Below are positions 1 to 64,000 of a stretch of DNA of 64,000 bases, one piece after another. A model generated the notes under the pieces. That model had not been told where the DNA came from and searched no databases. It was given only the letters and a program-made list of their open reading frames with translations. Position numbers and translations under genes: made by a program. Numbering within the stretch: the first letter of the stretch is position 1; every line of letters begins with the position of its first letter. Source of the stretch: an uncultured Gemmatimonadales bacterium (GTDB lineage: Bacteria; Gemmatimonadota; Gemmatimonadetes; Longimicrobiales; RSA9); contig OY970192.1 in the NCBI GenBank assembly GCA_963708135.1, positions 4,864,001 to 4,928,000 of the forward strand, given 5' to 3'.

Positions 1-1
1 G

Positions 2-2293
2 CTGGACTACGCGCACCGCCACGGCGTGGTCCACCGGGACATCAAGCCCGAGAACATCCTGCTGCACGACGGCCGGCCGATGGTGGCGGACTTCGGCATC
101 GCGCTGGCGGTCTCGGCGGCGGCCGGCGGCCGCATGACCGAGACCGGGCTGAGCCTCGGCACGCCGCACTACATGAGCCCGGAGCAGGCGACGGCGGAGA
201 AGGACCTCACCGGGCGAAGCGACGTCTACTCGCTCGCCAGTGTGCTGTACGAGATGCTGACGGGCGATCCGCCGCACACGGGCAGCTCGGCGCAGCAGAT
301 CATCATGAAGATCGTGACGGAGGAGGCAGCGCCGGTCACGAAGCTGCGCAGGTCGGTGCCGCCGAACGTTGCCGCGGCGGTGGCGAAGGCGCTGGAGAAG
401 CTGCCGGCGGACCGCTTCGAGAGCGCGAAGGCGTTCGCGGACGCGCTGGCGGACCCCCACTTCTCCACCGGGGCGGCGACGGGCTCGCACGCGGCCGGTG
501 GCGTTACCGTCCGGGGATTGGCACGTCACCCCCTCGTGCTCGGACTCGCGGCGGCGCTGGTCGCTACGGCCGGGATCGCGGTGTGGCAGTGGCGGGCCGC
601 GCACCGTGACGCCCCACGTCCCGTTGTGCGGGTTCAGATCGGGTTGCCTTCGACGATGCTCGTCACCAATGGGGGCCTCGGCACGAACGCAGCCGCCTCC
701 CCGGACGGAAGCGCCGCCGTCTACGCGCTTCCCGATTCGACAGGCACATCGCGGCTGTACCTTCGACCGCTCCGTCAGGGCGAGTCCCAGGTGATCACCG
801 GCACGGCCGGGGCCCAGCAGCCCTGCTTTTCGCCCGATGGCCGGTGGATCGCATACACCGTCGGTGCCACGGTCTGGAAGGTTCAGGCTTCGGGGGGCAC
901 GCCGGTGCGGATCGGCGATGCCGGGGCCGGTTCGATCGGAATCTCGTGGAGCCCTTCCGGTGTGATCATCGTAGCTGCCGCGTCAGGCCTCCTTGCGTTT
1001 CCGGAGAATGGCGGCGCGCCGCGGCTGCTTGCCAGAGGGGACTCCACCGCGGGTGAAACCTACAGGCAGCCGCTCGCGCTGCCGGACGGCAGGACGGCTC
1101 TCTTCACGATTGTCCCCGCAGAGGGTCTGGCCGAGACCCGCCTGGCCGAGGTGACGTTGGAGACAGGGTCGGTCCGGCGGCTCGACATGAGGCTTCTGGA
1201 CGTGCTCGGGTATCGTGATGGAAACCTCGTCTACGTCCTGCCCTCCGGTGCCCTGATGGGAGTCCCCTTCGATCTCGACGAGGGGAGGGCGACCGGCACG
1301 CCGGTGGCGCTCGGCCCTCCGGTCGCCACGTCCCTCGCCGGAGCCGCCCTGGCGGACCTGTCATCGGACGGGACGCTGGTGTACGTGCCGGCAAGCCGGA
1401 AAGGGGCGCTGGGGTGGGTCGGGCTGCAGGGCCAGTTCACGCCGGTTCTCTCCGACCCGGAAGCCTACGGCTATCCTCGTCTCTCTCCGGACGGGAAGCG
1501 CATCGCGGTGGCGGTGGGAACCGAAGCTCGCTCGGATGTCCTGGTCTACGACCTGGCGTCCGGCACCCCGACGCGGATCACCAACTCCGGCACACAGAAC
1601 GATCGACCGGAGTGGACCCCCGACGGACGTCGCGTGCTCTATCGGTCGGATCGCGGCGGCCCGACGGCGATCTGGTGGCAGCCCGTGGACCAGAGCGCGC
1701 CGGCGACGCCGTTGCAGGCGGCGGCATTGCACACGTTCTTCGAGGGGGTGATCACACCGGACGGCAAGACGCTCGTCTACCAGGTGGACGACGGGGGCGC
1801 GACCCAGGCCGACGTCATGTACCGGGCGCTCGAGGGCGACACGTCATCCCATCCCGTTGCGGCGACACGATTCGTGGAGGCGCAGGCGCGCGTTTCCCCC
1901 GACGGGCATTGGGTCGCCCTCGTGACCGACCAGTCCGGAGCGCAGCAGGTCGTGGTTCAACCCTTCCCCGACCCCGGCGGCCAGGTGCAGATCTCGGTCT
2001 CGGGCGGCACCGAGCCCGTGTGGTCTCGGGACGGGAAGCGCATCTTCTACCGCGACGGTCGCCACGTCGTTGCCGCGTCGGTGAGCACGGCCGGAGGATT
2101 CGCCGTGACGGGGCGCACGAATCTCTTTGCCGACACCTACGCCTTCGCCACCACCCCACACGCCAACTACGACGTGTCGCCCAATGGCACACGGCTGCTG
2201 ATGATCCGCAGCACCCAGATGCCGGAATACGACGTCGTCTACGGCTGGAGCAGCGAGCTGGCGGCCCGCATGCGCGGATCCGGCGCTCAATGA
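2..2293 (+). CDS. Ser/Thr protein kinase + TM + TolB/PD40-like beta-propeller ectodomain (array copy 1, 5'-partial)
   Basis: HRDIKPEN, DFG, GTPHYMSPEQ; TM PLVLGLAAALVATAGIAVWQW; repeated SPDG/TPDG blade motifs; frame open from window start. Confidence 0.93.
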   Translation: MDYAHRHGVVHRDIKPENILLHDGRPMVADFGIALAVSAAAGGRMTETGLSLGTPHYMSPEQATAEKDLTGRSDVYSLASVLYEMLTGDPPHTGSSAQQIIMKIVTEEAAPVTKLRRSVPPNVAAAVAKALEKLPADRFESAKAFADALADPHFSTGAATGSHAAGGVTVRGLARHPLVLGLAAALVATAGIAVWQWRAAHRDAPRPVVRVQIGLPSTMLVTNGGLGTNAAASPDGSAAVYALPDSTGTSRLYLRPLRQGESQVITGTAGAQQPCFSPDGRWIAYTVGATVWKVQASGGTPVRIGDAGAGSIGISWSPSGVIIVAAASGLLAFPENGGAPRLLARGDSTAGETYRQPLALPDGRTALFTIVPAEGLAETRLAEVTLETGSVRRLDMRLLDVLGYRDGNLVYVLPSGALMGVPFDLDEGRATGTPVALGPPVATSLAGAALADLSSDGTLVYVPASRKGALGWVGLQGQFTPVLSDPEAYGYPRLSPDGKRIAVAVGTEARSDVLVYDLASGTPTRITNSGTQNDRPEWTPDGRRVLYRSDRGGPTAIWWQPVDQSAPATPLQAAALHTFFEGVITPDGKTLVYQVDDGGATQADVMYRALEGDTSSHPVAATRFVEAQARVSPDGHWVALVTDQSGAQQVVVQPFPDPGGQVQISVSGGTEPVWSRDGKRIFYRDGRHVVAASVSTAGGFAVTGRTNLFADTYAFATTPHANYDVSPNGTRLLMIRSTQMPEYDVVYGWSSELAARMRGSGAQ

Positions 2294-2357
2294 GAGGAGC
2301 CCCGATGGACCAGCTCGAGACCTGCGAGACTGCAGCGCGTCCCTGCCGAGAACCGTC

Positions 2358-5033
2358 ATGAGCGACGTCGCCCCGCGCCTGTCCGCCGCCCTGGCCGACC
2401 GCTACCGCATCGAGCACGAGCTCGGCGCAGGCGGCATGGCCACGGTCTACCTCGCTGAGGACCTGCGCCACCAGCGGCAGGTCGCCATCAAGGTCCTCAA
2501 GCCCGAGCTGGCCGCGGTGCTGGGCGCCGAGCGCTTCGTCCAGGAGATCACCACCACCGCCCAGCTCCAGCACCCGCACATCCTGCCGCTCTTCGATTCC
2601 GGTACCGCGGACGGCTTCCTCTTCTACGTCATGCCGTACATCGAGGGCGAGACGCTGCGGGACCGGCTGAACCGCGAGACGCAGCTCGGGGTGGGTGAAG
2701 CGGTACGGATCACGCGGGAGGTAGCCGACGCGCTGGACTACGCACACCGCCACGGCGTCATCCACCGCGACATCAAGCCGGAGAACATCCTGCTGCACGA
2801 CGGCCGGCCGATGGTGGCCGATTTCGGTATCGCGCTGGCCGTTTCAGCCGCGGCCGGTGGCCGCATGACGGAGACGGGGCTCAGCCTCGGCACGCCGCAC
2901 TACATGAGCCCGGAGCAGGCGACGGCGGAGAAGGACCTCACCGGGCGCAGCGACGTCTACTCGCTCGCCAGTGTGCTGTACGAGATGCTGACGGGCGATC
3001 CGCCGCACACGGGCAGCTCGGCGCAGCAGATCATCATGAAGATCGTGACGGAGGAGGCAGCGCCGGTCACGAAGCTGCGCAGGTCGGTGCCGCCGAACGT
3101 CGCCGCGGCGGTGGCAAAGGCGCTGGAGAAGCTGCCGGCCGACCGGTTCGAGAGCGCGAAGGCGTTCGCGGACGCGCTGGCGGACCCGTCGTTCACGACC
3201 GCATCCGCCGCCATTGCCGCTCCTGCCTCCCTCGGCCGATCACGGATGACGATCTACGTGCTCGGCGCAGTCTGCCTCGTGCTCGCCGCCGCAACTGCCT
3301 ACTTCGCGTTCCGCCCGCCGCCAACGCCGCCGGCGAGCCGCCAGCGTGTCATCCTTTGGGACCGGGCGCCGGGGAGCGTTCTCGATCCGGGCAACACGCG
3401 CCTCCAGGCGAGCCAGGCCGCCATCTCGCCCGACGGTTCCGAGATCGTGTACAGCGAACCGACCGACAGTGGGTTCGTCCTGATGCGCAAGGACGGCGAT
3501 GAGGCGCTCGCGACGCCCCTCGCCGGCACCACGGGTGGGGTCGCGCCATTCTTTTCACCCGACGGCCGGTGGATCGGGTACCGCAGCGTGGACGGCAAGC
3601 TCAAGAAGGTTCCCGTCGTCGGCGGAGGCTCGGTGACTCTCGTCGACAACGTCGGTCTGGTGGTCAGCGCCGCGGCCACGTGGCTGGATGACGGAACGAT
3701 CGTGTACGGGGCGGGCGATGGACTCAGGCGCGTGAGTGCGTCCGGTGACAGCACCTGGGTCGTGAGGAAGTATTCAGGGTCGCAGGCGGGCGCCCGACTG
3801 CTCACGCTCTGGCCGCTCCCCAAGAGCCGGGGTGTGCTCTACACATACTGCTCGGGTAACTGCGCCGTGCGGTCGTCGGTGCGCGCGCTCGACCTGCGCA
3901 CCGGACAGGATCGTCTGCTCGTCTCCAACGCGGTCGGCGCGTGGTACGTCCCCGGCGGCTACCTGGTCTTCACCGATCGCGCGGGCGGGCTCTACGGCGT
4001 GGAACTCGATGTCGATCGACTGACGGTCACGTCCGGACGCGTTCCCCTGATTCCTGGCGTCGAACCGGGGAACTTCACGCTGTCGGCAAAGGGATCGGTG
4101 CTCTACGCCAGCCCAGGCGCCGGCGGCGGTGAAGCGTCGGAGCTCATGTGGGTCGCGCGCGACGGAGCGGCGGTTCCTCTCGACACGATGTGGAAGGCAG
4201 ACTTCAATTACCCCGCGATCTCGCCCGACGGCAAGACGCTGGCAGTGAGCGTCAGTGGCGAAACCACACAGCTCTGGCTCCGGCACGCCGATGGGGCGCG
4301 GGAACCGCTCACCCAGCAGGCCGCGGTCAACTGGCGGCCCGCGTGGACCGCTGACGGGCGATCCGTCGTGTTCCCCTCGAACCGGGGCGGGGACGTGGAC
4401 TCGACGTACTACGACCTCTACCGCATGGCAGTGAATCACAGCTCCCCCGCCCAGCGGCTCGTCCACTTCACGTATCCCGTGTGGGAAGGGGAGATCTCCG
4501 CTGACGGACAGTGGGTTGTGTTCCGGTCGGACGAAGAGCAGACCGTATCGCTCATTCACGCTCGGCGCATTCCCGGGGACACCGCGACCCGCCAGCTGCT
4601 CGGTGGAGATGGAGTATCCACCTTCAACTTCACGCTCTCACCCGACGGACGCTGGATCGCCTACGAGCTGTCCAAGCCCGGTGCTGACGATCAGATCTAC
4701 GTCGCGTCATTTCCAAACGTCACCGCGCCGAGGCAGGTCTCCCAGAGCGACGGATCCGAGCCCCGGTGGGCGCGCGGCGGCCGGGAGCTGTTCTACAAGA
4801 GCGGTGGAGAGCTGATGGCCGTTGACATCGAGCCGGAACCGACGCTCACGATCGGTTCGCCGCACGCTCTGTTCTCAGTGCTCCCGTACCGCTCCGCCAA
4901 CAATCGCCAGCAGTACGATGTGGCCCCGGACGGTCGCCACTTCGTCATGATCCGCAACGTCACGGAAGGACCCGAAACGGTCGTCTACATCGAGCACTGG
5001 TTCTCGGAGCTTCGAGCGAAGATGCATCAATGA
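2358..5033 (+). CDS. Ser/Thr kinase-TM-beta-propeller receptor (copy 2, 891 aa)
   Basis: GAGGMATVYLA, VAIKVL, HRDIKPEN, DFG; TM IYVLGAVCLVLAAATAYFAF; SPDG repeats. Confidence 0.95.
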   Translation: MSDVAPRLSAALADRYRIEHELGAGGMATVYLAEDLRHQRQVAIKVLKPELAAVLGAERFVQEITTTAQLQHPHILPLFDSGTADGFLFYVMPYIEGETLRDRLNRETQLGVGEAVRITREVADALDYAHRHGVIHRDIKPENILLHDGRPMVADFGIALAVSAAAGGRMTETGLSLGTPHYMSPEQATAEKDLTGRSDVYSLASVLYEMLTGDPPHTGSSAQQIIMKIVTEEAAPVTKLRRSVPPNVAAAVAKALEKLPADRFESAKAFADALADPSFTTASAAIAAPASLGRSRMTIYVLGAVCLVLAAATAYFAFRPPPTPPASRQRVILWDRAPGSVLDPGNTRLQASQAAISPDGSEIVYSEPTDSGFVLMRKDGDEALATPLAGTTGGVAPFFSPDGRWIGYRSVDGKLKKVPVVGGGSVTLVDNVGLVVSAAATWLDDGTIVYGAGDGLRRVSASGDSTWVVRKYSGSQAGARLLTLWPLPKSRGVLYTYCSGNCAVRSSVRALDLRTGQDRLLVSNAVGAWYVPGGYLVFTDRAGGLYGVELDVDRLTVTSGRVPLIPGVEPGNFTLSAKGSVLYASPGAGGGEASELMWVARDGAAVPLDTMWKADFNYPAISPDGKTLAVSVSGETTQLWLRHADGAREPLTQQAAVNWRPAWTADGRSVVFPSNRGGDVDSTYYDLYRMAVNHSSPAQRLVHFTYPVWEGEISADGQWVVFRSDEEQTVSLIHARRIPGDTATRQLLGGDGVSTFNFTLSPDGRWIAYELSKPGADDQIYVASFPNVTAPRQVSQSDGSEPRWARGGRELFYKSGGELMAVDIEPEPTLTIGSPHALFSVLPYRSANNRQQYDVAPDGRHFVMIRNVTEGPETVVYIEHWFSELRAKMHQ

Positions 5034-7711
5034 GCGACGTCCCCGAGGGTCTCGCAGCGGCCCTGGCGGACCGCTACCGCATGGAGCGGGAGCTCGGCGC
5101 GGGCGGCATGGCTACGGTCTACCTCGCCGAGGACCTGCGCCACCAGCGCCAGGTCGCCATCAAAGTGCTCAAGCCCGAGCTCGCCGCCGTGCTCGGCGCC
5201 GACCGCTTCGTCCAGGAGATCACGACCACCGCCCAGCTCCAGCACCCGCACATCCTGCCCCTCTTCGACTCGGGGACGGCCGACGGCTTCCTCTTCTACG
5301 TCATGCCCTACGTCGAGGGCGAGACGCTGCGGGACAAGCTGAACCGGGAGACGCAGCTCGGCGTCGACGAGGCGGTGCGCATCACGCGGGAGGTGGCCGA
5401 CGCCCTGGACTACGCCCACCGGCACGGCGTAATTCACCGCGACATCAAGCCCGAGAACATCCTGCTGCACGACGGCCGACCCATGGTGGCCGATTTCGGC
5501 ATCGCGCTGGCGGTTTCGGCCGCGGCGGGCGGGCGCATGACGGAGACCGGGCTCAGTCTCGGCACGCCGCACTACATGAGCCCGGAGCAGGCGACGGGGG
5601 AGCGCGACCTCACCGGTCGCAGCGACGTCTACTCGCTCGCGAGCGTGCTCTACGAGATGCTGACCGGCGACCCGCCGCACGTCGGCTCCTCGGCGCAGCA
5701 GATCATCATGAAGATCGTGACCGAGGAGGCCGCGCCGGTCACGAAGCTGCGCAAGAGCGTGCCGCCGAACGTGGCGGCGGCCGTCGCGAAGGCGCTGGAG
5801 AAGCTGCCGGCCGACCGGTTCGAGAGCGCGAAGGCGTTCGCCGAGGCGCTGGTGAATCCCGCGTACGGCATTGGACTGCAGGGTGCGGGCACGGCACCCG
5901 GCTCGTCGCGCCAGCGGCCTGCACGCTGGGCGATGGCCGCGGCGGCCGCGGTGGCGGTCCTGGCCGGAGCGGTGGGAGGCGTAATGCTCGGCAGGCGCGG
6001 GCTCGTCCGGCCCCTGGTGAGCCGCCAGCGGATCGAGCTGTGGCAGCAGCCGCCCGAGGCAGATGCGGTAGGCCGGGGCCTGGCCATCTCACCAGACGGC
6101 AACGTGATCGTGTTCAGGGATTCCGTGGGTGGCAGCTGGCAGCTCTGGTCCAAGGAGCGGGATCGACTCGAGGCGACCGTCCTGACCGGCACCACCGGTG
6201 CCCGGGCGCCGGTCTTCTCACCGGACGGGCAGTGGGTCGCGTTCGTCGCCGACGGCAAGCTCAAGAAGGTGCCGCGACTCGGCGGCTCCGCCGTGATCAT
6301 CGCGGACTCGGCCAACGAGGCACTTCCGGCCATTGCCTGGCTCGACAATGGAACGATCGCCTTCAACAACGCAGCGTATGGCCTGGTTCTCGTGGGGGAG
6401 GACGGCGGTGCCGTGCGTCGGCTCATTGGCACCGACAGCCTGAAGGGCGGTGTCGTAACGGCGACGCCATTCCCCGGGGGCACGGCCGTACTGCTGGGGC
6501 TTTGCGGGGCCGGTTGCTCCACCTCGCGTGTGGCGGCGCTCGACGTGCGCGGTGCCGCAGCGCCGAAGGAGCTTGCCGACGATGCCCTCAAGGCGTGGGC
6601 CGCTCCGGGTGGGGCGGTCGTGTTCATACGCCGCGATGGCGGCGTCTTCGTTGGAGCCTTCGACGGCGACCGGCTCGCGTTCACGGGAGCGCCGGTGCCG
6701 GTTCTGGACGGCGTGCAAGTCGACGCTCGTGGCGCCGACATGGCGCTGGGAAGGAACGGCACACTCATCTATGAGACCGGCGCTCCGCAGGGGGCCGTCC
6801 AGCCCGTCTGGGTCTCCCGCCAGGGCACCGTATCACCGGTGGATTCCGGATGGTCGTTCTCGCCGGGAGGCAGGGGCAGCTTCGCGCCCGGGCCCGCGCT
6901 CTCGCCGGACGGCCGGCGGGTGGCGGTCAGCGTGCAGTCCGGCAGCAGCGAGGACATCTGGATCAAGGAGCTGGGGGGCGGACGCCAGTTCACACGCCTC
7001 ACCTTCGGGGCGGGCCTCAAGTTCCGTCCGGCGTGGACGGCCGACGGCCGTAGCGTCGTCTATATCATCCGGCCTCCCGACGGCGAGACGAGCCTCATCG
7101 CGTCACGCCTTGCCGACGGCAGGGGCGGCGAGGTGACACTCTTCAAGACGCGTAACCTGAGCGAGGTCCAGCCGGCGCGCGACACGGCCCGACTCATCGT
7201 CCGCACCGGCTCCGTCCACCGGGCCATCCAGTTGTACACGCTTGGCGCCGACTCGCTGGTGCCGCTCCTGGCAGACCCCAACTACAATGATATGGGCCCG
7301 GCGCTTTCACCTGATGGACGATGGCTTGCGTACACCTCGGATGAAACGGGCCGGAGCGAGGTGTACGTCCGCCCCTTCCCGAAAGTGAGAGACGGGCGCT
7401 GGCCCGTATCGGCGAACGGGGGTTCGGAGCCCAAGTGGTCGCACTCCGGCCGCGAGCTGTTCTATCGCGCCGCGGACGGCGGATTCATCGCCACGGAGCT
7501 CAAGCCGGGTCCCACCTTCGCAAGCGCCACCCAGGAGCGGCTCTTCGACGCGAGCGAGTTCCAGTCCAGTAGCAAACACCACGCTTACGCCGTCGCACCT
7601 GGGGACGACCGGTTCCTCTTCTTCCGGCAGCAGAGTGGGTCGGCGTCACTGGTGATGGTGGAGCACTGGTTCGAGGAGCTGAAGGCGCGCGAGCAGGGGA
7701 AGAATCCGTAG
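5030..7711 (+). CDS. Ser/Thr kinase-TM-beta-propeller receptor (copy 3, 893 aa)
   Basis: All kinase motifs; TM WAMAAAAAVAVLAGAVGGVML; PALSPDGRWLAYTSDETGRSEVYVRPFP blade; ATGA overlap with copy 2. Confidence 0.95.
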   Translation: MSDVPEGLAAALADRYRMERELGAGGMATVYLAEDLRHQRQVAIKVLKPELAAVLGADRFVQEITTTAQLQHPHILPLFDSGTADGFLFYVMPYVEGETLRDKLNRETQLGVDEAVRITREVADALDYAHRHGVIHRDIKPENILLHDGRPMVADFGIALAVSAAAGGRMTETGLSLGTPHYMSPEQATGERDLTGRSDVYSLASVLYEMLTGDPPHVGSSAQQIIMKIVTEEAAPVTKLRKSVPPNVAAAVAKALEKLPADRFESAKAFAEALVNPAYGIGLQGAGTAPGSSRQRPARWAMAAAAAVAVLAGAVGGVMLGRRGLVRPLVSRQRIELWQQPPEADAVGRGLAISPDGNVIVFRDSVGGSWQLWSKERDRLEATVLTGTTGARAPVFSPDGQWVAFVADGKLKKVPRLGGSAVIIADSANEALPAIAWLDNGTIAFNNAAYGLVLVGEDGGAVRRLIGTDSLKGGVVTATPFPGGTAVLLGLCGAGCSTSRVAALDVRGAAAPKELADDALKAWAAPGGAVVFIRRDGGVFVGAFDGDRLAFTGAPVPVLDGVQVDARGADMALGRNGTLIYETGAPQGAVQPVWVSRQGTVSPVDSGWSFSPGGRGSFAPGPALSPDGRRVAVSVQSGSSEDIWIKELGGGRQFTRLTFGAGLKFRPAWTADGRSVVYIIRPPDGETSLIASRLADGRGGEVTLFKTRNLSEVQPARDTARLIVRTGSVHRAIQLYTLGADSLVPLLADPNYNDMGPALSPDGRWLAYTSDETGRSEVYVRPFPKVRDGRWPVSANGGSEPKWSHSGRELFYRAADGGFIATELKPGPTFASATQERLFDASEFQSSSKHHAYAVAPGDDRFLFFRQQSGSASLVMVEHWFEELKAREQGKNP

Positions 7712-10375
7712 ATGAGCGGACCTGTCGCCGATCGCCTCTCCACCGCGCTCGCCGACCGCTACCGCATCGAGCGGGAGCTCGGCGCAGGCGGCATGGCCAC
7801 GGTCTACCTGGCCGAGGACCTTCGCCACCAGCGCCCGGTCGCCATCAAGGTGCTCAAGCCGGAGCTCGCCGCCGTGCTCGGCGGCGAGCGCTTCGTCCAG
7901 GAGATCACCACCACCGCCCAGCTCCAGCACCCGCACATCCTGCCGCTCTTCGATTCCGGTACCGCGGACGGCTTCCTCTTCTACGTCATGCCGTACATCG
8001 AAGGCGAGACGCTGCGGGACCGGCTGAACCGGGAGACGCAGCTGGGCGTGGACGAGGCGGTGCGCATCACGCGGGAGGTGGCTGACGCGCTGGACTACGC
8101 GCACCGGCACGGCGTGATCCACCGCGACATCAAGCCCGAGAACATCCTGCTGCACGACGGCCGGCCGATGGTGGCCGATTTCGGTATCGCGCTGGCCGTT
8201 TCAGCCGCCGCCGGTGGCCGCATGACGGAGACGGGGCTCAGCCTCGGCACGCCGCACTACATGAGCCCGGAGCAGGCGACGGCGGAAAAGGACCTCACCG
8301 GGCGCAGTGACGTCTACTCGCTGGCGAGCGTCCTGTACGAGATGCTGACGGGTGACCCGCCGCACGTGGGCAGCTCGGCGCAGCAGATCATCATGAAGAT
8401 CGTGACGGAGGAGGCGACGCCGGTCACGAAGGTGCGCAAGTCGGTGCCGCCGAACGTGGCGGCGGCCGTTGCGAAGGCGCTGGAGAAGCTGCCCGCCGAC
8501 CGCTTCGAGAGCGCGAGGGCGTTCGCCGACGCGCTCGCGGATCCGGGGTTCCGGTTGGCCGGTTACGGGGCGGCGGGCGCGGGCGTGTCGGGGACCTCGT
8601 CGAACTGGCGGCGGGCGGCCTTCTGGCTGGTCGCGGTCGTGGCGGTCGTTGCCACTTCCGCGGCCGTGATCCTGGCGGTGCGGCGGCCGACCTCGACCCA
8701 GGGCCCCGTCGTCGTCTCGTCCCTGCGGCCACCGCCGGGCGAAGACTTCAGCGAGCGGGCCTCGTTCGGGGCGCTGTCGCCGGATGGCCGCACCTTCGCC
8801 TTCGTGGCCATCGCGGCGAACGGGGGACGAAGCCTCTGGCTGCGTGGGCTGGACAGCCTCGGTGCCCAGAGGGTTCCCGGTACCGACGGGGCGACGGCAC
8901 CGTTCTGGTCACCGGACAGGAAGTCCGTGGGGTATTTCGCGCACGATGCCCTGATGCGGGTGGACGTGCCATCAGGGGCCCCGCGAACGCTCTGTGCCGC
9001 GACGCCCGAGGGATCGGGAAGCTGGGGGACGTCCGGCGTCATCGTCCTGAGCACGCAGCGGGGCCTCGAGCGTGTCGACGCCGCGGGAGGCCCATGCAGG
9101 ATCGCGATCCCCCTGGACTCCAGCGCGGCGACCTATCGTCACCCGTCGCTCCTGCCGGGGGACACCAGGGTCCTGTTCGAGCGACTGGTCGGGATCCAGG
9201 CGACGGTGATGGTGGGTGACCTTTCGTCGGGTGACGCGACGGCGCTCATCCCGGGTGCGTCCTCGCCCACCTGGGTGCCGCCCGGATACGTCGTGTATGG
9301 GCGCTTCAACCAGGAAGGCAGCTCGAGTCTGTACGGCCAGCGGATCCGCGCGGATGGCTCTGCGGTCGAGGGGGACGCTACCCGACTCACGGGACCGGTA
9401 CGCACGTCCGGTCTCGTCTTTGCCTACACGGCGTCCGGGAGCGGCTCGCTCCTGTATCTCCCCGGGCTCGGCGATCGTGACAAGCTGGTCGTGGACAGGC
9501 GTGGGGAGGTCCTCGACACCGTGCGTGTCGAGAACACCTTCACGCACCGGTATGCGCACGGCCATCCCTGGGCCGTCCTGGGTGATGCGCAAACGATCTG
9601 GCTGTATGACCTCACCCGAGGTCTCGCCACCCCCCTCGTTCCGCGGAGTCAAGGGCTGGGCGCAGTCTCCGCATGGCCGATATGGGCGCCCTCCGATTCC
9701 GCGGTGGCCTTTGGATTGTGCCAGCTGTTCGCCGTACGGGTCGCGGACCTGTCCGTGCGGCCCATTGCCCGACAAGCGCCAGGATGCTTCGTCGCGACGG
9801 ATTGGTCGTCCGACGGACGGTATCTCGTCCTCTCCGGCACCCCGGGCCTGTCCGTGCCGAGCGGGCAGGATACCGCGACGACCTCGCAGGACCACGCCCG
9901 TGTGGCAGCCTTCGACCTGACGCAGGGACGTACCATGCGCTTCAACGTACCCGGGAACGCCAGCGAGGGGGTGCTCTCTCCCGACATGCGCTGGCTCGCC
10001 TACACGTCCGACGAGACCGGGAATCCCGAGGTGTACGTCCAACCGTTTCCCGCGGGAGGCCGGCCCGTGCGCGTGTCACGCCACGGGGGCAGGGCGCCCC
10101 GCTGGCGCGCCGATGCCCACGAGCTCTTCTTCGAAGCTCCGGACGGGGGCATCCTGGTCGCGGGCGTCACCCCGGGCGCCGACTTCCAGGTGGCGGCTCC
10201 ACAGCTTCTCTTCCACGCTCCCGGCTGGACACGGTCGCTGTTCTTCGACAGCGGTACCCCTTACGACGTGAGCCCTGACGGCCAACGGTTCATGGTCCGG
10301 CAGACCGCGTCGGCCACCAATGCGGTGCTCGTCCAGAACTGGCCCGCGAAGCTCGAGGCGAAGGGGGGCTCGTGA
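7712..10375 (+). CDS. Ser/Thr kinase-TM-beta-propeller receptor (copy 4, 887 aa)
   Basis: All kinase motifs; TM FWLVAVVAVVATSAAVILAV; ATG directly follows the TAG of copy 3. Confidence 0.95.
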   Translation: MSGPVADRLSTALADRYRIERELGAGGMATVYLAEDLRHQRPVAIKVLKPELAAVLGGERFVQEITTTAQLQHPHILPLFDSGTADGFLFYVMPYIEGETLRDRLNRETQLGVDEAVRITREVADALDYAHRHGVIHRDIKPENILLHDGRPMVADFGIALAVSAAAGGRMTETGLSLGTPHYMSPEQATAEKDLTGRSDVYSLASVLYEMLTGDPPHVGSSAQQIIMKIVTEEATPVTKVRKSVPPNVAAAVAKALEKLPADRFESARAFADALADPGFRLAGYGAAGAGVSGTSSNWRRAAFWLVAVVAVVATSAAVILAVRRPTSTQGPVVVSSLRPPPGEDFSERASFGALSPDGRTFAFVAIAANGGRSLWLRGLDSLGAQRVPGTDGATAPFWSPDRKSVGYFAHDALMRVDVPSGAPRTLCAATPEGSGSWGTSGVIVLSTQRGLERVDAAGGPCRIAIPLDSSAATYRHPSLLPGDTRVLFERLVGIQATVMVGDLSSGDATALIPGASSPTWVPPGYVVYGRFNQEGSSSLYGQRIRADGSAVEGDATRLTGPVRTSGLVFAYTASGSGSLLYLPGLGDRDKLVVDRRGEVLDTVRVENTFTHRYAHGHPWAVLGDAQTIWLYDLTRGLATPLVPRSQGLGAVSAWPIWAPSDSAVAFGLCQLFAVRVADLSVRPIARQAPGCFVATDWSSDGRYLVLSGTPGLSVPSGQDTATTSQDHARVAAFDLTQGRTMRFNVPGNASEGVLSPDMRWLAYTSDETGNPEVYVQPFPAGGRPVRVSRHGGRAPRWRADAHELFFEAPDGGILVAGVTPGADFQVAAPQLLFHAPGWTRSLFFDSGTPYDVSPDGQRFMVRQTASATNAVLVQNWPAKLEAKGGS

Positions 10376-13068
10376 GCGACGCGTACGACCGCCTCACCGC
10401 CGCCCTCTCCGACCGCTACCGCATCGAGCGCGAGCTCGGCGCGGGCGGCATGGCGACGGTCTACCTGGCCGGGGACCTGAAGCACGACCGCAGGGTCGCG
10501 ATCAAGGTCCTGAAGCCCGAGCTGGCCGCCGTCCTGGGCGCCGACCGGTTCCTGGCCGAGATCAAGACCACGGCGTCGCTCCAGCACCCCAACATCCTGC
10601 CGCTGTTCGACTCGGGCACCGCCGACGGCTTCCTGTACTACGTGATGCCGTACGTGGAGGGGGAGTCGCTCCGGGATCGGCTGAACCGGGAGAAGCAGCT
10701 CCCCGTGCGGGAGGCGGTGGACCTCACCTCCGAAGTGGCCGACGCGCTCGAGTACGCGCACGAGCACGGGGTCGTGCACCGCGACATCAAGCCCGAGAAC
10801 ATCCTGCTGCACGCCGGGCGCCCCATGGTGGCGGACTTCGGGATCGCGCTGGCCGTGAGCGCGGCGGCGGGCGGGCGCATGACGGAGACGGGGCTGAGCC
10901 TGGGGACGCCGCACTACATGAGCCCCGAGCAGGCGACGGCGGAGCCCGACATCACGGGCCGGAGCGATGTCTATTCGCTGGCGAGCGTGCTGTACGAGAT
11001 GCTGACCGGGGACCCGCCGCACGTGGGCTCCTCGGCCCAGCAGATCATCATGAAGATCGTGACCGAGGAGGCGGCGCCGGTCACGAAGCTCCGCCGGTCG
11101 GTCCCCCCGAACGTCGCGGCCGCGGTGGCGAAGGGGCTGGAGAAGCTGCCGGCGGACCGCTTCGAGAGCGCCAGGGCGTTCGCGGACGCGCTGGCGGATC
11201 CGGGGTTCCGGCACGGGGCGGGGGCGGCCGGCGCCGGGCCGGGGGGCGGGAGGGCAACATGGAGGGAGCGCGCCGCGATCCCGTTGGCGGGCGCGGCGGT
11301 CGTCCTGCTCGGGGCGGCGCTCTGGGGATGGCTGCGGCCGGGTCCGCCGCCGGCTCCCGCCTCGCGCGAGACGGTCGTCCTGGGCCCGACGCTGCCCGGC
11401 ATGATCGCCGGGGGCACGGCGATCGCTCCGGACGGCTCGGCCATCGTGTACACGGACACGGTGGGCGGTCCGAAGCTGTGGATCAAGGAGCGCGGAGAGG
11501 CCGATCCGCGCCCCCTCGCCGAGCTGACGCACCAGGCCGGCGGCTTCGAGCCGACACCGTCGTTCTCGCCGGACGGGCGATGGATCGTCTACACCGACCT
11601 CAAGCTGATGCGGGTGGCACGCGGTGGGGGCGCGCCGGTCACGATGTCGGACTCCGCGGCGGGCTACGGCACGGCGTGGCTGGACGACGGCACCGTCGTC
11701 TTCGGGTATCGCTCCGCCACGCGGCTGTTCCGGACCTCCGCGGACGGTGGGGCGACGACGCTCCTGACCGACTCGCTGGGCGGTGTCCTCAACGGCAGAG
11801 GCATCGTGCCGGTGCCCGGATCCGACGCGGTGATCGTGGGAGTGAGCGCGGGAGCGCGAGGCACGAGCGAGGTCGTCGTCAACGTCGCCACCGGTGCCGT
11901 GCGCACGCTCGTCCAGGGGGCCACGGGAGCCTGGATCGTGCCCGGCGGGGACCTCGTCTACCACCGCACCGACGGAGGGCTCTACGCCGCCGCCTTCGAC
12001 CGGGGCGGGCTCCAGCTGGCCGGCCCGTCGGTGTCGGTCCTGGCCGGCATCGGCGAGGTCGCCCTCGGCCGGGACGGAACGATGCTGTACGTGCGGGGCG
12101 GGACGACGACAGGCGAGCCTTCCGAAGTGGTCTCCGTGTCCCGCGACGGGTCCGACGCGGTCCCGCTCGACAGTGGCTGGAGGGCGCAGGTGGCGCCGCC
12201 GGGCGGCCTCGCGCTCTCGCCCGACGGCTCGAAAATCGCCCTCAGCGTGCGGGACAGCACGACCGGCCGTACCGACCTCGTGGTTGTGCCGATGCGGCCC
12301 GGGCCCACGATGCGTCTCACCTCCGAGGGAGCGGGGGTCAACCTCCGGCCGGCCTGGTCACCCGACGGCCGCAGGGTGCTTTACGTCTCAGCCGAGGGAG
12401 GCGGCACGGGCCGCCTCTGGGAGCGCAGGGCGGACGGCGGGGGGCGGCCCGCGCCCGTGCCCATGGCGGAGAAGCGTGCCGCCTGGGAGGGGCTGTGGTC
12501 GCCCGACGGGCGGTGGATCGTCTACCGCACGACCGACGGAGCGGCCGGCAACGGGGACATCCTGGCCGTGCGCACGAGCGGGGACTCCACGCCGGTGCCG
12601 CTCGCGCACACGGACGCCCAGGAGTACGGCCCGGCCCTGTCGCCCGACGGCCACTGGCTCGCCTACACGTCCTCGTCCTCGGGGCGGATGGAGATCTACG
12701 TGTGTCCGTTCCCCGACGCGGGGGACGGGCTCTATCCGATCTCGAGCGACGGCGGCACGGAGGCCGAGTGGTCGCACGACGGGCGCCAGCTCTTCTACCG
12801 GAACGGCGCCGGGGAGATGATCGCCGTCGACGTGACCACCGGCTCCACCTTCTCCGCGGGGGCCCACCACAGGCTGTTCGACGCGCGCGGGTACCTGGCC
12901 AACTTCCAGAGCCACTTCTACGCGGTCGCGCCCGACGACCGTCGGTTCATCATTGTCCGCGCCGTCGCGTCCGAAGGGGCGAGGGCCGCGTCAGCGCCCA
13001 GGCTCGTGCTCGTGCGCAACTGGTTGCCGGAGCTGCGGGCGAAGCTGAAGGGGCAGGGGGGCCCGTGA
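10372..13068 (+). CDS. Ser/Thr kinase-TM-beta-propeller receptor (copy 5, 898 aa)
   Basis: All kinase motifs; TM IPLAGAAVVLLGAALWGWL; GTGA overlap. Confidence 0.95.
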   Translation: MSDAYDRLTAALSDRYRIERELGAGGMATVYLAGDLKHDRRVAIKVLKPELAAVLGADRFLAEIKTTASLQHPNILPLFDSGTADGFLYYVMPYVEGESLRDRLNREKQLPVREAVDLTSEVADALEYAHEHGVVHRDIKPENILLHAGRPMVADFGIALAVSAAAGGRMTETGLSLGTPHYMSPEQATAEPDITGRSDVYSLASVLYEMLTGDPPHVGSSAQQIIMKIVTEEAAPVTKLRRSVPPNVAAAVAKGLEKLPADRFESARAFADALADPGFRHGAGAAGAGPGGGRATWRERAAIPLAGAAVVLLGAALWGWLRPGPPPAPASRETVVLGPTLPGMIAGGTAIAPDGSAIVYTDTVGGPKLWIKERGEADPRPLAELTHQAGGFEPTPSFSPDGRWIVYTDLKLMRVARGGGAPVTMSDSAAGYGTAWLDDGTVVFGYRSATRLFRTSADGGATTLLTDSLGGVLNGRGIVPVPGSDAVIVGVSAGARGTSEVVVNVATGAVRTLVQGATGAWIVPGGDLVYHRTDGGLYAAAFDRGGLQLAGPSVSVLAGIGEVALGRDGTMLYVRGGTTTGEPSEVVSVSRDGSDAVPLDSGWRAQVAPPGGLALSPDGSKIALSVRDSTTGRTDLVVVPMRPGPTMRLTSEGAGVNLRPAWSPDGRRVLYVSAEGGGTGRLWERRADGGGRPAPVPMAEKRAAWEGLWSPDGRWIVYRTTDGAAGNGDILAVRTSGDSTPVPLAHTDAQEYGPALSPDGHWLAYTSSSSGRMEIYVCPFPDAGDGLYPISSDGGTEAEWSHDGRQLFYRNGAGEMIAVDVTTGSTFSAGAHHRLFDARGYLANFQSHFYAVAPDDRRFIIVRAVASEGARAASAPRLVLVRNWLPELRAKLKGQGGP

Positions 13069-15665
13069 GCGGGCCCGCGGAGCGCCTCGCCGCCGCCCTC
13101 GCCGACCGCTACCGGATCGAGCGGGAGCTGGGGCAGGGCGGCATGGCCACGGTCTACCTGGCCGAGGACCTGAAGCACGACCGCAGGGTCGCGATCAAGG
13201 TGCTCAAGCCCGAGCTGGCGGCCGTCCTGGGGGCCGAGCGCTTCCTGCAGGAGATCAAGACCACCGCGGCGCTCCAGCACCCTAACATCCTCCCCCTGTT
13301 CGACTCGGGCACGGCGGACGGGTTCCTGTACTACGTCATGCCCTTCGTCGAGGGCGAATCGCTGCGGGACCGGCTGAACCGCGAGAAGCAGCTCCCCGTG
13401 CGGGAGGCCGTGGACCTGACCTCGGAGGTGGCCGACGCGCTCCAGTACGCGCACGAGCACGGGGTCGTCCACCGGGACATCAAGCCTGAGAACATCCTCC
13501 TCCACGCGGGCCGCCCGATGGTGGCCGACTTCGGGATCGCGCTGGCGGTCTCGGCCGCGGCGGGCGGGCGCATGACGGAGACGGGGCTCTCCCTGGGCAC
13601 GCCGCACTACATGAGCCCGGAGCAGGCCACCGCGGAAAAGGACATCACGGGCCGCTCGGACGTCTACTCGCTGGCGAGCGTGCTGTACGAGATGCTGACC
13701 GGGGACCCGCCGCACACCGGTTCTTCGGCCCAGCAGATCATCATGAAGATCGTGACCGAGGAGGCGGCGCCGGTCACGAAGCTGCGGAAGTCGGTGCCGC
13801 CCAACGTGGCGGCGGCTCTCTCGAAGGGGCTGGAGAAGCTGCCGGCGGACCGGTTCGAGACGGCCACGGCATTCGCGGAGGCACTGCAGAATCCTGCGTT
13901 CCGGGTCACCGGGGGCGCGGTGGCCGGCGCGCCCGGTGCGCGTGGTTTCCGGGGGTGGATGCGCAGCCCCTGGTCGTGGGGGACGGTCACGGTAGCCGTG
14001 GCCGGGGTGGTGCTGTCGGTCCTCCTGATGCGTGGCGCGGCACCCGCCTCGCCGCCGTGGTTCACGGCCCGGACGTTCGACTCCCGTTCGATCTTCAACG
14101 CGCGCTTCATGCCCGACGGGCAGACGATCGTGTTCAGCGGCATGCCTGATGTCGGGATCGTGTCGCGCCTGTACGTCATCCGGCCCGACCACCCGGATCC
14201 CGTCCCGTTTGGCCCGGACTCGGCGCACCTGCTGGACGTTTCGAGCACGGGCCAGCTCGCCATCCTCACGCACGCGAGCTACCTCGGTGGCCATCGCCTG
14301 TTCTCGGGCACGCTGGCGACGGTCTCGCTCGGGGGCGAGGCGCCGCGCGAGGTGACAACGGGTGTGCGAGAGGCCGCCTGGGGCCCGGACGGAAAGACCA
14401 TGGCCGTGATCCGCGACAGCAGCGGAACGGACCTCCTCGAGTACCCGGTGGGGACGGTCCTCGTGCGCTCCCAGGGCTACCTCTCGGATCCCAGCGTCTC
14501 GCCCTCGGGCGACGCGATCGCGTACCTCGAGCACCCCGCGAAGTTCGACGATCGCGGCTCCGCCACCATCGCCGATCGCACGGGCCGCACACTGGCCAAG
14601 TCGGTGGACTTTCAGGGGACCGAGGGTGTCGCGTGGTGGCCGGACGGGAAGGGCATCTTCTACTCGGCCGCCGGGGGAGGAGGTACCGGGGTTGTCAGCT
14701 TCGCGTTGCGCGAGATGGACCGGTCTGGACGGGACGGATGGGCCCTTTCCGGTCCGGGCGACCTGACGGTCCAGGACGTCTCCCGCGAGGGTCGTGTTCT
14801 GCTGACCGACGATCGCCAGATAGAGCGTGTCGTCGGGCGCGGGCCGGGCGCCGCCGAGGAGACGGACATGGGCGTGCGCAATTGGTCGCAGAGGCCGGTG
14901 CTCAGCGGGAACGGCCGCTACCTGGCGTACAGCGATGCGGGCTCGATGGGCGGTACCGACTACTCCTTGCTGTGGCGGAAGTCAGACGGTTCTCCGCTGG
15001 TCCGCTTAGGCGCGGGGACTCCGATGGCCGTGGCCCGCGGCGACGGCCTCGTCCTGGCGGGCCTGCCCACCACTCCGGCAAAGCTCATGCTCTATCCCAC
15101 CGGTCCGGGCTCGGCGCGGCGGATCGACTCCGGCCAGTTCCAGACGTTGGACCTCGGGACGAGCGGGGACGTCCGGGTGGCCGGGCGTGACACCATCGTC
15201 TTCTTCTGCGGAACGGAGCCACAGCGATCCGAGCGTTGCTACGTCGATTCGCTGTCGCACGCCGCCCCGATCCCTGTGACTCCCCCTGGAACGTCTCAGG
15301 CAATCATCTCGCCGGACGGCCGGCGCGTGCTGGCCCGGGTCGGGGACAGCGTGGCCATCTACCCCCTGGACGGGGGCGCGCCCCGACGTGCGCTCGGAGT
15401 CCGTCCAGGCGATGTCCTGATCCGGTGGAGCCCGGAGGGACGCGAGGTGTGGGTGTGGACGAATAGGAGCTCCGCCTCGAGCCTGGACTTCGCTCGCGTC
15501 GATGCCGTCACCGGCGCGCGCGCGACGCTTCTGAGCGTCGTGCCCCGTGAGCTGGGTGGGGTGCGCGGCTTCGACCGGCCGACGCTGGCGGATGATCCCC
15601 ACGTGTACGCCTACAACCAGTTCCTGTACACGTCTCGGCTCTACACCGTGGACGGTTTGCGATGA
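13065..15665 (+). CDS. Ser/Thr kinase-TM-ectodomain receptor (copy 6, ~866 aa; distinct ectodomain class)
   Basis: Real start is GTG 13065 (GTGA overlap; SGPAERLAAALADRYRIERELG) inside the 1781-aa track ORF; kinase motifs; TM WGTVTVAVAGVVLSVLLM. Confidence 0.93.
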   Translation: MSGPAERLAAALADRYRIERELGQGGMATVYLAEDLKHDRRVAIKVLKPELAAVLGAERFLQEIKTTAALQHPNILPLFDSGTADGFLYYVMPFVEGESLRDRLNREKQLPVREAVDLTSEVADALQYAHEHGVVHRDIKPENILLHAGRPMVADFGIALAVSAAAGGRMTETGLSLGTPHYMSPEQATAEKDITGRSDVYSLASVLYEMLTGDPPHTGSSAQQIIMKIVTEEAAPVTKLRKSVPPNVAAALSKGLEKLPADRFETATAFAEALQNPAFRVTGGAVAGAPGARGFRGWMRSPWSWGTVTVAVAGVVLSVLLMRGAAPASPPWFTARTFDSRSIFNARFMPDGQTIVFSGMPDVGIVSRLYVIRPDHPDPVPFGPDSAHLLDVSSTGQLAILTHASYLGGHRLFSGTLATVSLGGEAPREVTTGVREAAWGPDGKTMAVIRDSSGTDLLEYPVGTVLVRSQGYLSDPSVSPSGDAIAYLEHPAKFDDRGSATIADRTGRTLAKSVDFQGTEGVAWWPDGKGIFYSAAGGGGTGVVSFALREMDRSGRDGWALSGPGDLTVQDVSREGRVLLTDDRQIERVVGRGPGAAEETDMGVRNWSQRPVLSGNGRYLAYSDAGSMGGTDYSLLWRKSDGSPLVRLGAGTPMAVARGDGLVLAGLPTTPAKLMLYPTGPGSARRIDSGQFQTLDLGTSGDVRVAGRDTIVFFCGTEPQRSERCYVDSLSHAAPIPVTPPGTSQAIISPDGRRVLARVGDSVAIYPLDGGAPRRALGVRPGDVLIRWSPEGREVWVWTNRSSASSLDFARVDAVTGARATLLSVVPRELGGVRGFDRPTLADDPHVYAYNQFLYTSRLYTVDGLR

Positions 15666-18310
15666 GTGACGCCCCCGACCGCCTCGCCGCTGCCCTTGCC
15701 GACCGCTACCGCATCGAGCGCGAGCTCGGCCAGGGCGGCATGGCCACGGTCTACCTGGCCGAGGACCTGAAGCACCAGCGCCAGGTGGCGATCAAGGTCC
15801 TGAAGCCCGAGCTGGCCGCAGTCCTCGGCGCCGACCGCTTCGTGCAGGAGATCACCACCACCGCGCAGCTCCAGCACCCGCACATCCTGCCGCTCTTCGA
15901 CTCCGGCACCGCCGACGGCTTCCTCTTCTACGTCATGCCGCACGTCGAGGGCGAGACGCTGCGCGACCGACTGAACCGCGAGACGCAGCTCGGTGTGGGT
16001 GAAGCGGTACGGATCACGCGGGAGGTAGCCGACGCGCTGGACTACGCACACCGCCACGGCGTGATCCACCGCGACATCAAGCCCGAGAACATCCTGCTGC
16101 ACGACGGCCGGCCGATGGTGGCCGATTTCGGCATCGCGCTGGCCGTTTCGGCCGCGGCGGGCGGGCGCATGACCGAGACGGGGCTCAGCCTCGGCACGCC
16201 GCACTACATGAGCCCGGAGCAGGCGACGGCGGAGAAGGACCTCACCGGGCGATCCGACGTCTACTCGCTGGGCTCCGTCCTCTACGAGATGCTGACGGGC
16301 GACCCGCCACACACGGGGTCCTCCGCCCAGCAGATCATCATGAAGATCGTGACGGAGGAGGCGGCGCCGGTCACGAAGCTCAGGAGATCGGTGCCGCCCA
16401 ACGTGGCGGCCGCCGTCGCGAAGGCGCTCGAGAAGCTGCCCGCCGACCGCTTCGAGAGCGCGAAGGCGTTCGCCGACGCGCTGGAGGATCCCGCGTTCCG
16501 CCTCGCCGACGCCGCCCCCACGGGCCCCGTGGTCAGCTCCCGGAAGGCCTGGGCCGCCGCCGCGGCATCCCTGATCGTCGCGGCGCTCTCTCTGGCCGTC
16601 GCGGGCTGGGCCCTGATGCGGCGCCCGACCGGAGTTCGGGACATTGGAACGCCGCCGACGAGCGCGGTCAACGTCACCACCGAAGATCGGGCTTTCTCGG
16701 TAGCGCCCGACGGGTCGTTCGTGGTCTATACCGCGCAGAAGGGGGCTACCACCGAGCTGTGGTACATGAGCCTGAGGACGGGAGAGGGTCACCCCATTCC
16801 GGGCACGGTCGGGACATTCACCGCGCCGTGGATCTCCCCCGACGGCAAGCGCGTGGCGGTGGGCGTCCCCGCCGGCAGCGGTTATCAGCTGAAGGTGGTG
16901 GGGATCGACGGGGGGACCGTGTCGCCCGTCGCTTCCATCACGCTTCCATTCGGCGGGACCTGGACGGATGACGGGAGGATCTTCTTCAGCGACGACAACG
17001 GACGTCTGCTCCGCTGGGTGGACCCGCTGGGCGGCGACGCGCGTGAGATCACGGTTGGAGGATACTGCCTGAACCCCGTGCTCATCGGAACAGGCGGCCA
17101 AGTGCTCTGCGGAGGCGGCGCCGACAAGTTCGCCTCCAGCCGCGACCTGGCGGATCCGGGCCACATTCGGTACTGGCATCACGCGGCCGACGGGCCCGGC
17201 GGGAAGGCCGCGCTGCTGCGCGGCGCCGACTTCCGCGTGGTCGATGGCCGATACCTGGTCTACATGGGCGTCGACGGAACCATCATGGCCACGCGCATCG
17301 AGAGCGTCAACTCGCTCACGGTCGGCCGATCCGTCTCCCTGGTGCCCGGTGTACGCAATGGAGACTACAGTGGCACCGGGCAATTCGACCTGACCCGGGA
17401 CGGCACCCTCGTCTACCTGCCGGGAACCAATCCGGCCGTGGGCCGGCTCGTGCGCGTCGGCAGGGATGGGCCCATCGAGCCGCTGCCGGTGGAGCAGGCC
17501 GCCCACCTACGCTTCCGCGAAAGCCCCGATGGCCGGCGGTTGGCAACGGTTGTGGAAGGCCTCGAGCAGCAGGAGCTGCGCGTCTACGACCTGCAGGCGG
17601 GCACACACGAGACCGTGGCCGTCGGCTCGTTCATCGACGTTCCGGTCTTCAGCCCGAATGGCGACCGCATCGCTTACTCGATCAGCGAGGAACCGGGTCG
17701 AGAATCCCTCGTCTCCCGGCTGCTCGACTCCTCGACGAAGCCTAAGGTACTCGCCACGACCGCGCCCCCCACCACGTTTCGGCCATCCATGTATCTGGCC
17801 GCTGATTCTCTCCTCGTTGGATTTCCGGGAGGCGAATCCGCAATGATCGTGGGTTCCGAGGGTGGAGTCAACTCGCTCGGGCTTGCCACCGGCCAGTTCG
17901 TGTCGATCTCCCCGGGCGGTCACTGGATCGCGTACCAGGGGAATTCGTCCGGAGACCTGCGGGTCCAGCCGTGGCCGGCGCTCGATCGGCGCTATTTCGT
18001 AGATGCCCGGGGTATCGAGCCTCAGTGGGTCTCGGCGACGGAGCTGGACTATATCGCGCAGACGGACGAAGGGGATTGGGAGTTCCACAAAGCGGTGATC
18101 CAACCTGGCGCGAACCCGCCCGTAGGTCCGCCCGAGCTCGTCGCCGTCGCTCCGCAGTTCAGCCAGACTCCCGGCTGGTCCTGGGCCGTGGGCCATGACG
18201 GAGACCTCATCTACCTGCAGTCGCCGGCGGAGCGCGTCGAGCACTACTTCCGGGTTGTGCCGGGCTGGGTGAAGCGGATGGAGCGCGCCGTGGACGAGGC
18301 GAACCGATGA
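15662..18310 (+). CDS. Ser/Thr kinase-TM-beta-propeller receptor (copy 7, 882 aa)
   Basis: All kinase motifs; TM WAAAAASLIVAALSLAVAGWALM; ATGA overlap. Confidence 0.95.
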   Translation: MSDAPDRLAAALADRYRIERELGQGGMATVYLAEDLKHQRQVAIKVLKPELAAVLGADRFVQEITTTAQLQHPHILPLFDSGTADGFLFYVMPHVEGETLRDRLNRETQLGVGEAVRITREVADALDYAHRHGVIHRDIKPENILLHDGRPMVADFGIALAVSAAAGGRMTETGLSLGTPHYMSPEQATAEKDLTGRSDVYSLGSVLYEMLTGDPPHTGSSAQQIIMKIVTEEAAPVTKLRRSVPPNVAAAVAKALEKLPADRFESAKAFADALEDPAFRLADAAPTGPVVSSRKAWAAAAASLIVAALSLAVAGWALMRRPTGVRDIGTPPTSAVNVTTEDRAFSVAPDGSFVVYTAQKGATTELWYMSLRTGEGHPIPGTVGTFTAPWISPDGKRVAVGVPAGSGYQLKVVGIDGGTVSPVASITLPFGGTWTDDGRIFFSDDNGRLLRWVDPLGGDAREITVGGYCLNPVLIGTGGQVLCGGGADKFASSRDLADPGHIRYWHHAADGPGGKAALLRGADFRVVDGRYLVYMGVDGTIMATRIESVNSLTVGRSVSLVPGVRNGDYSGTGQFDLTRDGTLVYLPGTNPAVGRLVRVGRDGPIEPLPVEQAAHLRFRESPDGRRLATVVEGLEQQELRVYDLQAGTHETVAVGSFIDVPVFSPNGDRIAYSISEEPGRESLVSRLLDSSTKPKVLATTAPPTTFRPSMYLAADSLLVGFPGGESAMIVGSEGGVNSLGLATGQFVSISPGGHWIAYQGNSSGDLRVQPWPALDRRYFVDARGIEPQWVSATELDYIAQTDEGDWEFHKAVIQPGANPPVGPPELVAVAPQFSQTPGWSWAVGHDGDLIYLQSPAERVEHYFRVVPGWVKRMERAVDEANR

Positions 18311-18924
18311 CCGGTCCTTCCGAGCGCCTCGCCGCCGCCCTCGCCGACCGCTACCGCATCGAGCGCGAGCTCGGCGCGGGCGGCATGGCCACGGTCTACC
18401 TGGCCGAGGACCGGCGCCATCACCGGCAGGTGGCCATCAAGGTGCTCAAGCCCGAGCTCGCCGCCGTGCTCGGCGCCGATCGCTTCGTCCAGGAGATCAC
18501 CACCACCGCCCAGCTGCAGCACCCGCACATCCTGCCGCTCTTCGACTCCGGCACTGCCGACGGCTTCCTCTTCTACGTCATGTGGCAGGTCTCGTCCGGA
18601 GGCGGCGCGGCGCCGCGCTGGTCTCACGACGGCCGCGCCATCTTCTACATCGATCCTGCCAGGCGCATGAGAATGGCGGACGTTCGGACCTCGCCCACGT
18701 TCGCGCTCGTGGGCCAGCGGCTGCTCGGCTCGCAGCTGAGCGCCGCGGGGGCAGGTGGAGTGGCGTACGCATACTTCCCCACCTACGCCGTCACGCCCGA
18801 CGATCGACATTTCGTGATGCTGGCGCCTCCCGAGCACGGCTCGGCGCGTAGCGAGTTCGTTCCGGTGGTCGAGATCGAGCACTGGCGCCCCGGGACGCCG
18901 TTGAACCTGGGGCCGCGACGATGA
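18307..18924 (+). pseudogene. Internally deleted kinase-propeller copy 8 (kinase N-lobe fused in frame to the last propeller blades)
   Basis: Kinase sequence to ...GFLFYVM, then WQVSSGGGAAPRWSHDGR (junction ~18582/18583); no HRD, DFG or TM; ATGA overlaps at both ends. Confidence 0.85.
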
Positions 18925-21587
18925 CGGACGCGAGCCGCCTCGCCGCCGCCCTCTCCGACCGCTACCGCATCGAGCGCGAGCTCGGCGCGGGCGGCATGGC
19001 GACGGTGTATCTCGCGCGCGACCTGAGGCACGAGCGCGACGTCGCCCTCAAGGTGCTGCGTCCGGAGCTCGCCGCGATCATCGGCGCCGAGCGATTCCTG
19101 GCCGAGATCAGGACCACGGCCAACCTGCAGCACCCGCACATCCTGCCGCTCTTCGACTCGGGCGAGGCGGACTCGTTCCTGTTCTACGTGATGCCGTACG
19201 TGGCCGGGGAGTCGCTCCGGGACCGGCTGAATCGCGAGAAGCAGCTGCCCATCGCGGAGGCCCTGCGCATCGCCACGGGGGTGGCCTCCGCGCTGGACTA
19301 CGCCCACCGCAACGGCGTGGTCCACCGCGACATCAAGCCGGAGAACATCCTGCTCCACGACGGCCAGCCGCTGGTGGCCGACTTCGGCATCGCGCTGGCG
19401 CTGAGCAGCGCGGGCGGCACGCGCATGACGGAGACGGGCATGAGCGTGGGGACGCCCACGTACATGAGCCCCGAGCAGGCCATGGGCGAGCGGGACATCG
19501 ACGCGCGCGCCGACATCTACTCGCTGGGCTGCGTCGTCTACGAGATGCTGAGCGGGGACCCGCCGTTCACGGGCTCGACCGCGCAGGCCATCGCCGCGCG
19601 CGTGCTCACGGAGACGCCGCGGTCGCTGACAAAGCAGCGCCACACCATCCCGCCGCACGTCGAGGCGGCGGTGCTGACGGCGCTGGAGAAGCTGCCGGCG
19701 GACCGCTTCGCCACGGCGCAGGCCTTCGCCGACGCGCTCGAGGGCAAGGCGGGCGTGACGCCGGCCGCGGTGCGCGGGATGCGCCGCGCCGCGCCGGCCA
19801 GGGGCTGGCAGGCGAGGCTGCGCGATCCGGTGGTCTGGGCGCTGGCCGTCGCCGCCGTCGTCGCCTCGGGCGTGGCGTTCCTCCAGCGGACGGACAGCCG
19901 GAGCCTGGATGGCGGCAGCGTGGTGCGCTTCACCGTGAGCCTCCCCGCGGGCTACCGGCCGTCCCTGTCGAATACCAACGGGCCCGACCTGGACATCTCT
20001 CCGGATGGATCCACGGTGGTCTTCCCGGTGATCGACGCGCGCGGTGGCGATCGGCTGTACGTGCGACGCATGGACGAGGCGACGGCGCGCCCCCTTCCTG
20101 GGACCGACCGTGCGTATGTCCCGCGCTTTTCGGCGGATGGCGCCTCGGTCGAGTTCTTCGCGGCCGGCCGGTTCGAGAAGGTGGCGCTCAGTGGAGGCGC
20201 CCCCCTGGTCGTCACCGAAGTCGGCAGTCTGATCGTGGGAAGCACGTGGGCGCCGGATGGAGACATCTTCTTTGCCACTCCCGCCTCCCCCGTTCTCATG
20301 CGCGTTTCCGGCGCGGGCGGCCGGGCACGCGCAGCGGCCAGCCTGGACACGGCCAGGGGAGAAACGCTCCAACTCTTTCCCCGGGCACTGCCAGATGGGC
20401 GGCACGTGCTCTACCTCAGCTGGGGCCACGGGGGGACCGAAGACGCCCGCATCGGGCTCCTGAACCTGTCCACCGGGCGCACGCGCCGGCTCGACGTGGC
20501 CGGCACGTTCCCGCTGGGGATGCTGGACGGGAAGCTGATCTACGCCGACCAGACCGGCACCGTGCTGGCCGTACCGCTCGACATCGCGTCCGGAACCGTG
20601 AGCGGCCAGCCGGTCCCGCTGCTCACCGGGGTGGCGACCTCGGCCCGCGGCTCGGCCGTGGCCGCGCTCTCGCCGACGGGGACGCTGACGTACGACGGAG
20701 GCGGTCGGGACGCGACCCTCGAGCTGGCGAATGCGGCTGGCGCGACGCCGCTTCTCCCGGATGTCCGGGCCTACTCGACGCCGCGCTATTCCCCGGATGG
20801 GAAGACGGTGGCCGTCAGCGTCGCTTCCGGCACCTCGTCGGACATCTGGCTGGGAGACGTCGCATCGGGGAGCCTTACGCGACTCACCAGCGGCGCCGCA
20901 GTCAACGAGCGGCCCGAATGGTCTCCCGACGGGTCCCGGGTGATCTTCCGCACGGTCCACGGCGGACGTTCGGCCCTCTGGTGGCAGCCCGCCAATGGGA
21001 GCAGCCCCGCCTCACCGCTGCTCGCCGACAGCAACGCGGACTACTTCGAAGGGGTCATGACCCCGGATGGCCGCAGCCTGGTCTTCCAGGTGGACACGGG
21101 CCAGTCGGACATCATGGTCCGGAACCTCGAGGGACGCGGCCCGGACCGTCCTCTCGCCGCCACCCCGGCGCAGGAAGACCATCCGCGCGTCTCGCCGGAC
21201 GGCCGCTGGGTCGCGTACGTGAAGGACGACGGTAGTGGGCCGCAGGTGGTCGTCCAGTCCATATCGGGCGTTGGCGCTCGAGTCCAGGTTTCCGTGCGCG
21301 GAGGCGACGAGCCGGTCTGGTCACCGGACGGTCGCAGGATCTTCTACCGAAACGAAGGGAAGTTCATTGTCGCCGAGGTTGCGGCGACGCCGACCTTTCA
21401 CGTCGTCTCCCAGGCGGACTTCATGGACGACACCTACCTGCCTTCGCCAGTTCCGCACGCCAACTTCGACGTCTCACCGGACGGGAAGTCTCTGCTCGTG
21501 GTCAAGGGCGAGCCGGAGCAGTTCATGGTGGTCCACGACTGGGCTGCCGAGGTGAGGACGAAGCTCGCAGGGGCCGAGAAGCGCTGA
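18921..21587 (+). CDS. Ser/Thr kinase-TM-beta-propeller receptor (copy 9, 888 aa; divergent kinase subtype)
   Basis: HRDIKPEN, DFG, TGMSVGTPTYMSPEQ; TM VVWALAVAAVVASGVAFL. Confidence 0.95.
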   Translation: MTDASRLAAALSDRYRIERELGAGGMATVYLARDLRHERDVALKVLRPELAAIIGAERFLAEIRTTANLQHPHILPLFDSGEADSFLFYVMPYVAGESLRDRLNREKQLPIAEALRIATGVASALDYAHRNGVVHRDIKPENILLHDGQPLVADFGIALALSSAGGTRMTETGMSVGTPTYMSPEQAMGERDIDARADIYSLGCVVYEMLSGDPPFTGSTAQAIAARVLTETPRSLTKQRHTIPPHVEAAVLTALEKLPADRFATAQAFADALEGKAGVTPAAVRGMRRAAPARGWQARLRDPVVWALAVAAVVASGVAFLQRTDSRSLDGGSVVRFTVSLPAGYRPSLSNTNGPDLDISPDGSTVVFPVIDARGGDRLYVRRMDEATARPLPGTDRAYVPRFSADGASVEFFAAGRFEKVALSGGAPLVVTEVGSLIVGSTWAPDGDIFFATPASPVLMRVSGAGGRARAAASLDTARGETLQLFPRALPDGRHVLYLSWGHGGTEDARIGLLNLSTGRTRRLDVAGTFPLGMLDGKLIYADQTGTVLAVPLDIASGTVSGQPVPLLTGVATSARGSAVAALSPTGTLTYDGGGRDATLELANAAGATPLLPDVRAYSTPRYSPDGKTVAVSVASGTSSDIWLGDVASGSLTRLTSGAAVNERPEWSPDGSRVIFRTVHGGRSALWWQPANGSSPASPLLADSNADYFEGVMTPDGRSLVFQVDTGQSDIMVRNLEGRGPDRPLAATPAQEDHPRVSPDGRWVAYVKDDGSGPQVVVQSISGVGARVQVSVRGGDEPVWSPDGRRIFYRNEGKFIVAEVAATPTFHVVSQADFMDDTYLPSPVPHANFDVSPDGKSLLVVKGEPEQFMVVHDWAAEVRTKLAGAEKR

Positions 21588-21588
21588 G

Positions 21589-24258
21589 ATGATCCCCGAC
21601 CGCCTCGCCGCCGCCCTGGCCGACCGCTACCGCATCGAGCGCGAGCTCGGCGCGGGCGGCATGGCCACGGTCTACCTGGCCGAGGACCTCAGGCACGACC
21701 GCAAGGTGGCCATCAAGGTGCTCAAGCCCGAGCTGGCCGCCGTGCTCGGCGCCGAGCGCTTCGTGCAGGAGATCAAGACGACGGCGCAGCTGCAGCACCC
21801 GCACATTCTCCCCCTCTTCGACTCCGGCACCGCCGGCGGCTTCCTCTACTACGTCATGCCGTACCTCGAGGGCGAGACCGTTCGCGAGAAGCTCAACCGC
21901 GAGACGCAGCTCGGGGTGGCCGAGGCGGTGCGGATCACCACGGAGGTGGCGGACGCGCTCGATTACGCCCACCGCCACGGCGTGATCCACCGCGACATCA
22001 AGCCCGAGAACATCCTGCTGCACGACGGCCGGCCCATGGTCATGGACTTCGGCATCGCGCTGGCGGTCTCCGCCGCTGCGGGCGGGCGCATGACCGAGAC
22101 CGGGCTCTCACTCGGCACGCCGCATTACATGAGCCCGGAGCAGGCGACGGCGGACCGCGACATCACGGCGCGCTCCGACATCTACTCGCTGGCGAGCGTG
22201 CTGTACGAGATGCTCGCGGGCGAGCCGCCCCACATGGGCAACTCGGCGCAGCAGATCATCATGAAGATCGTGACGGAGGAGGCGGCGCCGGTCACGAGGC
22301 TGCGCAAGTCCGTGCCGCCGAACGTCGCGGCGGCGCTGTCGAAGGCGCTGGAGAAGCTCCCGGCCGATCGGTTCGACACCGCGAGGGAGTTCGGCGAGGC
22401 GCTCAAGGACCCGGCGTTCACTGGCCCGTCTGCCGCTCCCGCTGCCTCCGACAGGGTGCGGCGATCACCGGCGGTCACCTATCTCCTCATGGCCGCTTGC
22501 GTGGCGCTCGCAGCCCTCTCCGCCTGGTGCTGGCTCCGCTCGCGTCGCACGCCGGTAGCGTGGTTCATCATCGGCTTCCCCACGAATCAGGCGCCGAGCT
22601 ACTCGGCAGTCGGCACGCACGTGGCCCTCTCCCGTGACGGGGCGATGCTGGCGTACATCAGCGGGCCATCGGGCGACTCGAGGCTGTGGATCAAGCGACG
22701 CGATGCCCTGACGGCCGAGCCGATCCCCGGCACCGAGGGCGCGTACGATCCGTTCTTCTCGCCCGACGGGCGACAGCTCGGGTTCATCACCGATCGCAAC
22801 GGCCGCGCGATGAAGATCGTCAGTCTGGCCGGCGGTCCGCCCCACGCCGTCCCCGCCGCGGCGACCCGCGGGATGGGAACCGGCGGCGCCTGCTGGGCCA
22901 GCGACGGCTACATCTACTTCGACGCGGACCTCGGTGGGCTGCAGCGCGTGAAGCCCGACGGCACCGGCCTCGAGACCGTCGTGCCCCTCGATTCGGCGCG
23001 GAACGAGACGGGCGTCGCGTGGCCCGAAGTCCTGCCCGACAACAAGGTCGTGGTCTTCCGGCTCCGCCACGGCACCGACGCGCCGGGCGATTTTGCGATC
23101 GTCGCGCTTCGGATCGGCACGACGGAGCGCCGCGTCGTGGCGCGAGGCGTGAGCGCGCGTTACGCGTCCGGCCGGCTCCTCTGGGTCACCGCGGACGGCA
23201 CGCTGCAGGCGGCCCCGTTCGACGAACGGCACCTCGCGCTCACCGGTCCGGCGACCGGGGCCGGATATGGCGTGCGCGTCTATGGAGCCTATGCGGGCGC
23301 GGACCTCTCCATCACCGAGAGCGGGGATCTGTACTACGTCGCCGGAGCGGCGGGCGCCGCAACCACCCTCGACTGGGTCACGCGTGACGGCGTTACGCGG
23401 CCCGTGGATACGACGTGGAACGAGAGCAGCGAGATCCGGGGGCTCGCGCTCGCTCCGGACGGCAAGGAGGTGGCGCTCGATCTGGCCCGCCCGACGGGGA
23501 CCGACATCTGGATCAAGCACCTGCCCGCCGGCGCGCTCACGCGGCTGACGCTCGATTCCGCCGCGGACAGTCGGCCCCGGTGGTCCGGCGACGGGCGCGA
23601 CGTGCTCTTTCTCTCGGAGCGCGTGAAGCCGGCCGCGATCTTCCGGCGACGTGAAGACGGCACCGGCCATGCCGTCCTCGTCGCGCACGCGGACAGGAGC
23701 ATCACCGAGGCATCCGAGTCGCGGGATGGTCGCTGGCTCGTTGCGCGCACGTCGAGCTCGGAGCGGGGAAACGGCGACATTCTCGCGATGGAAGTCGGCC
23801 GGGATACGATGCTGCGACCGATCGTCGCGACCGCCGCGGCGGAGAGCAACCCGGATCTCTCGCCGGATGGCCGGTGGCTCCTGTACGTCTCCACCGCATC
23901 AGGACGACGCGAGGTGTACGTGCGTCCGTTCCCCGACGTGAACGGCGGCGTCTGGCAGATCTCCACCGAAGGCGGCGTGGAGCCGCGGTGGTCGCACGCC
24001 GGGAACGAGATCTTCTTCAGGGGCCTCGCCTCGCCCGACATGATGGCGGTCGACGTGCAGACGACGCCGGCGTTTCACGCGGGTGCGCCCCACGTGCTGT
24101 TTCACACGGACGCCGTAACCGGCCTGGACTACCCGCGCTACGACGTGGCACCCGACGATCGCCGCTTCCTCATGGTTGGACACGGCGGTGACACCGCCCC
24201 GCAACTGGTGCGCGTCGAGCACGTTCTCCAGGCTCTCGAGCGCAAGCCCGCACCGTGA
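21589..24258 (+). CDS. Ser/Thr kinase-TM-beta-propeller receptor (copy 10, 889 aa)
   Basis: All kinase motifs; TM VTYLLMAACVALAALSAWCWL. Confidence 0.95.
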   Translation: MIPDRLAAALADRYRIERELGAGGMATVYLAEDLRHDRKVAIKVLKPELAAVLGAERFVQEIKTTAQLQHPHILPLFDSGTAGGFLYYVMPYLEGETVREKLNRETQLGVAEAVRITTEVADALDYAHRHGVIHRDIKPENILLHDGRPMVMDFGIALAVSAAAGGRMTETGLSLGTPHYMSPEQATADRDITARSDIYSLASVLYEMLAGEPPHMGNSAQQIIMKIVTEEAAPVTRLRKSVPPNVAAALSKALEKLPADRFDTAREFGEALKDPAFTGPSAAPAASDRVRRSPAVTYLLMAACVALAALSAWCWLRSRRTPVAWFIIGFPTNQAPSYSAVGTHVALSRDGAMLAYISGPSGDSRLWIKRRDALTAEPIPGTEGAYDPFFSPDGRQLGFITDRNGRAMKIVSLAGGPPHAVPAAATRGMGTGGACWASDGYIYFDADLGGLQRVKPDGTGLETVVPLDSARNETGVAWPEVLPDNKVVVFRLRHGTDAPGDFAIVALRIGTTERRVVARGVSARYASGRLLWVTADGTLQAAPFDERHLALTGPATGAGYGVRVYGAYAGADLSITESGDLYYVAGAAGAATTLDWVTRDGVTRPVDTTWNESSEIRGLALAPDGKEVALDLARPTGTDIWIKHLPAGALTRLTLDSAADSRPRWSGDGRDVLFLSERVKPAAIFRRREDGTGHAVLVAHADRSITEASESRDGRWLVARTSSSERGNGDILAMEVGRDTMLRPIVATAAAESNPDLSPDGRWLLYVSTASGRREVYVRPFPDVNGGVWQISTEGGVEPRWSHAGNEIFFRGLASPDMMAVDVQTTPAFHAGAPHVLFHTDAVTGLDYPRYDVAPDDRRFLMVGHGGDTAPQLVRVEHVLQALERKPAP

Positions 24259-24355
24259 CCGACGCGTTCGTCCGCCTCGCCGCCGCCCTCGCCGACCGCT
24301 ATCGCATCGAGCGCGAGCTCGGCGCGGGCGGCGTGGCCACGGTCGCGACCTGGCC
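24255..24355 (+). pseudogene. Truncated kinase stub (copy 11)
   Basis: GTGA-coupled start, TDAFVRLAAALADRYRIERELGAGGVATV, then a frameshifted acctggcc; homology ends just before the vapC stop. Confidence 0.85.
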
Positions 24356-24361
24356 CTTTCC

Positions 24362-24757
24362 CTATTCCGCCAGCGCCAGCCCCGCCTCCACCAGGCGCTC
24401 GAAGTCGCCGCCGTCCGATGTGGCGAGCTCGGCGCCGGAGACGATCGCCGTGCCCCCGATGATGCAGTCCGGGAAGCTGCCCCGCCTGCGACCGGCGTGG
24501 TTGAAGAGACGCGCCGCCTCGGTCACCTCGGCCGTGCCGACCGGCACATGCATGGGGGCGATGCGGGCCGCGATGGCTTCATCCGCTTCGGCGAGGGGGC
24601 CACACAGGAACTCGCCCCAGACGAACGCCGAAATGGCAACCGGACGGCGCGCTCCAAGCCAGCCGCGGAGTCGCGCCGACTCCGCCGAGCCCGGAACGAG
24701 CGCGCGGATGAGAAAGCTGGTATCGAGATGAATGGCCCGCGCCGCCGGCGCGATCAC
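24362..24757 (-). CDS. vapC: PIN-domain toxin (VapC family)
   Basis: IHLDTSFLI, WGEF, FPDCIIGGTA, LATSDGGDF acidic PIN pattern; GTGA overlap with upstream antitoxin. Confidence 0.85.
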   Translation of the reverse strand: MIAPAARAIHLDTSFLIRALVPGSAESARLRGWLGARRPVAISAFVWGEFLCGPLAEADEAIAARIAPMHVPVGTAEVTEAARLFNHAGRRRGSFPDCIIGGTAIVSGAELATSDGGDFERLVEAGLALAE

Positions 24758-25020
24758 CGCCCGCCGGCCTGCCGCTCCGCCCGGATCTCGCGGATCCAGG
24801 CCTCGGCCTTCTCTTCCGTCAGCCCCAGTCGCGCCTGCAGCTCGTCCAGCGCGGCAATGGCGTTGGAGGCGGCGTCCGCCTCTTCGATGATCGCGGCCGT
24901 GTTCACGATGCGCCGCACGACCTCGGACTTGGACACGCCCCAGCGCTCGGCGAGCTCATCGAGTGCCGCCACCGTCTCGGGGTCGAGCGCGAAGGTGGTC
25001 CGTATCGTCATCCTGGCCAT
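24754..25020 (-). CDS. vapB: Ribbon-helix-helix (CopG-like) antitoxin
   Basis: MTIRTTFALDPETVAALDELAERWGVSKSEVVRR RHH signature; ~88 aa, directly upstream of the PIN gene. Confidence 0.8.
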   Translation of the reverse strand: MARMTIRTTFALDPETVAALDELAERWGVSKSEVVRRIVNTAAIIEEADAASNAIAALDELQARLGLTEEKAEAWIREIRAERQAGGR

Positions 25021-25025
25021 GCCGA

Positions 25026-25054
25026 AAGTTATGGCCATAACAACCCCTCCGCAA
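25026..25054 (-). promoter_or_regulatory. vapBC promoter with palindromic operator
   Basis: Minus strand TTGCGG-17-TAACTT, 5 nt before the ATG; perfect palindrome GTTATGGCCATAAC at 25028-25041. Confidence 0.65.
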
Positions 25055-25167
25055 GGAACGCGGTTCCGCCAGCGCAGAAGGATCGGGATACCGGCGGGGC
25101 GGGTCCATGGCGCAGTGGGACGGGACGAGCCGCCGGGCGGTAACATCAACCAAGTGGAGGACTGCAG

Positions 25168-27330
25168 ATGAGGAAGCGGATCGTGTGGACGGCGGGCCTA
25201 CCGGCCCAGGTGGCGCTGCTGACGGTGCCGGCAGCCATGCTGATCACCCTGACGGCCGCCGCGCCATTGACCGCGCAGCAGCATCCCAAGTCCCGGGCCG
25301 ATACGGCCGCCGCGGACACCGTCGTCGCCCCGCACACCGACTTCCGGCTCACCGATCTGCGCCGGCTCGTCCAGGTGGGGAGTCCCGAGATCAGCCCTGA
25401 CGGCAAGCGGATTGCCTACGTGGTCACGCGCCAGGACTGGAAGGACGACAAGGCGCGCCGCGAGCTCGACCTGGTGGACGTGGCCGACGGCGCCACGCGT
25501 CCCCTTACCTACCGGCGCGACGGCGTGGGCTCGCCGCGCTGGTCGCCCTCCGGCAGTCGGCTCGCCTTCGTGGCCCCGGACACAGCCACCAAGAAGGGGC
25601 AGATCTGGGTGCTCAGCATGGCCGGCGGCGACCCGGTCCGGCTCACCGACTCGAAGACCGGCATCTCGGCATACTCGTGGAGCCCGGACGGGCGCACCAT
25701 CGCCTACATCGCGCAGGACACGGTACCGGATCCCAAGGCCATCAAGCACCACGAGGACGCGTTCCAGATCACGCTGAACAACTACCAGATCCGCAAGGCC
25801 CCCCAGCCGTGGCACCTCTGGATCGTTCCGGCAGACGGCGGCAAGGCCAGGCGCCTGACCGCGGGGAGCTGGAGCCTCGAGACCGTCCCCGGCGGCGCGG
25901 CGCCGCCGGCGTGGAGCGCGGACGGGAAGTCGCTTGTCGTGGTGCGGCATCCGGGCGTATGGTTCGGAGACGCCTACCGTTCCACCCTCATCCGCGTGGA
26001 CACCGCCGCCGCCGCCGACTCCACGCCGGCCCTGGCCGTCGGCGCGCCCGACACTGCGGCTACGCGCGTTGGCACGACCGGCGACACCCTCTTCGCGGGC
26101 GAGGGCGCGGGCGATCCCCGCGTCGCACCGAAGGGCGCGGCCCTGGCCTTCCAGCGCGCCCGCGGCGGCGACATGAACAACGGGAACGCCGTCTATGTGG
26201 CGGAGGACGGCAAGGTGCGCGACGCAACCGCGGACATGGCACGCGACATCGGCGCCTTCGCCTGGCTCCCCGACGGCCGCTCGTTCCTGCTCACCGGCGC
26301 GCTCGGCGGCCGCTCGGTCCTGTGGCTGAAGCCGGAGGACGGCGCGGCCCGCGTGCTCGACCTGGGCGGCGTACAGCCGGCGGGCACGCCGAGCGTGGCC
26401 GAGAATGGCGCGGTGGCCTTCGTCGGCCGGGCGGCAGATCAGCCCGGGCAGCTGTACTACCTGGCGTCGCCTGACGCGAAGCCGAAGCAGCTCACGCACG
26501 TCAACGCGTTCCTCGACTCGATGCACCTGGCACGCGTCAACACCATCGCGTGGCGTGGGCCTGGCGGGTTCTCCGAGGACGGCGTGCTCAACTACCCGGC
26601 CGACTACGTGAAGGGGACGAGATTGCCGCTGGTGCTGGTCATCCACGGCGGGCCCGAGGGCGCCTCGACGGCGACGTTCTCGCCTCTTCCCCAGCTCCTG
26701 GCCGCGCACGGCTACCTTGTCTTCGAGCCCAACTACCGGGGAAGCATCAACCTGGGCGACGGCTATCAGCACGCCATCTACCGCAACACCGGCCAGGGTC
26801 CGGGCGAGGACGTCATGGCCGGGCTGGCCGCGGTCGAGAGGCTGGGCGTGGTGGACACCAGCCGCATCGCCGTCTCGGGCTGGTCCTACGGCGGCTACAT
26901 GACCACGTGGCTGACCGGCCACTACCATCCGTGGAAGGCGGCCGTGGCCGGCGCCGCGCTCACCGACTGGGTCATGGACTACACCATCGCCTTCTACCAG
27001 AAGGGCGACCTGTACTTCTTCGGCGGCTCGCCGTGGGCGAAGGAGTACTGGGACATCTGGCGCGAGCAGTCGCCCATCCAGTACGCGCGCAACGTGACCG
27101 CGCCCACCCTCGTCATGGGCGACGTCGGCGATCCCAACGTTCCCATCGTCAACAACCTCGAGTGGTACCACGCACTTCGCGACAACGGCGTCGAGACCGA
27201 GTTCTGGGCGTACCCCGCCGACTCCCATTTCCCCGGCGACATTGTGCGCCAGACCGATGTCTACCGCCGCTGGATCGACTGGATGGACCGACACCTGAAG
27301 GAACCGGTGAAGGCGGCACCGAAGCCGTGA
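25168..27330 (+). CDS. S9 family (prolyl oligopeptidase/acylaminoacyl peptidase-like) exported serine peptidase
   Basis: Signal-peptide-like N-terminus, propeller repeats, IHGGP, NYRGS, GWSYGG nucleophile, D(PNVP) and H(FP); RBS GGAGG. Confidence 0.92.
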   Translation: MRKRIVWTAGLPAQVALLTVPAAMLITLTAAAPLTAQQHPKSRADTAAADTVVAPHTDFRLTDLRRLVQVGSPEISPDGKRIAYVVTRQDWKDDKARRELDLVDVADGATRPLTYRRDGVGSPRWSPSGSRLAFVAPDTATKKGQIWVLSMAGGDPVRLTDSKTGISAYSWSPDGRTIAYIAQDTVPDPKAIKHHEDAFQITLNNYQIRKAPQPWHLWIVPADGGKARRLTAGSWSLETVPGGAAPPAWSADGKSLVVVRHPGVWFGDAYRSTLIRVDTAAAADSTPALAVGAPDTAATRVGTTGDTLFAGEGAGDPRVAPKGAALAFQRARGGDMNNGNAVYVAEDGKVRDATADMARDIGAFAWLPDGRSFLLTGALGGRSVLWLKPEDGAARVLDLGGVQPAGTPSVAENGAVAFVGRAADQPGQLYYLASPDAKPKQLTHVNAFLDSMHLARVNTIAWRGPGGFSEDGVLNYPADYVKGTRLPLVLVIHGGPEGASTATFSPLPQLLAAHGYLVFEPNYRGSINLGDGYQHAIYRNTGQGPGEDVMAGLAAVERLGVVDTSRIAVSGWSYGGYMTTWLTGHYHPWKAAVAGAALTDWVMDYTIAFYQKGDLYFFGGSPWAKEYWDIWREQSPIQYARNVTAPTLVMGDVGDPNVPIVNNLEWYHALRDNGVETEFWAYPADSHFPGDIVRQTDVYRRWIDWMDRHLKEPVKAAPKP

Positions 27331-27364
27331 GCTTCGATGCCGAGGTCTGTCGCAGGAGGAGGCG

Positions 27365-30013
27365 ATGGCTGATGCCAGTGGCCGCCTGAGCGCCGCCCTC
27401 TCGGGCCGCTACGGCATCGAGCGCGAGCTCGGTGAGGGCGGGATGGCCACGGTGTATCTGGCCGAAGACCTGAAGCACCGCCGGATGGTGGCGCTGAAGG
27501 TGCTCAAGCCGGAGCTGGCCGCGCTGGTGGGCGCGGACCGCTTCCTGACGGAGATCGAGACCACCGCCAACCTGCAGCACCCCCACATCCTGCCGCTCTT
27601 CGACTCGGGCGAGGCGGATGGATTCCTGTACTACGTGATGCCCTGGATCGAGGGCGAGTCGCTCCAGGGGCGACTCGACCGGGAGCACCAGCTTCCGATC
27701 GGTGAGGCGCTCGCGATCGCGGAGAAGGTGGCCGCGGCGCTGCAGTACGCGCACGAGCAGGGGGTGGTGCACCGGGACATCAAGCCGGATAACATCCTGC
27801 TCTCGCGGGGCGAGCCGCTCGTGGCCGACTTCGGCATTGCGCTGGCGGTGAGCCACGCCAGAGGCGGGCGCCTCACCGAGACCGGGCTCAGCGTGGGCAC
27901 GCCCCACTACATGAGCCCGGAGCAGGCCGCGGGCGAACGAGAGATCGATCCAAGATCGGACGTGTACTCACTGGCCTGCGTGCTGTACGAGATGCTCACC
28001 GGGCAGCCGCCCTTCGGCGGCACCACCGGCCAGGCGGTGCTCGCGCGCATCCTGACCGGAGAGCCCGATCGGCCCACCGCGCACCGACGCAGCGTCCCGG
28101 CCCACGTGGAGGCGGCGCTGCTCAAGGCGCTCGAGCGCCTTCCAGCCGACCGCTTCGCCAGCGCGGCGGCCTTCGCCGCGGCCCTCGAGAACCCGTCCTT
28201 CGGCGCGGACGCCCGCCGCCCCGCAGGAGCCGGCGCCGCCACCGCCGCGCCGCGGAGCTCGCCCGGGCGCCGGCTGCTTCCCTGGGCGATCGCGGTCCTC
28301 GCGGTGGCAGTCGCCGTGGCGTCAACCGTCTTCCGGCGCGGCGGTCCCGACCGCCATCCGCTCCGTGTCGATCTCATGCCGCCCGCGGGCACGGAGTTCT
28401 CCGAGTTCCGGTTTGCGGCTCTGTCTCCCGACGGGTCGAAGCTCGCGTTCGTCGGACTCCGTCCGGCCGGCGGGCGTGTGCTCTGGATCCGCGACCTCGA
28501 GAGCGGCCGCACGGATTCCCTTCACGCCGCCAGCGGCGCTCAGGCCCCGTTCTGGTCCCCCGACGGCAAGGCCATTGGCTACTTCGCCGCGGGGAACCTG
28601 CGGCGCATCCAGGCCGATGGCACCGCCGCGCAGTCGCTGTGCGACACTCCCGATGTCGGTGGCTCCTGGAGCAGCCGCGGCGCGATCGTATTCACCCGTC
28701 TCGGGCACCCCATGACCGTGGCTGCCGGCGGCGGCGCGTGCACGCCGGTGCGCGGCGCGTGGACGGACTCGTCGAAGACCGTCACTGAACCCGCCTGGCT
28801 CCCCGACGGCATCCACTTCGCCGCCACGGACGGGGGCATCAACATCGTGGTGAGCGACGTGGCCGGCGACGCGCCGCGGCTCATGATCGCCGATGCCGGT
28901 GACGTGCACTTCGTCGCGCCAGATCTCATCGTCTTCGCCAAGGGCAGCCCGGGGGGCGCCGATATCGTTGCCCAGCATTTCGAGCCCGGGACCCTCGCCC
29001 TCGTCGGCTCACCCACGACGCTCGCCCACGACGTCCGAGCGGCCAGCGGCGTCACCTCCTACGCCGTCACGGATAGCGCGCTGGTCTACCTGCATGCGAC
29101 CCGCACGGACCAGGGGCCGCTCGTCGTCGACGAGCGCGGGGTCATCGTGGACAGCATCGCCCAGCAGGGGTCCTGGACCTTGCGCCTGGCCAACGGCCAT
29201 CCCCTGCTGGCGCTGGCGGGCGACGGCGTCTGGGAGTACGACCTCGAGCGCCGCACCGCCGTTGTCGTGAGAGGCGCGAGCGCCATGTACGCATTCCCTG
29301 TGTGGAGCCCGGACGATACGATCCTCGCGGTCGCGCGCTGGAGCCCGCACTGCGCCGTGAGCCTGCTGCGGCTTCGATCCGGAACGGACACGATCATCGT
29401 CAACGAGCGGGAATCGCACCGCCGCCTGCTCTGTTCCTCCCCGAGCGACTGGACGCGGGACGGCCGCTTCCTCGTCCTGACGATGATTCCCGCAGGTTCT
29501 CCGGACCACGGAGAGATCTGGACCTACGAGCCGGCCACGGGGAAGCTCGACAAGCTCGTCGCCGTGGATGGGGCGGCCTCGGCAGGCGTGGTATCGCCCG
29601 ACGAGCGCTGGCTGGCCTACGTCTCCGACGAGACCGGTGAGCTGGAGGTATACGTGCGCCCCTTCCGCAGCGCGGGCGCCGCCGTGCGCGTGTCAACCCG
29701 CGGCGGCGGCAACCCGCGCTGGAGCGGCGACGGCCGCGCGCTCTTCTACATCGCGCCGGACGGATGGGTCGTGCGCGTGCCGGTCCCGGCGGGGCCCGAC
29801 CTGCGCCCGGGATCGCCGGAAGCCCTGTTTGCCGCCCCGCGGTGGAGCATCCGGCTGTTCGCGGATCAGGCTGGCGGACAGCAGCAGACGACCCCCTTCG
29901 ACGTGAGCGCCGATGGCAAGCGCTTCTTCGTGCGCCAGCGCAGCGAGACGACGCAGGCGGGCAACCTGGTCCTGGGCTGGCGTGCCCTGCTGGGCGAAAA
30001 GGCCGAGCCATGA
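27365..30013 (+). CDS. Ser/Thr kinase-TM-beta-propeller receptor (copy 12, 882 aa; divergent kinase subtype)
   Basis: GEGGMATVYLA, HRDIKPDN, DFG, GTPHYMSPEQ; TM LLPWAIAVLAVAVAVASTVF; RBS GGAGG. Confidence 0.95.
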   Translation: MADASGRLSAALSGRYGIERELGEGGMATVYLAEDLKHRRMVALKVLKPELAALVGADRFLTEIETTANLQHPHILPLFDSGEADGFLYYVMPWIEGESLQGRLDREHQLPIGEALAIAEKVAAALQYAHEQGVVHRDIKPDNILLSRGEPLVADFGIALAVSHARGGRLTETGLSVGTPHYMSPEQAAGEREIDPRSDVYSLACVLYEMLTGQPPFGGTTGQAVLARILTGEPDRPTAHRRSVPAHVEAALLKALERLPADRFASAAAFAAALENPSFGADARRPAGAGAATAAPRSSPGRRLLPWAIAVLAVAVAVASTVFRRGGPDRHPLRVDLMPPAGTEFSEFRFAALSPDGSKLAFVGLRPAGGRVLWIRDLESGRTDSLHAASGAQAPFWSPDGKAIGYFAAGNLRRIQADGTAAQSLCDTPDVGGSWSSRGAIVFTRLGHPMTVAAGGGACTPVRGAWTDSSKTVTEPAWLPDGIHFAATDGGINIVVSDVAGDAPRLMIADAGDVHFVAPDLIVFAKGSPGGADIVAQHFEPGTLALVGSPTTLAHDVRAASGVTSYAVTDSALVYLHATRTDQGPLVVDERGVIVDSIAQQGSWTLRLANGHPLLALAGDGVWEYDLERRTAVVVRGASAMYAFPVWSPDDTILAVARWSPHCAVSLLRLRSGTDTIIVNERESHRRLLCSSPSDWTRDGRFLVLTMIPAGSPDHGEIWTYEPATGKLDKLVAVDGAASAGVVSPDERWLAYVSDETGELEVYVRPFRSAGAAVRVSTRGGGNPRWSGDGRALFYIAPDGWVVRVPVPAGPDLRPGSPEALFAAPRWSIRLFADQAGGQQQTTPFDVSADGKRFFVRQRSETTQAGNLVLGWRALLGEKAEP

Positions 30014-30068
30014 CCCAACGACCGGCGGCCCACGGACGGGTGTCGTACACTTGCGCCGCGCTGGAGCG

Positions 30069-30602
30069 ATGAGCACTGCCGGCGACTGGCCGCGCCTCGT
30101 CCACCGCGCGCTCGCGGACGCCGGCATCACTCAGGTCGCCTACGTCCCCGACGCCGGCCACCGCCGCCTCATCGAGCTCTGCCACGCCGACCCCGCCATG
30201 CGGGCCGTGCCCCTCACCTCCGAGGAGGAGGGCGTGGGCCTCGCCGCCGGCGCCTGGCTCGGCGGCGCCCGCGCCGTCGTCCTCATGCAGTCCAGCGGCG
30301 TGGGCAACCTCCCCAACGCGCTCGCCATGGCGCAGGAGTGCGCCTTCCCCCTCGTCATCCTCGTCACCATGCGCGGCGAGGACGGCGAGACAAACCCATG
30401 GCAGGTGCCGATGGGCCGCGCCACCGGCCCGCTGCTCGAGGCCATGGGCGTCGAGGTCCGCCGCGTAACCGATCCAGGCGACGTCGCCGCCGCCGTCCGC
30501 CACGCGCTCGACCGCGCCTTCGCGGCCGAGAGTTCCCTGGCCGTCCTCATCGCCCAGCACATCATCGGCGTGAAGCAGTTCGCGGGCGAGGCGGCAAGGT
30601 GA
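30069..30602 (+). CDS. ThDP-dependent decarboxylase, N-terminal (alpha) subunit, sulfopyruvate/phosphonopyruvate decarboxylase-like
   Basis: YVPDAG, LTSEEEGVGLAAGAWLGG, LMQSSGVGN, NPWQVPMG motifs. Confidence 0.8.
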   Translation: MSTAGDWPRLVHRALADAGITQVAYVPDAGHRRLIELCHADPAMRAVPLTSEEEGVGLAAGAWLGGARAVVLMQSSGVGNLPNALAMAQECAFPLVILVTMRGEDGETNPWQVPMGRATGPLLEAMGVEVRRVTDPGDVAAAVRHALDRAFAAESSLAVLIAQHIIGVKQFAGEAAR

Positions 30603-31291
30603 GCCGGGACCTCGGGGCGACGGCAGCGGCAGCGGCGCCCGGCGGGGCAGGCGCGACGGCTGCAACCGCGCCCCCCGGCGAGGCAGGCCCCGGCAGCGTC
30701 ACCGCAGGCAGCGCGGCCATCCTCCAGCGCCGGGACGTCGTGGCCACGCTGCTCGCCGAGCGCGGGCCGCTCCTCGTCGTGGCCGGCCTTGGCGCCCCGG
30801 CCTGGGACGCGGCCGCCGCCGGCGATCACCCGCTCACCTTCCCGCTCTGGGGCGGGATGGGCCAGGCCGCCATGCTCGGCCTCGGCCTCGCCCTCGCCCG
30901 CCCCGACCGCCGCGTTCTCGTCCTCACCGGCGACGGCGAGATGCTCATGGGCCTCGGCGCCCTCGCCACCATCGCCGTGCAGCGCCCGCCGAACCTGGCG
31001 GTCGTCGTGCTCGACAACGAGCGCTATGGCGAGACCGGCATGCAGCCCACTCACACCGCCCACGGCGTGGACCTCGCCGCGGTCGCGACCGCGTGCGGGT
31101 TCGCGGCCGCGGCGACGGTGAGGAGCGCCGGGGAGGTCGCCGCGCTCCGCGTCGCCGTCCACGAGGCGGACGGGCCGATTCTCGCCGTGGTGAAGGTCGC
31201 CGCGGAGGCGTTGCCGCTGGTGCTGCCGCCCAGGGACGGCAGGCTGCTGAAGGAGCGCTTCCGGCGGGCGCTCGGGCCCGCATCGCGCTGA
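30599..31291 (+). CDS. ThDP-dependent decarboxylase, C-terminal (beta) subunit
   Basis: GGMG, GDGEMLM...VVLDN ThDP-binding motif, YGETGMQ; GTGA overlap. Confidence 0.8.
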   Translation: MSRDLGATAAAAAPGGAGATAATAPPGEAGPGSVTAGSAAILQRRDVVATLLAERGPLLVVAGLGAPAWDAAAAGDHPLTFPLWGGMGQAAMLGLGLALARPDRRVLVLTGDGEMLMGLGALATIAVQRPPNLAVVVLDNERYGETGMQPTHTAHGVDLAAVATACGFAAAATVRSAGEVAALRVAVHEADGPILAVVKVAAEALPLVLPPRDGRLLKERFRRALGPASR

Positions 31292-31538
31292 GCCCGCCGG
31301 GGCGAAGTCGTGAACTGCACCCCGCCGTCCTTCGCGTGGCCACCGGGGCCAATTGACGGCTTGTGGCGCCGCCAAGTCAGTCCCGGCAGGCCCGCCGGAC
31401 CGCGCCGGGGTCAAATCCACTGGTCCCGCTCGTGCGAGGTTGCCCCAACTCCGGACGGAGTCGGCGTTGGGGAAGCGTTCACGTCGCCCCCGCCGCAGCG
31501 GGCCTGGAAGCTACGAGGCCCGGTCGGCCTCCGCCCCG

Positions 31539-31606
31539 CCGGGACGCTTCGAGGTCTCGTCGCCCGCCGGCCGACCGGGACGCTTCGAGGTCTCGTCGCC
31601 CGCCGG
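31539..31606 (+). repeat. Direct repeat, 36-bp period, 2 copies
   Basis: ccgggacgcttcgaggtctcgtcgcccgccgg occurs twice, just past the 3' end of the DUF559 gene. Confidence 0.8.
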
Positions 31607-31616
31607 GCGGTCGAGC

Positions 31617-32516
31617 CTACGGGACCAGGGCCTGCGCGAGCCGGGCCACCGTGGCCAAGCGCCCGTCGTTGAGGTCCGTCCAGGTGAAGCGCAGCACACG
31701 GTATCCCGCGGCCGTCAGCTCGGCGTCCCGCCGGCGGTCGTTGACGAAGGCGCGCCTCGAGGAGTGAAATGCATATCCATCCACCTCCGCCACGACGCGC
31801 GCGCTCCGCCATGCGAAATCCACCTCGTGGCCGAGCACCCTCACGTTGAGCTCCGGGCGGGGCAGGCTGGCGCTCCGCGTGATCTCGAGTAGCCTCTCCT
31901 CCGCTTCGGAGCGCGTGAAGGACAGGCGCCCTTCGACGTCCAGTAGCTGCCGCAGCAGTGGCGCCCCGCGATGCTTCGGGTGTCGCTCGACCATCAGCCG
32001 CACGTCCTTACGAGTGACGAGGCCCATGCGCAGCGCCCTGGCCAGCGCCTGCTCCACCTCCCGGGAAGGGAGCGTCTCCGCGATGTCGAGCAGCGTCCGG
32101 GCAGGGGTCGTCACCGGAATACCCTCGCGAATCGTCACCTCGTCCGCCCACACGTCACGCCGGCGGTGGATCCGGACCCCTTTGAGTCAACGTCGCTTTC
32201 GGCGTGGCACGGTCACCTCCACGGTTGGGCGAGCGGCGGCGTCCAGCACGCCCTGCATTGCCGCCGCGCTCATGTGACTGATCCTGCCTTCCGGGCCACA
32301 CGCGAGCGTCGCGGCCGCTTCCGCGGCACATTCGGCCGGCAGCGGGCCGATCTGGTAGACGCCGCGCCACAACACCACGACGCGTCCCGCGCGTACCATT
32401 CCGTCGATCGTATGGGCCGTCAGTCCGCGGCCCAGGAGCTGCGCGCGCGTCGCCACCCCATGCTGTGAGGCACCCAGCTCCCGCAGGATGCCTTCGACCT
32501 CCACCCGCGTGCTCAT
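31617..32516 (-). pseudogene. AbiEi-like N-terminal domain + DUF559 (Vsr-like) nuclease with in-frame TGA at 32187-32189
   Basis: QHGVATRAQL, WRGVY, SHMSAA, VTTPARTLLD, RSEAE, EVDF, VAEVDG..H, DRRRD, GYRVLRFTW; track ORFs 32187..32630 and 31617..32153 share one frame (RKRR*LKGVRIH). Confidence 0.85.
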
Positions 32517-32822
32517 CCGTTCAAGTTTTCCATTTCTCACCGCTCCTCGCCGTTCCCCGCCTCGGCTCCGCTGCGGGCCGCGCGTCGGCAACTCCACCCC
32601 GGCAACCCCGGTCGGATCCTCGAGGCGCACTTGGCCGCTTCCAGTGCGGGTAGACCGTCCCCAAGAAGCGGTTGGATGACGGCGGGGCCGCCCCCACGCG
32701 CCATAGCAACGCCAAGTGGGCCCCGTTCCCGGTGATCTCTGCGACGGGGCATGGTCAACGGCGCACCGGAACCCACTCCGATACGCTCATCTCGCCAACG
32801 CGCCCGGGCGCCATCCTCCGCG

Positions 32823-33125
32823 TTGCCAGTCGGCACCCCCGCCAGCCGGCACCCCGCCAGCCGGCACCCCGCCAGCCGGCACTCCGCCAGTCGGCACCCC
32901 CGCCAGTCGGCACCCCGCCAGCCGGCACTCCGCCAGTCGGCACCCCCGCCAGCCGGCACCGCCAGCCGGCACTCTGCCAGTCGGCACCCCGCCAGCCGGC
33001 ACCGCCAGCCGGCACCGCCAGCCGGCACTCCGCCAGCCGGCACCGCCAGCCGGCACTCCGCCAGCCGGCACCCCGCCAGCCGGCACCGCCAGCCGGCACG
33101 CCGCCAGCCGGCATCCGCCCGCCGG
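32823..33125 (+). repeat. Tandem repeat array, unit ~GCCAG(C/T)CGGCAC(C/T)CC (13-16 bp), roughly 20 copies
   Basis: Directly visible; degenerates further to ~33200. Confidence 0.92.
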
Positions 33126-33322
33126 CACTTACGGCCCGGCACCCGCCCACCGGCACGTACGACCCGGCATCCGCCCGCCGGCACGTACGACTCGGCCCCC
33201 TGCCCGCCGACACACCGCCAGCCCTGAGGCCCCAGGATCGTGCGGCGGCCGGGGCAGAGCCATGGCCATCCGGGTCATGTTCGGCACGCCTGTACTCGCG
33301 CCGGTCAGGTCGTGCAAGATGT

Positions 33323-33356
33323 GCGTCTTGACACCAAGTGTGGTAACACCTATATT
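33323..33356 (+). promoter_or_regulatory. sigma70-type promoter of marR with tandem operator boxes
   Basis: TTGACA(33328)-17-TATATT(33351), 6 nt before the ATG; GCGTCTTGACAC-CAA-GTGTGGTAACAC. Confidence 0.75.
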
Positions 33357-33362
33357 CTCGCC

Positions 33363-33830
33363 ATGACTGAAACGCTTCGTGACGAGATCCGCCAGCGCCG
33401 CCCGTTCCAGAGCCTCGAGCAGGAGGCGCACCTCAACGTCGTCCGCACGGCGGCGGTCTTGAGCGATGCCTTCGAGCAGATGCTCCGGCCGGCGGGCATC
33501 AGCGCCACGCAGTACAACGTGCTGCGCATCCTCCGCGGCGCGGAGCCGGAGGGGCTCTGCCGCAACGAGCTGCGCGACCGGATGCTCACCCGGATGCCGG
33601 ATGCGACACGCCTGCTCGACCGCCTGGAGGCCGCCGGCCTGGTCACCCGCGCGCGAGAGGCCGAGGACCGGCGCCTGGTCACCGCCCATATAACGGAGCG
33701 GGGCCGCTCGCTGCTGGATGAGCTCGACGCGCAGGTCGCCGCCGAGCACCGGCGGCGCCTCGGACACATGGACGAGAACGACCTCCGCACGCTCGTGACC
33801 CTGCTCGGCCGCGTGCGGCAGGCCCAGTGA
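33363..33830 (+). CDS. MarR family transcriptional regulator
   Basis: [35 protein letters not shown]...ITERG wHTH pattern. Confidence 0.9.
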
Positions 33831-33865
33831 CGTTGGTCGTACCGCGTTTCGTCTTGGCATATCGC

Positions 33866-33892
33866 GTGTTGTAACACCAAGTGTCGTACCGC
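33866..33892 (+). promoter_or_regulatory. Putative MarR operator upstream of doxX
   Basis: GTGTTGTAACAC-CAA-GTGTCGTACCGC, same box-CAA-box layout as at the marR promoter. Confidence 0.65.
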
Positions 33893-33930
33893 TGAATGCG
33901 ACACCCAGCAACCGATCAGGAGACCTTCCT

Positions 33931-34410
33931 ATGTCGCTATTCCAGGCTCCAACCGCCCGCCGGCACGATGCCGGACTGGGGATCCTGCGCGCCACCGTCG
34001 GCGCGATCTTCGTCGCGCACGGCGCGCAGAAGCTGTTCGTCTACGGCTTCGCCGGCGTGTCTGGCGCCTTCGCTCACATGGGCGTCCCGCTGGCGGGCGT
34101 GGTCGGCCCGGCGGTCGCGCTGCTGGAGTTCTTCGGCGGTCTGGCGCTCGTGCTCGGCCTTCTCACCCGCCTCGCCGCGCTGGGCCTCGCGCTGGACATG
34201 CTGGGGGCGATCCTGCTGGTGCACCTCAAGGCGGGCTTCTTCCTGCCGGGCGGGGCGGAGTTCGCGCTCTCGCTGCTCGGCGCCTCAAGCCTGCTGGCCC
34301 TTTCCGGCGGCGGCGCCTTCTCGGTAGATGCCCGGCTCGGGCGAGGGGCGGAGGGTCGGGAGATGGAGGCGCCGGCATCACTGCCTGCGGCGACGCGGCG
34401 TGCCGCCTGA
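33931..34410 (+). CDS. DoxX family membrane protein
   Basis: [41 protein letters not shown]. Confidence 0.9.
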
Positions 34411-34488
34411 TTCGGGCGCGAAGCACCGTGCTGGAGGCTGGAAATTCGTTGCTGGGGTGGCGGCGACGAGGGCGGCGCGGGCAGCGGC

Positions 34489-34627
34489 GCCATCCTCGTG
34501 GGTCGAGAAGGGCTGGATCGCGCGTCCCATCGAGGTCATGACCTGCGTTGCCAGGCGCTGCAGAGCCCAGTAGCGAAGCTTCTGGTTGGTGACCACGAGG
34601 GTGATGGTCGCGTTGTGGGTGGGGCCC
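34489..34627 (-). pseudogene. Fragment resembling the C-terminus of a P1/S58 (DmpA/NylC-like) peptidase
   Basis: NATITLVVTNQKL...LQRLATQVMTSMGRAIQPFSTHEDG resembles the family N-T-T...TN...RAIQPF.T..DGD segment; the rest is missing. Confidence 0.55.
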
Positions 34628-34850
34628 CCGCGGGAGGCGGATCCTCCCCCTGCGGCGCCATCCACGGCGGGCTCACGGGATGATGGCGCTCCACCCGCGA
34701 AGGCGACGGCGCTCACTCACGGCGTCTCGTAGCCGCGCTCGGCATACGGGACGTTAATGGTTCCCGGGGCGCCGCCGCGCACGTCGGCCGCCGCCACGTT
34801 CGAGGACCGGCTCATTGCGGAGGCATCGGGGTTGACCAGCAAAGGCGTCC

Positions 34851-36335
34851 TCAGGACGCGGCGCTGCCAGCCGAGGTGCTGGCCGTGATCGGGACGGGCG
34901 CGGCGTCGCGGGCCGAACGCGGCGATGTGGCCGCGCAGACACCGATCGTCACCGCGAGATTGAGAGCCAGCGCCAGGAAGCCGGCGTTCAGGCCCATGAA
35001 GGGATCGCGTCCTGACAGCATCAGGAAGGCGGCAGCGGCGATACCCACGGCCAGGCCCGAGAACACCCCGACGGCGTTGGCCCGGCGCCAGAAGAGCCCC
35101 AGGACCACGCCCGGGAAGAACTGCGCGACGCCGGCGTAACCTACGAGCAGAAGCGCCACGATCGTCTTCGAGTTCATGAGCGCCAGAACCACGGCCACGC
35201 CCATGATCACGACGGCGGCCCGCCGCGCCAGAGTGGCCACCTCCATGTCGCTCATGCCGGGCGCGAACAGCGGGCGGTAGAGGTTCTTGGCGAACAGGGT
35301 CGAGGCGGTCAGCGTCAGGATGGCCGAAGGCACCATCGCCGTGAGCGCCCCTGCTCCGCCCACGATGCCCAGCAGCCAGGGCGGGAACGTCTGCCGGACG
35401 AGCGTCAACAGGGAAAGGTCCCCGTTCGAGAGTCCCGGAACGACCAGCACGGCGGCGAAGCCGGCGAACAGGAGGAAGGGCAGCGTGAGCGAGTAGAGCG
35501 GCATGACCACGGCATTCCGGCGCAGGGTGTCCGCGCTCCGGGCCGTGAAGCTCGCGCCGAAGAGGTGCGGCCAGCAGAACCCTCCCAGCGCCGTGAGGAG
35601 CACCGTCGAGATGTACCAGCTGTGCCCCTGCGTCGTGGTGGCGCCCGGCATGGTGAGGTGCGAGGGGCTGGCGTGGATCAGCGCCCTGAACATGGGCCCG
35701 ATCCCGCCGAACCAGTGGAGCGGCACGACGATGCCGATGACGAGCGCGGCGCCGAGCATCAGCAGGTCCTTCAGCACGCCCACCCAGGCCACGGCGCGGA
35801 TCCCGCTCGCAAAGACGAAGGCCGCCACCAGGACCGCGCCGATGACCAGCGCGCCGGTGCGGCCGATGGCGCCGTAGCTCGACGCCTCCACGATGATCCC
35901 CATCCCGGCCAGCTGCAGCTCCAGGTACGGAATCGTGAACACCACTCCCGCCAGCGCGACCAGGGCGGCCAGCGCCACGCTGCCGTAGCGTTGGCGGAAG
36001 TAGTCCGACTCGGTCTGCAGGCCGTGCTCCCGCGCCACCTCCCACACCGGCGGCAGGACGAAGAACATCACGACGTAGGCCAGCGTGATGTAGGCCAGGA
36101 TGTAGAGGGTCGGTCCTCCGCGGGAGTACGCCCAGCCGCTCGCGCCAAGGAAGGAGAACGTGGTGTAGACCTCGCCCGCCATCAGGAGCCACACCAGCAC
36201 CACCCCGAAGCCCCGCCCGGCCACCGTCCACTGCTCCAGGTCCATCTCCCGGTGCGCGCCCGCCCGAAAGCCGATGAACGAGCCCAGGAGGATGATGGCG
36301 AGAATGATGACCAGCGCCGTGGCCGGGGCGCTCAT
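34851..36335 (-). CDS. Sodium:solute symporter family protein
   Basis: EQWTVAGRGFG, GEVYTTFSFLG, many TM helices, 494 aa. Confidence 0.92.
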   Translation of the reverse strand: MSAPATALVIILAIILLGSFIGFRAGAHREMDLEQWTVAGRGFGVVLVWLLMAGEVYTTFSFLGASGWAYSRGGPTLYILAYITLAYVVMFFVLPPVWEVAREHGLQTESDYFRQRYGSVALAALVALAGVVFTIPYLELQLAGMGIIVEASSYGAIGRTGALVIGAVLVAAFVFASGIRAVAWVGVLKDLLMLGAALVIGIVVPLHWFGGIGPMFRALIHASPSHLTMPGATTTQGHSWYISTVLLTALGGFCWPHLFGASFTARSADTLRRNAVVMPLYSLTLPFLLFAGFAAVLVVPGLSNGDLSLLTLVRQTFPPWLLGIVGGAGALTAMVPSAILTLTASTLFAKNLYRPLFAPGMSDMEVATLARRAAVVIMGVAVVLALMNSKTIVALLLVGYAGVAQFFPGVVLGLFWRRANAVGVFSGLAVGIAAAAFLMLSGRDPFMGLNAGFLALALNLAVTIGVCAATSPRSARDAAPVPITASTSAGSAAS

Positions 36336-36619
36336 CGCGACTCCTCCGGCGGGCCGCGTCGACTGTCATCGGGCGGCCGGCGCTCCGCGGCTGCCTCGGG
36401 CTCACCGACCCCGTCCCGCTCCTCGCCCGTCCGACGCTCCAGCCGGTACGCGCCCCACATGCACACCGGGGCGAGCACCATCCACAGCATGAGCCAGAAG
36501 ATGTTGAACGGCAGGCCCGCCACCACCGGGTGGATCCGATCCCAGACGCCGACCGTGAAGCAGATGGCGATGAAGGGGATCAGGCCGAGCGCGAGCGCCG
36601 GCCAGGAGGGTCTTCTCAT
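36332..36619 (-). CDS. Small 2-TM symporter partner (DUF3311-like)
   Basis: DRIHPVVAGLPFNIFWLMLW; ATGA overlap with the SSS gene. Confidence 0.8.
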   Translation of the reverse strand: MRRPSWPALALGLIPFIAICFTVGVWDRIHPVVAGLPFNIFWLMLWMVLAPVCMWGAYRLERRTGEERDGVGEPEAAAERRPPDDSRRGPPEESR

Positions 36620-37020
36620 GCCGGTCACGTGGTCAGCTCCATGGCACGCGGCCCACAGGTTCTCGGAGGGATTCAGGCGAACGTACGCCCCGAAACGCGC
36701 ATCGGCAAGCCGACACGCCGGGCCCGCCGCGACTCTCAATCCACGAACGTGTTCCGACTCAGCCGCCCCCGGCACGCGTCCTCATGAGGTCGTACCAGAG
36801 GCACGTGAGCTGCTCCGGGTGCGCGCGGACCAGGTCCAACCGAGCACCGAAGTTCGGCCCCCCGGGGTTCGGCCCTTGCGTGGGGCGGCCGGCCATGATC
36901 CTCCGTCCGGCCGACCGGGGGGCGTCCGCCGATCGCCTGGCCAACGCGTTGAAGGCCACCGCGACCCGGTCGTTGCCGATCTCGAGATGTTCGACCTGGT
37001 CTGGCGCACCGAGGACCGCT

Positions 37021-37310
37021 TCGGGTGCCGCAGTCGGGTGCCGCAGTCGGGTGCCGCAGTCCGGGTGCCGCAGTCGGGTGCCGCAGTCCGGGTGCCGCAG
37101 TCGGGTGCCGCAGTCCGGGTGCCGCAGTCCGGGTGCCGCAGTCGGGTGCCGCAGTCCGGGTGCCGCAGTCGGGTGCCGCAGTCGGGTGCCGCAGTCGGGT
37201 GCCGCAGTCGGGTGCCGCAGTCGGGTGCCGCAGTCGGGTGCCGCAGTCGGGTGCCGCAGTCGGGTGCCGCAGTCGGGTGCCGCAGTCGGGTGCCGCAGTC
37301 GGGTGCCGCA
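37021..37310 (+). repeat. Tandem repeat (TCGGGTGCCGCAG)n, ~22 copies of 13 bp (some with an extra C)
   Basis: Directly visible; followed by CCCGG(G/T)-type short repeats to ~37376. Confidence 0.95.
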
Positions 37311-37381
37311 TCCCGGGTCCCGGGTCCCGGGTCCCGGTCCCGGTCCCGGACCCGGGCCCGGGCCCGGGCCCGGACCCCCCC

Positions 37382-38254
37382 TCATTCCCTCCCCTGCCAC
37401 CACACGGTCCCCCCCAGCAGCGCCAGAAGCACCACCAGGATCCCCGTGGCCACCACGTTGATCTGCGCCGGGAACGCGGCCCGCCGCGCGCCGTAGACGT
37501 AGAGCGGGTACGTGACGCGCGTGCCGGCGTTGAAGAGGGTGATGATGAAGTCATCGAGCGAGAGGGCGAAGGTGAGCAGCGCGGCCGCCGCGATGCCCGG
37601 GGCGATGAGCGGCAGCGTGACCCTCGTCGCCACGCGGAGCGGCCGGGCGCCGAGGTCCATGGCGGCCTCCTCCAGGCGCCAGTCGAAGCCGCGCAGCCGC
37701 GCGCGAACGGTGATCGCCACGTAGCTGATCGAGAACATGATGTGCGCCACGACAATGGTGCCGAAGCCGGTCGGGATGCCGAGCTCGAGGAAGAGCGAGA
37801 GCAGCGAGGAGCCGAGCACCACCTCCGGCACCGCGAGCGGCAGGATGAGCAGCAGGCTCACGAGCCCGCTGCCGCGGAACCGGTAGCGGGTGAGCGCGAG
37901 CGCGACGAGGGTGCCGAGCACGGTCGCCACCGACGTCGCCACCGCGGCCACCTCAACGCTGAGCCTGAGCGCGTCCACCAGCGCCGGGTACTCGAAGGGC
38001 GCCAGCCACGCGTGCAGCGAGAAGCCCTTCCAGACGAAGTTGAACTTGCCGACCGGGGCGTTGAAGCTGTACAGCACGACCACGAAGATCGGCAGGAACA
38101 GGTACAGCAGCACCGCGAGGGCGACGCCATCCAGCAGCCTCCCCGGCCAGCGCGCGCCCACGGCACCCGCAGGGCCCGCGGGCCTCGCGCCAGCTGCGGG
38201 ACCCGCGGCGCCCGCGGCACCACCGGGCGCCCGCGCCGACGCTGCCGTCCTCAC
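37382..38254 (-). CDS. potC: Polyamine-type ABC transporter permease (PotC-like)
   Basis: LYLFLPIFVVVLYSFN, EEAAMDLGA loop, SLDDF; GTGA overlap. Confidence 0.85.
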   Translation of the reverse strand: MRTAASARAPGGAAGAAGPAAGARPAGPAGAVGARWPGRLLDGVALAVLLYLFLPIFVVVLYSFNAPVGKFNFVWKGFSLHAWLAPFEYPALVDALRLSVEVAAVATSVATVLGTLVALALTRYRFRGSGLVSLLLILPLAVPEVVLGSSLLSLFLELGIPTGFGTIVVAHIMFSISYVAITVRARLRGFDWRLEEAAMDLGARPLRVATRVTLPLIAPGIAAAALLTFALSLDDFIITLFNAGTRVTYPLYVYGARRAAFPAQINVVATGILVVLLALLGGTVWWQGRE

Positions 38255-39126
38255 GCCAGGTCCTCCGTCCCGAGGAAGCGCGTGTACATGCCCACCAGCG
38301 TGAGGATGATCGCCACCAGCACGACTGAGAGCGACGCCGCGAGGGCGTAGTCCTGCACCACCAGGAACCGCACCTGCACGACCGAGCCGATCATCTGCTG
38401 GTTCGGGCCGCCCAGCAGCTCGGCGTTGACGAAGTCGCCGGCGGCGGGGATGAACGTGAGCAGCGTGCCCGCGAACACGCCGGGTAGCGAGAGCGGGAGG
38501 ACCACGCGAAGGAAGGCCCGACGCGCGTCGCAGTACAGGTCCTGCGCCGCCTCCACGAGCCTCCGATCGATCTTCTCCAGGCTGACGTAGATCGGCAGGA
38601 TCATGAACGGCAGGAAGTTGTAGGTCAGCCCGCCCACCACCGCCCAGACCGTGTCCAGCAGCCGCCCCTGCGGCGGCAGCAGGTGCAGCCCCCCGAGCAG
38701 CGCCACGGCCGGCCCGCCGTCGTTCAGGATCGTCTTCCACGCGAAGGTGCGAACCAGAAACGTGACGAAGAAGGGCAGCGCCACGAGCCCGAGCAGGAGG
38801 TTCTTCAGCCGGCCCGAGCGGAAGGCGATCACGTACGCCAGCGGGTAGCCCAGGAGGAGCGCCAGCGCCGTGGCGGCGCCAGCGTAGCCAAAGCTCCGCG
38901 CAATGTGCCCGCCGTACTGCGTGAACGCACGCGCGTAGGCCATCCACCACGCGCCGCTGCCGGCGCCGAACGACGTCCGGATCAGCGCGCCCACGGGCAC
39001 GACGCAGAAGGCGACGAGCCAGAGCACCCCCGGCGCGATCAGCAGCCAAGGCGCGAGCCGCCGGCGCCGATCCGGCCGGGCCGCGGCCCGGCGTCCCTCC
39101 ACGGCGTCCCGCACGACGGTCGCCAC
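38251..39126 (-). CDS. potB: Polyamine-type ABC transporter permease (PotB-like)
   Basis: GYPLAY, LPFMILPIYVSLEKID, EAAQDL, FIPAAGDFV. Confidence 0.85.
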   Translation of the reverse strand: MATVVRDAVEGRRAAARPDRRRRLAPWLLIAPGVLWLVAFCVVPVGALIRTSFGAGSGAWWMAYARAFTQYGGHIARSFGYAGAATALALLLGYPLAYVIAFRSGRLKNLLLGLVALPFFVTFLVRTFAWKTILNDGGPAVALLGGLHLLPPQGRLLDTVWAVVGGLTYNFLPFMILPIYVSLEKIDRRLVEAAQDLYCDARRAFLRVVLPLSLPGVFAGTLLTFIPAAGDFVNAELLGGPNQQMIGSVVQVRFLVVQDYALAASLSVVLVAIILTLVGMYTRFLGTEDLA

Positions 39127-39131
39127 GCCGC

Positions 39132-40255
39132 TCAGACGCCCATGGCGCGGTAGAAGAGGCGGTTGTAGCTGCGGTCCTCCTCGTCGCTCAATGCCCGGAA
39201 GTCATGCAGCCGCGCGCGCAGCGCGGGACCCGGGTTGACGAGGGGATTCCTCGCCAGCGCCGGCGCCGTCCTCGCCAGCTCGCGCCCCGTGCCCGCGACC
39301 GGCGAGATGTAGAGCGTGGCCTCCACGATGCGCGCGGCCACCGCCGGCTGGTAGACGTAGTTCATCCAGGCCATCGCCACCCTGACCCGGTGCGACGGCG
39401 CCGGGATGAACATGCAGTCCGAGAACCACATCCCGCCCTCCTCCGGCACCACGAACCCAAGGTCCGGGTTGTCCTGGGCCAGCCCGGCCGCGTCGCCGGA
39501 GTATGCCACCGCCACGGCGATGTTGCCGCTGGCCAGGTCCTCCGTGTAGTCGTTGCCGGTGAAGGCGCGGATCTGCCCGTTCTCGCGGTAGCGCTGCACC
39601 AGCGCGCACGCCGCGTCGACGTCCGCCATCGTCGCGCGCTCCGGCGCACGGCCGTTGGCCAGCATCACGAGGCCGAGCGTGTCGCGCATCTCCGTGAGCA
39701 TCGTGACCCGGCCGCGAAAGCGCGGGTCGAACAGATCCCGCATCCCCGTCAGGTCCCGCCCCGTCCTGCGCCGATTGTACGCCAGCCCCGTCATCCCGGA
39801 CATCCACGGCACCGTGTACCTCCGGCCCGGATCGAAGGACGGGTGCCGCAGCTCCGGCAGCAGCCGCGCCTTGTCCGGGAACGCCGCATTGTCCAGCGGC
39901 CGGCACCACCCCAGCCGGATCATGCGCCCGACCATCCAGTCCGTGAGCACGACCACGTCCCGCTCGATGCTCTGCCCCCGCGCGAGCGCCGGCGCCACCT
40001 TCGCGAAGTACGCGTGCGTGTCGTTCACGTCTTCCGTGTAGCTCGCGTGGATGCCGGTGGCGTTCTCGAATAGCCTCGTCGTGGCCGAGTCGATGTAGAG
40101 CGGCCAGTTCGAGATGCGTACCGCATGCGACGCATCCGCCGCCGCCTCGCCGGCGATCGCCTCCCGCTCGCCGCGGCGGCACCCGGCCAGCAGCGGCCCG
40201 CCCAGGGCGAGGCCGCCGGCCAGCCGTGCGCCGCGAGCGAGAAAGCGGCGGCGGT

Positions 40256-40259
<4 letters not shown>
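39132..40259 (-). CDS. potD: Polyamine-type ABC substrate-binding protein (PotD/F-like), Tat-exported lipoprotein
   Basis: NRRRFL Tat motif, LLAGC lipobox, SNWPLYI, YSGD, VPEEG; GTGA overlap with the ATPase. Confidence 0.85.
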
Positions 40260-41362
<1,103 letters not shown>

Positions 41363-41463
41363 GCGGAGCAAGATGGGTCTTGACCTCGTCCGCGCAAAGG
41401 AGCTAGCCTGCGGCCTCGACCACTCTCTGCCCGGAGCATGCCACGCTCGCTCTCACCCGCGCC

Positions 41464-42213
41464 GTGAGCCCCGCGCTCGACGCCTGCGAGCTCACGCACC
41501 TCGAGCGACAGCCCATCGACCACGCGCGCGCGGCGCTCGAGCACGCCGCATACGAGGATGCGCTGCGTGCCCTCGGCGCGACGGTGGTTCGCATCCCGCC
41601 CGCGCCGGAGCTGCCGGACTCCGTCTTCATCGAGGACGCGGCCATCGTGCTGGACGAGGTCGCGGTGATCACGCGGCCCGGTGCCGCCTCCCGGCGCGCG
41701 GAGACGGCCGCCGTGGCCGAGGCGCTGCGAACTTACCGCCCGCTCGCGCACATCACGGCGCCGGCCACGCTCGACGGCGGCGACGTGCTGCGCGTCGGCC
41801 GCACGCTGTATGTCGGCCGCTCCTCGCGCACCAACGCGGCCGGGCTCGAGCAGCTCACGGAGCTGCTCAGCCCCTGGGGCTACCGCGTCACCGCCGTTCC
41901 GGTGTCGGGTTGCCTGCACCTGAAGAGCGCCGTGACCGAGGTGGCGGACGGGCTGCTGCTGGCGAACCCGTGCTGGGTGGCGCCGGCCGCCTTCGCCCCG
42001 CACGAGGTCCTCCCGGTAAGCGACGGCGAGCCCGCCGCCGCCAACGCCCTCCGCCTCGGCCGCGCCGTGGTCTTCCCGGCGCACCACCCGCGCACCGCGC
42101 ACCGGCTGGAGGAGGCCGGGCTGCGCGTCGTGCGGGTGCCCGCCGCGGAGCTGTCGAAGGCCGAGGGCGGCGTCACCTGCTGCAGCCTCATCGTCGGGAG
42201 TCCCCCGGGGTGA
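41464..42213 (+). CDS. Dimethylarginine dimethylaminohydrolase (amidinotransferase superfamily)
   Basis: PDSVFIEDAA, SRRAE, LDGGDVL, LHLKS, KAEGGVTCCSL; true start uncertain (see findings). Confidence 0.88.
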   Translation: MSPALDACELTHLERQPIDHARAALEHAAYEDALRALGATVVRIPPAPELPDSVFIEDAAIVLDEVAVITRPGAASRRAETAAVAEALRTYRPLAHITAPATLDGGDVLRVGRTLYVGRSSRTNAAGLEQLTELLSPWGYRVTAVPVSGCLHLKSAVTEVADGLLLANPCWVAPAAFAPHEVLPVSDGEPAAANALRLGRAVVFPAHHPRTAHRLEEAGLRVVRVPAAELSKAEGGVTCCSLIVGSPPG

Positions 42214-42316
42214 GGGATCGCTGCCGCGCCGCGAGGGGAGGCTGCTCGTGGAGCGCTTCCGGCGCGCGCTGGGACATTCGGCGTGCTAAGGCGCTTGCCG
42301 GGTGGGGTCCCGAGCC

Positions 42317-43084
42317 TCAGCGCACCACGCGCAGCAGCTCGTCGCGGTAGGTCCGGCTCACCCGCAGCCGCTCGCCGCCACGCAGCATGGCGAGGTAGTC
42401 GCCGCCGAACCAGCTGTGGACCTCCTCGATCCACGCGATGTTGACCACCGCCGAGCGATGGACGCGCACGAAGACGGCCGGATCGAGACGGCGCAGCAGC
42501 CCCTTCAGGGAATAGCGGATCACGTGCGCGTCGTCGCCTTCGGTGTGCAGTCGTACGTAGTTGCCGGCGGCCTCGATCCACGCCACGTCCTCGACCGCCA
42601 CGAAGCGGACGCGGTCGCCGTCGCGGATGGCGATGCGGCTGGCCCAGGCGCCTCCTCGCGCCTCCGCCCGCATCTCCTCGAGCAGCGTGGCCAGGCGCTC
42701 GCCGAGGGCGGCGCTCCGGCCGGCCTCGACCCGCCCGCTCGCGTGGGTGATCGCCGCGGCGAGGCGCTCCGGCTGGAACGGCTTCAGCACGTAATCGACG
42801 GCGTGCACCTCGAAGGCGTGCAGCAGATGCTCCTCGTGCGCGGTGACGAAGACCACCTCCGGCATGGAGGCGGCACCGACGCGCTCGATGACGTCGAACC
42901 CGCTCATCTCCGGCATCTGCACGTCCAGCAGCACAAGGTCCGGTCGGAGCGTGGCGATCGCGGCCACCGCCTCCGCGCCGTCGCCGCACTCGCCGACGAT
43001 TTGCACGCCCGGCAGGGAGTCGGCGGTCCGGCGCACGAAGTCGCGCGCGAGCGGCTCATCGTCGACGATCAGCGCCCGCACCAC
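42317..43084 (-). CDS. LytTR family response regulator
   Basis: IVDDEPLAR, LDVQMP, FVTAH, DYVLKP, EAAGNYV, FVRVHRS, VSRTY. Confidence 0.93.
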   Translation of the reverse strand: MVRALIVDDEPLARDFVRRTADSLPGVQIVGECGDGAEAVAAIATLRPDLVLLDVQMPEMSGFDVIERVGAASMPEVVFVTAHEEHLLHAFEVHAVDYVLKPFQPERLAAAITHASGRVEAGRSAALGERLATLLEEMRAEARGGAWASRIAIRDGDRVRFVAVEDVAWIEAAGNYVRLHTEGDDAHVIRYSLKGLLRRLDPAVFVRVHRSAVVNIAWIEEVHSWFGGDYLAMLRGGERLRVSRTYRDELLRVVR

Positions 43085-43091
43085 GTCCCCC

Positions 43092-44237
43092 TCAGCCCGC
43101 AACGAGCACATCCTCCTCCACGCGGAACGGCAGCCGCAGCCGCACCTCGGTGATCCCGTGCTCGCGGCGCGCCGGCTCGACGGCGGCCGCGTCGCCGTAC
43201 AGCGTGGCGAGGCGGCTGCGGGTGTTGCGCATGCCGAGGCCTTCCCTGGCACCCGCGCGCGGCCCCGGGCCGCTGTCGCGCACGGCGATCTCGAGGGAGC
43301 CGCCGGCCACGTACGCCTCCACCTCGACGCGCGCTTCGCCGCGCGTGGCCTCGACGCCGTGGCGGATCGCGTTCTCCACCAGCGGCTGGAGGATGAAGGC
43401 GGGCACGAGCGCGCCCGCCGCCTCCGGCGCCACCTCCACGCGCGTGGCCAGGCGCGGGCCGAAGCGGGTCCGCTCCACCTCCAGGTAGAGGTTCAGCAGC
43501 TCGATCTCCTCCGTCAGCGGCAGCTCCGGCTCGAGGGTCTCGTCGAGCGTGCGGCGCAGCAGCGCGCCGAGCCGCGCGAGCATCGCGACTGCCGCCTCGC
43601 TCTCGCCGCGGCCCGCCAGCGCCGACACGCCGTTCAGGGCGTTGAAGAGGAAGTGCGGGTTCAGCTCCATGCGCAGCGCCTCGAGGCGCGCCTCCGTCAT
43701 CTGCGCCTCCAGCCGCGCCCGCTCCGCCTCGAGCTGCACCGTGCGCAGCTCCAGCCGGCGCGTCTCCTCCTGCTCGTCCCGCAGGCGCCGCCGCGACGCG
43801 TACGTGCCGTACGCCGCCGCGATCGCCCAGTAGGTGACCAGGTCGGTGAAGAAGTAGCCCACGAGAAGCCCGCGCAGCGTCGTGCCATAGCTCTGGAAGC
43901 GGCTCGCGGAGCCCGCCCACACGACGAGGGCCGACGTGACCAGGTGCGCCACCGAGGCCAGGATCGAGGCGACGCCGTTCGCGGCGAGGAACGTCGCGCG
44001 TCCGGCCCCGCGCCGTGACAGCCGCGCGTTCAGCGCCACCGGGACCGGCGCGAGCAGCGACCAGAGCAGCCACCACGGCAGGTTCGTCACCGCGGCGCGG
44101 ACCCAGCCGAAGCCCGGGTCCGATGCGGGCGCGACCACGACCGCCTTGATGGTCTCGAGGCCGCCGAGTACCACGCCGATGAGGAGCGCCCAGGCGGTGA
44201 AGCGGGGCCAGTCTCGGTCGGGCTCGGCTGCGGGCAT
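43092..44237 (-). CDS. LytS-type membrane sensor histidine kinase
   Basis: N-terminal TM helices, LNPHFLFNALN, LQPLVENAIRHG, VRDSGPG, GLGMRN. Confidence 0.92.
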   Translation of the reverse strand: MPAAEPDRDWPRFTAWALLIGVVLGGLETIKAVVVAPASDPGFGWVRAAVTNLPWWLLWSLLAPVPVALNARLSRRGAGRATFLAANGVASILASVAHLVTSALVVWAGSASRFQSYGTTLRGLLVGYFFTDLVTYWAIAAAYGTYASRRRLRDEQEETRRLELRTVQLEAERARLEAQMTEARLEALRMELNPHFLFNALNGVSALAGRGESEAAVAMLARLGALLRRTLDETLEPELPLTEEIELLNLYLEVERTRFGPRLATRVEVAPEAAGALVPAFILQPLVENAIRHGVEATRGEARVEVEAYVAGGSLEIAVRDSGPGPRAGAREGLGMRNTRSRLATLYGDAAAVEPARREHGITEVRLRLPFRVEEDVLVAG

Positions 44238-44299
44238 GACGGCTCACCGGTTTGCGGAGGAGGGCCGGACGGGTCGCCCCCGTCCGGCCCAACGTGGCG

Positions 44300-44917
44300 C
44301 TAGCGCCGCGGCGAAAGCAAGATCGTCGTCACGTTCTCGCTCCAGTACGCCGGGTTGTTCGGATCCTGCGCATCGGCCGTGAGCTGGTACGTCTCGCTGA
44401 GGTGCAGCGGCGTGCCATCGACGCCCTCGATCCAACCGCCCCAGTGTGCCGCGAAGCTCGCGTTCGAGAACGTCTGCGTCTGCTGCACCGTTCCCTCCGC
44501 GATCCTGGTCGGCCCCAGCAGGAACGCGCACGTGAGGTCGTCCAGGGAGCTGGCGTGGTAGACGGCGACGCGCGCGTCGTCGTCCTGGATCCGGACCAGC
44601 CGCTGCGCGATCGCGGACCGCGTCGTGATGGCCGTGCGGGCGCCCACGTTGTAGTCCCCCGTGAGGCAGAGGTCCGAGGGCGCGTGCACGCTCAGAAGCT
44701 GCCGCGCGGCGTCGAAGTTGAAGAAGATCGTCTGCGTCGAGTCGATCACGATCATCGCGCCCTGGGACTGCGGCGGCGTGACGACGTCGCCTCGCGGCGA
44801 CGACGCCGCGGCCGGCGTCAGCGGCCCTTCCCGCTCACACGCGCCCAGCGCACCCAGCACCGCCAGCGCCCCCAGCACGCCGAGCGCCGTTGCCGGCCAT
44901 CCGGCTCCGCATCGCAT
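44300..44917 (-). CDS. Hypothetical lipoprotein (~205 aa)
   Basis: RBS GGAGGAGG; signal peptide ending LGAC; non-repetitive mature region. Confidence 0.7.
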   Translation of the reverse strand: MRCGAGWPATALGVLGALAVLGALGACEREGPLTPAAASSPRGDVVTPPQSQGAMIVIDSTQTIFFNFDAARQLLSVHAPSDLCLTGDYNVGARTAITTRSAIAQRLVRIQDDDARVAVYHASSLDDLTCAFLLGPTRIAEGTVQQTQTFSNASFAAHWGGWIEGVDGTPLHLSETYQLTADAQDPNNPAYWSENVTTILLSPRR

Positions 44918-45224
44918 GGCACCCTCCTCCACTCTCGTTCCCGGCCGCGGGCGAGTCCCGCCGGCCACGGCCTCCAGCATGCCGCCGAGCAGCCGTGGAT
45001 CGAGCGGCGGCGACGCGAGCCGCAGCCGCGCGGGATGAGCCGCGGCCGTGAGGGCCGAGACGGCGCGAGCAGGGGCCGCCTCGGGCCGCCAGCGGAGCGG
45101 GTCGGCTCCCTGTCGCGGGCTGGCGGGGCAGGGCCTCCAGCACTCGGTGGTGGGACCTCGAGGGGCAGCTCCGGCAGCGTCGTGCAGCTTCGCGTCGGCC
45201 TCCACGCGGACCGGGACGGAGGGA

Positions 45225-45494
45225 GTCGGCGCATCCCGCCATGGACGCGCCCCATCCAGCGAGCGATCGTCGGACCAGGAGGGAGAGAGGGTCGGCGCAT
45301 CCCGCCATGGACGCGCCCCATCCAGCGAGCGATCGTCGGACCAGGAGGGAGAGAGGGTCGGCGCATCCCGCCATGGACGCGCTCCGTCCAGCGAGCGATC
45401 GTCGGACCAGGAGGCAGAGGGAGTCGGCGCATCCCGCCATGGACGCGCCCCCATCCAGCGAGCGATCGTCGGACCAGGAGGCAGAGGGAGTCGG
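45225..45494 (+). repeat. 66-bp tandem repeat, 4 copies
   Basis: Unit gtcggcgcatcccgccatggacgc...gagcgatcgtcggaccaggagg starts at 45225, 45291, 45357 and 45423. Confidence 0.92.
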
Positions 45495-45563
45495 AACCCC
45501 CCGCCGCGGAAGCGACCCCCGGGACCGATCGTGGGAGCCCCCGGCGGCGGGGGAGCGGGCCGC

Positions 45564-45731
45564 CGCAACCCGCCACTCGGGGCCGATCGGCAAACGAGTG
45601 GCGGCTTTGGACGCCCGCACGAGCTTGCGTCGCCGCTCGATCTCCGGTGCCGCGACGAGTGGCGGGTGCCGCAAGCCAGGCGTGCAGAACCCGGCCGCCG
45701 CTCGCGCCAGTGCGGCGAGTGGCGAGTTGTG
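45564..45731. repeat. Diverged copy of the ~170-bp inverted-repeat-bounded element
   Basis: CGCAACCCGCCACTCG ... CGAGTGGCGAGTTGTG ends; collinear with 46865-47034. Confidence 0.8.
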
Positions 45732-45845
45732 ATCCCGGCGGCGGTGGACCGCGCGCCATGGGTGGACCACGCGCCGCGGTGCCCTGGGTTGCCACGTCGA
45801 GCCTTGCGCGCCACGCCCCCGGAGCTGGAGAGCGAATCGTGCACG

Positions 45846-46772
45846 ATGCGCCGTGAAGTCGAAGTCAGGATCGCCGCGGTGGCCGCGGGCCAGCACGGCG
45901 TGGTTACGCGCGGGCAGCTGCTCGAGGCGGGGCTGTCACGCGCGGGGATCGCGCACCGCCTGGACGCGGGGTCGATCCGGCGGCTGCATCGCGGCGTGTT
46001 CCTGGTGGGGCCGCTGCTCGCCCCGCACACGGCGGAGATGGCCGCGGTGCTGGCGAGCGGCGGCCACGGGCTGGTCAGCCACACGAGCGCAGCGTCGCTC
46101 TGGGCACTTGGTGCCGCGCGCGCGGCGGGTGAGCCGGTTGAGATCGTGCGAGCCGGCACGAGCCGCGCGTGCCACCCCGGCATCCGGGTGCATCGCACCG
46201 CGGGGCTGGAGGCGGAGGACCGCGCGGTGGTCAACGCGATCCCGGTCACCGCGCCCGTGCGGACCCTGGTGGACCTGGCGGGGGTGGTCGGCAGCGGGGA
46301 GCTGGAGCGGGCCGTGGCGCGCGCGGAGCGGGAGGGCCTCGTCACCCGCGAGGCGCTGCTGGCGCGGGTGGCGCGGAGCGGAGGCCGGCGCGGCATCGTC
46401 GCACTTCGTCGCCTGCTCGGCATACCCGGCGGACCGGCGCTCACGCGCTCGGAGGCGGAGGCGGCCTTCCTCGCCCTGGTCCGTGAGGCAGGGCTTCCGG
46501 CGCCGGAGGCGAACGCCCCATTCGGCCGATACGAGCTCGACTTCCTGTGGCGCGCCGAAGGAGTCGCGGTGGAGGTGGACGGGTTCCGGAGCCATTCGAC
46601 ACGGCCGCGCTTCGAGGGCGACCGGCGCAAGGACGCGCGGCTGCTGGCCGCCGGAATCAAGGTCCTGCGCGTCACGTGGCGGCAGATCGCCGACGACGCG
46701 GTGGCCACCGCGGTCCAGGTCGGCCAGGCCCTCGCCCGGGCCGGGGCCGAGCGGGGCGGACGGACCAGGTAG
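45846..46772 (+). CDS. AbiEi-like N-terminal domain + DUF559 (Vsr-like endonuclease) protein, ~308 aa
   Basis: QHGVVTRGQL, RRLHRGVF, SHTSAA, VTAPVRTLVDL, RSEAE, ELDFLW, AVEVDG..H, DRRKD, VLRVTW. Confidence 0.88.
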   Translation: MRREVEVRIAAVAAGQHGVVTRGQLLEAGLSRAGIAHRLDAGSIRRLHRGVFLVGPLLAPHTAEMAAVLASGGHGLVSHTSAASLWALGAARAAGEPVEIVRAGTSRACHPGIRVHRTAGLEAEDRAVVNAIPVTAPVRTLVDLAGVVGSGELERAVARAEREGLVTREALLARVARSGGRRGIVALRRLLGIPGGPALTRSEAEAAFLALVREAGLPAPEANAPFGRYELDFLWRAEGVAVEVDGFRSHSTRPRFEGDRRKDARLLAAGIKVLRVTWRQIADDAVATAVQVGQALARAGAERGGRTR

Positions 46773-46836
46773 GCGACGCCGGGTCCTCCGTCCTGCCTCC
46801 CGCGACCACGGCAGCGCCGCGCCCCGCGACGGAGGG

Positions 46837-47522
46837 GACCAGCCGGCGTCGGCGGACGCAGTCGGCACAACTCACCACTCGAGACGGATCGGGAAGCGAG
46901 TGATGGGTTCGGACGCCTCCACGAGCCCGAGCCGCCCGTCGATTTCCGGTGTCCGGACGAGTGGCAGCTTGTGCCGGCCAAGCGTGCAGAAACCCGCCGC
47001 CGCATGCGCCAGTGCGACGAGTGGCGCGTTGTGCACCCGGCACACGCGCGCCGCGGGTGGCCCGAGACCAGCCGGCGTCGGCGGACGCAGTCGGCACAAC
47101 TCACCACTCGAGACGGATCGGGAAGCGAGTGATGGGTTCGGACGCCTCCACGAGCCCGAGCCGCCCGTCGATTTCCGGTGTCCGGACGAGTGGCAGCTTG
47201 TGCCGGCCAAGCGTGCAGAAACCCGCCGCCGCATTTGCCGGTGCGACGAGTGGCGAGTTGTGCACCCGGCACACGCGCGCCGCGGGTGGCCCGAGACCAG
47301 CCGGCGTCGGCGGACGCAGTCGGCACAACTCACCACTCGAGACGGATCGGGAAGCGAGTGATGGGTTCGGACGCCTCCACGAGCCCGAGCCGCCCGTCGA
47401 TTTCCGGTGTCCGGACGAGTGGCAGCTTGTGCCGGCCAAGCGTGCAGAAACCCGCCGCCGCATTTGCCGGTGCGACGAGTGGCGAGTTGTGCACCCGGCA
47501 CACGCGCGCCGCGGGTGGCCCG
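46837..47522 (+). repeat. 229-bp tandem repeat, 3 near-identical copies, each containing a ~170-bp element with terminal inverted repeats
   Basis: Units start at 46837, 47066 and 47295; inner ends GCACAACTCACCACTCG / CGAGTGGCG(C/A)GTTGTGC. Confidence 0.93.
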
Positions 47523-47547
47523 CGCACTGCCCGCAGGCGCGGGTTGG

Positions 47548-47689
47548 TCCGCCGCCTGCACCGGGGCGTGTTCCGCCGCCTGCGCCGCGGCGTGTTCCGC
47601 CGCCTGCGCCGCGGCGTGTTCCGCCGCCTGCACCGGGGCGTGTTCCGCCGCCTGCACCGGGGCGTGTTCCGCCGCCTGCGCCGCGGCGT
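47548..47689 (+). repeat. 24-bp tandem repeat, 6 copies (encodes FRRL(H/R)RGV)
   Basis: tccgccgcctgc(a/g)ccg(g/c)ggcgtgt at 47548, 47572, 47596, 47620, 47644 and 47668. Confidence 0.92.
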
Positions 47690-47699
47690 CGGGCGGCCC

Positions 47700-48005
47700 C
47701 TACGGCAGTTTTGCGGCCAGGACCTCCACCTTCCGGATGTCGGGATCCTCGGCGAGCAACTCCGGCGCCTTCTCCATCAGGGCGCCGGCGATGCGCCCCG
47801 CCAGGTGCGCCTCGCGGCCGGCATCGTCGGCGAAGGTGTCGAAGATGCCGAAGGTCGCCTCGTCGAGGCGGAGGGCGAACCAGGTCGTCGTCGCCTGCTC
47901 ATCGCGCGCCAGCGGGAGCGCGCCGCGCAGGAAGGCCCCGAGCTCCTGTTCCTTGCCGCTCCGGGCCTTCAGCAGGGCGAGCAGTGCGAGATTGGCTTCG
48001 GCCAT
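47700..48005 (-). CDS. Antibiotic biosynthesis monooxygenase (ABM, dimeric alpha+beta barrel) protein
   Basis: LKARSGKEQEL, TTTWFALRL, FGIFDTFADDAGREAHL, VLAAKLP; RBS GGAGG. Confidence 0.85.
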   Translation of the reverse strand: MAEANLALLALLKARSGKEQELGAFLRGALPLARDEQATTTWFALRLDEATFGIFDTFADDAGREAHLAGRIAGALMEKAPELLAEDPDIRKVEVLAAKLP

Positions 48006-48183
48006 GGTGGGTGCCTCCTCGGATCGAGTTTCCGGAACACGTTGCCGCGGAACGGTTTCCGCGCGGGCGGGCCGGTGGCGCGGAAGGCGACGGCGCCCCG
48101 CGCCTGCCCGTCCGGCCAAGGCTCGCGGCGCCGCGCCGGTTCCCGGCTTCCTCGCTCGCACGGCCGCGGATGCCCCGCGGGGG

Positions 48184-48220
48184 CGCCGCGTGCCCATCTC
48201 CCCTGAACCGGCCGCCCCGG
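48184..48220 (+). repeat. 37-bp perfect direct repeat, copy 1
   Basis: cgccgcgtgcccatctcccctgaaccggccgccccgg, identical to 51967-52003. Confidence 0.9.
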
Positions 48221-48385
48221 GCCGCGTCACGACGGCGGCGAAGCCCTGGTCCGGCAGGGCCGGCGGAAGGAGGCAGCCAGCCGACGAGCGCGCCGCCGCG
48301 GCGGTGGCGCGGGTGGCGCCCAGCCACGGGATCGCGGTGGAGCCGTTCCGCCCGCGCCGGCGTCGCGGTATCTTCACCGGAACGT

Positions 48386-48437
48386 GGCGATGGAGTTCGC
48401 CCTGAACCACCGCGACACGCGCGGTTGATGACTCCTG
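48386..48437 (+). ncRNA. Fluoride riboswitch (crcB motif)
   Basis: GGCGATGGAGTTCGCC...GATGACTCCT consensus: P1 GGCGA/TCGCC, pseudoknot GGAGT/ACTCC, internal CCGCG/CGCGG stem. Confidence 0.9.
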
Positions 48438-48469
48438 TTCGGCCAAACGGCCGGGCGGGAGTTCTTCGT
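48431..48469 (+). terminator. Riboswitch expression-platform hairpin (putative terminator)
   Basis: ACTCCTGTTCGGCC-aaac-GGCCGGGCGGGAGT 14-bp stem with G-U pairs, then TCTTCGT; it sequesters the pseudoknot 3' strand. Confidence 0.65.
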
Positions 48470-48493
48470 GCTCCCCCCGCGGAAAGGAGTGCG

Positions 48494-50242
48494 ATGCCAG
48501 CGGAGCGCGAGGGTCCTCCCTCCGCGGCCGTGTCTGCCGGCCCCACGGCGGCGGACCCGCTCGAGCGCCTCGCCGACCTGGCCGATGCACTGGGCGCCGG
48601 CCGGGCGGCCCGGGAGGCGCGGGCGCTCGCGGAGCGCGTGGCGGAAGGCCGCTTCAACGTCGCCTGCGTGGGGCAGTTCAAGCGGGGCAAGTCCACGCTG
48701 CTGAACGCCCTCGTGGGCCGGTCCGTCCTCCCCACCGGCGTCATCCCGGTGACCGCGACGCCGACGATCCTGCGCTGGGGGCCGAAGCCGGCCGCGCTCG
48801 TGCGCCTTGCGGACGGCGAGACCCGGCGCATCGAGCTCGGTGCGGTGGCGGATTACGTCACGGAGGAGCGTAACCCGGCGAACGCCAGGGGCGTGGACGC
48901 GGTGGAGATGCTGCTGCCCGCGCCCCTCCTTTATGGCGGGCTGTGCCTCGTGGATACGCCCGGGCTGGGCTCGGTCTTCGACGTGGCCACGGGCGCCACC
49001 CACGCCTTCGTGCCGCACATCGACGCGGCGCTGCTCGTGCTCGGCGCGGATCCGCCGATCTCCGCGGACGAGGCCGAGCTCGCCGCCGCCGTGAGCGCGC
49101 AGGTGCCGGATGTGATCGTACTCCTGGCCAAGGCGGACCGGGTCCCCGCCGCCGAGCGCGCGGAGGCGGCCCGCTTCGCGGCGCGCGTGCTGGAGGAGCG
49201 CACCGGCCGCGCGCCGGGGCCGATCCTGGAGGTCAGCTCCACCGAAGCCCTGGCTGGTGAGCGCACGCGCGACTGGGGCCGGTTGGTCGAACGGCTGCAC
49301 GCGCTGTCGGCGCGGTCGGGCCGCGCGCTCGTCCGCGCCGCGCGGGAGCGGGCCGTCCGGCGGCTCGGCGCGCAGCTGCTCTCCCTGGCCGCCGAGGAGC
49401 GGAGCCTGCTGGCCGCCAGCGCGGACGAGCGCGAGCGCCGGCTCGAGGCGCTGCGCCGGTCGGAGGGCGCCCTCGAGGAGCGGCTGCGCTACCTGAGCCG
49501 GATGCTCGCGGAGGAGGAGGAGCGGCTCGCCGACGCGTTCCGCGGGCGGGGGCAGCGGTTCCTGGCGGAGAGCCTCCCGCCCGCCGTCGATGAGCTGGCG
49601 CGCGCGCTGGGGGACGAGCGCACGCGGGGCCCCGCCTTCCGCCGGCGCGCCGCGGAGCTCGCGCGCGACGTGGCCCGACGCCGCATCGAGCCGTGGCTGG
49701 CCCGGGAGGAGGCGGCGGCGGACGAGGCGTACGGCGAGGTGGCCGCGCGTCTCGTGGACAGAGCCAACGGCTTCCTGGATGAGCTCGCCGCGTCTGAGCG
49801 GACGGGACTCCGCGCGCTGCCGCACGCGCTCGGGCCCGAGCCCGCGCTCCGGGGCCGGCGCCGCTTCAGCTTCAACGCCTTCCCCACCCACTTCGTCTCG
49901 CCCGGCCCGCTCCAGTGGCTCTTCGACACGCTCGCCCCGCCGCGCTGGCTGCGCGCGCGCGTCCAACGACAGGCCGCGGAGTTCCTCCAGTGGCTGCTCG
50001 AGGCCAACGCCGTGCGCGTGCGGAGCGATCTCGCCGAGCGCGTGGCCGGGAGCCGGCGCGCCCTCGAGGGAGAGATCCGCGCGATCCTGGAGGACGCGCG
50101 CGCCTGGACGGGGGCGGCGATCGAACGCGCGCAGGCGCTCCACGCCGCCGGCCTCGAGGCGACGCGGCCCGAGCTCGCCCGGCTCGAGACCATCGAGGGC
50201 GCGCTCCGCACCGTCACCGGCGAGGTGGCTCGGCCGTCATAG
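48494..50242 (+). CDS. Dynamin-family GTPase (bacterial dynamin-like protein A, ~582 aa)
   Basis: RBS AAAGGAG; GQFKRGKST, LPTGVIPVT, LVDTPG, AKAD; helical C-terminal stalk. Confidence 0.9.
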   Translation: MPAEREGPPSAAVSAGPTAADPLERLADLADALGAGRAAREARALAERVAEGRFNVACVGQFKRGKSTLLNALVGRSVLPTGVIPVTATPTILRWGPKPAALVRLADGETRRIELGAVADYVTEERNPANARGVDAVEMLLPAPLLYGGLCLVDTPGLGSVFDVATGATHAFVPHIDAALLVLGADPPISADEAELAAAVSAQVPDVIVLLAKADRVPAAERAEAARFAARVLEERTGRAPGPILEVSSTEALAGERTRDWGRLVERLHALSARSGRALVRAARERAVRRLGAQLLSLAAEERSLLAASADERERRLEALRRSEGALEERLRYLSRMLAEEEERLADAFRGRGQRFLAESLPPAVDELARALGDERTRGPAFRRRAAELARDVARRRIEPWLAREEAAADEAYGEVAARLVDRANGFLDELAASERTGLRALPHALGPEPALRGRRRFSFNAFPTHFVSPGPLQWLFDTLAPPRWLRARVQRQAAEFLQWLLEANAVRVRSDLAERVAGSRRALEGEIRAILEDARAWTGAAIERAQALHAAGLEATRPELARLETIEGALRTVTGEVARPS

Positions 50243-50250
50243 TGGACCAA

Positions 50251-50418
50251 CTAGTGGACCGTATCCGAAGTAGCGATGGCATTCGCCGGCGGATCGGACG
50301 CGACCCGCCGCGTTGCTCGTCGTCGAAATAGCGCTGCTATTCCTTCCTCCTCGCGCCTTGCGCTTCGCGCCCGCTCCGCCGGCTCGGTGCTCACCGAACT
50401 TCAGATACGGTCCACTAG
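50251..50418. mobile_element. MITE-like element (160 bp) with terminal inverted repeats and CTAG flanks
   Basis: CTAG-TGGACCGTATCCGAAGT ... ACTTCAGATACGGTCCA-CTAG (1 mismatch); internal AATAGC/GCTATT hairpin; no transposase. Confidence 0.8.
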
Positions 50419-51794
50419 CCATCGGCCGCGTCGCCGGCGCCGGCGGATCCGCGGCGTGCTCGATCCGAGCCGTCCTCCGCCGTTTCCGGCCCGGCCGCCG
50501 CCCGCTCCGCGGCGCGCCTCGCGACGAGCGCCGCCGCGGCACGCTCTTCGAGGTGCGCCAGGCGCCCCGCGAGCCGGTCGCCAGGTGAGCGCGCCCAGGC
50601 CAGCGGCTCGAGGACCTCGGCCCGGAGCGGCTCCAGCGTGGGGTCCAGGCCGGCGGCGGTGGAGACCGGCAGGACCGCCGGCACCGCGCCCCCCAGCGCG
50701 CGGGCGGCCTCCCCGGCGAGGTACGCGAGGGAACGTTCCAGCTCCGCCTCCGAGAGCAGGTCGGCCTTGCTCAGCAGGAGGCGCCACTCCACACCCGCGG
50801 AGGAGAGCCCCGCGAGCAGGGCGAGGTCCTCCTCGTCCAGCGCGCTCCCGGCCGCCACCAGGACGAGGCCGAGGTCGCACCGGGCCAGCCACGCGAAGGG
50901 GAGGGCCGTGGTGGCCGTGACGCGCGAGGCCACGCCCGGCGTGTCCAGGAACCGGATCCGTGCGGGCGCCGTGGGCACCCATATCTCGAGCGACGCCACG
51001 CCGAGCCGGTTGCCGGGGTTCTCCTCTTCGGCCGCGAAACCCGCCACGGCCTCCAGCGGGTGCCGCTCGGTGCGCCCGCCCGCGAACCGCACCAGCACCC
51101 CGGCCTCGCCCTGCTCGACGCGGAGCGGCAGGGCCGTGACCGGGGTGGCGCCCACCGGCAGGGCCGGGGCGCCCACGAGGGCATTGATGAGGGAGGACTT
51201 CCCGGAGCTCGTCCGGCCGAAGATGCCTACGTCGACCATGGACGAGGTGGCCCGCTCCGCCAGCGCCGCGATCTCGGGGTAGAGCTCGACCAGCTCGTGA
51301 TCGCGCGCCAGGCTGAGAACCGCGCGCAATGTCTCCGCCGTGGGCTCCGGCACCGCCTCGAGACGGGTCTCCAGGTCGCCGTATCCGCTGCCCCGGAGCA
51401 GCTCGCGCGCCGGGGCGAGCCGGGCGCGGAGCTCCGCCGCCACGCGCTTCACCGACTCGGCCGAGGCGGCATCCAGCGCGCCGTAGCGGCGGAGCGTCGC
51501 CGGCTGGAGCTCCGAGAGCGCGATGTCGATGAACGTCAGCGCGGTGAGCGCGCTCCAGCGGGCGGAGATGGCCGGCTCGGGGAGCGGGATGTCGAGCCGG
51601 CCGAGCGCCTCCAGCAGCGCCGCCCTGAGCTCCGCCACGAAGGCAAGGAGCATCCGCGACTCGTACGCCGAGAGGTCCGCCCGCTCCTTCGAGAAGGCGG
51701 AAAGGTCCTCCCGCGCCAGCCGCGCAATGCCGTCGACGAGCTCGCTCGTGTGCGCGAACGTCGAGGTGACGAAGCGGTTCTGCAATGGATTCAT
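50415..51794 (-). CDS. Dynamin-family GTPase (protein B, ~459 aa, N-terminal helical extension)
   Basis: GRTSSGKSS, LPVGATPVT, FLDTPG, SKAD. Confidence 0.85.
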   Translation of the reverse strand: MNPLQNRFVTSTFAHTSELVDGIARLAREDLSAFSKERADLSAYESRMLLAFVAELRAALLEALGRLDIPLPEPAISARWSALTALTFIDIALSELQPATLRRYGALDAASAESVKRVAAELRARLAPARELLRGSGYGDLETRLEAVPEPTAETLRAVLSLARDHELVELYPEIAALAERATSSMVDVGIFGRTSSGKSSLINALVGAPALPVGATPVTALPLRVEQGEAGVLVRFAGGRTERHPLEAVAGFAAEEENPGNRLGVASLEIWVPTAPARIRFLDTPGVASRVTATTALPFAWLARCDLGLVLVAAGSALDEEDLALLAGLSSAGVEWRLLLSKADLLSEAELERSLAYLAGEAARALGGAVPAVLPVSTAAGLDPTLEPLRAEVLEPLAWARSPGDRLAGRLAHLEERAAAALVARRAAERAAAGPETAEDGSDRARRGSAGAGDAADG

Positions 51795-51922
51795 GGGCTG
51801 CCCCCGCGCGCATGATCGTCCCGGCCGCGACGCGAGGCAAGGAGCCGGGATGCGCGCCGCGTCGCCGCCCGCGCGGCCCGGGTGGGCGCGCCCGCGCCGC
51901 TCGCGGGCCCCGCTCGCCTCCC

Positions 51923-51951
51923 TTGACTCGGTGCCGGCCCGCGGGTAGCGT
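51923..51951 (+). promoter_or_regulatory. Putative sigma70 promoter
   Basis: TTGACT-17-TAGCGT just upstream of direct repeat copy 2 and the small membrane gene. Confidence 0.5.
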
Positions 51952-51966
51952 CGGATCGCGCCGCCA

Positions 51967-52003
51967 CGCCGCGTGCCCATCTCCCCTGAACCGGCCGCCC
52001 CGG
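51967..52003 (+). repeat. 37-bp perfect direct repeat, copy 2
   Basis: Identical to 48184-48220. Confidence 0.9.
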
Positions 52004-52017
52004 CCGCCGGAGCGATC

Positions 52018-52332
52018 ATGGACCCACGGCAGTTCGTCCTGACCCTGATCATCCTGGGCATCCCCGCGGTCTCGCTCAGCACCTGGCTGCTGAGCAGGCC
52101 GTTCCTCAACGCCTTCCTCCGCAGCCGCGAGCTGAAGGCGGGCGTGCGGATGGATCCCGCGCGTCTGGACGCGCAGGACCAGCGCATCGCGGAGCTCGAG
52201 GGCGAGGTCGCGGCCATGCGGCACGAGATGGAGCGGCTGTCCAGCGTGGAGAGCTTCTACGCCCAGCTCGGCGCCGGAAACCCGAAAGGCGTTCCACCCC
52301 CGGGCGCAAAGCCCGCCGGCCCCGGCGTCTGA
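52018..52332 (+). CDS. Small membrane-anchored coiled-coil hypothetical protein (alternative GTG start 51973)
   Basis: TM FVLTLIILGIPAVSLSTWLL, then heptads RIAELEGEVAAMRHEMERL. Confidence 0.7.
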   Translation: MDPRQFVLTLIILGIPAVSLSTWLLSRPFLNAFLRSRELKAGVRMDPARLDAQDQRIAELEGEVAAMRHEMERLSSVESFYAQLGAGNPKGVPPPGAKPAGPGV

Positions 52333-52391
52333 ACGAACCCGATCGCGCTCCGAGCCCCGATTGCCGGAAAGATGGACGGTGGCCGTGCGCC

Positions 52392-52427
52392 TTGACACAA
52401 CTGTGCCATAAATATACCTATGTGTCA
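52392..52427 (+). promoter_or_regulatory. TetR promoter/operator
   Basis: TTGACA 35 nt before the ATG; near-palindrome TGACACA-ac-TGTGCCA and a half-site TGTGTCA at the start codon. Confidence 0.6.
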
Positions 52428-53029
52428 TGACGGCCGACTCGCTGCGTACCCGACAGGCCGCGGTCGCGCGCACCGCGATCATGGAGGCGCTCGTCCGGCA
52501 CCTCGAGGATGGCGCTGCCGACGGGCTCTCCATGGAGGAGCTGGCGCGCGAGGCGGGGGTCTCGCGGCGGACGCTGTACCGCTACTTCCCGGGCCGGGCG
52601 GAGCTGCTGGCGGCGGCGGGGGAGTGGATCCGGGGGGACGTGCTGGGGCTGCCGATAGAGATCGGAGCGGAGGGGATCGCGGCGAGCTTCCGCGCGGCCG
52701 CCGCGCGGCTCCAGGAGAAGCCGCGGCTCGCGCGGGCGTTGCTCCGGACGGAGACGGGGCGCGCGGTGCGGAGCGGCTACCGGCGGGACCGTGTGGAGGC
52801 GATCCGGCGCGCGGTCCGGGGGGAGGCGCCCGGCGCGCCGGAGGACGAAGTGGCGCGGGCGGCGGCCGTGCTGGCCTGCCTGTGCAGCTCGAGCGCGTGG
52901 ACGACGATCCAGGACGAGTCGGGTCTCGATGCGGCGAGCGCGCAGGCGGCGGTGGAGTGGGCGATCGAGAGCCTCCTGGCGCGGCTGCGCGGGGAGGGTG
53001 GAGCGACTCCGGATGGAGGTGGGCAATGA
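52427..53029 (+). CDS. TetR family transcriptional regulator
   Basis: LSMEELAREAGVSRRTLYRYFP HTH. Confidence 0.92.
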   Translation: MTADSLRTRQAAVARTAIMEALVRHLEDGAADGLSMEELAREAGVSRRTLYRYFPGRAELLAAAGEWIRGDVLGLPIEIGAEGIAASFRAAAARLQEKPRLARALLRTETGRAVRSGYRRDRVEAIRRAVRGEAPGAPEDEVARAAAVLACLCSSSAWTTIQDESGLDAASAQAAVEWAIESLLARLRGEGGATPDGGGQ

Positions 53030-53469
53030 CATCGGACCGGGTGATCCGGTTCCTGGGCAACAACGAGATCACGGTCCTCGTGTCCGGCGAGGAGTCTGGC
53101 GGCGGTTACTGCGTGCTGGAGCTGGTCGTCCAGCCGGGCGGCGGCGCGACGGCGCTTCACACGGACCGCTGGATCGAGACGTTCCACGTGGTCGAGGGCG
53201 CGGTCGAGTGGACGCTCGAGCGCGATGGCCGGCTGGAGACGTGGACGGCAGAGCCGGGAGACACGATCGTCGTGCCGCGCGGCCGGAAGCACCGGTTCGC
53301 GGGCGCAGGCGACGCTCCCTCCCGCATGCTCACCGTCGGGCCGTCGGAGTTCGAGGCGTTCTTCCGTGCTCTGGCGGCCGCGTGGTCGGGTCCCTACGAC
53401 CGCGAGCGGACCCCGGCGGCGGTCGGGCCGGTGTTCGAGTCGTTCGGGATGCGGCTCGTCGCCGCGTAG
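53026..53469 (+). CDS. Cupin domain protein
   Basis: LHTDRWIETFHVVEG and PGDTIVVPRGRKHRF cupin motifs; ATGA overlap. Confidence 0.85.
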   Translation: MTSDRVIRFLGNNEITVLVSGEESGGGYCVLELVVQPGGGATALHTDRWIETFHVVEGAVEWTLERDGRLETWTAEPGDTIVVPRGRKHRFAGAGDAPSRMLTVGPSEFEAFFRALAAAWSGPYDRERTPAAVGPVFESFGMRLVAA

Positions 53470-53531
53470 CGCCTCGCGCGGCGGGGCGGTACCATCACGC
53501 CGGCCGGCTCTCTCCCAACCGCGAGGATGCG

Positions 53532-53867
53532 ATGATCACCCTGACGGCGCAGTTCACGATGCAGGCGGACCAGGTTGCGGGGGCGCTCGAGCTGGTGCAG
53601 GCCGTGAAGGCGCAGTCGGACGCGGAGCAGCCGGGGACGCTGCTCTATCTCGCCCACCGCGTGCTGGACGGGAGCGGCGCGCCCACCGCCGGGCTGCTGT
53701 TCTACGAGTGCTACCGGGACCACGATGCGCTGGAGGCGCACCTGAAGAGCACGTCCTGGACGGCGCTCACCGCGCAGTGGTCGAAGTACTTCGAGGGCAC
53801 GCCGGACTCCGTCGCGGTCACCTCGCTCGACCGGATCGCCGGGTTCGTGCACCTCGAGGCGCCCTAG
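53532..53867 (+). CDS. ABM/putative quinol monooxygenase family protein
   Basis: EQPGTLLYLAHR, LFYECYRDHDALEAHL; RBS GAGG. Confidence 0.8.
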   Translation: MITLTAQFTMQADQVAGALELVQAVKAQSDAEQPGTLLYLAHRVLDGSGAPTAGLLFYECYRDHDALEAHLKSTSWTALTAQWSKYFEGTPDSVAVTSLDRIAGFVHLEAP

Positions 53868-54912
53868 GTCCACTCGCCTTCGTCGCGGTCGTCGTGGCGC
53901 GCGACGACGGCGTGTACTCGAAGCTCGGCCCGACCGTGGTGCCGTCGCCCTTCCCGGAGGGGATGGCCATGAGCGCCTGCCCCGCGTAGCGCAGCGCGTA
54001 CATCTGCGGCACCGCCTCCATCAGCTGCTCCGGTGCGCCGTTGAAGGCGGCGTGCAGGGTCGCGAGGAGGCCGGTGTAGCGGCGGTTGAACTCGACCATC
54101 AGGCGGTGGACCTCGGGGCGGTCCTCGTACTCCGCGGCCTTCGGGTTCGGGCGCATCGGGTAGCGCGCCGTCCAGTCGACGGGGAGCTCCGGCCCGGTGG
54201 GGCCGCCCTTCGGCGTGTCCGTGGGGAGGTAGCGGCGGCCGGCCAGGATCTCGTTGAACCGGAAGTAGTGGGCGAGCTCGTCCACCTGCCCGAAGCGCTG
54301 GTCGCCGTCGAAGATCGTGTGGTCGAGGCCCTCACCCTGCTCGGCGATCTCCGCGATGGCCCTCTTCGCGGAGGCGAGGTCCGTGACGGCGATCGGCTCC
54401 CCGCCGCCGCCGTAGTAGTAGCGGCTGCCGCCGACCTGTGGTGCCTTCCCGGTGAAGACCTTCGCCGGCCCCAGCTCGTCCGTGAGCCGCTCGATCGCCT
54501 CGGCGATCGCCTCGTAGAACTGGCCGATCGTCTCGTAGCCCTCCGGCTCCGGCTTCGCGCCGGGCGGGGCAGGCCGCTCGATCCGGAGGAACGTCTCGAT
54601 CGCGCCGGTGGAGAAGGGGAGCAGCTCCACCAGGAAGGCATCGTTGCTGTACGGCAGGTAGGTGGGGTAGGCCGGGATGAAGTCCGGCTTGTCGATGAAG
54701 GGCTTGCCGCCGACGGCGTTGAGCACGTTGGCGGCGAGGGTCATGTGCAGCATCTCCTCCATGACGACGCTGCGGATGACCGCGGTGGCCCCCGTGTTGG
54801 CCCCCTCCGGGATGGAGTAGAGCGCGCACAGGTAGGGTGGGATCGTCGAGTGCTCGAGCTCGACGGCCCACTGGAGGTGACGGCGGAGATCGGGCAGATC
54901 CTCGATCGGCAT
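53818..54912 (-). CDS. Ferritin-like domain protein (VioB-associated ferritin-like family)
   Basis: AVELEHSTIPPYLCALYSI, EEMLHM, FLRIERP, TIGQFY, EQGEG, AHYFRF. Confidence 0.85.
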   Translation of the reverse strand: MPIEDLPDLRRHLQWAVELEHSTIPPYLCALYSIPEGANTGATAVIRSVVMEEMLHMTLAANVLNAVGGKPFIDKPDFIPAYPTYLPYSNDAFLVELLPFSTGAIETFLRIERPAPPGAKPEPEGYETIGQFYEAIAEAIERLTDELGPAKVFTGKAPQVGGSRYYYGGGGEPIAVTDLASAKRAIAEIAEQGEGLDHTIFDGDQRFGQVDELAHYFRFNEILAGRRYLPTDTPKGGPTGPELPVDWTARYPMRPNPKAAEYEDRPEVHRLMVEFNRRYTGLLATLHAAFNGAPEQLMEAVPQMYALRYAGQALMAIPSGKGDGTTVGPSFEYTPSSRATTTATKASGPRAPRGARTRRSGRAR

Positions 54913-54953
54913 GGGGCGCACCCGCGCTGGACGGTGGACGGTGGCGAGCCGGC

Positions 54954-56783
54954 TCAGTGAAGCTGCTTCAGCATCTCCTTCGTCAACATCAGCGTGAGGG
55001 CGAGGGCCGTGAGCGTGGGGTTCGCGGTGCCGGTCGTCGGCAGGCTGCCGCAGCCCACCACGAACAGGTTCTCGTGGTCCCAGCTGCGCTGGTGGCGGTC
55101 CACCACGCTCGAGGTGCGGCTGACGCCCATGCGGTGCGTGCCGATGTGGTGCCCCGCGCCGACGAAGTGGAGCCGGTAGTCCTTGCCATCGGTCGCGCGG
55201 TAGACGCGCTCGTCGGGCAGCCCCTTCGGCGGCACGTGGAACGTGTCCTTCTCGGGGATCCCCATGGCCTCGTAGATGGCCGCCGAGACCTTGATGGCCT
55301 CGACCATGGCCTGCCACGTGTAGTCGGAGATCCGGTAGTGGATGATGGGGCGGAAGCAGCCGGCGGCATCCCTGTACTCGCGCGAGATGGTGACGCGGTT
55401 CGTCGCCTCGGGGAGCTGCTCGATGTCGAAGCCGATGCGGAGCTCCCGGGGCAGCGTCCGCCCCAGCTGGTCGCGCAGCTTCCTGCCGAAGATATTCTTG
55501 CCGAGCCGCCCCGTGACGTCGCCATCGGGCGGGAAGTTCACGATGTCCCAGCCCCAGTTGCCGAGATCGACGCGGAACGCCGCGAACTCCTTGCGGAACG
55601 CGCCGTCGCGGAGCGACTCCACGCCCGAGGTCTGGCCCGGCCCGCGGAACATCCCGAGCGACTGCGGCGCCAGCGCCCAGGTGTAGAAGAACGGGTGGTC
55701 CATGAGGTTGCGGCCGACCTGATCGCTGCTGTTCGCGGCATTCGAAGCCAGCAGCAGCTTGGCGTTCTCGATGGCGTGGCCGGCGAGCACATAGATCGTG
55801 GCCGTGGCCGTGTGGCGCTCGAGCGGACCCCCCTCCTCCTCGTAGCGGAGGTACTCGACGCCGTCGATCCGGCCGTTGGGCGCGATGCGGAGCTTCGTCG
55901 CGATCGCCTGCGTGCGCAGCGTCACCACGTCGCGGTCGAGCTCCGCCAGCGTCTTGAGCGACGAGTACTTGGCCTGCACGGGGCAGATCGGGATGCAGGA
56001 CGCGTTGCCCTCGCAGCGCTGCCCGATGTCGGGGTTGCCCGCAGCGCCGACGGGCCGGTAGCCGTGCCGCTCCGTGCCGCCGACGCGGATCGTCCCGCTG
56101 CGCGGGATCGAGTTGCGGGCCTGGGCCAGGCTGGAGACGCGCACGGGGTAGGCCTTCCCGGCGAGGCGGACGGAGAGGCTCTTCGTGGCGGCCGCGATGA
56201 CCTGGTCGCTGTAGCTCATCGGGATCCGCTCCATCGGGTAGTCGTAGCCCTCGGGGAACCAGACGCCGAAGCGCTCCTGGTCCTCCCGGTTGGCGGCCAC
56301 CCCGATCGACCACTCGGCCTCGCAGTAGGCGTCCTGGATGTCGTCGTAGCTGACCGGCCAGTCCACGCCCACGCCGTACGTGGTGTTGATGTGGAAGTCG
56401 TTCGGCAGGAAGCGCGGCGTCGTCCCGAGCCAGTGCAGCGAGGTGCCGCCGAGCGAGCGGAGATAGGTCGAGCCGAAGCCCTGCGGCCCCTTCTCGACCT
56501 GGTACCCCGTGAGGTCCGGCGTTCCCTTGCGGATGCGCAGGATGTCGGTCGAGAGCGGGGACGGCGCGCTGGCGTTCTGCGGGTAGGGCGCGTTCGGCTC
56601 CTTCACGACCGCCGTGTAGAACGTGTCCACGTACGAGCGGTAGCCCTCGTACGTGAGCCCGGACGCGCGTCCGGCCTCGAGCAGCAGCACGCGCTTGCCG
56701 CGCGCGCCGAGCTCTCTCGCGACGTGGGCGCCGATCGGCCCCGAGCCGACGACGATCGCGTCGTAGCGCTCGCTCTCGCTCAC
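54954..56783 (-). CDS. GMC family FAD oxidoreductase (large subunit)
   Basis: IVVGSGPIG, GGTSLHW, CEGNASCIPICP Cys cluster, VGRNLMDH, HHIGTHRMG, NPTLT; GTGA overlap. Confidence 0.92.
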   Translation of the reverse strand: MSESERYDAIVVGSGPIGAHVARELGARGKRVLLLEAGRASGLTYEGYRSYVDTFYTAVVKEPNAPYPQNASAPSPLSTDILRIRKGTPDLTGYQVEKGPQGFGSTYLRSLGGTSLHWLGTTPRFLPNDFHINTTYGVGVDWPVSYDDIQDAYCEAEWSIGVAANREDQERFGVWFPEGYDYPMERIPMSYSDQVIAAATKSLSVRLAGKAYPVRVSSLAQARNSIPRSGTIRVGGTERHGYRPVGAAGNPDIGQRCEGNASCIPICPVQAKYSSLKTLAELDRDVVTLRTQAIATKLRIAPNGRIDGVEYLRYEEEGGPLERHTATATIYVLAGHAIENAKLLLASNAANSSDQVGRNLMDHPFFYTWALAPQSLGMFRGPGQTSGVESLRDGAFRKEFAAFRVDLGNWGWDIVNFPPDGDVTGRLGKNIFGRKLRDQLGRTLPRELRIGFDIEQLPEATNRVTISREYRDAAGCFRPIIHYRISDYTWQAMVEAIKVSAAIYEAMGIPEKDTFHVPPKGLPDERVYRATDGKDYRLHFVGAGHHIGTHRMGVSRTSSVVDRHQRSWDHENLFVVGCGSLPTTGTANPTLTALALTLMLTKEMLKQLH

Positions 56784-57328
56784 CGCCCCTCCTCCTCGAC
56801 CGCGTCCGGCTTCAGGGCCCACGAGCCGAAGCCCGGCTGCTTCGCGCCCGGCGGATGCGAGTGGATCGCCTTCCACACCAGCCCCGCGGAATACGCCCGG
56901 GGCGAGATGATGTACGTCTGGTCGCCCGCCCATGCGCCGTTCGCGTCGCGCCACTCGGCCGGCAGCTGGTTCCACATGCCGAGGTACCAGAGCGCCGCGA
57001 GGTTGCGCGCGATCGGGCCGAGCGTGGCGTCCTCCAGCAGCTCCGTCTTCACCAGCTGCTCGAGGAACGGCGGATCGCCGCCGCCGCGCACCTGGATGTC
57101 CGACCACCGCGTCAGCAGCCGGCCGAACAGCTCCTCTCCGATGGTCGACGGGATCAGGCCGTAGTAGGTCGGCAGCATCCCCGTGCCGTGCAGCTCGGCC
57201 TCATCGAACCCCGTGAGGATCACCGACAGGGCGACGAACTGCTCGATCGGCGTCCCGGGCTCCGGCACCGCCGCCGCGGCCGCGCCCTCGCTGCCGCCGC
57301 CCGGCCGCTTCGCACGCGTTGGGCTCAT
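56780..57328 (-). CDS. Small subunit-like partner of a GMC dehydrogenase (sorbitol dehydrogenase small-subunit-like)
   Basis: FVALSVILTGF, WYLGMW, YSAGLVW, HPPGAKQPGFGSWA; directly upstream of the GMC gene. Confidence 0.7.
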   Translation of the reverse strand: MSPTRAKRPGGGSEGAAAAAVPEPGTPIEQFVALSVILTGFDEAELHGTGMLPTYYGLIPSTIGEELFGRLLTRWSDIQVRGGGDPPFLEQLVKTELLEDATLGPIARNLAALWYLGMWNQLPAEWRDANGAWAGDQTYIISPRAYSAGLVWKAIHSHPPGAKQPGFGSWALKPDAVEEEGR

Positions 57329-57334
57329 GGTGCC

Positions 57335-58237
57335 TCACAGGTCCGCGTAGTAGGCGGTCGCCTCGGCGATGCAGGTGGGGCTGGCGAAGTGCTGGATCGC
57401 GGCCGGCGTCGCCGTCCCGATGAGACGCTCCATGTCCTGGCGCATCGGGTGCTCGCTGTTCCCGTACGAGATGGAGAACGCGCCGCTACCGGAGGGCACG
57501 GAGTACGTGTCGTACATGCCGAAATAGTTGCGCCGCGACGCCACCGGCCGCTCCGTCCCCCGGTCCCAGCTGAGGTCGATCCACTCCGACATGTTCGAGG
57601 TCACCGGGCCGAGCCCCGACAGGTCCGCCGTGGCCTTGTAGATCGTCGCGTCCGCCTTCGGCGAGTCGTAGCAGGTCCAGTCCCAGCCCGTCACCCCCGG
57701 GAGGTTCGCCGAGGGCGCCGTGTAGGCGTAGGCCGCGAGGAACTTGTTCTCGAAGAAGAGCTGCTGCCCGAAGGCCACGGCGATCGCGTCGTCGCAGGCC
57801 ACCCACAACCGGAAGTTGCCCACCCGCTTCGTCTGCTCGCCCAGCAGTAGATAATCCTTCAGCGAGAGACCCTGCGGGACGCGCTCCCCGACCTTCGTGG
57901 CGTACGCCGCCACGTTGACCTCCGTCTCGTTGAACCCGGAGATCCCGGGGTTGCCCGGCTGCCCCGTGCCGTACAGCGCCGCCGCGTTGAAGAAGTTGAT
58001 GTTCACCGCCCCCTTCCCGCCGAAATCGTACGGCGTGCACTGGAACGGCTCCAGGTACGACGTGAGCAGCTCCAGGTCCACGCTCCACCAGGCCCACAGC
58101 GACTGGATACCCGCGTAAAAGAAGCCCGTCGTCGCCGGCACCTCGAGCGTGCCGTTCGACTGCGTCGTGACCTGAATGTTCGGGATCTTCACTTTCGCGG
58201 GGAGCGGCGGGATCGGGCCAGCATTGGCCGGTGGCAT
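57335..58237 (-). CDS. Hypothetical protein, possibly acetoacetate decarboxylase-like fold
   Basis: RBS GGAGG; pattern L.P..., FNETEV, AVAFGQQLFFENK reminiscent of ADC G-R-E-..G-.-P-K; the fold call is tentative. Confidence 0.6.
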   Translation of the reverse strand: MPPANAGPIPPLPAKVKIPNIQVTTQSNGTLEVPATTGFFYAGIQSLWAWWSVDLELLTSYLEPFQCTPYDFGGKGAVNINFFNAAALYGTGQPGNPGISGFNETEVNVAAYATKVGERVPQGLSLKDYLLLGEQTKRVGNFRLWVACDDAIAVAFGQQLFFENKFLAAYAYTAPSANLPGVTGWDWTCYDSPKADATIYKATADLSGLGPVTSNMSEWIDLSWDRGTERPVASRRNYFGMYDTYSVPSGSGAFSISYGNSEHPMRQDMERLIGTATPAAIQHFASPTCIAEATAYYADL

Positions 58238-58548
58238 GACGCAGCCTCCAGGGGGAGAGGATCGGGAAATGTCGGGGAATGCGCGGGCCTGTGACGCAAC
58301 AGGCAGGTAACCGCCGTGGATCGGCCGCGCAAGGGCGTCCACCGCCTTGGCATGCCGGCGGCCGGCGGCCTGCCGCCTTCGCCGACCCCGTCCGCGCCCG
58401 GTGCAGTCGAGGGGCGTCGCCGGCAGGACCTTCCGGCGGGGGCACTCCGGCGGGGCTGCGCTCCCGGCGGTGGGCGCTCCCGGCGGTGGGCGCCGGTCTA
58501 CGGCGCAAAGTACTTGACAACGCGCGGGAACAGCGCGACCATTCCCTC

Positions 58549-59163
58549 ATGCACGACGCACCCGCGCGACGAACGAACGACTCCGCGCCCGTGGCGCTCC
58601 ACGACCGCGCCGCCGACAACCTCCGCTACATCCGCGAGGCGATGGAGCGGGCCGGCGCCTTCACGGCCGTGCCGGGGTGGGGCGGCGTGATCATGGGTAC
58701 GACGGCGGTGGCCGTGGCGGCCCTCGCCGCGCGCCAGCCGACCCCCGGGCGCTGGCTGGCGCTGTGGCTGGGGGAGGCGGTGGTGGCGGTGGCGATCGCG
58801 GTGGTGGCGATGGCCGTGAAGGCGCGCCGGGCGGAGTCGCGCCTCTTCTCCGCCGTCGGCCGCAAGTTCGTCCTGAGCTTCCTGCCGCCGGTGCTCGCGG
58901 GCGCCATCCTGACGGCCGCGCTCGCGCGCGCCGGCTTCCTCACGCCGATCCCCGGCATCTGGCTCCTGCTCTACGGCGTGGGGGTCGTCACGGCGGGGAC
59001 GTATTCGGTCCGGGCCGTGCCGATCCTGGGCGGCTGCCTCATCGTCCTGGGCGCCGCGGCGCTCTTCTCGCCGCCGACGTGGGGTGACGCGTATCTGGCG
59101 GCGGGCTTCGGCGGCCTCCAGATCGGCTTCGGCCTGTGGATCGCGCGGAGGCACGGTGGCTAG
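58549..59163 (+). CDS. Multi-pass membrane protein (~204 aa)
   Basis: LHDRAADNLRYIREAMERA followed by ~6 hydrophobic helices; FGGLQIGFG. Confidence 0.8.
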   Translation: MHDAPARRTNDSAPVALHDRAADNLRYIREAMERAGAFTAVPGWGGVIMGTTAVAVAALAARQPTPGRWLALWLGEAVVAVAIAVVAMAVKARRAESRLFSAVGRKFVLSFLPPVLAGAILTAALARAGFLTPIPGIWLLLYGVGVVTAGTYSVRAVPILGGCLIVLGAAALFSPPTWGDAYLAAGFGGLQIGFGLWIARRHGG

Positions 59164-59560
59164 GCGCGGCGCGGTGCGGAAGACGGAGGCCGGAGCGTCC
59201 GCGGGCGACGACGCGCCGGCGGAGGGACGCATGGGCGTGGCGAGCGGCGGCGCGGCCGAGGCGAGCCCGGTCACCCTGGACCGGCTCATCCACGGGCGGG
59301 TCCGCCTGGGAATCGTGAGCGCGCTCGCCGTGAACGACGCGCTCAGCTTCAACGACCTGAAGTCCACCCTCGGCATCACCGACGGCAACCTCAGCGCCCA
59401 CGCCCGCAAGCTCGAGGAGGCGGGCTACGTCAACTGCGTCAAGTCCTTCGAGGGCCGCGTCCCGAGGACCGAGTACCGGCTGACGCAGAAGGGGCGCGCG
59501 GCGCTCGGGCGCTACGTGGACCACATGGAGGCGCTGATCGGCACGCTGCGCGAGGGGTGA
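59156..59560 (+). CDS. Winged-helix transcriptional regulator (ArsR/MarR-like)
   Basis: LDRLIHGRVRLGIVSAL, LSFNDLK, TDGNLSAHARKLEEAGYV, PRTEYRLT; start uncertain. Confidence 0.85.
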   Translation: MARRGAVRKTEAGASAGDDAPAEGRMGVASGGAAEASPVTLDRLIHGRVRLGIVSALAVNDALSFNDLKSTLGITDGNLSAHARKLEEAGYVNCVKSFEGRVPRTEYRLTQKGRAALGRYVDHMEALIGTLREG

Positions 59561-59644
59561 GGGGAACGCACATGAGCCCCGCACATGGGTGCGCCTCGGC
59601 TCCGTCCTGTAACGGCGGCCATTTTTTTGAGAGGCAACTTTGAC

Positions 59645-60451
59645 ATGCAAAGAGCTTTGACGAACCCGGAAACCGCCGGCCAGGACGCGGCGCGCAACGA
59701 CGCCGGCACGACCCACGTCGCCATCATCATGGATGGCAACGGCCGCTGGGCGGCGCGACGGGGACGGCCGCGCTCGGACGGGCACCGGGCGGGGGCGCAG
59801 GCGGTACGGCGGGTGGTGGAGGCGGCGCCGGGCGTCGGGATCACCGACCTGACCCTCTATGCGTTCTCGTCGGACAACTGGGCCCGTCCGGCCCGCGAGG
59901 TGTCGGCGCTCCTGGGACTGCTCGGGGACTACCTGCGGCGGGAGGCGCCGCGCTGCCGGGCGGAGGGGGTGCGCGTGAGCGTGATCGGGCGGCGGGATCG
60001 CCTGCCGGCGGCGCTGCGCCGGGCGATCGGGCGTGCGGAGGCCACCACGGAGGGCGGAACGCGGCTCCACCTCCGGCTGGCGCTGGACTACTCGGCGCGG
60101 GACGCGCTGGTCGAGGCGGCGGCGCGCGCGCGGGCCGCGGGGCGGGGCGGAGCGGACGGCGTATTACGCGACGAGCGGCGGGAGCGACGGGAGGCGTTCG
60201 CTCGCGCGCTCGCGGACGGTCTCGGCGCCCGCCTGCCGGTGCCCGATGTGGATCTGCTCATCCGGACCGGAGGCGAGCAGCGCCTCAGCGACTTCCTCCT
60301 GTGGGAGTGCGCCTACGCGGAGCTGTACTTCACGGCGTGTCCGTGGCCGGAGTTCGGGTCGGCGGCGCTCGCCGAGGCAGTGGCGGAGTACCGCCGGCGC
60401 GAGCGGCGCTTCGGGCGGGTGGGGCCGGTGGCGGTGGAGCGGGCCGGCTGA
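59645..60451 (+). CDS. uppS: cis-prenyltransferase (undecaprenyl diphosphate synthase family)
   Basis: [57 protein letters not shown]. Confidence 0.92.
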
Positions 60452-60487
60452 GGCGGCGGACGGATCAGACCTCCAGTCGTCCCGGTC

Positions 60488-60515
60488 TTGACCCATCCAT
60501 GACTATTGATACATT
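60488..60515 (+). promoter_or_regulatory. arsR promoter with ArsR-type operator
   Basis: TTGACC-16-TACATT, 6 nt before the ATG; ATCCA-N6-TTGAT imperfect palindrome at 60495-60510. Confidence 0.65.
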
Positions 60516-60521
60516 TCCTTC

Positions 60522-60854
60522 ATGACGAACGACACGCTGCAGCACGACGCGCTGCTCCAGCGCTTCCAGGCCGTGGCCGAGGAGACGCGCTTCCGGATCG
60601 TCCAGCTCCTGGCGGACGGAGAGCGGTGCGTGTGCGAGCTCCAGGACCAGCTCGACGCCGCGCAGTCGCGCCTCTCCTTCCACCTGAAGAAGCTAAAGGA
60701 CGCCGGCGTGGTGGCGGACCGCAGGGACGGGCGCTGGGTCCACTACTCGCTGGTACCGGAGGCGCTGGAGGAGATGCGGGTTTTTTTGGGCGAGGTGAAG
60801 CCGGCGGAGGGATGGCTGCCGGTGGTGTCTCGCGAGGATGGCTGCTGCGGTTGA
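60522..60854 (+). CDS. ArsR/SmtB family metalloregulator
   Basis: RFRIVQLL, ERCVCEL, QSRLSFHLKKLKDAG, C-terminal CC. Confidence 0.92.
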   Translation: MTNDTLQHDALLQRFQAVAEETRFRIVQLLADGERCVCELQDQLDAAQSRLSFHLKKLKDAGVVADRRDGRWVHYSLVPEALEEMRVFLGEVKPAEGWLPVVSREDGCCG

Positions 60855-61153
60855 GCGGCGGGTCGTCTCCAGTCCTTCCCCAACTCTTCTGACGACAACT
60901 CTTTCCACGACTCCTTCCACGATCGGATCGGGGCCTCGCCGGGGCGCAGATCGGAACGGGGCTTGCGGCGCTGCGCCTTGGGCGCGGCGCGGGGAGCTTC
61001 GAGGCCCCCCGCGGGATCCAGGGAGTCCCCGTGGGCCGCGCACCCGGCCGCGCCGCGCGAGGCCGGTGAGCCGAGATGAGCCGCGGGCCGGCGGCCGCCG
61101 CGACGCAGGCCGCGCGGGGGCGGGCCCGGAGCCGGAACCGGGAAAGAGGAATC

Positions 61154-64000
61154 ATGGCCGTCGTCGCTTCGGAAGTCAGGCGCTGGACGAGCAGCGTGCC
61201 CGCCGCCGATACGTACGCGAAGGAAGCGCCGTCGCTGGCGCGCGAGCTCGGGCGCCGCACGGAGGCGGAGATCCGCTTCGAGCCGGGGGACCGCTCGCTC
61301 TACGCGACGGATCTCTCGGTCTTCCGCCAGCTGCCGATCGGGGTGGTGATCCCGCGCACGGTCGAGGACGTCATCGAGACGGTCGCGATCTGCCGCGAGC
61401 ACGATGTCCCGGTGCTCGCGCGAGGCGGCGGCACGGCGCTGGCTGGCCAGACCTGCAACCTGGCCGTGGTGATCGATTTCTCGAAGCACCTCCACGAGAT
61501 CCTGGAGTACCGTCCCGGGGAGCGCTACGCGTGGGTTCAGCCGGGCGTGATCTGCGACCAGCTCCGCCACCGCGCGTGGAAGGACCAGCTCACGTGGGCG
61601 CCCGATCCCGCCACGCACGCCTACAACACCTTCGGCGGCATGATCGGCAACAACTCGTGCGGCGCGCACTCGGTGATGGGCGGGAAGACGGTGGACAACA
61701 TCGAGGCGCTGGAGGTGCTGACGTACGAGGGGGAGCGCTTCACGGTGGGCCGGGTGGGCACGGAGGCGGAGCTGGAGCGGATCATCCGGGCGGGCGGAGC
61801 GAAGGGACGGATCCACGCGGCGCTGCGGGAGCTCCGCGACCGTTACGCGGACGAGATCCGGGCGCGTTATCCGCGGATCCCGCGGCGGGTCTCCGGCTAC
61901 AACCTGGACGACCTGCTGCCGGAGAAGGGATTCCACGTGGCGCGTGCGCTCGTGGGCAGCGAGGGCACGCTGGTCACGGTGCTCGGGGCGAAGGTGCGGC
62001 TGATCCCGCGGCCGCCGAAGCGCTCACTCCTGGTGCTGGGCTACGACAGCATGGGAGAGGCGGGCGACCACGTCCCGGAGCTGCTCGCGCTCGAGCTCAC
62101 GGCGCTCGAGGGGATCCACGAGTCCGTGCCGCGGAACATGGCGACGAAGGGGCGTCCTCTCGCCGGCGCGAGGCTGCTGCCCGAGGGCCGCATGTTCCTC
62201 ATGGCGGAATTCGGCGGCAGCTCGCAGGAGGAGGCGAACGCGCGGGCCGAGGACGCGCGGCGCCGGGTCGAGGCGGCCGGCGGCCACCGCGGGCTGCGCG
62301 TGTTCGACAACAAGGAGGACGTGTCGGCGATCTGGGAGATCCGCGAGTCCGGCGTGGGGGCCTCGCGGGTGGACCACACCGAGGCCGGCTGGCCCTGCTG
62401 GGAGGACACGGCGGTGGACCCGGAGAAGGAGGGCGACTACCTGCGCGAGCTCGAGGCGCTGCTCGACCGTTACCAGTACAAGTGGACCGGCTACGGCCAC
62501 TTCGGGCAGGGGTGCTTCCACATCCGGATCGACTTCGACTTCGGCACACCGCAGGGCGTGGCGCAGTACCGCGCGTTCGCGGACGACCTCTCGGACCTGG
62601 TGGTGGAGTATGGCGGCGCGCTCTCCGGCGAGCACGGCGACGGGCAGGCGCGCGCCGAGTTCCTGCCGAAGATGTTCGGGCCGGAGCTGATCGAGGCGTT
62701 CCGCGAGTACAAGCGGATCTGGGATCCGCGGCTGATGATGAATCCGGGCAAGGTGGTGGACCCCTACCCGATCGACACGAACCTGCGGGTCGGCCCGGAC
62801 TACCACCCGGTCGAGCCGGGCCTGCACTTCCGTTTCCCGCAGGACCGCGGCAGCATGGCGCTGGCCACGCAGCGCTGCTTCGGGGTGGGGAAGTGCCGGC
62901 AGCCCGAGGGCGAGCTGAGCATGTGCCCGTCGTTCCAGGTGCTGCGCGACGAGAAGCACACGACGCGCGGCCGGGCGCACCTGCTCTTCGAGGCGATGCG
63001 GGACGGCTCGCTGCTGGCGGGGGAGGGGATGCGGAGCGACTACGTGCGGGAGTCTCTGGATCTCTGCCTCGCGTGCAAGGGGTGCAAGGGCGACTGCCCC
63101 GAGGACGTGGACATCGCGACCTACAAGGCCGAGTTCCTCTCCCACTACTACGATGGCCGCCTGCGGCCGCGGCAGGCGTATGCGTTCGCGCTGATCGAGT
63201 GGTGGGCGCGGCTCGCGTCGCTGTCTCCGGACGCGGTGAACCTCCTGACGCACACGCCGGGGCTCAGCCGCGGGGCCAGGTGGGCGGCGCACGTCGCGCC
63301 GGAGCGCGAGATCCCGCGCTTCGCCGCGCGCACCTTCACGCGCTGGTGGCGCGAGCGTCCCCGCCGGCCGGGCACCGGCTCCGCGGCGATCCTCTGGCCG
63401 GACACCTACAACAACCACTTCCATCCCGGCGTGCTGCAGGCGGCCGCGGAGGTGCTCGAGGAGGCCGGGCTGCGGGTGGTGGTGCCGCAGGACTTCATGC
63501 CGACGGGCCGGCCGCTCTACGACTGGGGCATGCTCGACCTGGCGCAGTGGCAGCTCCGGCGGATCCTGCGGACGCTGCGGGAGGCGATCCGCGCGGGCAC
63601 CCCCGTGGTCGTGCTCGAGCCGAGCGACGCATCGGTCTTCCGCCACGAGCTCGGGCAGCTCTTCCCGGACGACGACGACGCGCGTGCGCTCGCCCGCCAG
63701 ACCTTCACGCTCGCCGAGTTCCTCTCCGACCACGCCGACGGCTGGAGCCCGCCGCGCCTCGAGCGGAAGGCGCTCGTGCACGTGCATTGCCACCACCGCG
63801 CCGTCCTGGGCGAGGCGGAGGACCTGGCGCTGCTCGAGCGCATGGGCGTCGAGGCCGAGGTCCCCGACCCCGGCTGCTGCGGCATGGCGGGGCCGTTCGG
63901 CTTCGAGGATGGGCAGAAGCACGAGATCAGCGTGGCGCGCGCGGAGCAGCGGCTGCTGCCGGCGGTGCGGGACGCCGGGGAGGACACGCTCATCATCGCC
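61154..64000 (+). CDS. FAD-binding and Fe-S-binding oxidoreductase (YdiJ/D-lactate dehydrogenase-like), 3'-partial
   Basis: Missing from the ORF track because it has no stop in the window. RBS AGAGG; YATD, RGGGTALAGQ, GGMIGNNSCG, SGYNLD, SGEHGDG, CFGVGKC, CLACKGCKGDCP, HVHCHH, CCGMAG. Confidence 0.92.
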   Translation, partial: MAVVASEVRRWTSSVPAADTYAKEAPSLARELGRRTEAEIRFEPGDRSLYATDLSVFRQLPIGVVIPRTVEDVIETVAICREHDVPVLARGGGTALAGQTCNLAVVIDFSKHLHEILEYRPGERYAWVQPGVICDQLRHRAWKDQLTWAPDPATHAYNTFGGMIGNNSCGAHSVMGGKTVDNIEALEVLTYEGERFTVGRVGTEAELERIIRAGGAKGRIHAALRELRDRYADEIRARYPRIPRRVSGYNLDDLLPEKGFHVARALVGSEGTLVTVLGAKVRLIPRPPKRSLLVLGYDSMGEAGDHVPELLALELTALEGIHESVPRNMATKGRPLAGARLLPEGRMFLMAEFGGSSQEEANARAEDARRRVEAAGGHRGLRVFDNKEDVSAIWEIRESGVGASRVDHTEAGWPCWEDTAVDPEKEGDYLRELEALLDRYQYKWTGYGHFGQGCFHIRIDFDFGTPQGVAQYRAFADDLSDLVVEYGGALSGEHGDGQARAEFLPKMFGPELIEAFREYKRIWDPRLMMNPGKVVDPYPIDTNLRVGPDYHPVEPGLHFRFPQDRGSMALATQRCFGVGKCRQPEGELSMCPSFQVLRDEKHTTRGRAHLLFEAMRDGSLLAGEGMRSDYVRESLDLCLACKGCKGDCPEDVDIATYKAEFLSHYYDGRLRPRQAYAFALIEWWARLASLSPDAVNLLTHTPGLSRGARWAAHVAPEREIPRFAARTFTRWWRERPRRPGTGSAAILWPDTYNNHFHPGVLQAAAEVLEEAGLRVVVPQDFMPTGRPLYDWGMLDLAQWQLRRILRTLREAIRAGTPVVVLEPSDASVFRHELGQLFPDDDDARALARQTFTLAEFLSDHADGWSPPRLERKALVHVHCHHRAVLGEAEDLALLERMGVEAEVPDPGCCGMAGPFGFEDGQKHEISVARAEQRLLPAVRDAGEDTLIIA

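Follow-up and report, generated by a model that had tools for sequence, protein, structure and literature searches.

The window that we analysed is a stretch of 64,000 nucleotides, and its host is a soil-type Gemmatimonadota chromosome. Positions 1-30013 carry a row of twelve kinase-derived open reading frames, all on the forward strand, which comprises ten copies with a whole kinase domain, one internal-deletion derivative and one remnant of 30 codons. Within the row there are also genes for an S9 peptidase and, in antisense orientation, a VapBC pair. The genes of the row are as follows.

c01, 1..2293, + strand: receptor Ser/Thr kinase (kinase, TM helix, double PD40 propeller), truncated by the window edge
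c02, 2358..5033, + strand: receptor Ser/Thr kinase, 891 aa; ectodomain (residues 330-891) modelled
c03, 5030..7711, + strand: receptor Ser/Thr kinase, 893 aa
c04, 7712..10375, + strand: receptor Ser/Thr kinase, 887 aa
c05, 10372..13068, + strand: receptor Ser/Thr kinase, 898 aa
c06, 13065..15665, + strand: receptor Ser/Thr kinase, 866 aa; ectodomain of a different type
c07, 15662..18310, + strand: receptor Ser/Thr kinase, 882 aa
c08, 18307..18924, + strand: in-frame deletion derivative, 205 aa
c09, 18921..21587, + strand: receptor Ser/Thr kinase; kinase domain of a divergent type
c10, 21589..24258, + strand: receptor Ser/Thr kinase, 889 aa
c11, 24255..~24344, + strand: remnant consisting of the first ~30 kinase codons
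c12, 25168..27330, + strand: S9-family peptidase (hydrophobic leader at the N-terminus, PD40 propeller); not a kinase, interrupts the row
c13, 27365..30013, + strand: receptor Ser/Thr kinase; its kinase domain is the most divergent in the row

The initial annotation had described twelve same-strand kinase copies over 30 kb, linked from copy 2 to copy 11 by ATGA/GTGA overlaps or gaps of 0-1 nt and continuing past the left edge of the window, and the ORF layout, Pfam matches and surrounding genome sequence bear this description out. All nine junctions from c02 to c11 fit it, with a 4-nt ATGA/GTGA overlap at seven, a 0-nt gap at one and a 1-nt gap at one; c01 and c02 are separated by 64 nt. The true start of c01 is a GTG codon at genome position 4863627, 373 nt left of the window, where the gene overlaps its upstream neighbor u1 by GTGA. 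Besides u1, the leftward extension includes three more kinases (u2, u3 and u4), which are interspersed with non-kinase genes and reach genome position 4844688. The unbroken run from u1 to c11 consists of twelve kinase-derived ORFs, and the extended cluster holds 14 full-length copies. The same-strand arrangement with 4-nt overlaps suggests co-transcription and translational coupling; promoter and terminator scans gave counts at chance level (terminator-like sites: 5 found with 4.4 expected, and 2 found with 2.9 expected) and are uninformative about transcription units.

Two copies record losses of sequence. In c08, an in-frame fusion joins kinase residues 1-92 to the C-terminal ~110 aa of a propeller (its final blade or blades). 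The Pkinase match (38.3 bits) covers profile positions 1-77 only, and the ATGA overlaps are retained at both ends. In c11, which has no Pkinase match, the remainder of the gene is replaced by an antisense toxin-antitoxin pair, and blastx of this region found no kinase or sensor remnants past the first 30 codons.

A row of similar genes could also be produced if an assembler concatenated dispersed kinase genes or collapsed a repeat. The region is indeed repeat-rich, and two contigs of a related genome (G009) share 13.5 kb at 99.6% identity, which may reflect assembly redundancy in that MAG. Against an artefact, the window sits inside one N-free contig of 5.45 Mb, the kinase copies differ from each other by 7-12% of nucleotides and carry unique sensors, and intact ORFs are joined by precise 4-nt overlaps. 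Independent assemblies also repeat the layout: same-strand runs of at least two kinases at ~2.7-kb spacing are found in 47 of 76 related loci and runs of at least three in 27 of the 76, the longest having seven members. We give next to no credence to an assembly artefact, and regard the tandem arrangement as real and recurrent among relatives.

The domain composition of the genes is uniform. Pkinase and PD40 exceed their Pfam cut-offs in all ten copies that possess a kinase domain, Pkinase (PF00069) scoring 87-173 bits where 31.7 are required. The catalytic motif set of Hanks-type kinases consists of the glycine loop, the VAIK lysine, HRD, DFG and the SPE/APE segment; glycine-loop, VAIK, HRD, DFG and SPE patterns are all present in 14/14 full-length copies of the extended cluster, and each of these copies also has a single dominant hydrophobic (TM) segment at residues ~296-326. 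An unconserved linker of ~30-50 aa separates the kinase from the TM helix, which is followed by an ectodomain of ~555 aa with two beta-propellers. The AlphaFold2 model of the c02 ectodomain is an all-beta double propeller (pLDDT 90.2, pTM 0.85), and its C-terminal propeller aligns (VIA-align) with TolB structures at Z 28.1 (2ojh, rmsd 2.6 over 255 aa), 26.6 (1c5k) and 25.4 (7mx5), at about 20% identity to TolB; other six-bladed propellers score Z about 20. Foldseek with the whole two-propeller model of c02 returned generic double-propeller proteins only (TM about 0.33). Together, motifs and model show each gene as a cytoplasmic Hanks-type kinase, a TM helix and a predicted periplasmic double propeller, the C-terminal one TolB/PD40-like and six-bladed, which agrees with the receptor architecture proposed at the outset.

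No NCBIfam model reaches its cut-off on c02, c06, c08 or c12, therefore these proteins are without a curated equivalog. The PknD model (NF009651) reaches 140.7 of the 839 bits that it requires and covers the kinase part only, the model for PASTA kinases (PknB/Stk1, NF033483) scores 307.5 bits against 450 over residues 11-276 only, with no Pfam match to PASTA repeats in the array kinases, and the TolB model (TIGR02800) scores 79.7 bits against 343, the propeller fold alone being shared. TolB shares with the array proteins the fold of the C-terminal propeller and a periplasmic location (predicted here), but the array protein carries a kinase, a TM helix and two propellers, and the window shows no Tol-Pal gene neighborhood. 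Mycobacterium tuberculosis PknD is a receptor Ser/Thr kinase whose extracellular sensor is a six-bladed beta-propeller (PDB 1rwi); papers on PknD include PMC1847690 and PMC3322341. As in the array genes, one PknD chain runs from a Hanks kinase through a single TM helix to an extracytoplasmic beta-propeller, and its sensor fold is near that of the array propeller (1rwi_B, Z 20.3, rmsd 3.1 over 236 aa). It is, however, a single gene with one NHL-type propeller, whereas the array comprises many full-length copies with two propellers each, the C-terminal one TolB/PD40-like, and with kinase modules that appear to have been exchanged by recombination. Tyagi et al. (2010, PMC2877116) list PD40 repeats among the domains most often linked to Ser/Thr kinases of prokaryotes, and on that listing the combination of kinase and PD40 was therefore already known; tandem arrays, concerted evolution and module exchange are absent from the passages of that article considered here, in which the word "tandem" occurs only in a cited title on tandem repeats of cell-surface proteins.

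Reading the propellers as ligand receptors would lean on the analogy with PknD-type kinases (PDB 1rwi). They may instead serve in the periplasm as scaffolds or as gates for peptides, comparable to the propellers of S9 peptidases or TolB, and hold the kinases at envelope structures, in which case the array would diversify localisation and not input. The best structural match, TolB, is a binder of envelope proteins, Pfam reports weak matches to the N-terminal propellers of DPPIV and S9 peptidases, and an S9 peptidase with a PD40 propeller is encoded inside the row. We consider a scaffolding role unlikely, yet credible enough to be kept in mind, and continue to treat the ectodomains as sensors.

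The conservation of the two gene halves is strikingly unequal. The exact activation segment GGRMTETGLSLGTPHYMSPEQ occurs eight times in the forward frames of positions 1-30013, that is, in eight of the ten copies in which such a segment is present; c09 and c13 differ. Kinases of the core group (u1, c01, c02, c03, c04 and c07) are 94-97% identical in amino acids and 88-93% in nucleotides; those of c05, c06 and c10 match the core at 83-91% of amino acids, and those of c09 and c13 are 66-73% identical to all other copies. Ectodomains within the window share 17-42% amino acid identity, and the c06 ectodomain gives only fragmentary matches to a profile of the array ectodomains. Among core kinase paralogs dN is 0.026-0.050, dS 0.26-0.45 and omega 0.08-0.15. 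The two parts of the earlier reading, a near-constant kinase (with an activation segment identical in eight of ten copies) and a bank of variable, diversifying sensors, fared differently in these domain-wise comparisons: the constancy of the kinases beside far less conserved ectodomains is real, and the diversification is contradicted by the history of the sensors.

All sensor types have full-length orthologs in other Gemmatimonadota genera, at 60-97% amino acid identity, and the sensor tree pairs orthologs across genomes with an SH-aLRT of 100. Full-length relatives of c02 were found at 55-75% identity (8000 candidates scored). The omega of sensor orthologs is 0.25-0.41, and between paralogous sensors the 4-fold sites are saturated (about 38%). 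These comparisons show the sensor types as old paralog lineages, conserved between genera under purifying selection. The opposite scenario is a young amplified array in which kinases are alike because of recent duplication and sensors diversify fast under positive selection, as in plant RLK/NLR clusters. It would account for highly similar kinases beside dissimilar sensors in one row, for a gene order that differs in relatives, and for the turnover evident in the c08 deletion derivative and the c11 remnant. Nevertheless, it conflicts with sensor orthologs in other genera, with omega values well under 1, with synonymous sites that are saturated in paralogous sensors and not in kinases, and with a kinase dS that is not that of young copies; we regard it as very unlikely. 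Because of this dS and of the conflict between kinase and sensor trees described below, simple recent duplication is not supported as the source of kinase sameness, which we attribute instead to strong purifying selection (omega about 0.1) together with recombination. Given the same dS, most of the amino acid sameness stems from purifying selection and not from fresh homogenisation. A whole-gene duplicate does occur in the cluster: c09 duplicates the upstream u2, with 94% identity in the kinase and 76% in the ectodomain (aa).

Evidence for recombination comes from trees, identities and discrete tracts. Six array kinases of G009 form one clade (SH-aLRT 96), and their sensors are orthologous to different genes of the genome studied here (G000). 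For groups that were picked after the trees had been inspected, AU tests on the kinase alignment rejected forcing the c01 orthologs together (p 0.0016), were marginal for the c10 pair (p 0.036) and not significant for the c07 pair (p 0.128), and on the sensor alignment rejected the forced kinase clades (p 5e-79 and 2e-37). The c01 kinase is 97% identical to that of c02 and 84% to that of its G009 sensor ortholog. Among 78 genes with both a cross-genome sensor ortholog and a same-genome paralog, the kinase is nearer to the paralog in 39 (six of nine in G000) and nearer to the sensor ortholog in the other 39; exchange is therefore frequent and not universal. Within G000, kinase identity has a median of 72% for same-cluster pairs, 80-97% for tandem neighbors and a median of 66.5% for dispersed pairs, and sensor identity is about 30% in same-cluster and dispersed pairs alike. 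Three features in the window mark individual events.

218..369 (c01), + strand: tract of 152 nt identical to 2949-3100 (c02), in the kinase C-lobe
2528..2644 (c02), + strand: tract of 117 nt identical to 7885-8001 (c04)
13815..13865 (c06, about gene nt 765), + strand: recombination breakpoint near the LEKLPADRF codons, the last conserved kinase block

The permutation test for identical runs disregards differences in rate between codon positions, therefore only the 152-nt and 117-nt runs are counted as evidence; the former is a putative recent conversion tract. At the breakpoint, c06 passes from 81% to 98% nucleotide identity with its ortholog at locus L011, with 144 differences in nt 1-764 and 10 over the following ~535 nt. 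Neither of the two c06-type kinases has a close local donor, the best match being c05 at 87% of nucleotides, so the event may have run in either direction, with the kinase overwritten or the sensor imported. The identity profiles of u1 and c05 are mosaic as well.

Kinases could also have converged within each genome without any recombination, through very strong purifying selection combined with co-adaptation of each lineage to a shared partner. Such an account would fit the low omega of the kinases, the 80-93% identity of the core kinase type over many MAGs and the half of the 78 genes that give no indication of exchange. The synonymous sites nonetheless tell the same story as the proteins, since 4-fold identity of the kinases is 63-76% within the G000 core and 54-58% between c01 or c10 and their sensor-ortholog partners in G009 and G012. 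Furthermore, the two identical tracts lie in core kinase copies whose third positions are 74-83% identical overall, and selection on the protein could not produce the step seen in c06. This account is in our opinion highly improbable, and we favor exchange.

The kinase-coding 5' ~765 nt are thus shown to be a separate evolutionary module that is under strong purifying selection and has been repeatedly exchanged between copies. The route is homologous recombination or gene conversion, with crossovers inside the kinase, notably in its last conserved block. As a consequence of module exchange, kinases group largely by genome or neighborhood and sensors by orthology. As in concertedly evolving tandem arrays, kinase paralogs are closer within a genome than orthologs between genomes, the trees of the two gene halves conflict, and discrete tracts and breakpoints are present, with conversion tracts ending where homology ends. 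Plant receptor-like kinase clusters likewise join a conserved signalling half to a diverse sensing half, which is an analogy only. The array differs from both in that homogenisation affects only one half of the gene, the sensors are old and conserved instead of rapidly diversifying, and exchange is also intergenomic.

The last point follows from a comparison of G000 with a further genome, G021, in which sensor dS is 0.04 (c06), 0.12 (u1) and 0.28 (c05), whereas two large minus-strand ORFs of the rpoB region, which is 84% identical in nucleotides, have dS values of 0.46 and 0.71; this background is drawn from one conserved region and one transporter region, and the genomes compared are MAGs that may include chimeric binning. 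These values show some sensor halves as having apparently moved between genomes far later than the core genomes diverged. The receptor kinase family is very common in Gemmatimonadota, and gene order varies among relatives.

Overall, we consider it likely that the locus is an operon-like tandem array of receptor kinases with old sensors and an exchangeable kinase module, whose members would share substrates. Since the kinase module is nearly constant in most copies, many periplasmic signals would be expected to lead to phosphorylation of a common substrate set, and copies may possibly cross-phosphorylate each other. If the module does give a common output, the array would represent a design of many inputs and one output that is maintained by recombination. 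We further propose, tentatively and as something we would sooner bet against than for, that kinase modules serve as portable homology arms, making fragments that run from the end of one kinase through the sensor to the start of the next kinase swappable by homologous recombination; periplasmic sensors would in that case be exchanged as cassettes, with the array as the exchange system, within the genome and between Gemmatimonadota genera. Were this true, a cell could supply new inputs to one fixed phospho-signalling output.

Discussion of Hanks-type receptor kinases in bacteria usually concerns single genes, and here they form operon-like rows of one family, in which half of each gene is a shared exchangeable module and the other half an old, specific sensor; some sensors appear mobile between lineages. 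In a search of CC-licensed PMC and bioRxiv literature, neither tandem arrays of Ser/Thr kinases nor conversion of a kinase module turned up as the subject of a paper, be it on Gemmatimonadota or on other bacteria. The array supplies natural matched chimeras, with the same kinase joined to different sensors, with which ligands and substrates could be sought in a soil phylum that has received little study. A PP2C match lies 1.6 kb upstream of u4, where the kinases begin, and the support for calling it the cognate phosphatase was too weak. The survey of the genome yielded two FHA matches and four PP2C matches.

The kinase row at 1-30013 is real: ORF, Pfam and junction analysis agree with the initial annotation, which had reported 12 kinases there, and the activation segment that it quoted occurs exactly eight times. 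In the window (G000:C1:4864001-4928000 of a genome, G000, that is a single 5.45-Mb contig with 72% G+C), ORF listing, translation and Pfam identified 12 kinase-derived ORFs, all on the + strand, and a whole Pkinase domain in 10 of them (c01-c07, c09, c10 and c13 in consecutive numbering). The first, c01, is truncated by the window edge, its true start lying 373 nt further left. Of the nine junctions from c02 to c11, seven are ATGA/GTGA overlaps; at the remaining two the genes directly abut (0 nt) in one case and are 1 nt apart in the other. The array does go on past the left edge, as had been proposed: a further kinase gene, u1, is joined to c01 by a GTGA overlap, and three more (u2, u3 and u4, the last with a TPR type of ectodomain) stand amid unrelated genes leftward to 4844688. 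Within the row, c08 originated by an in-frame internal deletion that fused the N-lobe of the kinase to the final blade of the propeller and has an ATGA overlap at either end, and c11 retains about 30 kinase codons, the remainder being taken up by an antisense PIN/RHH (VapBC-like) pair. The row also includes an S9-family peptidase, whose top NCBIfam match, Dpp5, is far under its cut-off. A further, c08-like deletion remnant is found in another cluster of the same genome.

18307-18924, + strand: c08, intact 205-aa ORF; kinase residues 1-92 joined in frame to the last ~110 propeller residues
24362-24757, - strand: PIN-domain ORF of the VapBC-like toxin-antitoxin pair, at the site expected for the c11 body
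24754-25041, - strand: ribbon-helix-helix ORF of the same pair; 4-nt overlap with the PIN ORF
25168-27330, + strand: S9-family peptidase inside the kinase row; Peptidase_S9 141.6 bits, PD40 propeller, N-terminal hydrophobic leader
L009:7392-7733 (G000 4807.4-4807.7 kb), - strand: 113-aa ORF, C-terminal propeller blade only, flanked by kinases of another tandem cluster, of 3 genes

The closest match of the c08 propeller tail (42%) is not a row member but a dispersed paralogue located at 1738 kb.

The row genes have a receptor architecture. The kinase motifs (glycine loop, VAIK, HRD, DFG and SPE) are present in 14 of 14 full-length copies of the extended cluster (u1-u4 and the window copies), and in each copy a single hydrophobic stretch, at residues ~296-326, dominates. 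Modeled with AlphaFold2 from 61 sequences, the c02 ectodomain is all-beta (pLDDT 90.2, pTM 0.85), and the model's Foldseek matches are double-propeller proteins. In VIA-align, the C-terminal propeller (model residues ~260-541) matches TolB (2ojh, Z 28.1, rmsd 2.6, 255 aa; 1c5k, Z 26.6), with which it has the fold alone in common; other six-bladed propellers, including the PknD sensor (1rwi, Z 20.3), score clearly lower, at Z ~20. PknD is the closest characterised propeller-sensor receptor kinase, but the row proteins fall outside PknD in NCBIfam, where no model attains its cut-off. An ectodomain profile of the array retrieved 21 full-length or near full-length members from G000, 12 of them in this cluster; it matches c06 only in fragments, which indicates that c06 is another propeller type.

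The sensors are old and conserved rather than hypervariable, and the "variable repertoire" of the initial annotation needs correction. Ectodomains in the window share 17-42% amino acid identity, and 4-fold sites of paralogue sensors are saturated (~38% identity versus 38% expected from composition). Full-length relatives of c02 at 55-75% identity occur in many metagenomic contigs. When the sensors of 35 genes in G000 and the related genomes G009 and G012 are placed in a tree, cross-genome groups appear with SH-aLRT 100 (c01 with G009 C2_11448 and G012 C1_8147; c10 with C2_14114; c07 with C2_23160). Compared with closer genomes, G021 (locus L011) and G022 (locus L064), orthologue sensors have 79-97% amino acid identity and omega of 0.25-0.41. 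Relatives are labeled Gemmatimonadales/Gemmatimonadota.

The kinase module is both selectively constrained and exchanged by recombination. The core kinases (u1, c01-c04, c07) share 94-97% amino acid identity, yet just 88-93% nucleotide identity, and their 4-fold-site identity is 63-76% versus ~46-52% at saturation. Since omega is 0.08-0.15 and dS 0.26-0.45 (dN 0.026-0.050, NG86), purifying selection accounts for most of the protein-level sameness. Tree conflict, identical tracts, a boundary in the identity profile and a neighborhood effect are beyond what it explains. In the kinase tree, the six array kinases of G009 group together as one clade (SH-aLRT 96), beside which the G000 core copies are unresolved, each at most 0.15 substitutions per site from a common node, and this grouping contradicts the sensor tree. 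In AU tests of groups named only after the trees had been seen, the kinase alignment rejects forcing the c01 orthologues together (-93.6 lnL, p 0.0016), gives p 0.036 for the c10 pair and does not reject the c07 pair (p 0.128), and the sensor alignment loses 1139 and 569 lnL when the kinase groups are imposed on it (p 5e-79 and 2e-37). A wider sample (216 genes, 69 genome labels) includes 78 genes with a sensor orthologue elsewhere at 55% or more and a same-genome paralogue below 45%. The kinase is nearer the paralogue in 39 of the 78 and nearer the orthologue in 39 (6:3 in G000, 5:1 in G021, 3:2 in G009); absent exchange, hardly any gene should fall in the paralogue-nearer class. The exact tracts that neighboring copies have in common, one of 152 nt (218-369 and 2949-3100) and one of 117 nt (2528-2644 and 7885-8001), stand against an overall third-position identity of 74-83% among core copies, whose mean identity drops from 0.87-0.95 to 0.35-0.45 across alignment codons ~270-285, the kinase domain end. 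Kinases of other G000 tandem neighbors are 82% (g2835m/g2837m) and 80-85% (the 4804-4810 kb trio) identical, and dispersed pairs have a median of 66.5%; sensor identity is ~30% in both classes alike.

Breakpoints are also seen between genomes. c06 differs from its L011 orthologue at 144 positions in the first 764 nt and at 10 in the next ~535 nt; the switch lies near the codons of the last conserved kinase block, and from there identity is 96-100% per 100 nt up to the gene end. The u1 and c05 profiles are likewise mosaic.

dS between G000 and G021 orthologues
c06: sensor 0.04, kinase 0.48
u1: sensor 0.12, kinase 0.46
c05: sensor 0.28, kinase 0.35
c01: sensor 0.45, kinase 0.38
c04: sensor 0.49, kinase 0.43

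The rpoB region of these genomes is 84% identical in nucleotides, with two large minus-strand ORFs at dS 0.71 and 0.46, and a transporter region is 73-77% identical. By comparison with the rpoB-region values, the sensor halves of c06 and u1, at least, are much younger between the two genomes than conserved core genes. This comparison with MAGs suggests that lineages have recently exchanged sequence, probably by crossovers within the kinase module. No close local kinase donor was found that would give the exchange a direction. Relatives have array members in common but arrange them in different orders (L011: c04, u1, c05, c01, u1', c06; L064: c09, c07, c04, ?, c02, ?, c05).

Kinase matches at E <= 1e-40 occur in 15 of 21 related genomes, with high numbers only in G000 (36), G009 (44), G012 (14) and G011 (13). 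G009 has rows of 9 and 8 kinase matches (10 and 8 kinase-bearing frames in a second listing), and 13.5 kb of kinase row is present on two of its contigs (C2:6078-19574 and C16:304387-317881; L001-L004) at 99.6% nucleotide identity, reflecting a very recent segmental duplication or else redundancy in the MAG assembly. Of 76 loci of ~20 kb fetched from 66 MAGs around relatives of c02, 47 contain two or more kinases in a same-strand run and 27 contain three or more, the longest run having seven. PMC2877116 places kinase + PD40 among the common prokaryotic kinase architectures. In CC-licensed PMC and bioRxiv papers, neither tandem arrays of such kinases nor exchange of the kinase module turned up.

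The shared output suggested in the initial annotation is plausible: many periplasmic inputs would converge on one kinase specificity and hence on one common set of substrates. With kinase domains so nearly alike, copies might also phosphorylate one another, and the 4-nt overlaps suggest a single, translationally coupled transcript. Selection may favor homogenisation, or it may be a mere outcome of tandem arrangement and of high nucleotide identity kept by purifying selection. The TolB-like fold and the similarity to the S9 propeller hint at peptides or envelope proteins as candidate ligands.

Directly upstream of u4, the kinase that opens the extended cluster, are a PP2C phosphatase, one of four PP2C matches in G000, and a beta-lactamase-family serine hydrolase (G000:C1:4842134-4844645; L007:6134-8645). 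Past u4, the opposite strand carries another PIN gene (L007:11381-11794). To the right of the row, a 426-aa ORF (30140-31420, - strand) has no Pfam match, and two further ORFs could be assigned:

31617-32153, - strand: DUF559 / REase_MTES_1575-like endonuclease-fold ORF, just beyond the kinase row
50415-52217, - strand: ORF with a dynamin-family GTPase domain (Dynamin_N 59.7 bits)

Follow-up and report, generated by a model that had tools for sequence, protein, structure and literature searches.

The AbiEi-DUF559 nuclease gene at 45846–46772 and the repeats around it form a gene–repeat partnership that is real and well supported. The gene lies between copies of a 172-bp element, most of its paralogues in the same genome border private repeat families of the same six-arm geometry, and the arms of the elements co-vary with the protein among relatives. 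A nuclease-plus-repeat system had been proposed here by a sequence-only reading, and that reading is supported in part. The window is the whole 64,000-nucleotide stretch of DNA that was analysed. It belongs to a closed genome of 5.45 Mb with 72% G+C, which encodes seven AbiEi-DUF559 paralogues.

45846..46772, + strand: AbiEi-DUF559 gene (ATG 45846, TAG 46772, 308 aa), assigned by Pfam and fold matches
Protein residues 1–198: AbiEi fold, comprising a winged helix and a C-terminal domain
Protein residues 200–301: Vsr-like EDxHD nuclease domain with E205, D232, E243, D245, H250 and D259
45562..45733, + strand: upstream six-arm element, family A; arms at 45562 F, 45595 R, 45622 F, 45656 R, 45683 F and 45716 R
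46864..47035, + strand: downstream element copy 1, called by six-arm score
47093..47264, + strand: downstream element copy 2, called by six-arm score
47322..47493, + strand: downstream element copy 3, called by six-arm score
46837..47522, + strand: 229-bp x3.0 tandem array, 99% match; one unit is one element plus 57 bp of flank
45207..45494, + strand: 66-bp x4.4 tandem amplification of a putative promoter-like motif; copies start at 45227, 45293, 45359 and 45425
47548..47689, no strand assigned: 24-bp x5.9 local tandem amplification with no arm motif (best score 1.0)
31617..32516, − strand: second AbiEi-DUF559 paralogue in the window, with an in-frame stop; the sole paralogue with no detectable six-arm element

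The protein joins an AbiEi fold to a predicted nuclease

The 308-aa protein matches AbiEi_4 (E 2e-10) and DUF559 (E 9e-5) in Pfam, and its gene has a GC3 of 0.90. In comparisons of the predicted structure (pLDDT 93), residues 1–198 align with AbiEi 6y8q over the whole AbiEi fold (Z 13.2, rmsd 4.3, 184 aligned residues), and residues 200–301 with the homing endonuclease I-Bth0305I 3r3p (Z 13.5, rmsd 2.8, 97 aligned). The catalytic residues of the predicted nuclease domain are intact. D232, H250 and D259 align with D196, H213 and D222 of I-Bth0305I. Together with E243 and D245 they are unchanged across 119 homologues, and with E205 included all six are kept in 47 of 47 aligned proteins, an alignment that excludes three two-piece genes (L002, L009, L103).

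The PADLOC AbiEi profile matches the protein (E 6e-29). The earlier suggestion of a defensive module is not borne out, as all 12 PADLOC hits are to the AbiEi antitoxin fold and no defence neighbourhood was seen. The same reading had doubted that the protein is a type IV toxin–antitoxin antitoxin, and we agree: the AbiEii toxin (PF08843) has no match genome-wide, and none adjoins the nuclease gene, whose downstream neighbour is convergent and 930 bp off. The RAYT-type Y1 HUH transposase (PF01797) likewise has no match in the genome (97.65% complete; 6 of 14 control rings have one). The AbiEi-DUF559 genes are free-standing between unrelated neighbours, with no intron or intein seen. NCBIfam has no family for the protein, 50,697 phage records gave no match, and a plasmid search returned one record at 31%. 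The family itself is large, with 2429 matches among 8000 candidates scored, and its Atlas clusters are mostly actinobacterial.

The element is an array of six spaced arms

The element spans 172 bp and consists of six 18-bp arms that alternate in orientation with a period of 60–61 bp. The arm offsets in family A are 0 F, 33 R, 60 F, 94 R, 121 F and 154 R. One diverged copy upstream (45562–45733) and three near-identical copies downstream in 229-bp units had been described from the sequence, and this arrangement is confirmed; upstream and downstream copies are 75–76% alike without gaps. The CACTCG-N15-CGAGTG palindrome with further CGAGTG motifs at ~60-bp spacing is also present, with CACTCG at 45574, CGAGTG at 45595 (15 bases between) and more CGAGTG at 45656 and 45716. 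The reported terminal inverted repeats exist in that the outer arms are complementary at 14–16 of 18 positions, but they are merely the outer two of six equivalent arms. As had been noted, the motifs are conserved and the intervening bases vary: across family A, arms match the consensus at 79% and loops at 58%.

The arm matrix was trained from a 13-base seed, with loops of 8–25 bases permitted. Scanned for paired arms, the genome yields 70 units and its reverse 0; the loop is 15 bases in 48 units, 16 in 21 and 18 in 1, and the pairs come in threes. Because any loop of 8–25 was permitted, yet 15–16 dominate, the spacing reads as fixed and not as imposed by the search. Full copies have six-arm scores of 82–128, against a control maximum of 9.

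The dispersed copies that the earlier reading proposed to look for were found. Family A comprises 23 gap-free copies at 19 intergenic places, besides a copy that has lost one base and others that are partial or arrayed; 0 of 26 positions checked overlap genes called by a hexamer model. The 18 non-redundant copies are 46–82% alike (median 57%), and in a gap-allowing search the net indel is 0 in 24 of 28 long matches. The four window copies form one clade with two distant solo copies (support 0.98) in unrelated flanks. These solo copies lie 1.6 and 3.6 Mb off and are 81–82% alike to the gene-flanking copies.

The CGAGTG family is private to this genome among the 41 searched. In the 40 relatives, family A DNA amounts to 22–37-bp fragments in 9 genomes, and an exact 14-mer gave 3 single matches, none of them an element. 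Searches elsewhere matched the family A palindrome in 36 metagenome stretches and 1 viral stretch; these are mostly unrelated hairpins with no homologue within 2 kb and were rejected. An origin as a coding remnant was likewise not supported, with stops in 1–7 of 18 copies per frame and a period that is not a multiple of three.

Paralogues border private families of one geometry

Flank searches and iterated HMMs yielded five six-arm families, A–E. One of these is bordered by each of six of the seven AbiEi-DUF559 paralogues; the seventh, with the internal stop, has no element.

Family A: both sides of the 308-aa nuclease gene (45846..46772)
Family B: both sides of its paralogue; 20 matches
Family C: both sides of one paralogue and downstream of another; 30 matches
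Family D: upstream of its paralogue; 34 matches
Family E: both sides of its paralogue; arrays

All five families have inverted axes every 30–31 bp, periods of 60–62 and repeat lengths of 172–183 bp, and A at positions 10–11 from the junction is common to all. A gap-allowing search found a net indel of 0 in 11 of 18 copies of B, 23 of 26 of C, 22 of 26 of D and 6 of 8 of E. In four families the similarity between copies drops to background once past the outer junctions.

Circularity is avoided in two tests. In the first, 1637 intergenic regions were clustered de novo, which gave cluster A with 18 regions, B with 18, E with 5 and, once split, C with 25. The sole gene bracketed by each of these clusters is an AbiEi-DUF559 paralogue. 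The second test, a sequence-blind geometry scan, gave 108 peaks, of which 97 fall in families A–E (three of them an orphan subfamily); the shuffled maximum was 16.8. A six-arm peak on both sides was found for 6 of 3987 genes, namely four paralogues and two MacB/FtsX permeases at an orphan family. This orphan six-arm family (6 places) and one singleton have no nuclease gene alongside. Large purine-rich and 13–15-bp repeat families of the genome are without six-arm geometry and were set aside.

Arms co-vary with the protein in relatives

The protein is matched in 20 of 40 related genomes, and the homologues are labelled Gemmatimonadales or Longimicrobiales by their source, so that a Gemmatimonadota bacterium is the probable host. 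We counted 44 full-length homologues after dropping four partial ones (L019, L020, L021, L032); L022 and L023 were below the search threshold and are outside this count. An element was called beside a homologue where a geometry peak of at least 20 lay within 800 bp. By this definition 19 of the 44 homologues have an element of the same geometry, compared with 158 of the 3987 genes of this genome, and 1 of the 44 has elements on both sides. The other 25 have none within 800 bp, some of their flanks being cut short by contig ends. Beside the closest relative with DNA (62%), no element was found in 180 bp upstream, where the contig ends, and 1500 bp downstream. A search for related loci on genome contigs returned 2 loci.

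Private families also occur outside this genome. Two gene-adjacent elements of genome G008 each belong to a dispersed family of their own, found on 19 and 8 contigs and in none of 4 other genomes; in G015 (75% complete) the gene-adjacent element is single-copy. As a background, 988 kb sampled from four gene-bearing genomes contained 4 peaks (3 distinct), and 980 kb from four genomes with no match contained 0. This genome-wide presence and absence is weakly consistent with the partnership.

The proposed co-variation of the flanking motifs with the protein family was found. Over n=24 gene–element pairs, arm similarity follows protein identity (Mantel rho 0.62, 0 of 1000 permutations). The correlation is 0.63 for cross-genome pairs and 0.64 without six long branches, compared with 0.14 for the loop control. 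It is strongest at positions 4–11 from the junction (rho 0.62), and arm similarity does not follow the host (0.39 in the same genome, 0.36 in different ones). Part of the co-variation may be shared descent, since gene and element are linked. Across the gene family, the geometry is the common feature and the motif is not.

Arms are best read as duplex sites

To assess pairing, within-copy complementarity in family A was compared with row-permuted copies for 16 pairings. Fifteen of the 16 are not above the null and three are below it; the arm1–arm2 pairing exceeds it (z 2.6). The arms pair at 58–77%, as independent drift around a consensus predicts, and the loops are unpaired. Folded singly, the copies outdo their shuffles (z -2.2 as DNA, -3.9 as RNA), as would be expected of any palindrome. 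No Rfam family reached its gathering score on the element, a tRNA scan gave nothing relevant, and a sigma-70 promoter and terminator scan gave no match. As arm pairing shows no co-variation, we read the element as a set of duplex binding sites and not as RNA, and the earlier idea that the repeats are transcribed as structured RNAs is not supported. Selection seems to act on the sequence and spacing of each arm, not on pairing.

A promoter-like motif precedes many of the nuclease genes

The 66-bp repeat upstream of the gene had been likened to the left end of the element. The arm matrix does not support this likeness: the best forward score of the repeat is -2.7, whereas the arms of called units score at least 8.7 and those few arms of full copies that are degenerate about 0–2. 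The repeat instead contains a different, 28-bp motif followed by a hexamer. The hexamer appears -10-like, and the motif may be promoter-like.

A matrix for the 28-bp motif was trained only on 18 sites that are not upstream of AbiEi-DUF559 genes. With it, the motif is detected ahead of 6 of 7 paralogues and, in relatives, 21 of 36 homologues, in each case on the strand of the gene. On the opposite strand the motif precedes 1 of 36 homologues; the other controls gave 2 of 300 random genes and 0 of 199 random windows. The genome has 46 matches, 39 of them intergenic. Genes with the motif in front include ssb, a RecQ-type helicase, a Mg_chelatase-family gene that we take to be ComM, a T2SSE/MshEN ATPase, a pilin-like cluster and the gene ahead of comEC. 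Other genes preceded by it are IS91-type transposases, Uma2 nucleases and a four-helix-bundle gene; before dprA no match was found.

Comparison with known systems

The arrangement resembles REPtrons (RAYT with REP/REPIN), which also combine (PMC3733652) an enzyme gene flanked by its own palindromic repeats with dispersed solo copies and several gene-specific repeat families per genome. The REPtron enzyme is a Y1 HUH transposase, whereas here an AbiEi fold is joined to a Vsr-type nuclease and Y1_Tnp was not found in the genome. REPs are hairpins of 20–40 bp with a GTAG/CGTC tag, maintained by pairing. The elements described here are 172–183 bp long with six spaced arms, their consensus lacks the tag, and 15 of 16 tests show no compensatory pairing.

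Ssn/NTS (SRM) systems (PMC11893778) share a nuclease gene beside cognate dispersed repeats, a repeat variant of its own for each homologue, and a link to natural transformation. SsnA of Neisseria meningitidis restricts transforming DNA at flanking NTS repeats. Of its homologues, 31% have one repeat beside them and 14% have repeats on both sides, compared with 19/44 and 1/44 here. SsnA is a single-domain GIY-YIG enzyme that cuts single-strand hairpins of 20–50 nt, unlike the three-domain protein and duplex-type six-site array of this genome.

The AbiEi antitoxin of Streptococcus agalactiae (6y8q) and Rv2827c (1zel) have the fold of residues 1–198. Their family binds tandem inverted repeats as monomers; for AbiEi and Rv2827c the sites are 23-bp inverted repeats, two or four of them, at the promoters of their own genes, and the DNA is bent by AbiEi (PMC7319586, PMC3985639). 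The type IV AbiE system is bicistronic with a DUF1814/AbiEii nucleotidyltransferase, whereas no such toxin gene was found adjacent or genome-wide here. Compared with the antitoxin, our protein has an extra nuclease domain, and its putative sites are dispersed and not only at the promoter. The EDxHD homing endonuclease I-Bth0305I (3r3p) shares the nuclease fold and catalytic residues. It works as a dimer on two half-sites of 30 bp, with 60 bp contacted in all (PMC3239194), a footprint equal to the period of the repeat. EDxHD homing endonucleases reside in introns, inteins or split genes and have a conserved target, in contrast to the free-standing gene and the flanks that are not arm-like; the binding part of I-Bth0305I is NUMOD, here it is AbiEi. 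The system fails membership of RAYT/REP, Ssn/NTS, AbiE and the homing endonucleases alike. The open-access literature searched contains no description of an AbiEi-DUF559 gene–repeat system, and within it these would be the first such repeats to be read as spaced duplex sites.

Proposed mechanism and alternatives

We propose that the AbiEi-fold protein with its Vsr-type nuclease probably recognises its own 172-bp repeat by binding the six arms as double-stranded DNA, and that the nuclease would cut at or beside this repeat. Repair after cutting probably carries the repeat to further intergenic sites, with tandem duplications left nearby. An AbiEi monomer on 23-bp repeats and an I-Bth0305I dimer on 60 bp suggest how the geometry may be read, as the 30.5-bp half-unit fits a subunit and the 61-bp period fits a dimer. 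By analogy with these two proteins, one subunit could occupy each half-unit and pair via its nuclease domain at the TT-N19-AA junctions. Nicking may act as the trigger of spread, and the gene is possibly expressed together with DNA-uptake and repair genes.

We judge the odds of this sequence of binding, cutting and copying by repair to be a shade better than even. Cognate binding of the repeat by the predicted DNA-binding nuclease is quite probable; for spread driven by the predicted nuclease, the chances are evenly balanced. Such a system would work in the manner of RAYT/REP or Ssn/NTS, as a selfish partnership that is slow and resident in the chromosome, but its enzyme is unrelated to theirs and its site would be a duplex one defined by spacing. 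A bolder and more tentative proposal is a new class of chromosome-resident selfish DNA, in which competence-co-expressed AbiEi-EDxHD nucleases would bind as three dimers per 172–183-bp six-site element of universal geometry and enzyme-private sequence, and spread by nick and repair without transposase, hairpin or target duplication.

The ends of the elements are discrete. The search for target duplications, suggested earlier and typical of MITEs and classical non-autonomous IS along with a transposase of matching ends, found none, with a longest flank repeat of 0–3 bp in 21 of 23 copies, but the copies are old. An arm-like target is not apparent in the flanks (1 of 156 unshifted outer windows), and no empty sites were found. 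For these three reasons the route of spread is not visible in the copies. No Vsr-type nuclease is known to join DNA.

The association could be a coincidence if the long intergenic regions of a repeat-rich genome gather elements of any kind, including beside the nuclease gene; in the de novo clustering, several other intergenic repeat families do bracket unrelated genes. We find this barely credible, given that four of the six genes flanked on both sides by a six-arm element are paralogues, that the geometry recurs beside homologues in other genomes, and that arms and protein co-vary. Folded RNA or single-strand DNA hairpins, serving as guide, antitoxin or REPIN-like substrate, would account for the better-than-shuffle folding and the arm1–arm2 excess, but are very improbable in view of the other 15 pairing tests, three of them below the null, the partial pairing of the arms around unpaired loops, and the negative Rfam and sigma-70 scans.

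Two further readings grant that the protein binds the repeats and differ in what follows. In an Ssn-like host function, it would bind and cut at the repeats and so tune recombination of incoming or chromosomal DNA in competence; the repeats would be marks and their spread secondary. The 28-bp motif common to the nuclease genes, ssb, the RecQ-type helicase, the pilus genes and the gene before comEC favours such a role, as does restriction by SsnA at NTS repeats (PMC11893778). It is rather unlikely, however, as SsnA reads single-strand hairpins whereas the element arms pair without co-variation, and a load of ~100 elements per genome, divided among five non-overlapping families, suits the turnover of selfish families better than one mark. 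The motif was also not found before dprA, and its presence before IS91-type transposases and Uma2 nucleases, as well as the four-helix-bundle gene, indicates that other mobile genes use it too. Alternatively, the protein could be an operator-binding or scaffold factor only, an AbiEi-type autorepressor or DNA-bending protein, with the repeats moved by another enzyme or by ordinary recombination. The promoter binding and DNA bending described for AbiEi and Rv2827c fit this, the upstream copy sits between the promoter-like motif and the start codon, and target duplications were not found. We consider it quite unlikely: elements occur downstream of homologues as often as upstream and in all gene orientations (convergent in 22 of 79), the nuclease residues are invariant in the aligned proteins, and the genome has no detected Y1 transposase to move the repeats.

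Under the selfish partnership that we prefer, AbiEi-DUF559 proteins, which are catalogued as orphan antitoxins or as 'very short patch repair' enzymes, gain a concrete candidate substrate. They would be a third enzyme class, after HUH (RAYT) and GIY-YIG (Ssn), for the origin and spread of intergenic repeat families. If true, each enzyme–element pair would be an orthogonal, long-site DNA-binding nuclease, and the 24 natural pairs, with one geometry and different arms, are material for a cross-specificity matrix.

Tandem arrays beside the elements

Other tandem arrays, some of which contain an element, occur in 36 of 79 element-bearing intergenic regions and 61 of 717 others, with an excess in every length class. 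This excess suits breakage and repair beside the elements; the copying step itself is not visible in it. One soil run has contigs on the 66-bp and 229-bp arrays, 96 and 259 bases long; these speak against an assembly artefact, with the qualification that the run may be the source sample. Both lengths equal the period plus 30, as collapsed tandem repeats would give at a word length of 31. The 66-, 229- and 24-bp arrays near the nuclease gene exemplify the enrichment of arrays by elements.

Six-arm elements apart from nuclease genes

On the chromosome of the window's own genome (G000:C1), a further family of six-arm elements and a singleton were located:

213955, 216807, 473934, 478977, 1121035, 4281316: orphan six-arm family
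1998656: singleton six-arm element

The arm period is 60-62-60 in five of the six orphan family members, and no nuclease gene adjoins any of these six places. MacB/FtsX permease genes lie between two of the copies. A metagenome stretch (L063:1100-1204) contains arms resembling those of family A with a 60-bp period; no homologue is present in its available DNA.

A CRISPR-like direct-repeat array near G000:C1 3645000, whose repeat we take to be type I-E-like, has a 61-bp period. Its equality with the six-arm period is probably coincidental.

The window contains a second AbiEi-DUF559 paralogue and two dynamin-like frames:

31617-32516 (-): AbiEi-DUF559 paralogue with in-frame stop
32825-33128: 15-bp x21 array upstream of this paralogue
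48494-50239: Dynamin_N gene, weak PADLOC LeoA/LeoBC hits
50415-52217: second dynamin-like frame, next after the Dynamin_N gene, on the opposite strand

The promoter-like motif occurs at the interrupted paralogue as a weak copy; an intact six-arm element is absent.

Promoter-like motif at mobile genes

The motif lies upstream of four IS91-type transposases, two Uma2 nucleases and one 23S_rRNA_IVP gene (G000:C1 1814929, 1828532, 1836238, 1847895 and 1801639, 4383347, 3905146). The DNA-uptake regulon may include several mobile or repeat-linked genes.

Other repeat families

The six-arm geometry is absent from a large intergenic repeat family that combines purine-rich and hairpin sequence (119 HMM hits in G000:C1, e.g. 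242726, 3230672-3234898); its members frequently form tandem arrays of about 225-238 bp. Arrays of 13-15-bp tandem repeats form 24 segments in the genome, including window 37021-37310; one adjoins a reading frame that is presumably four-helix-bundle-like.
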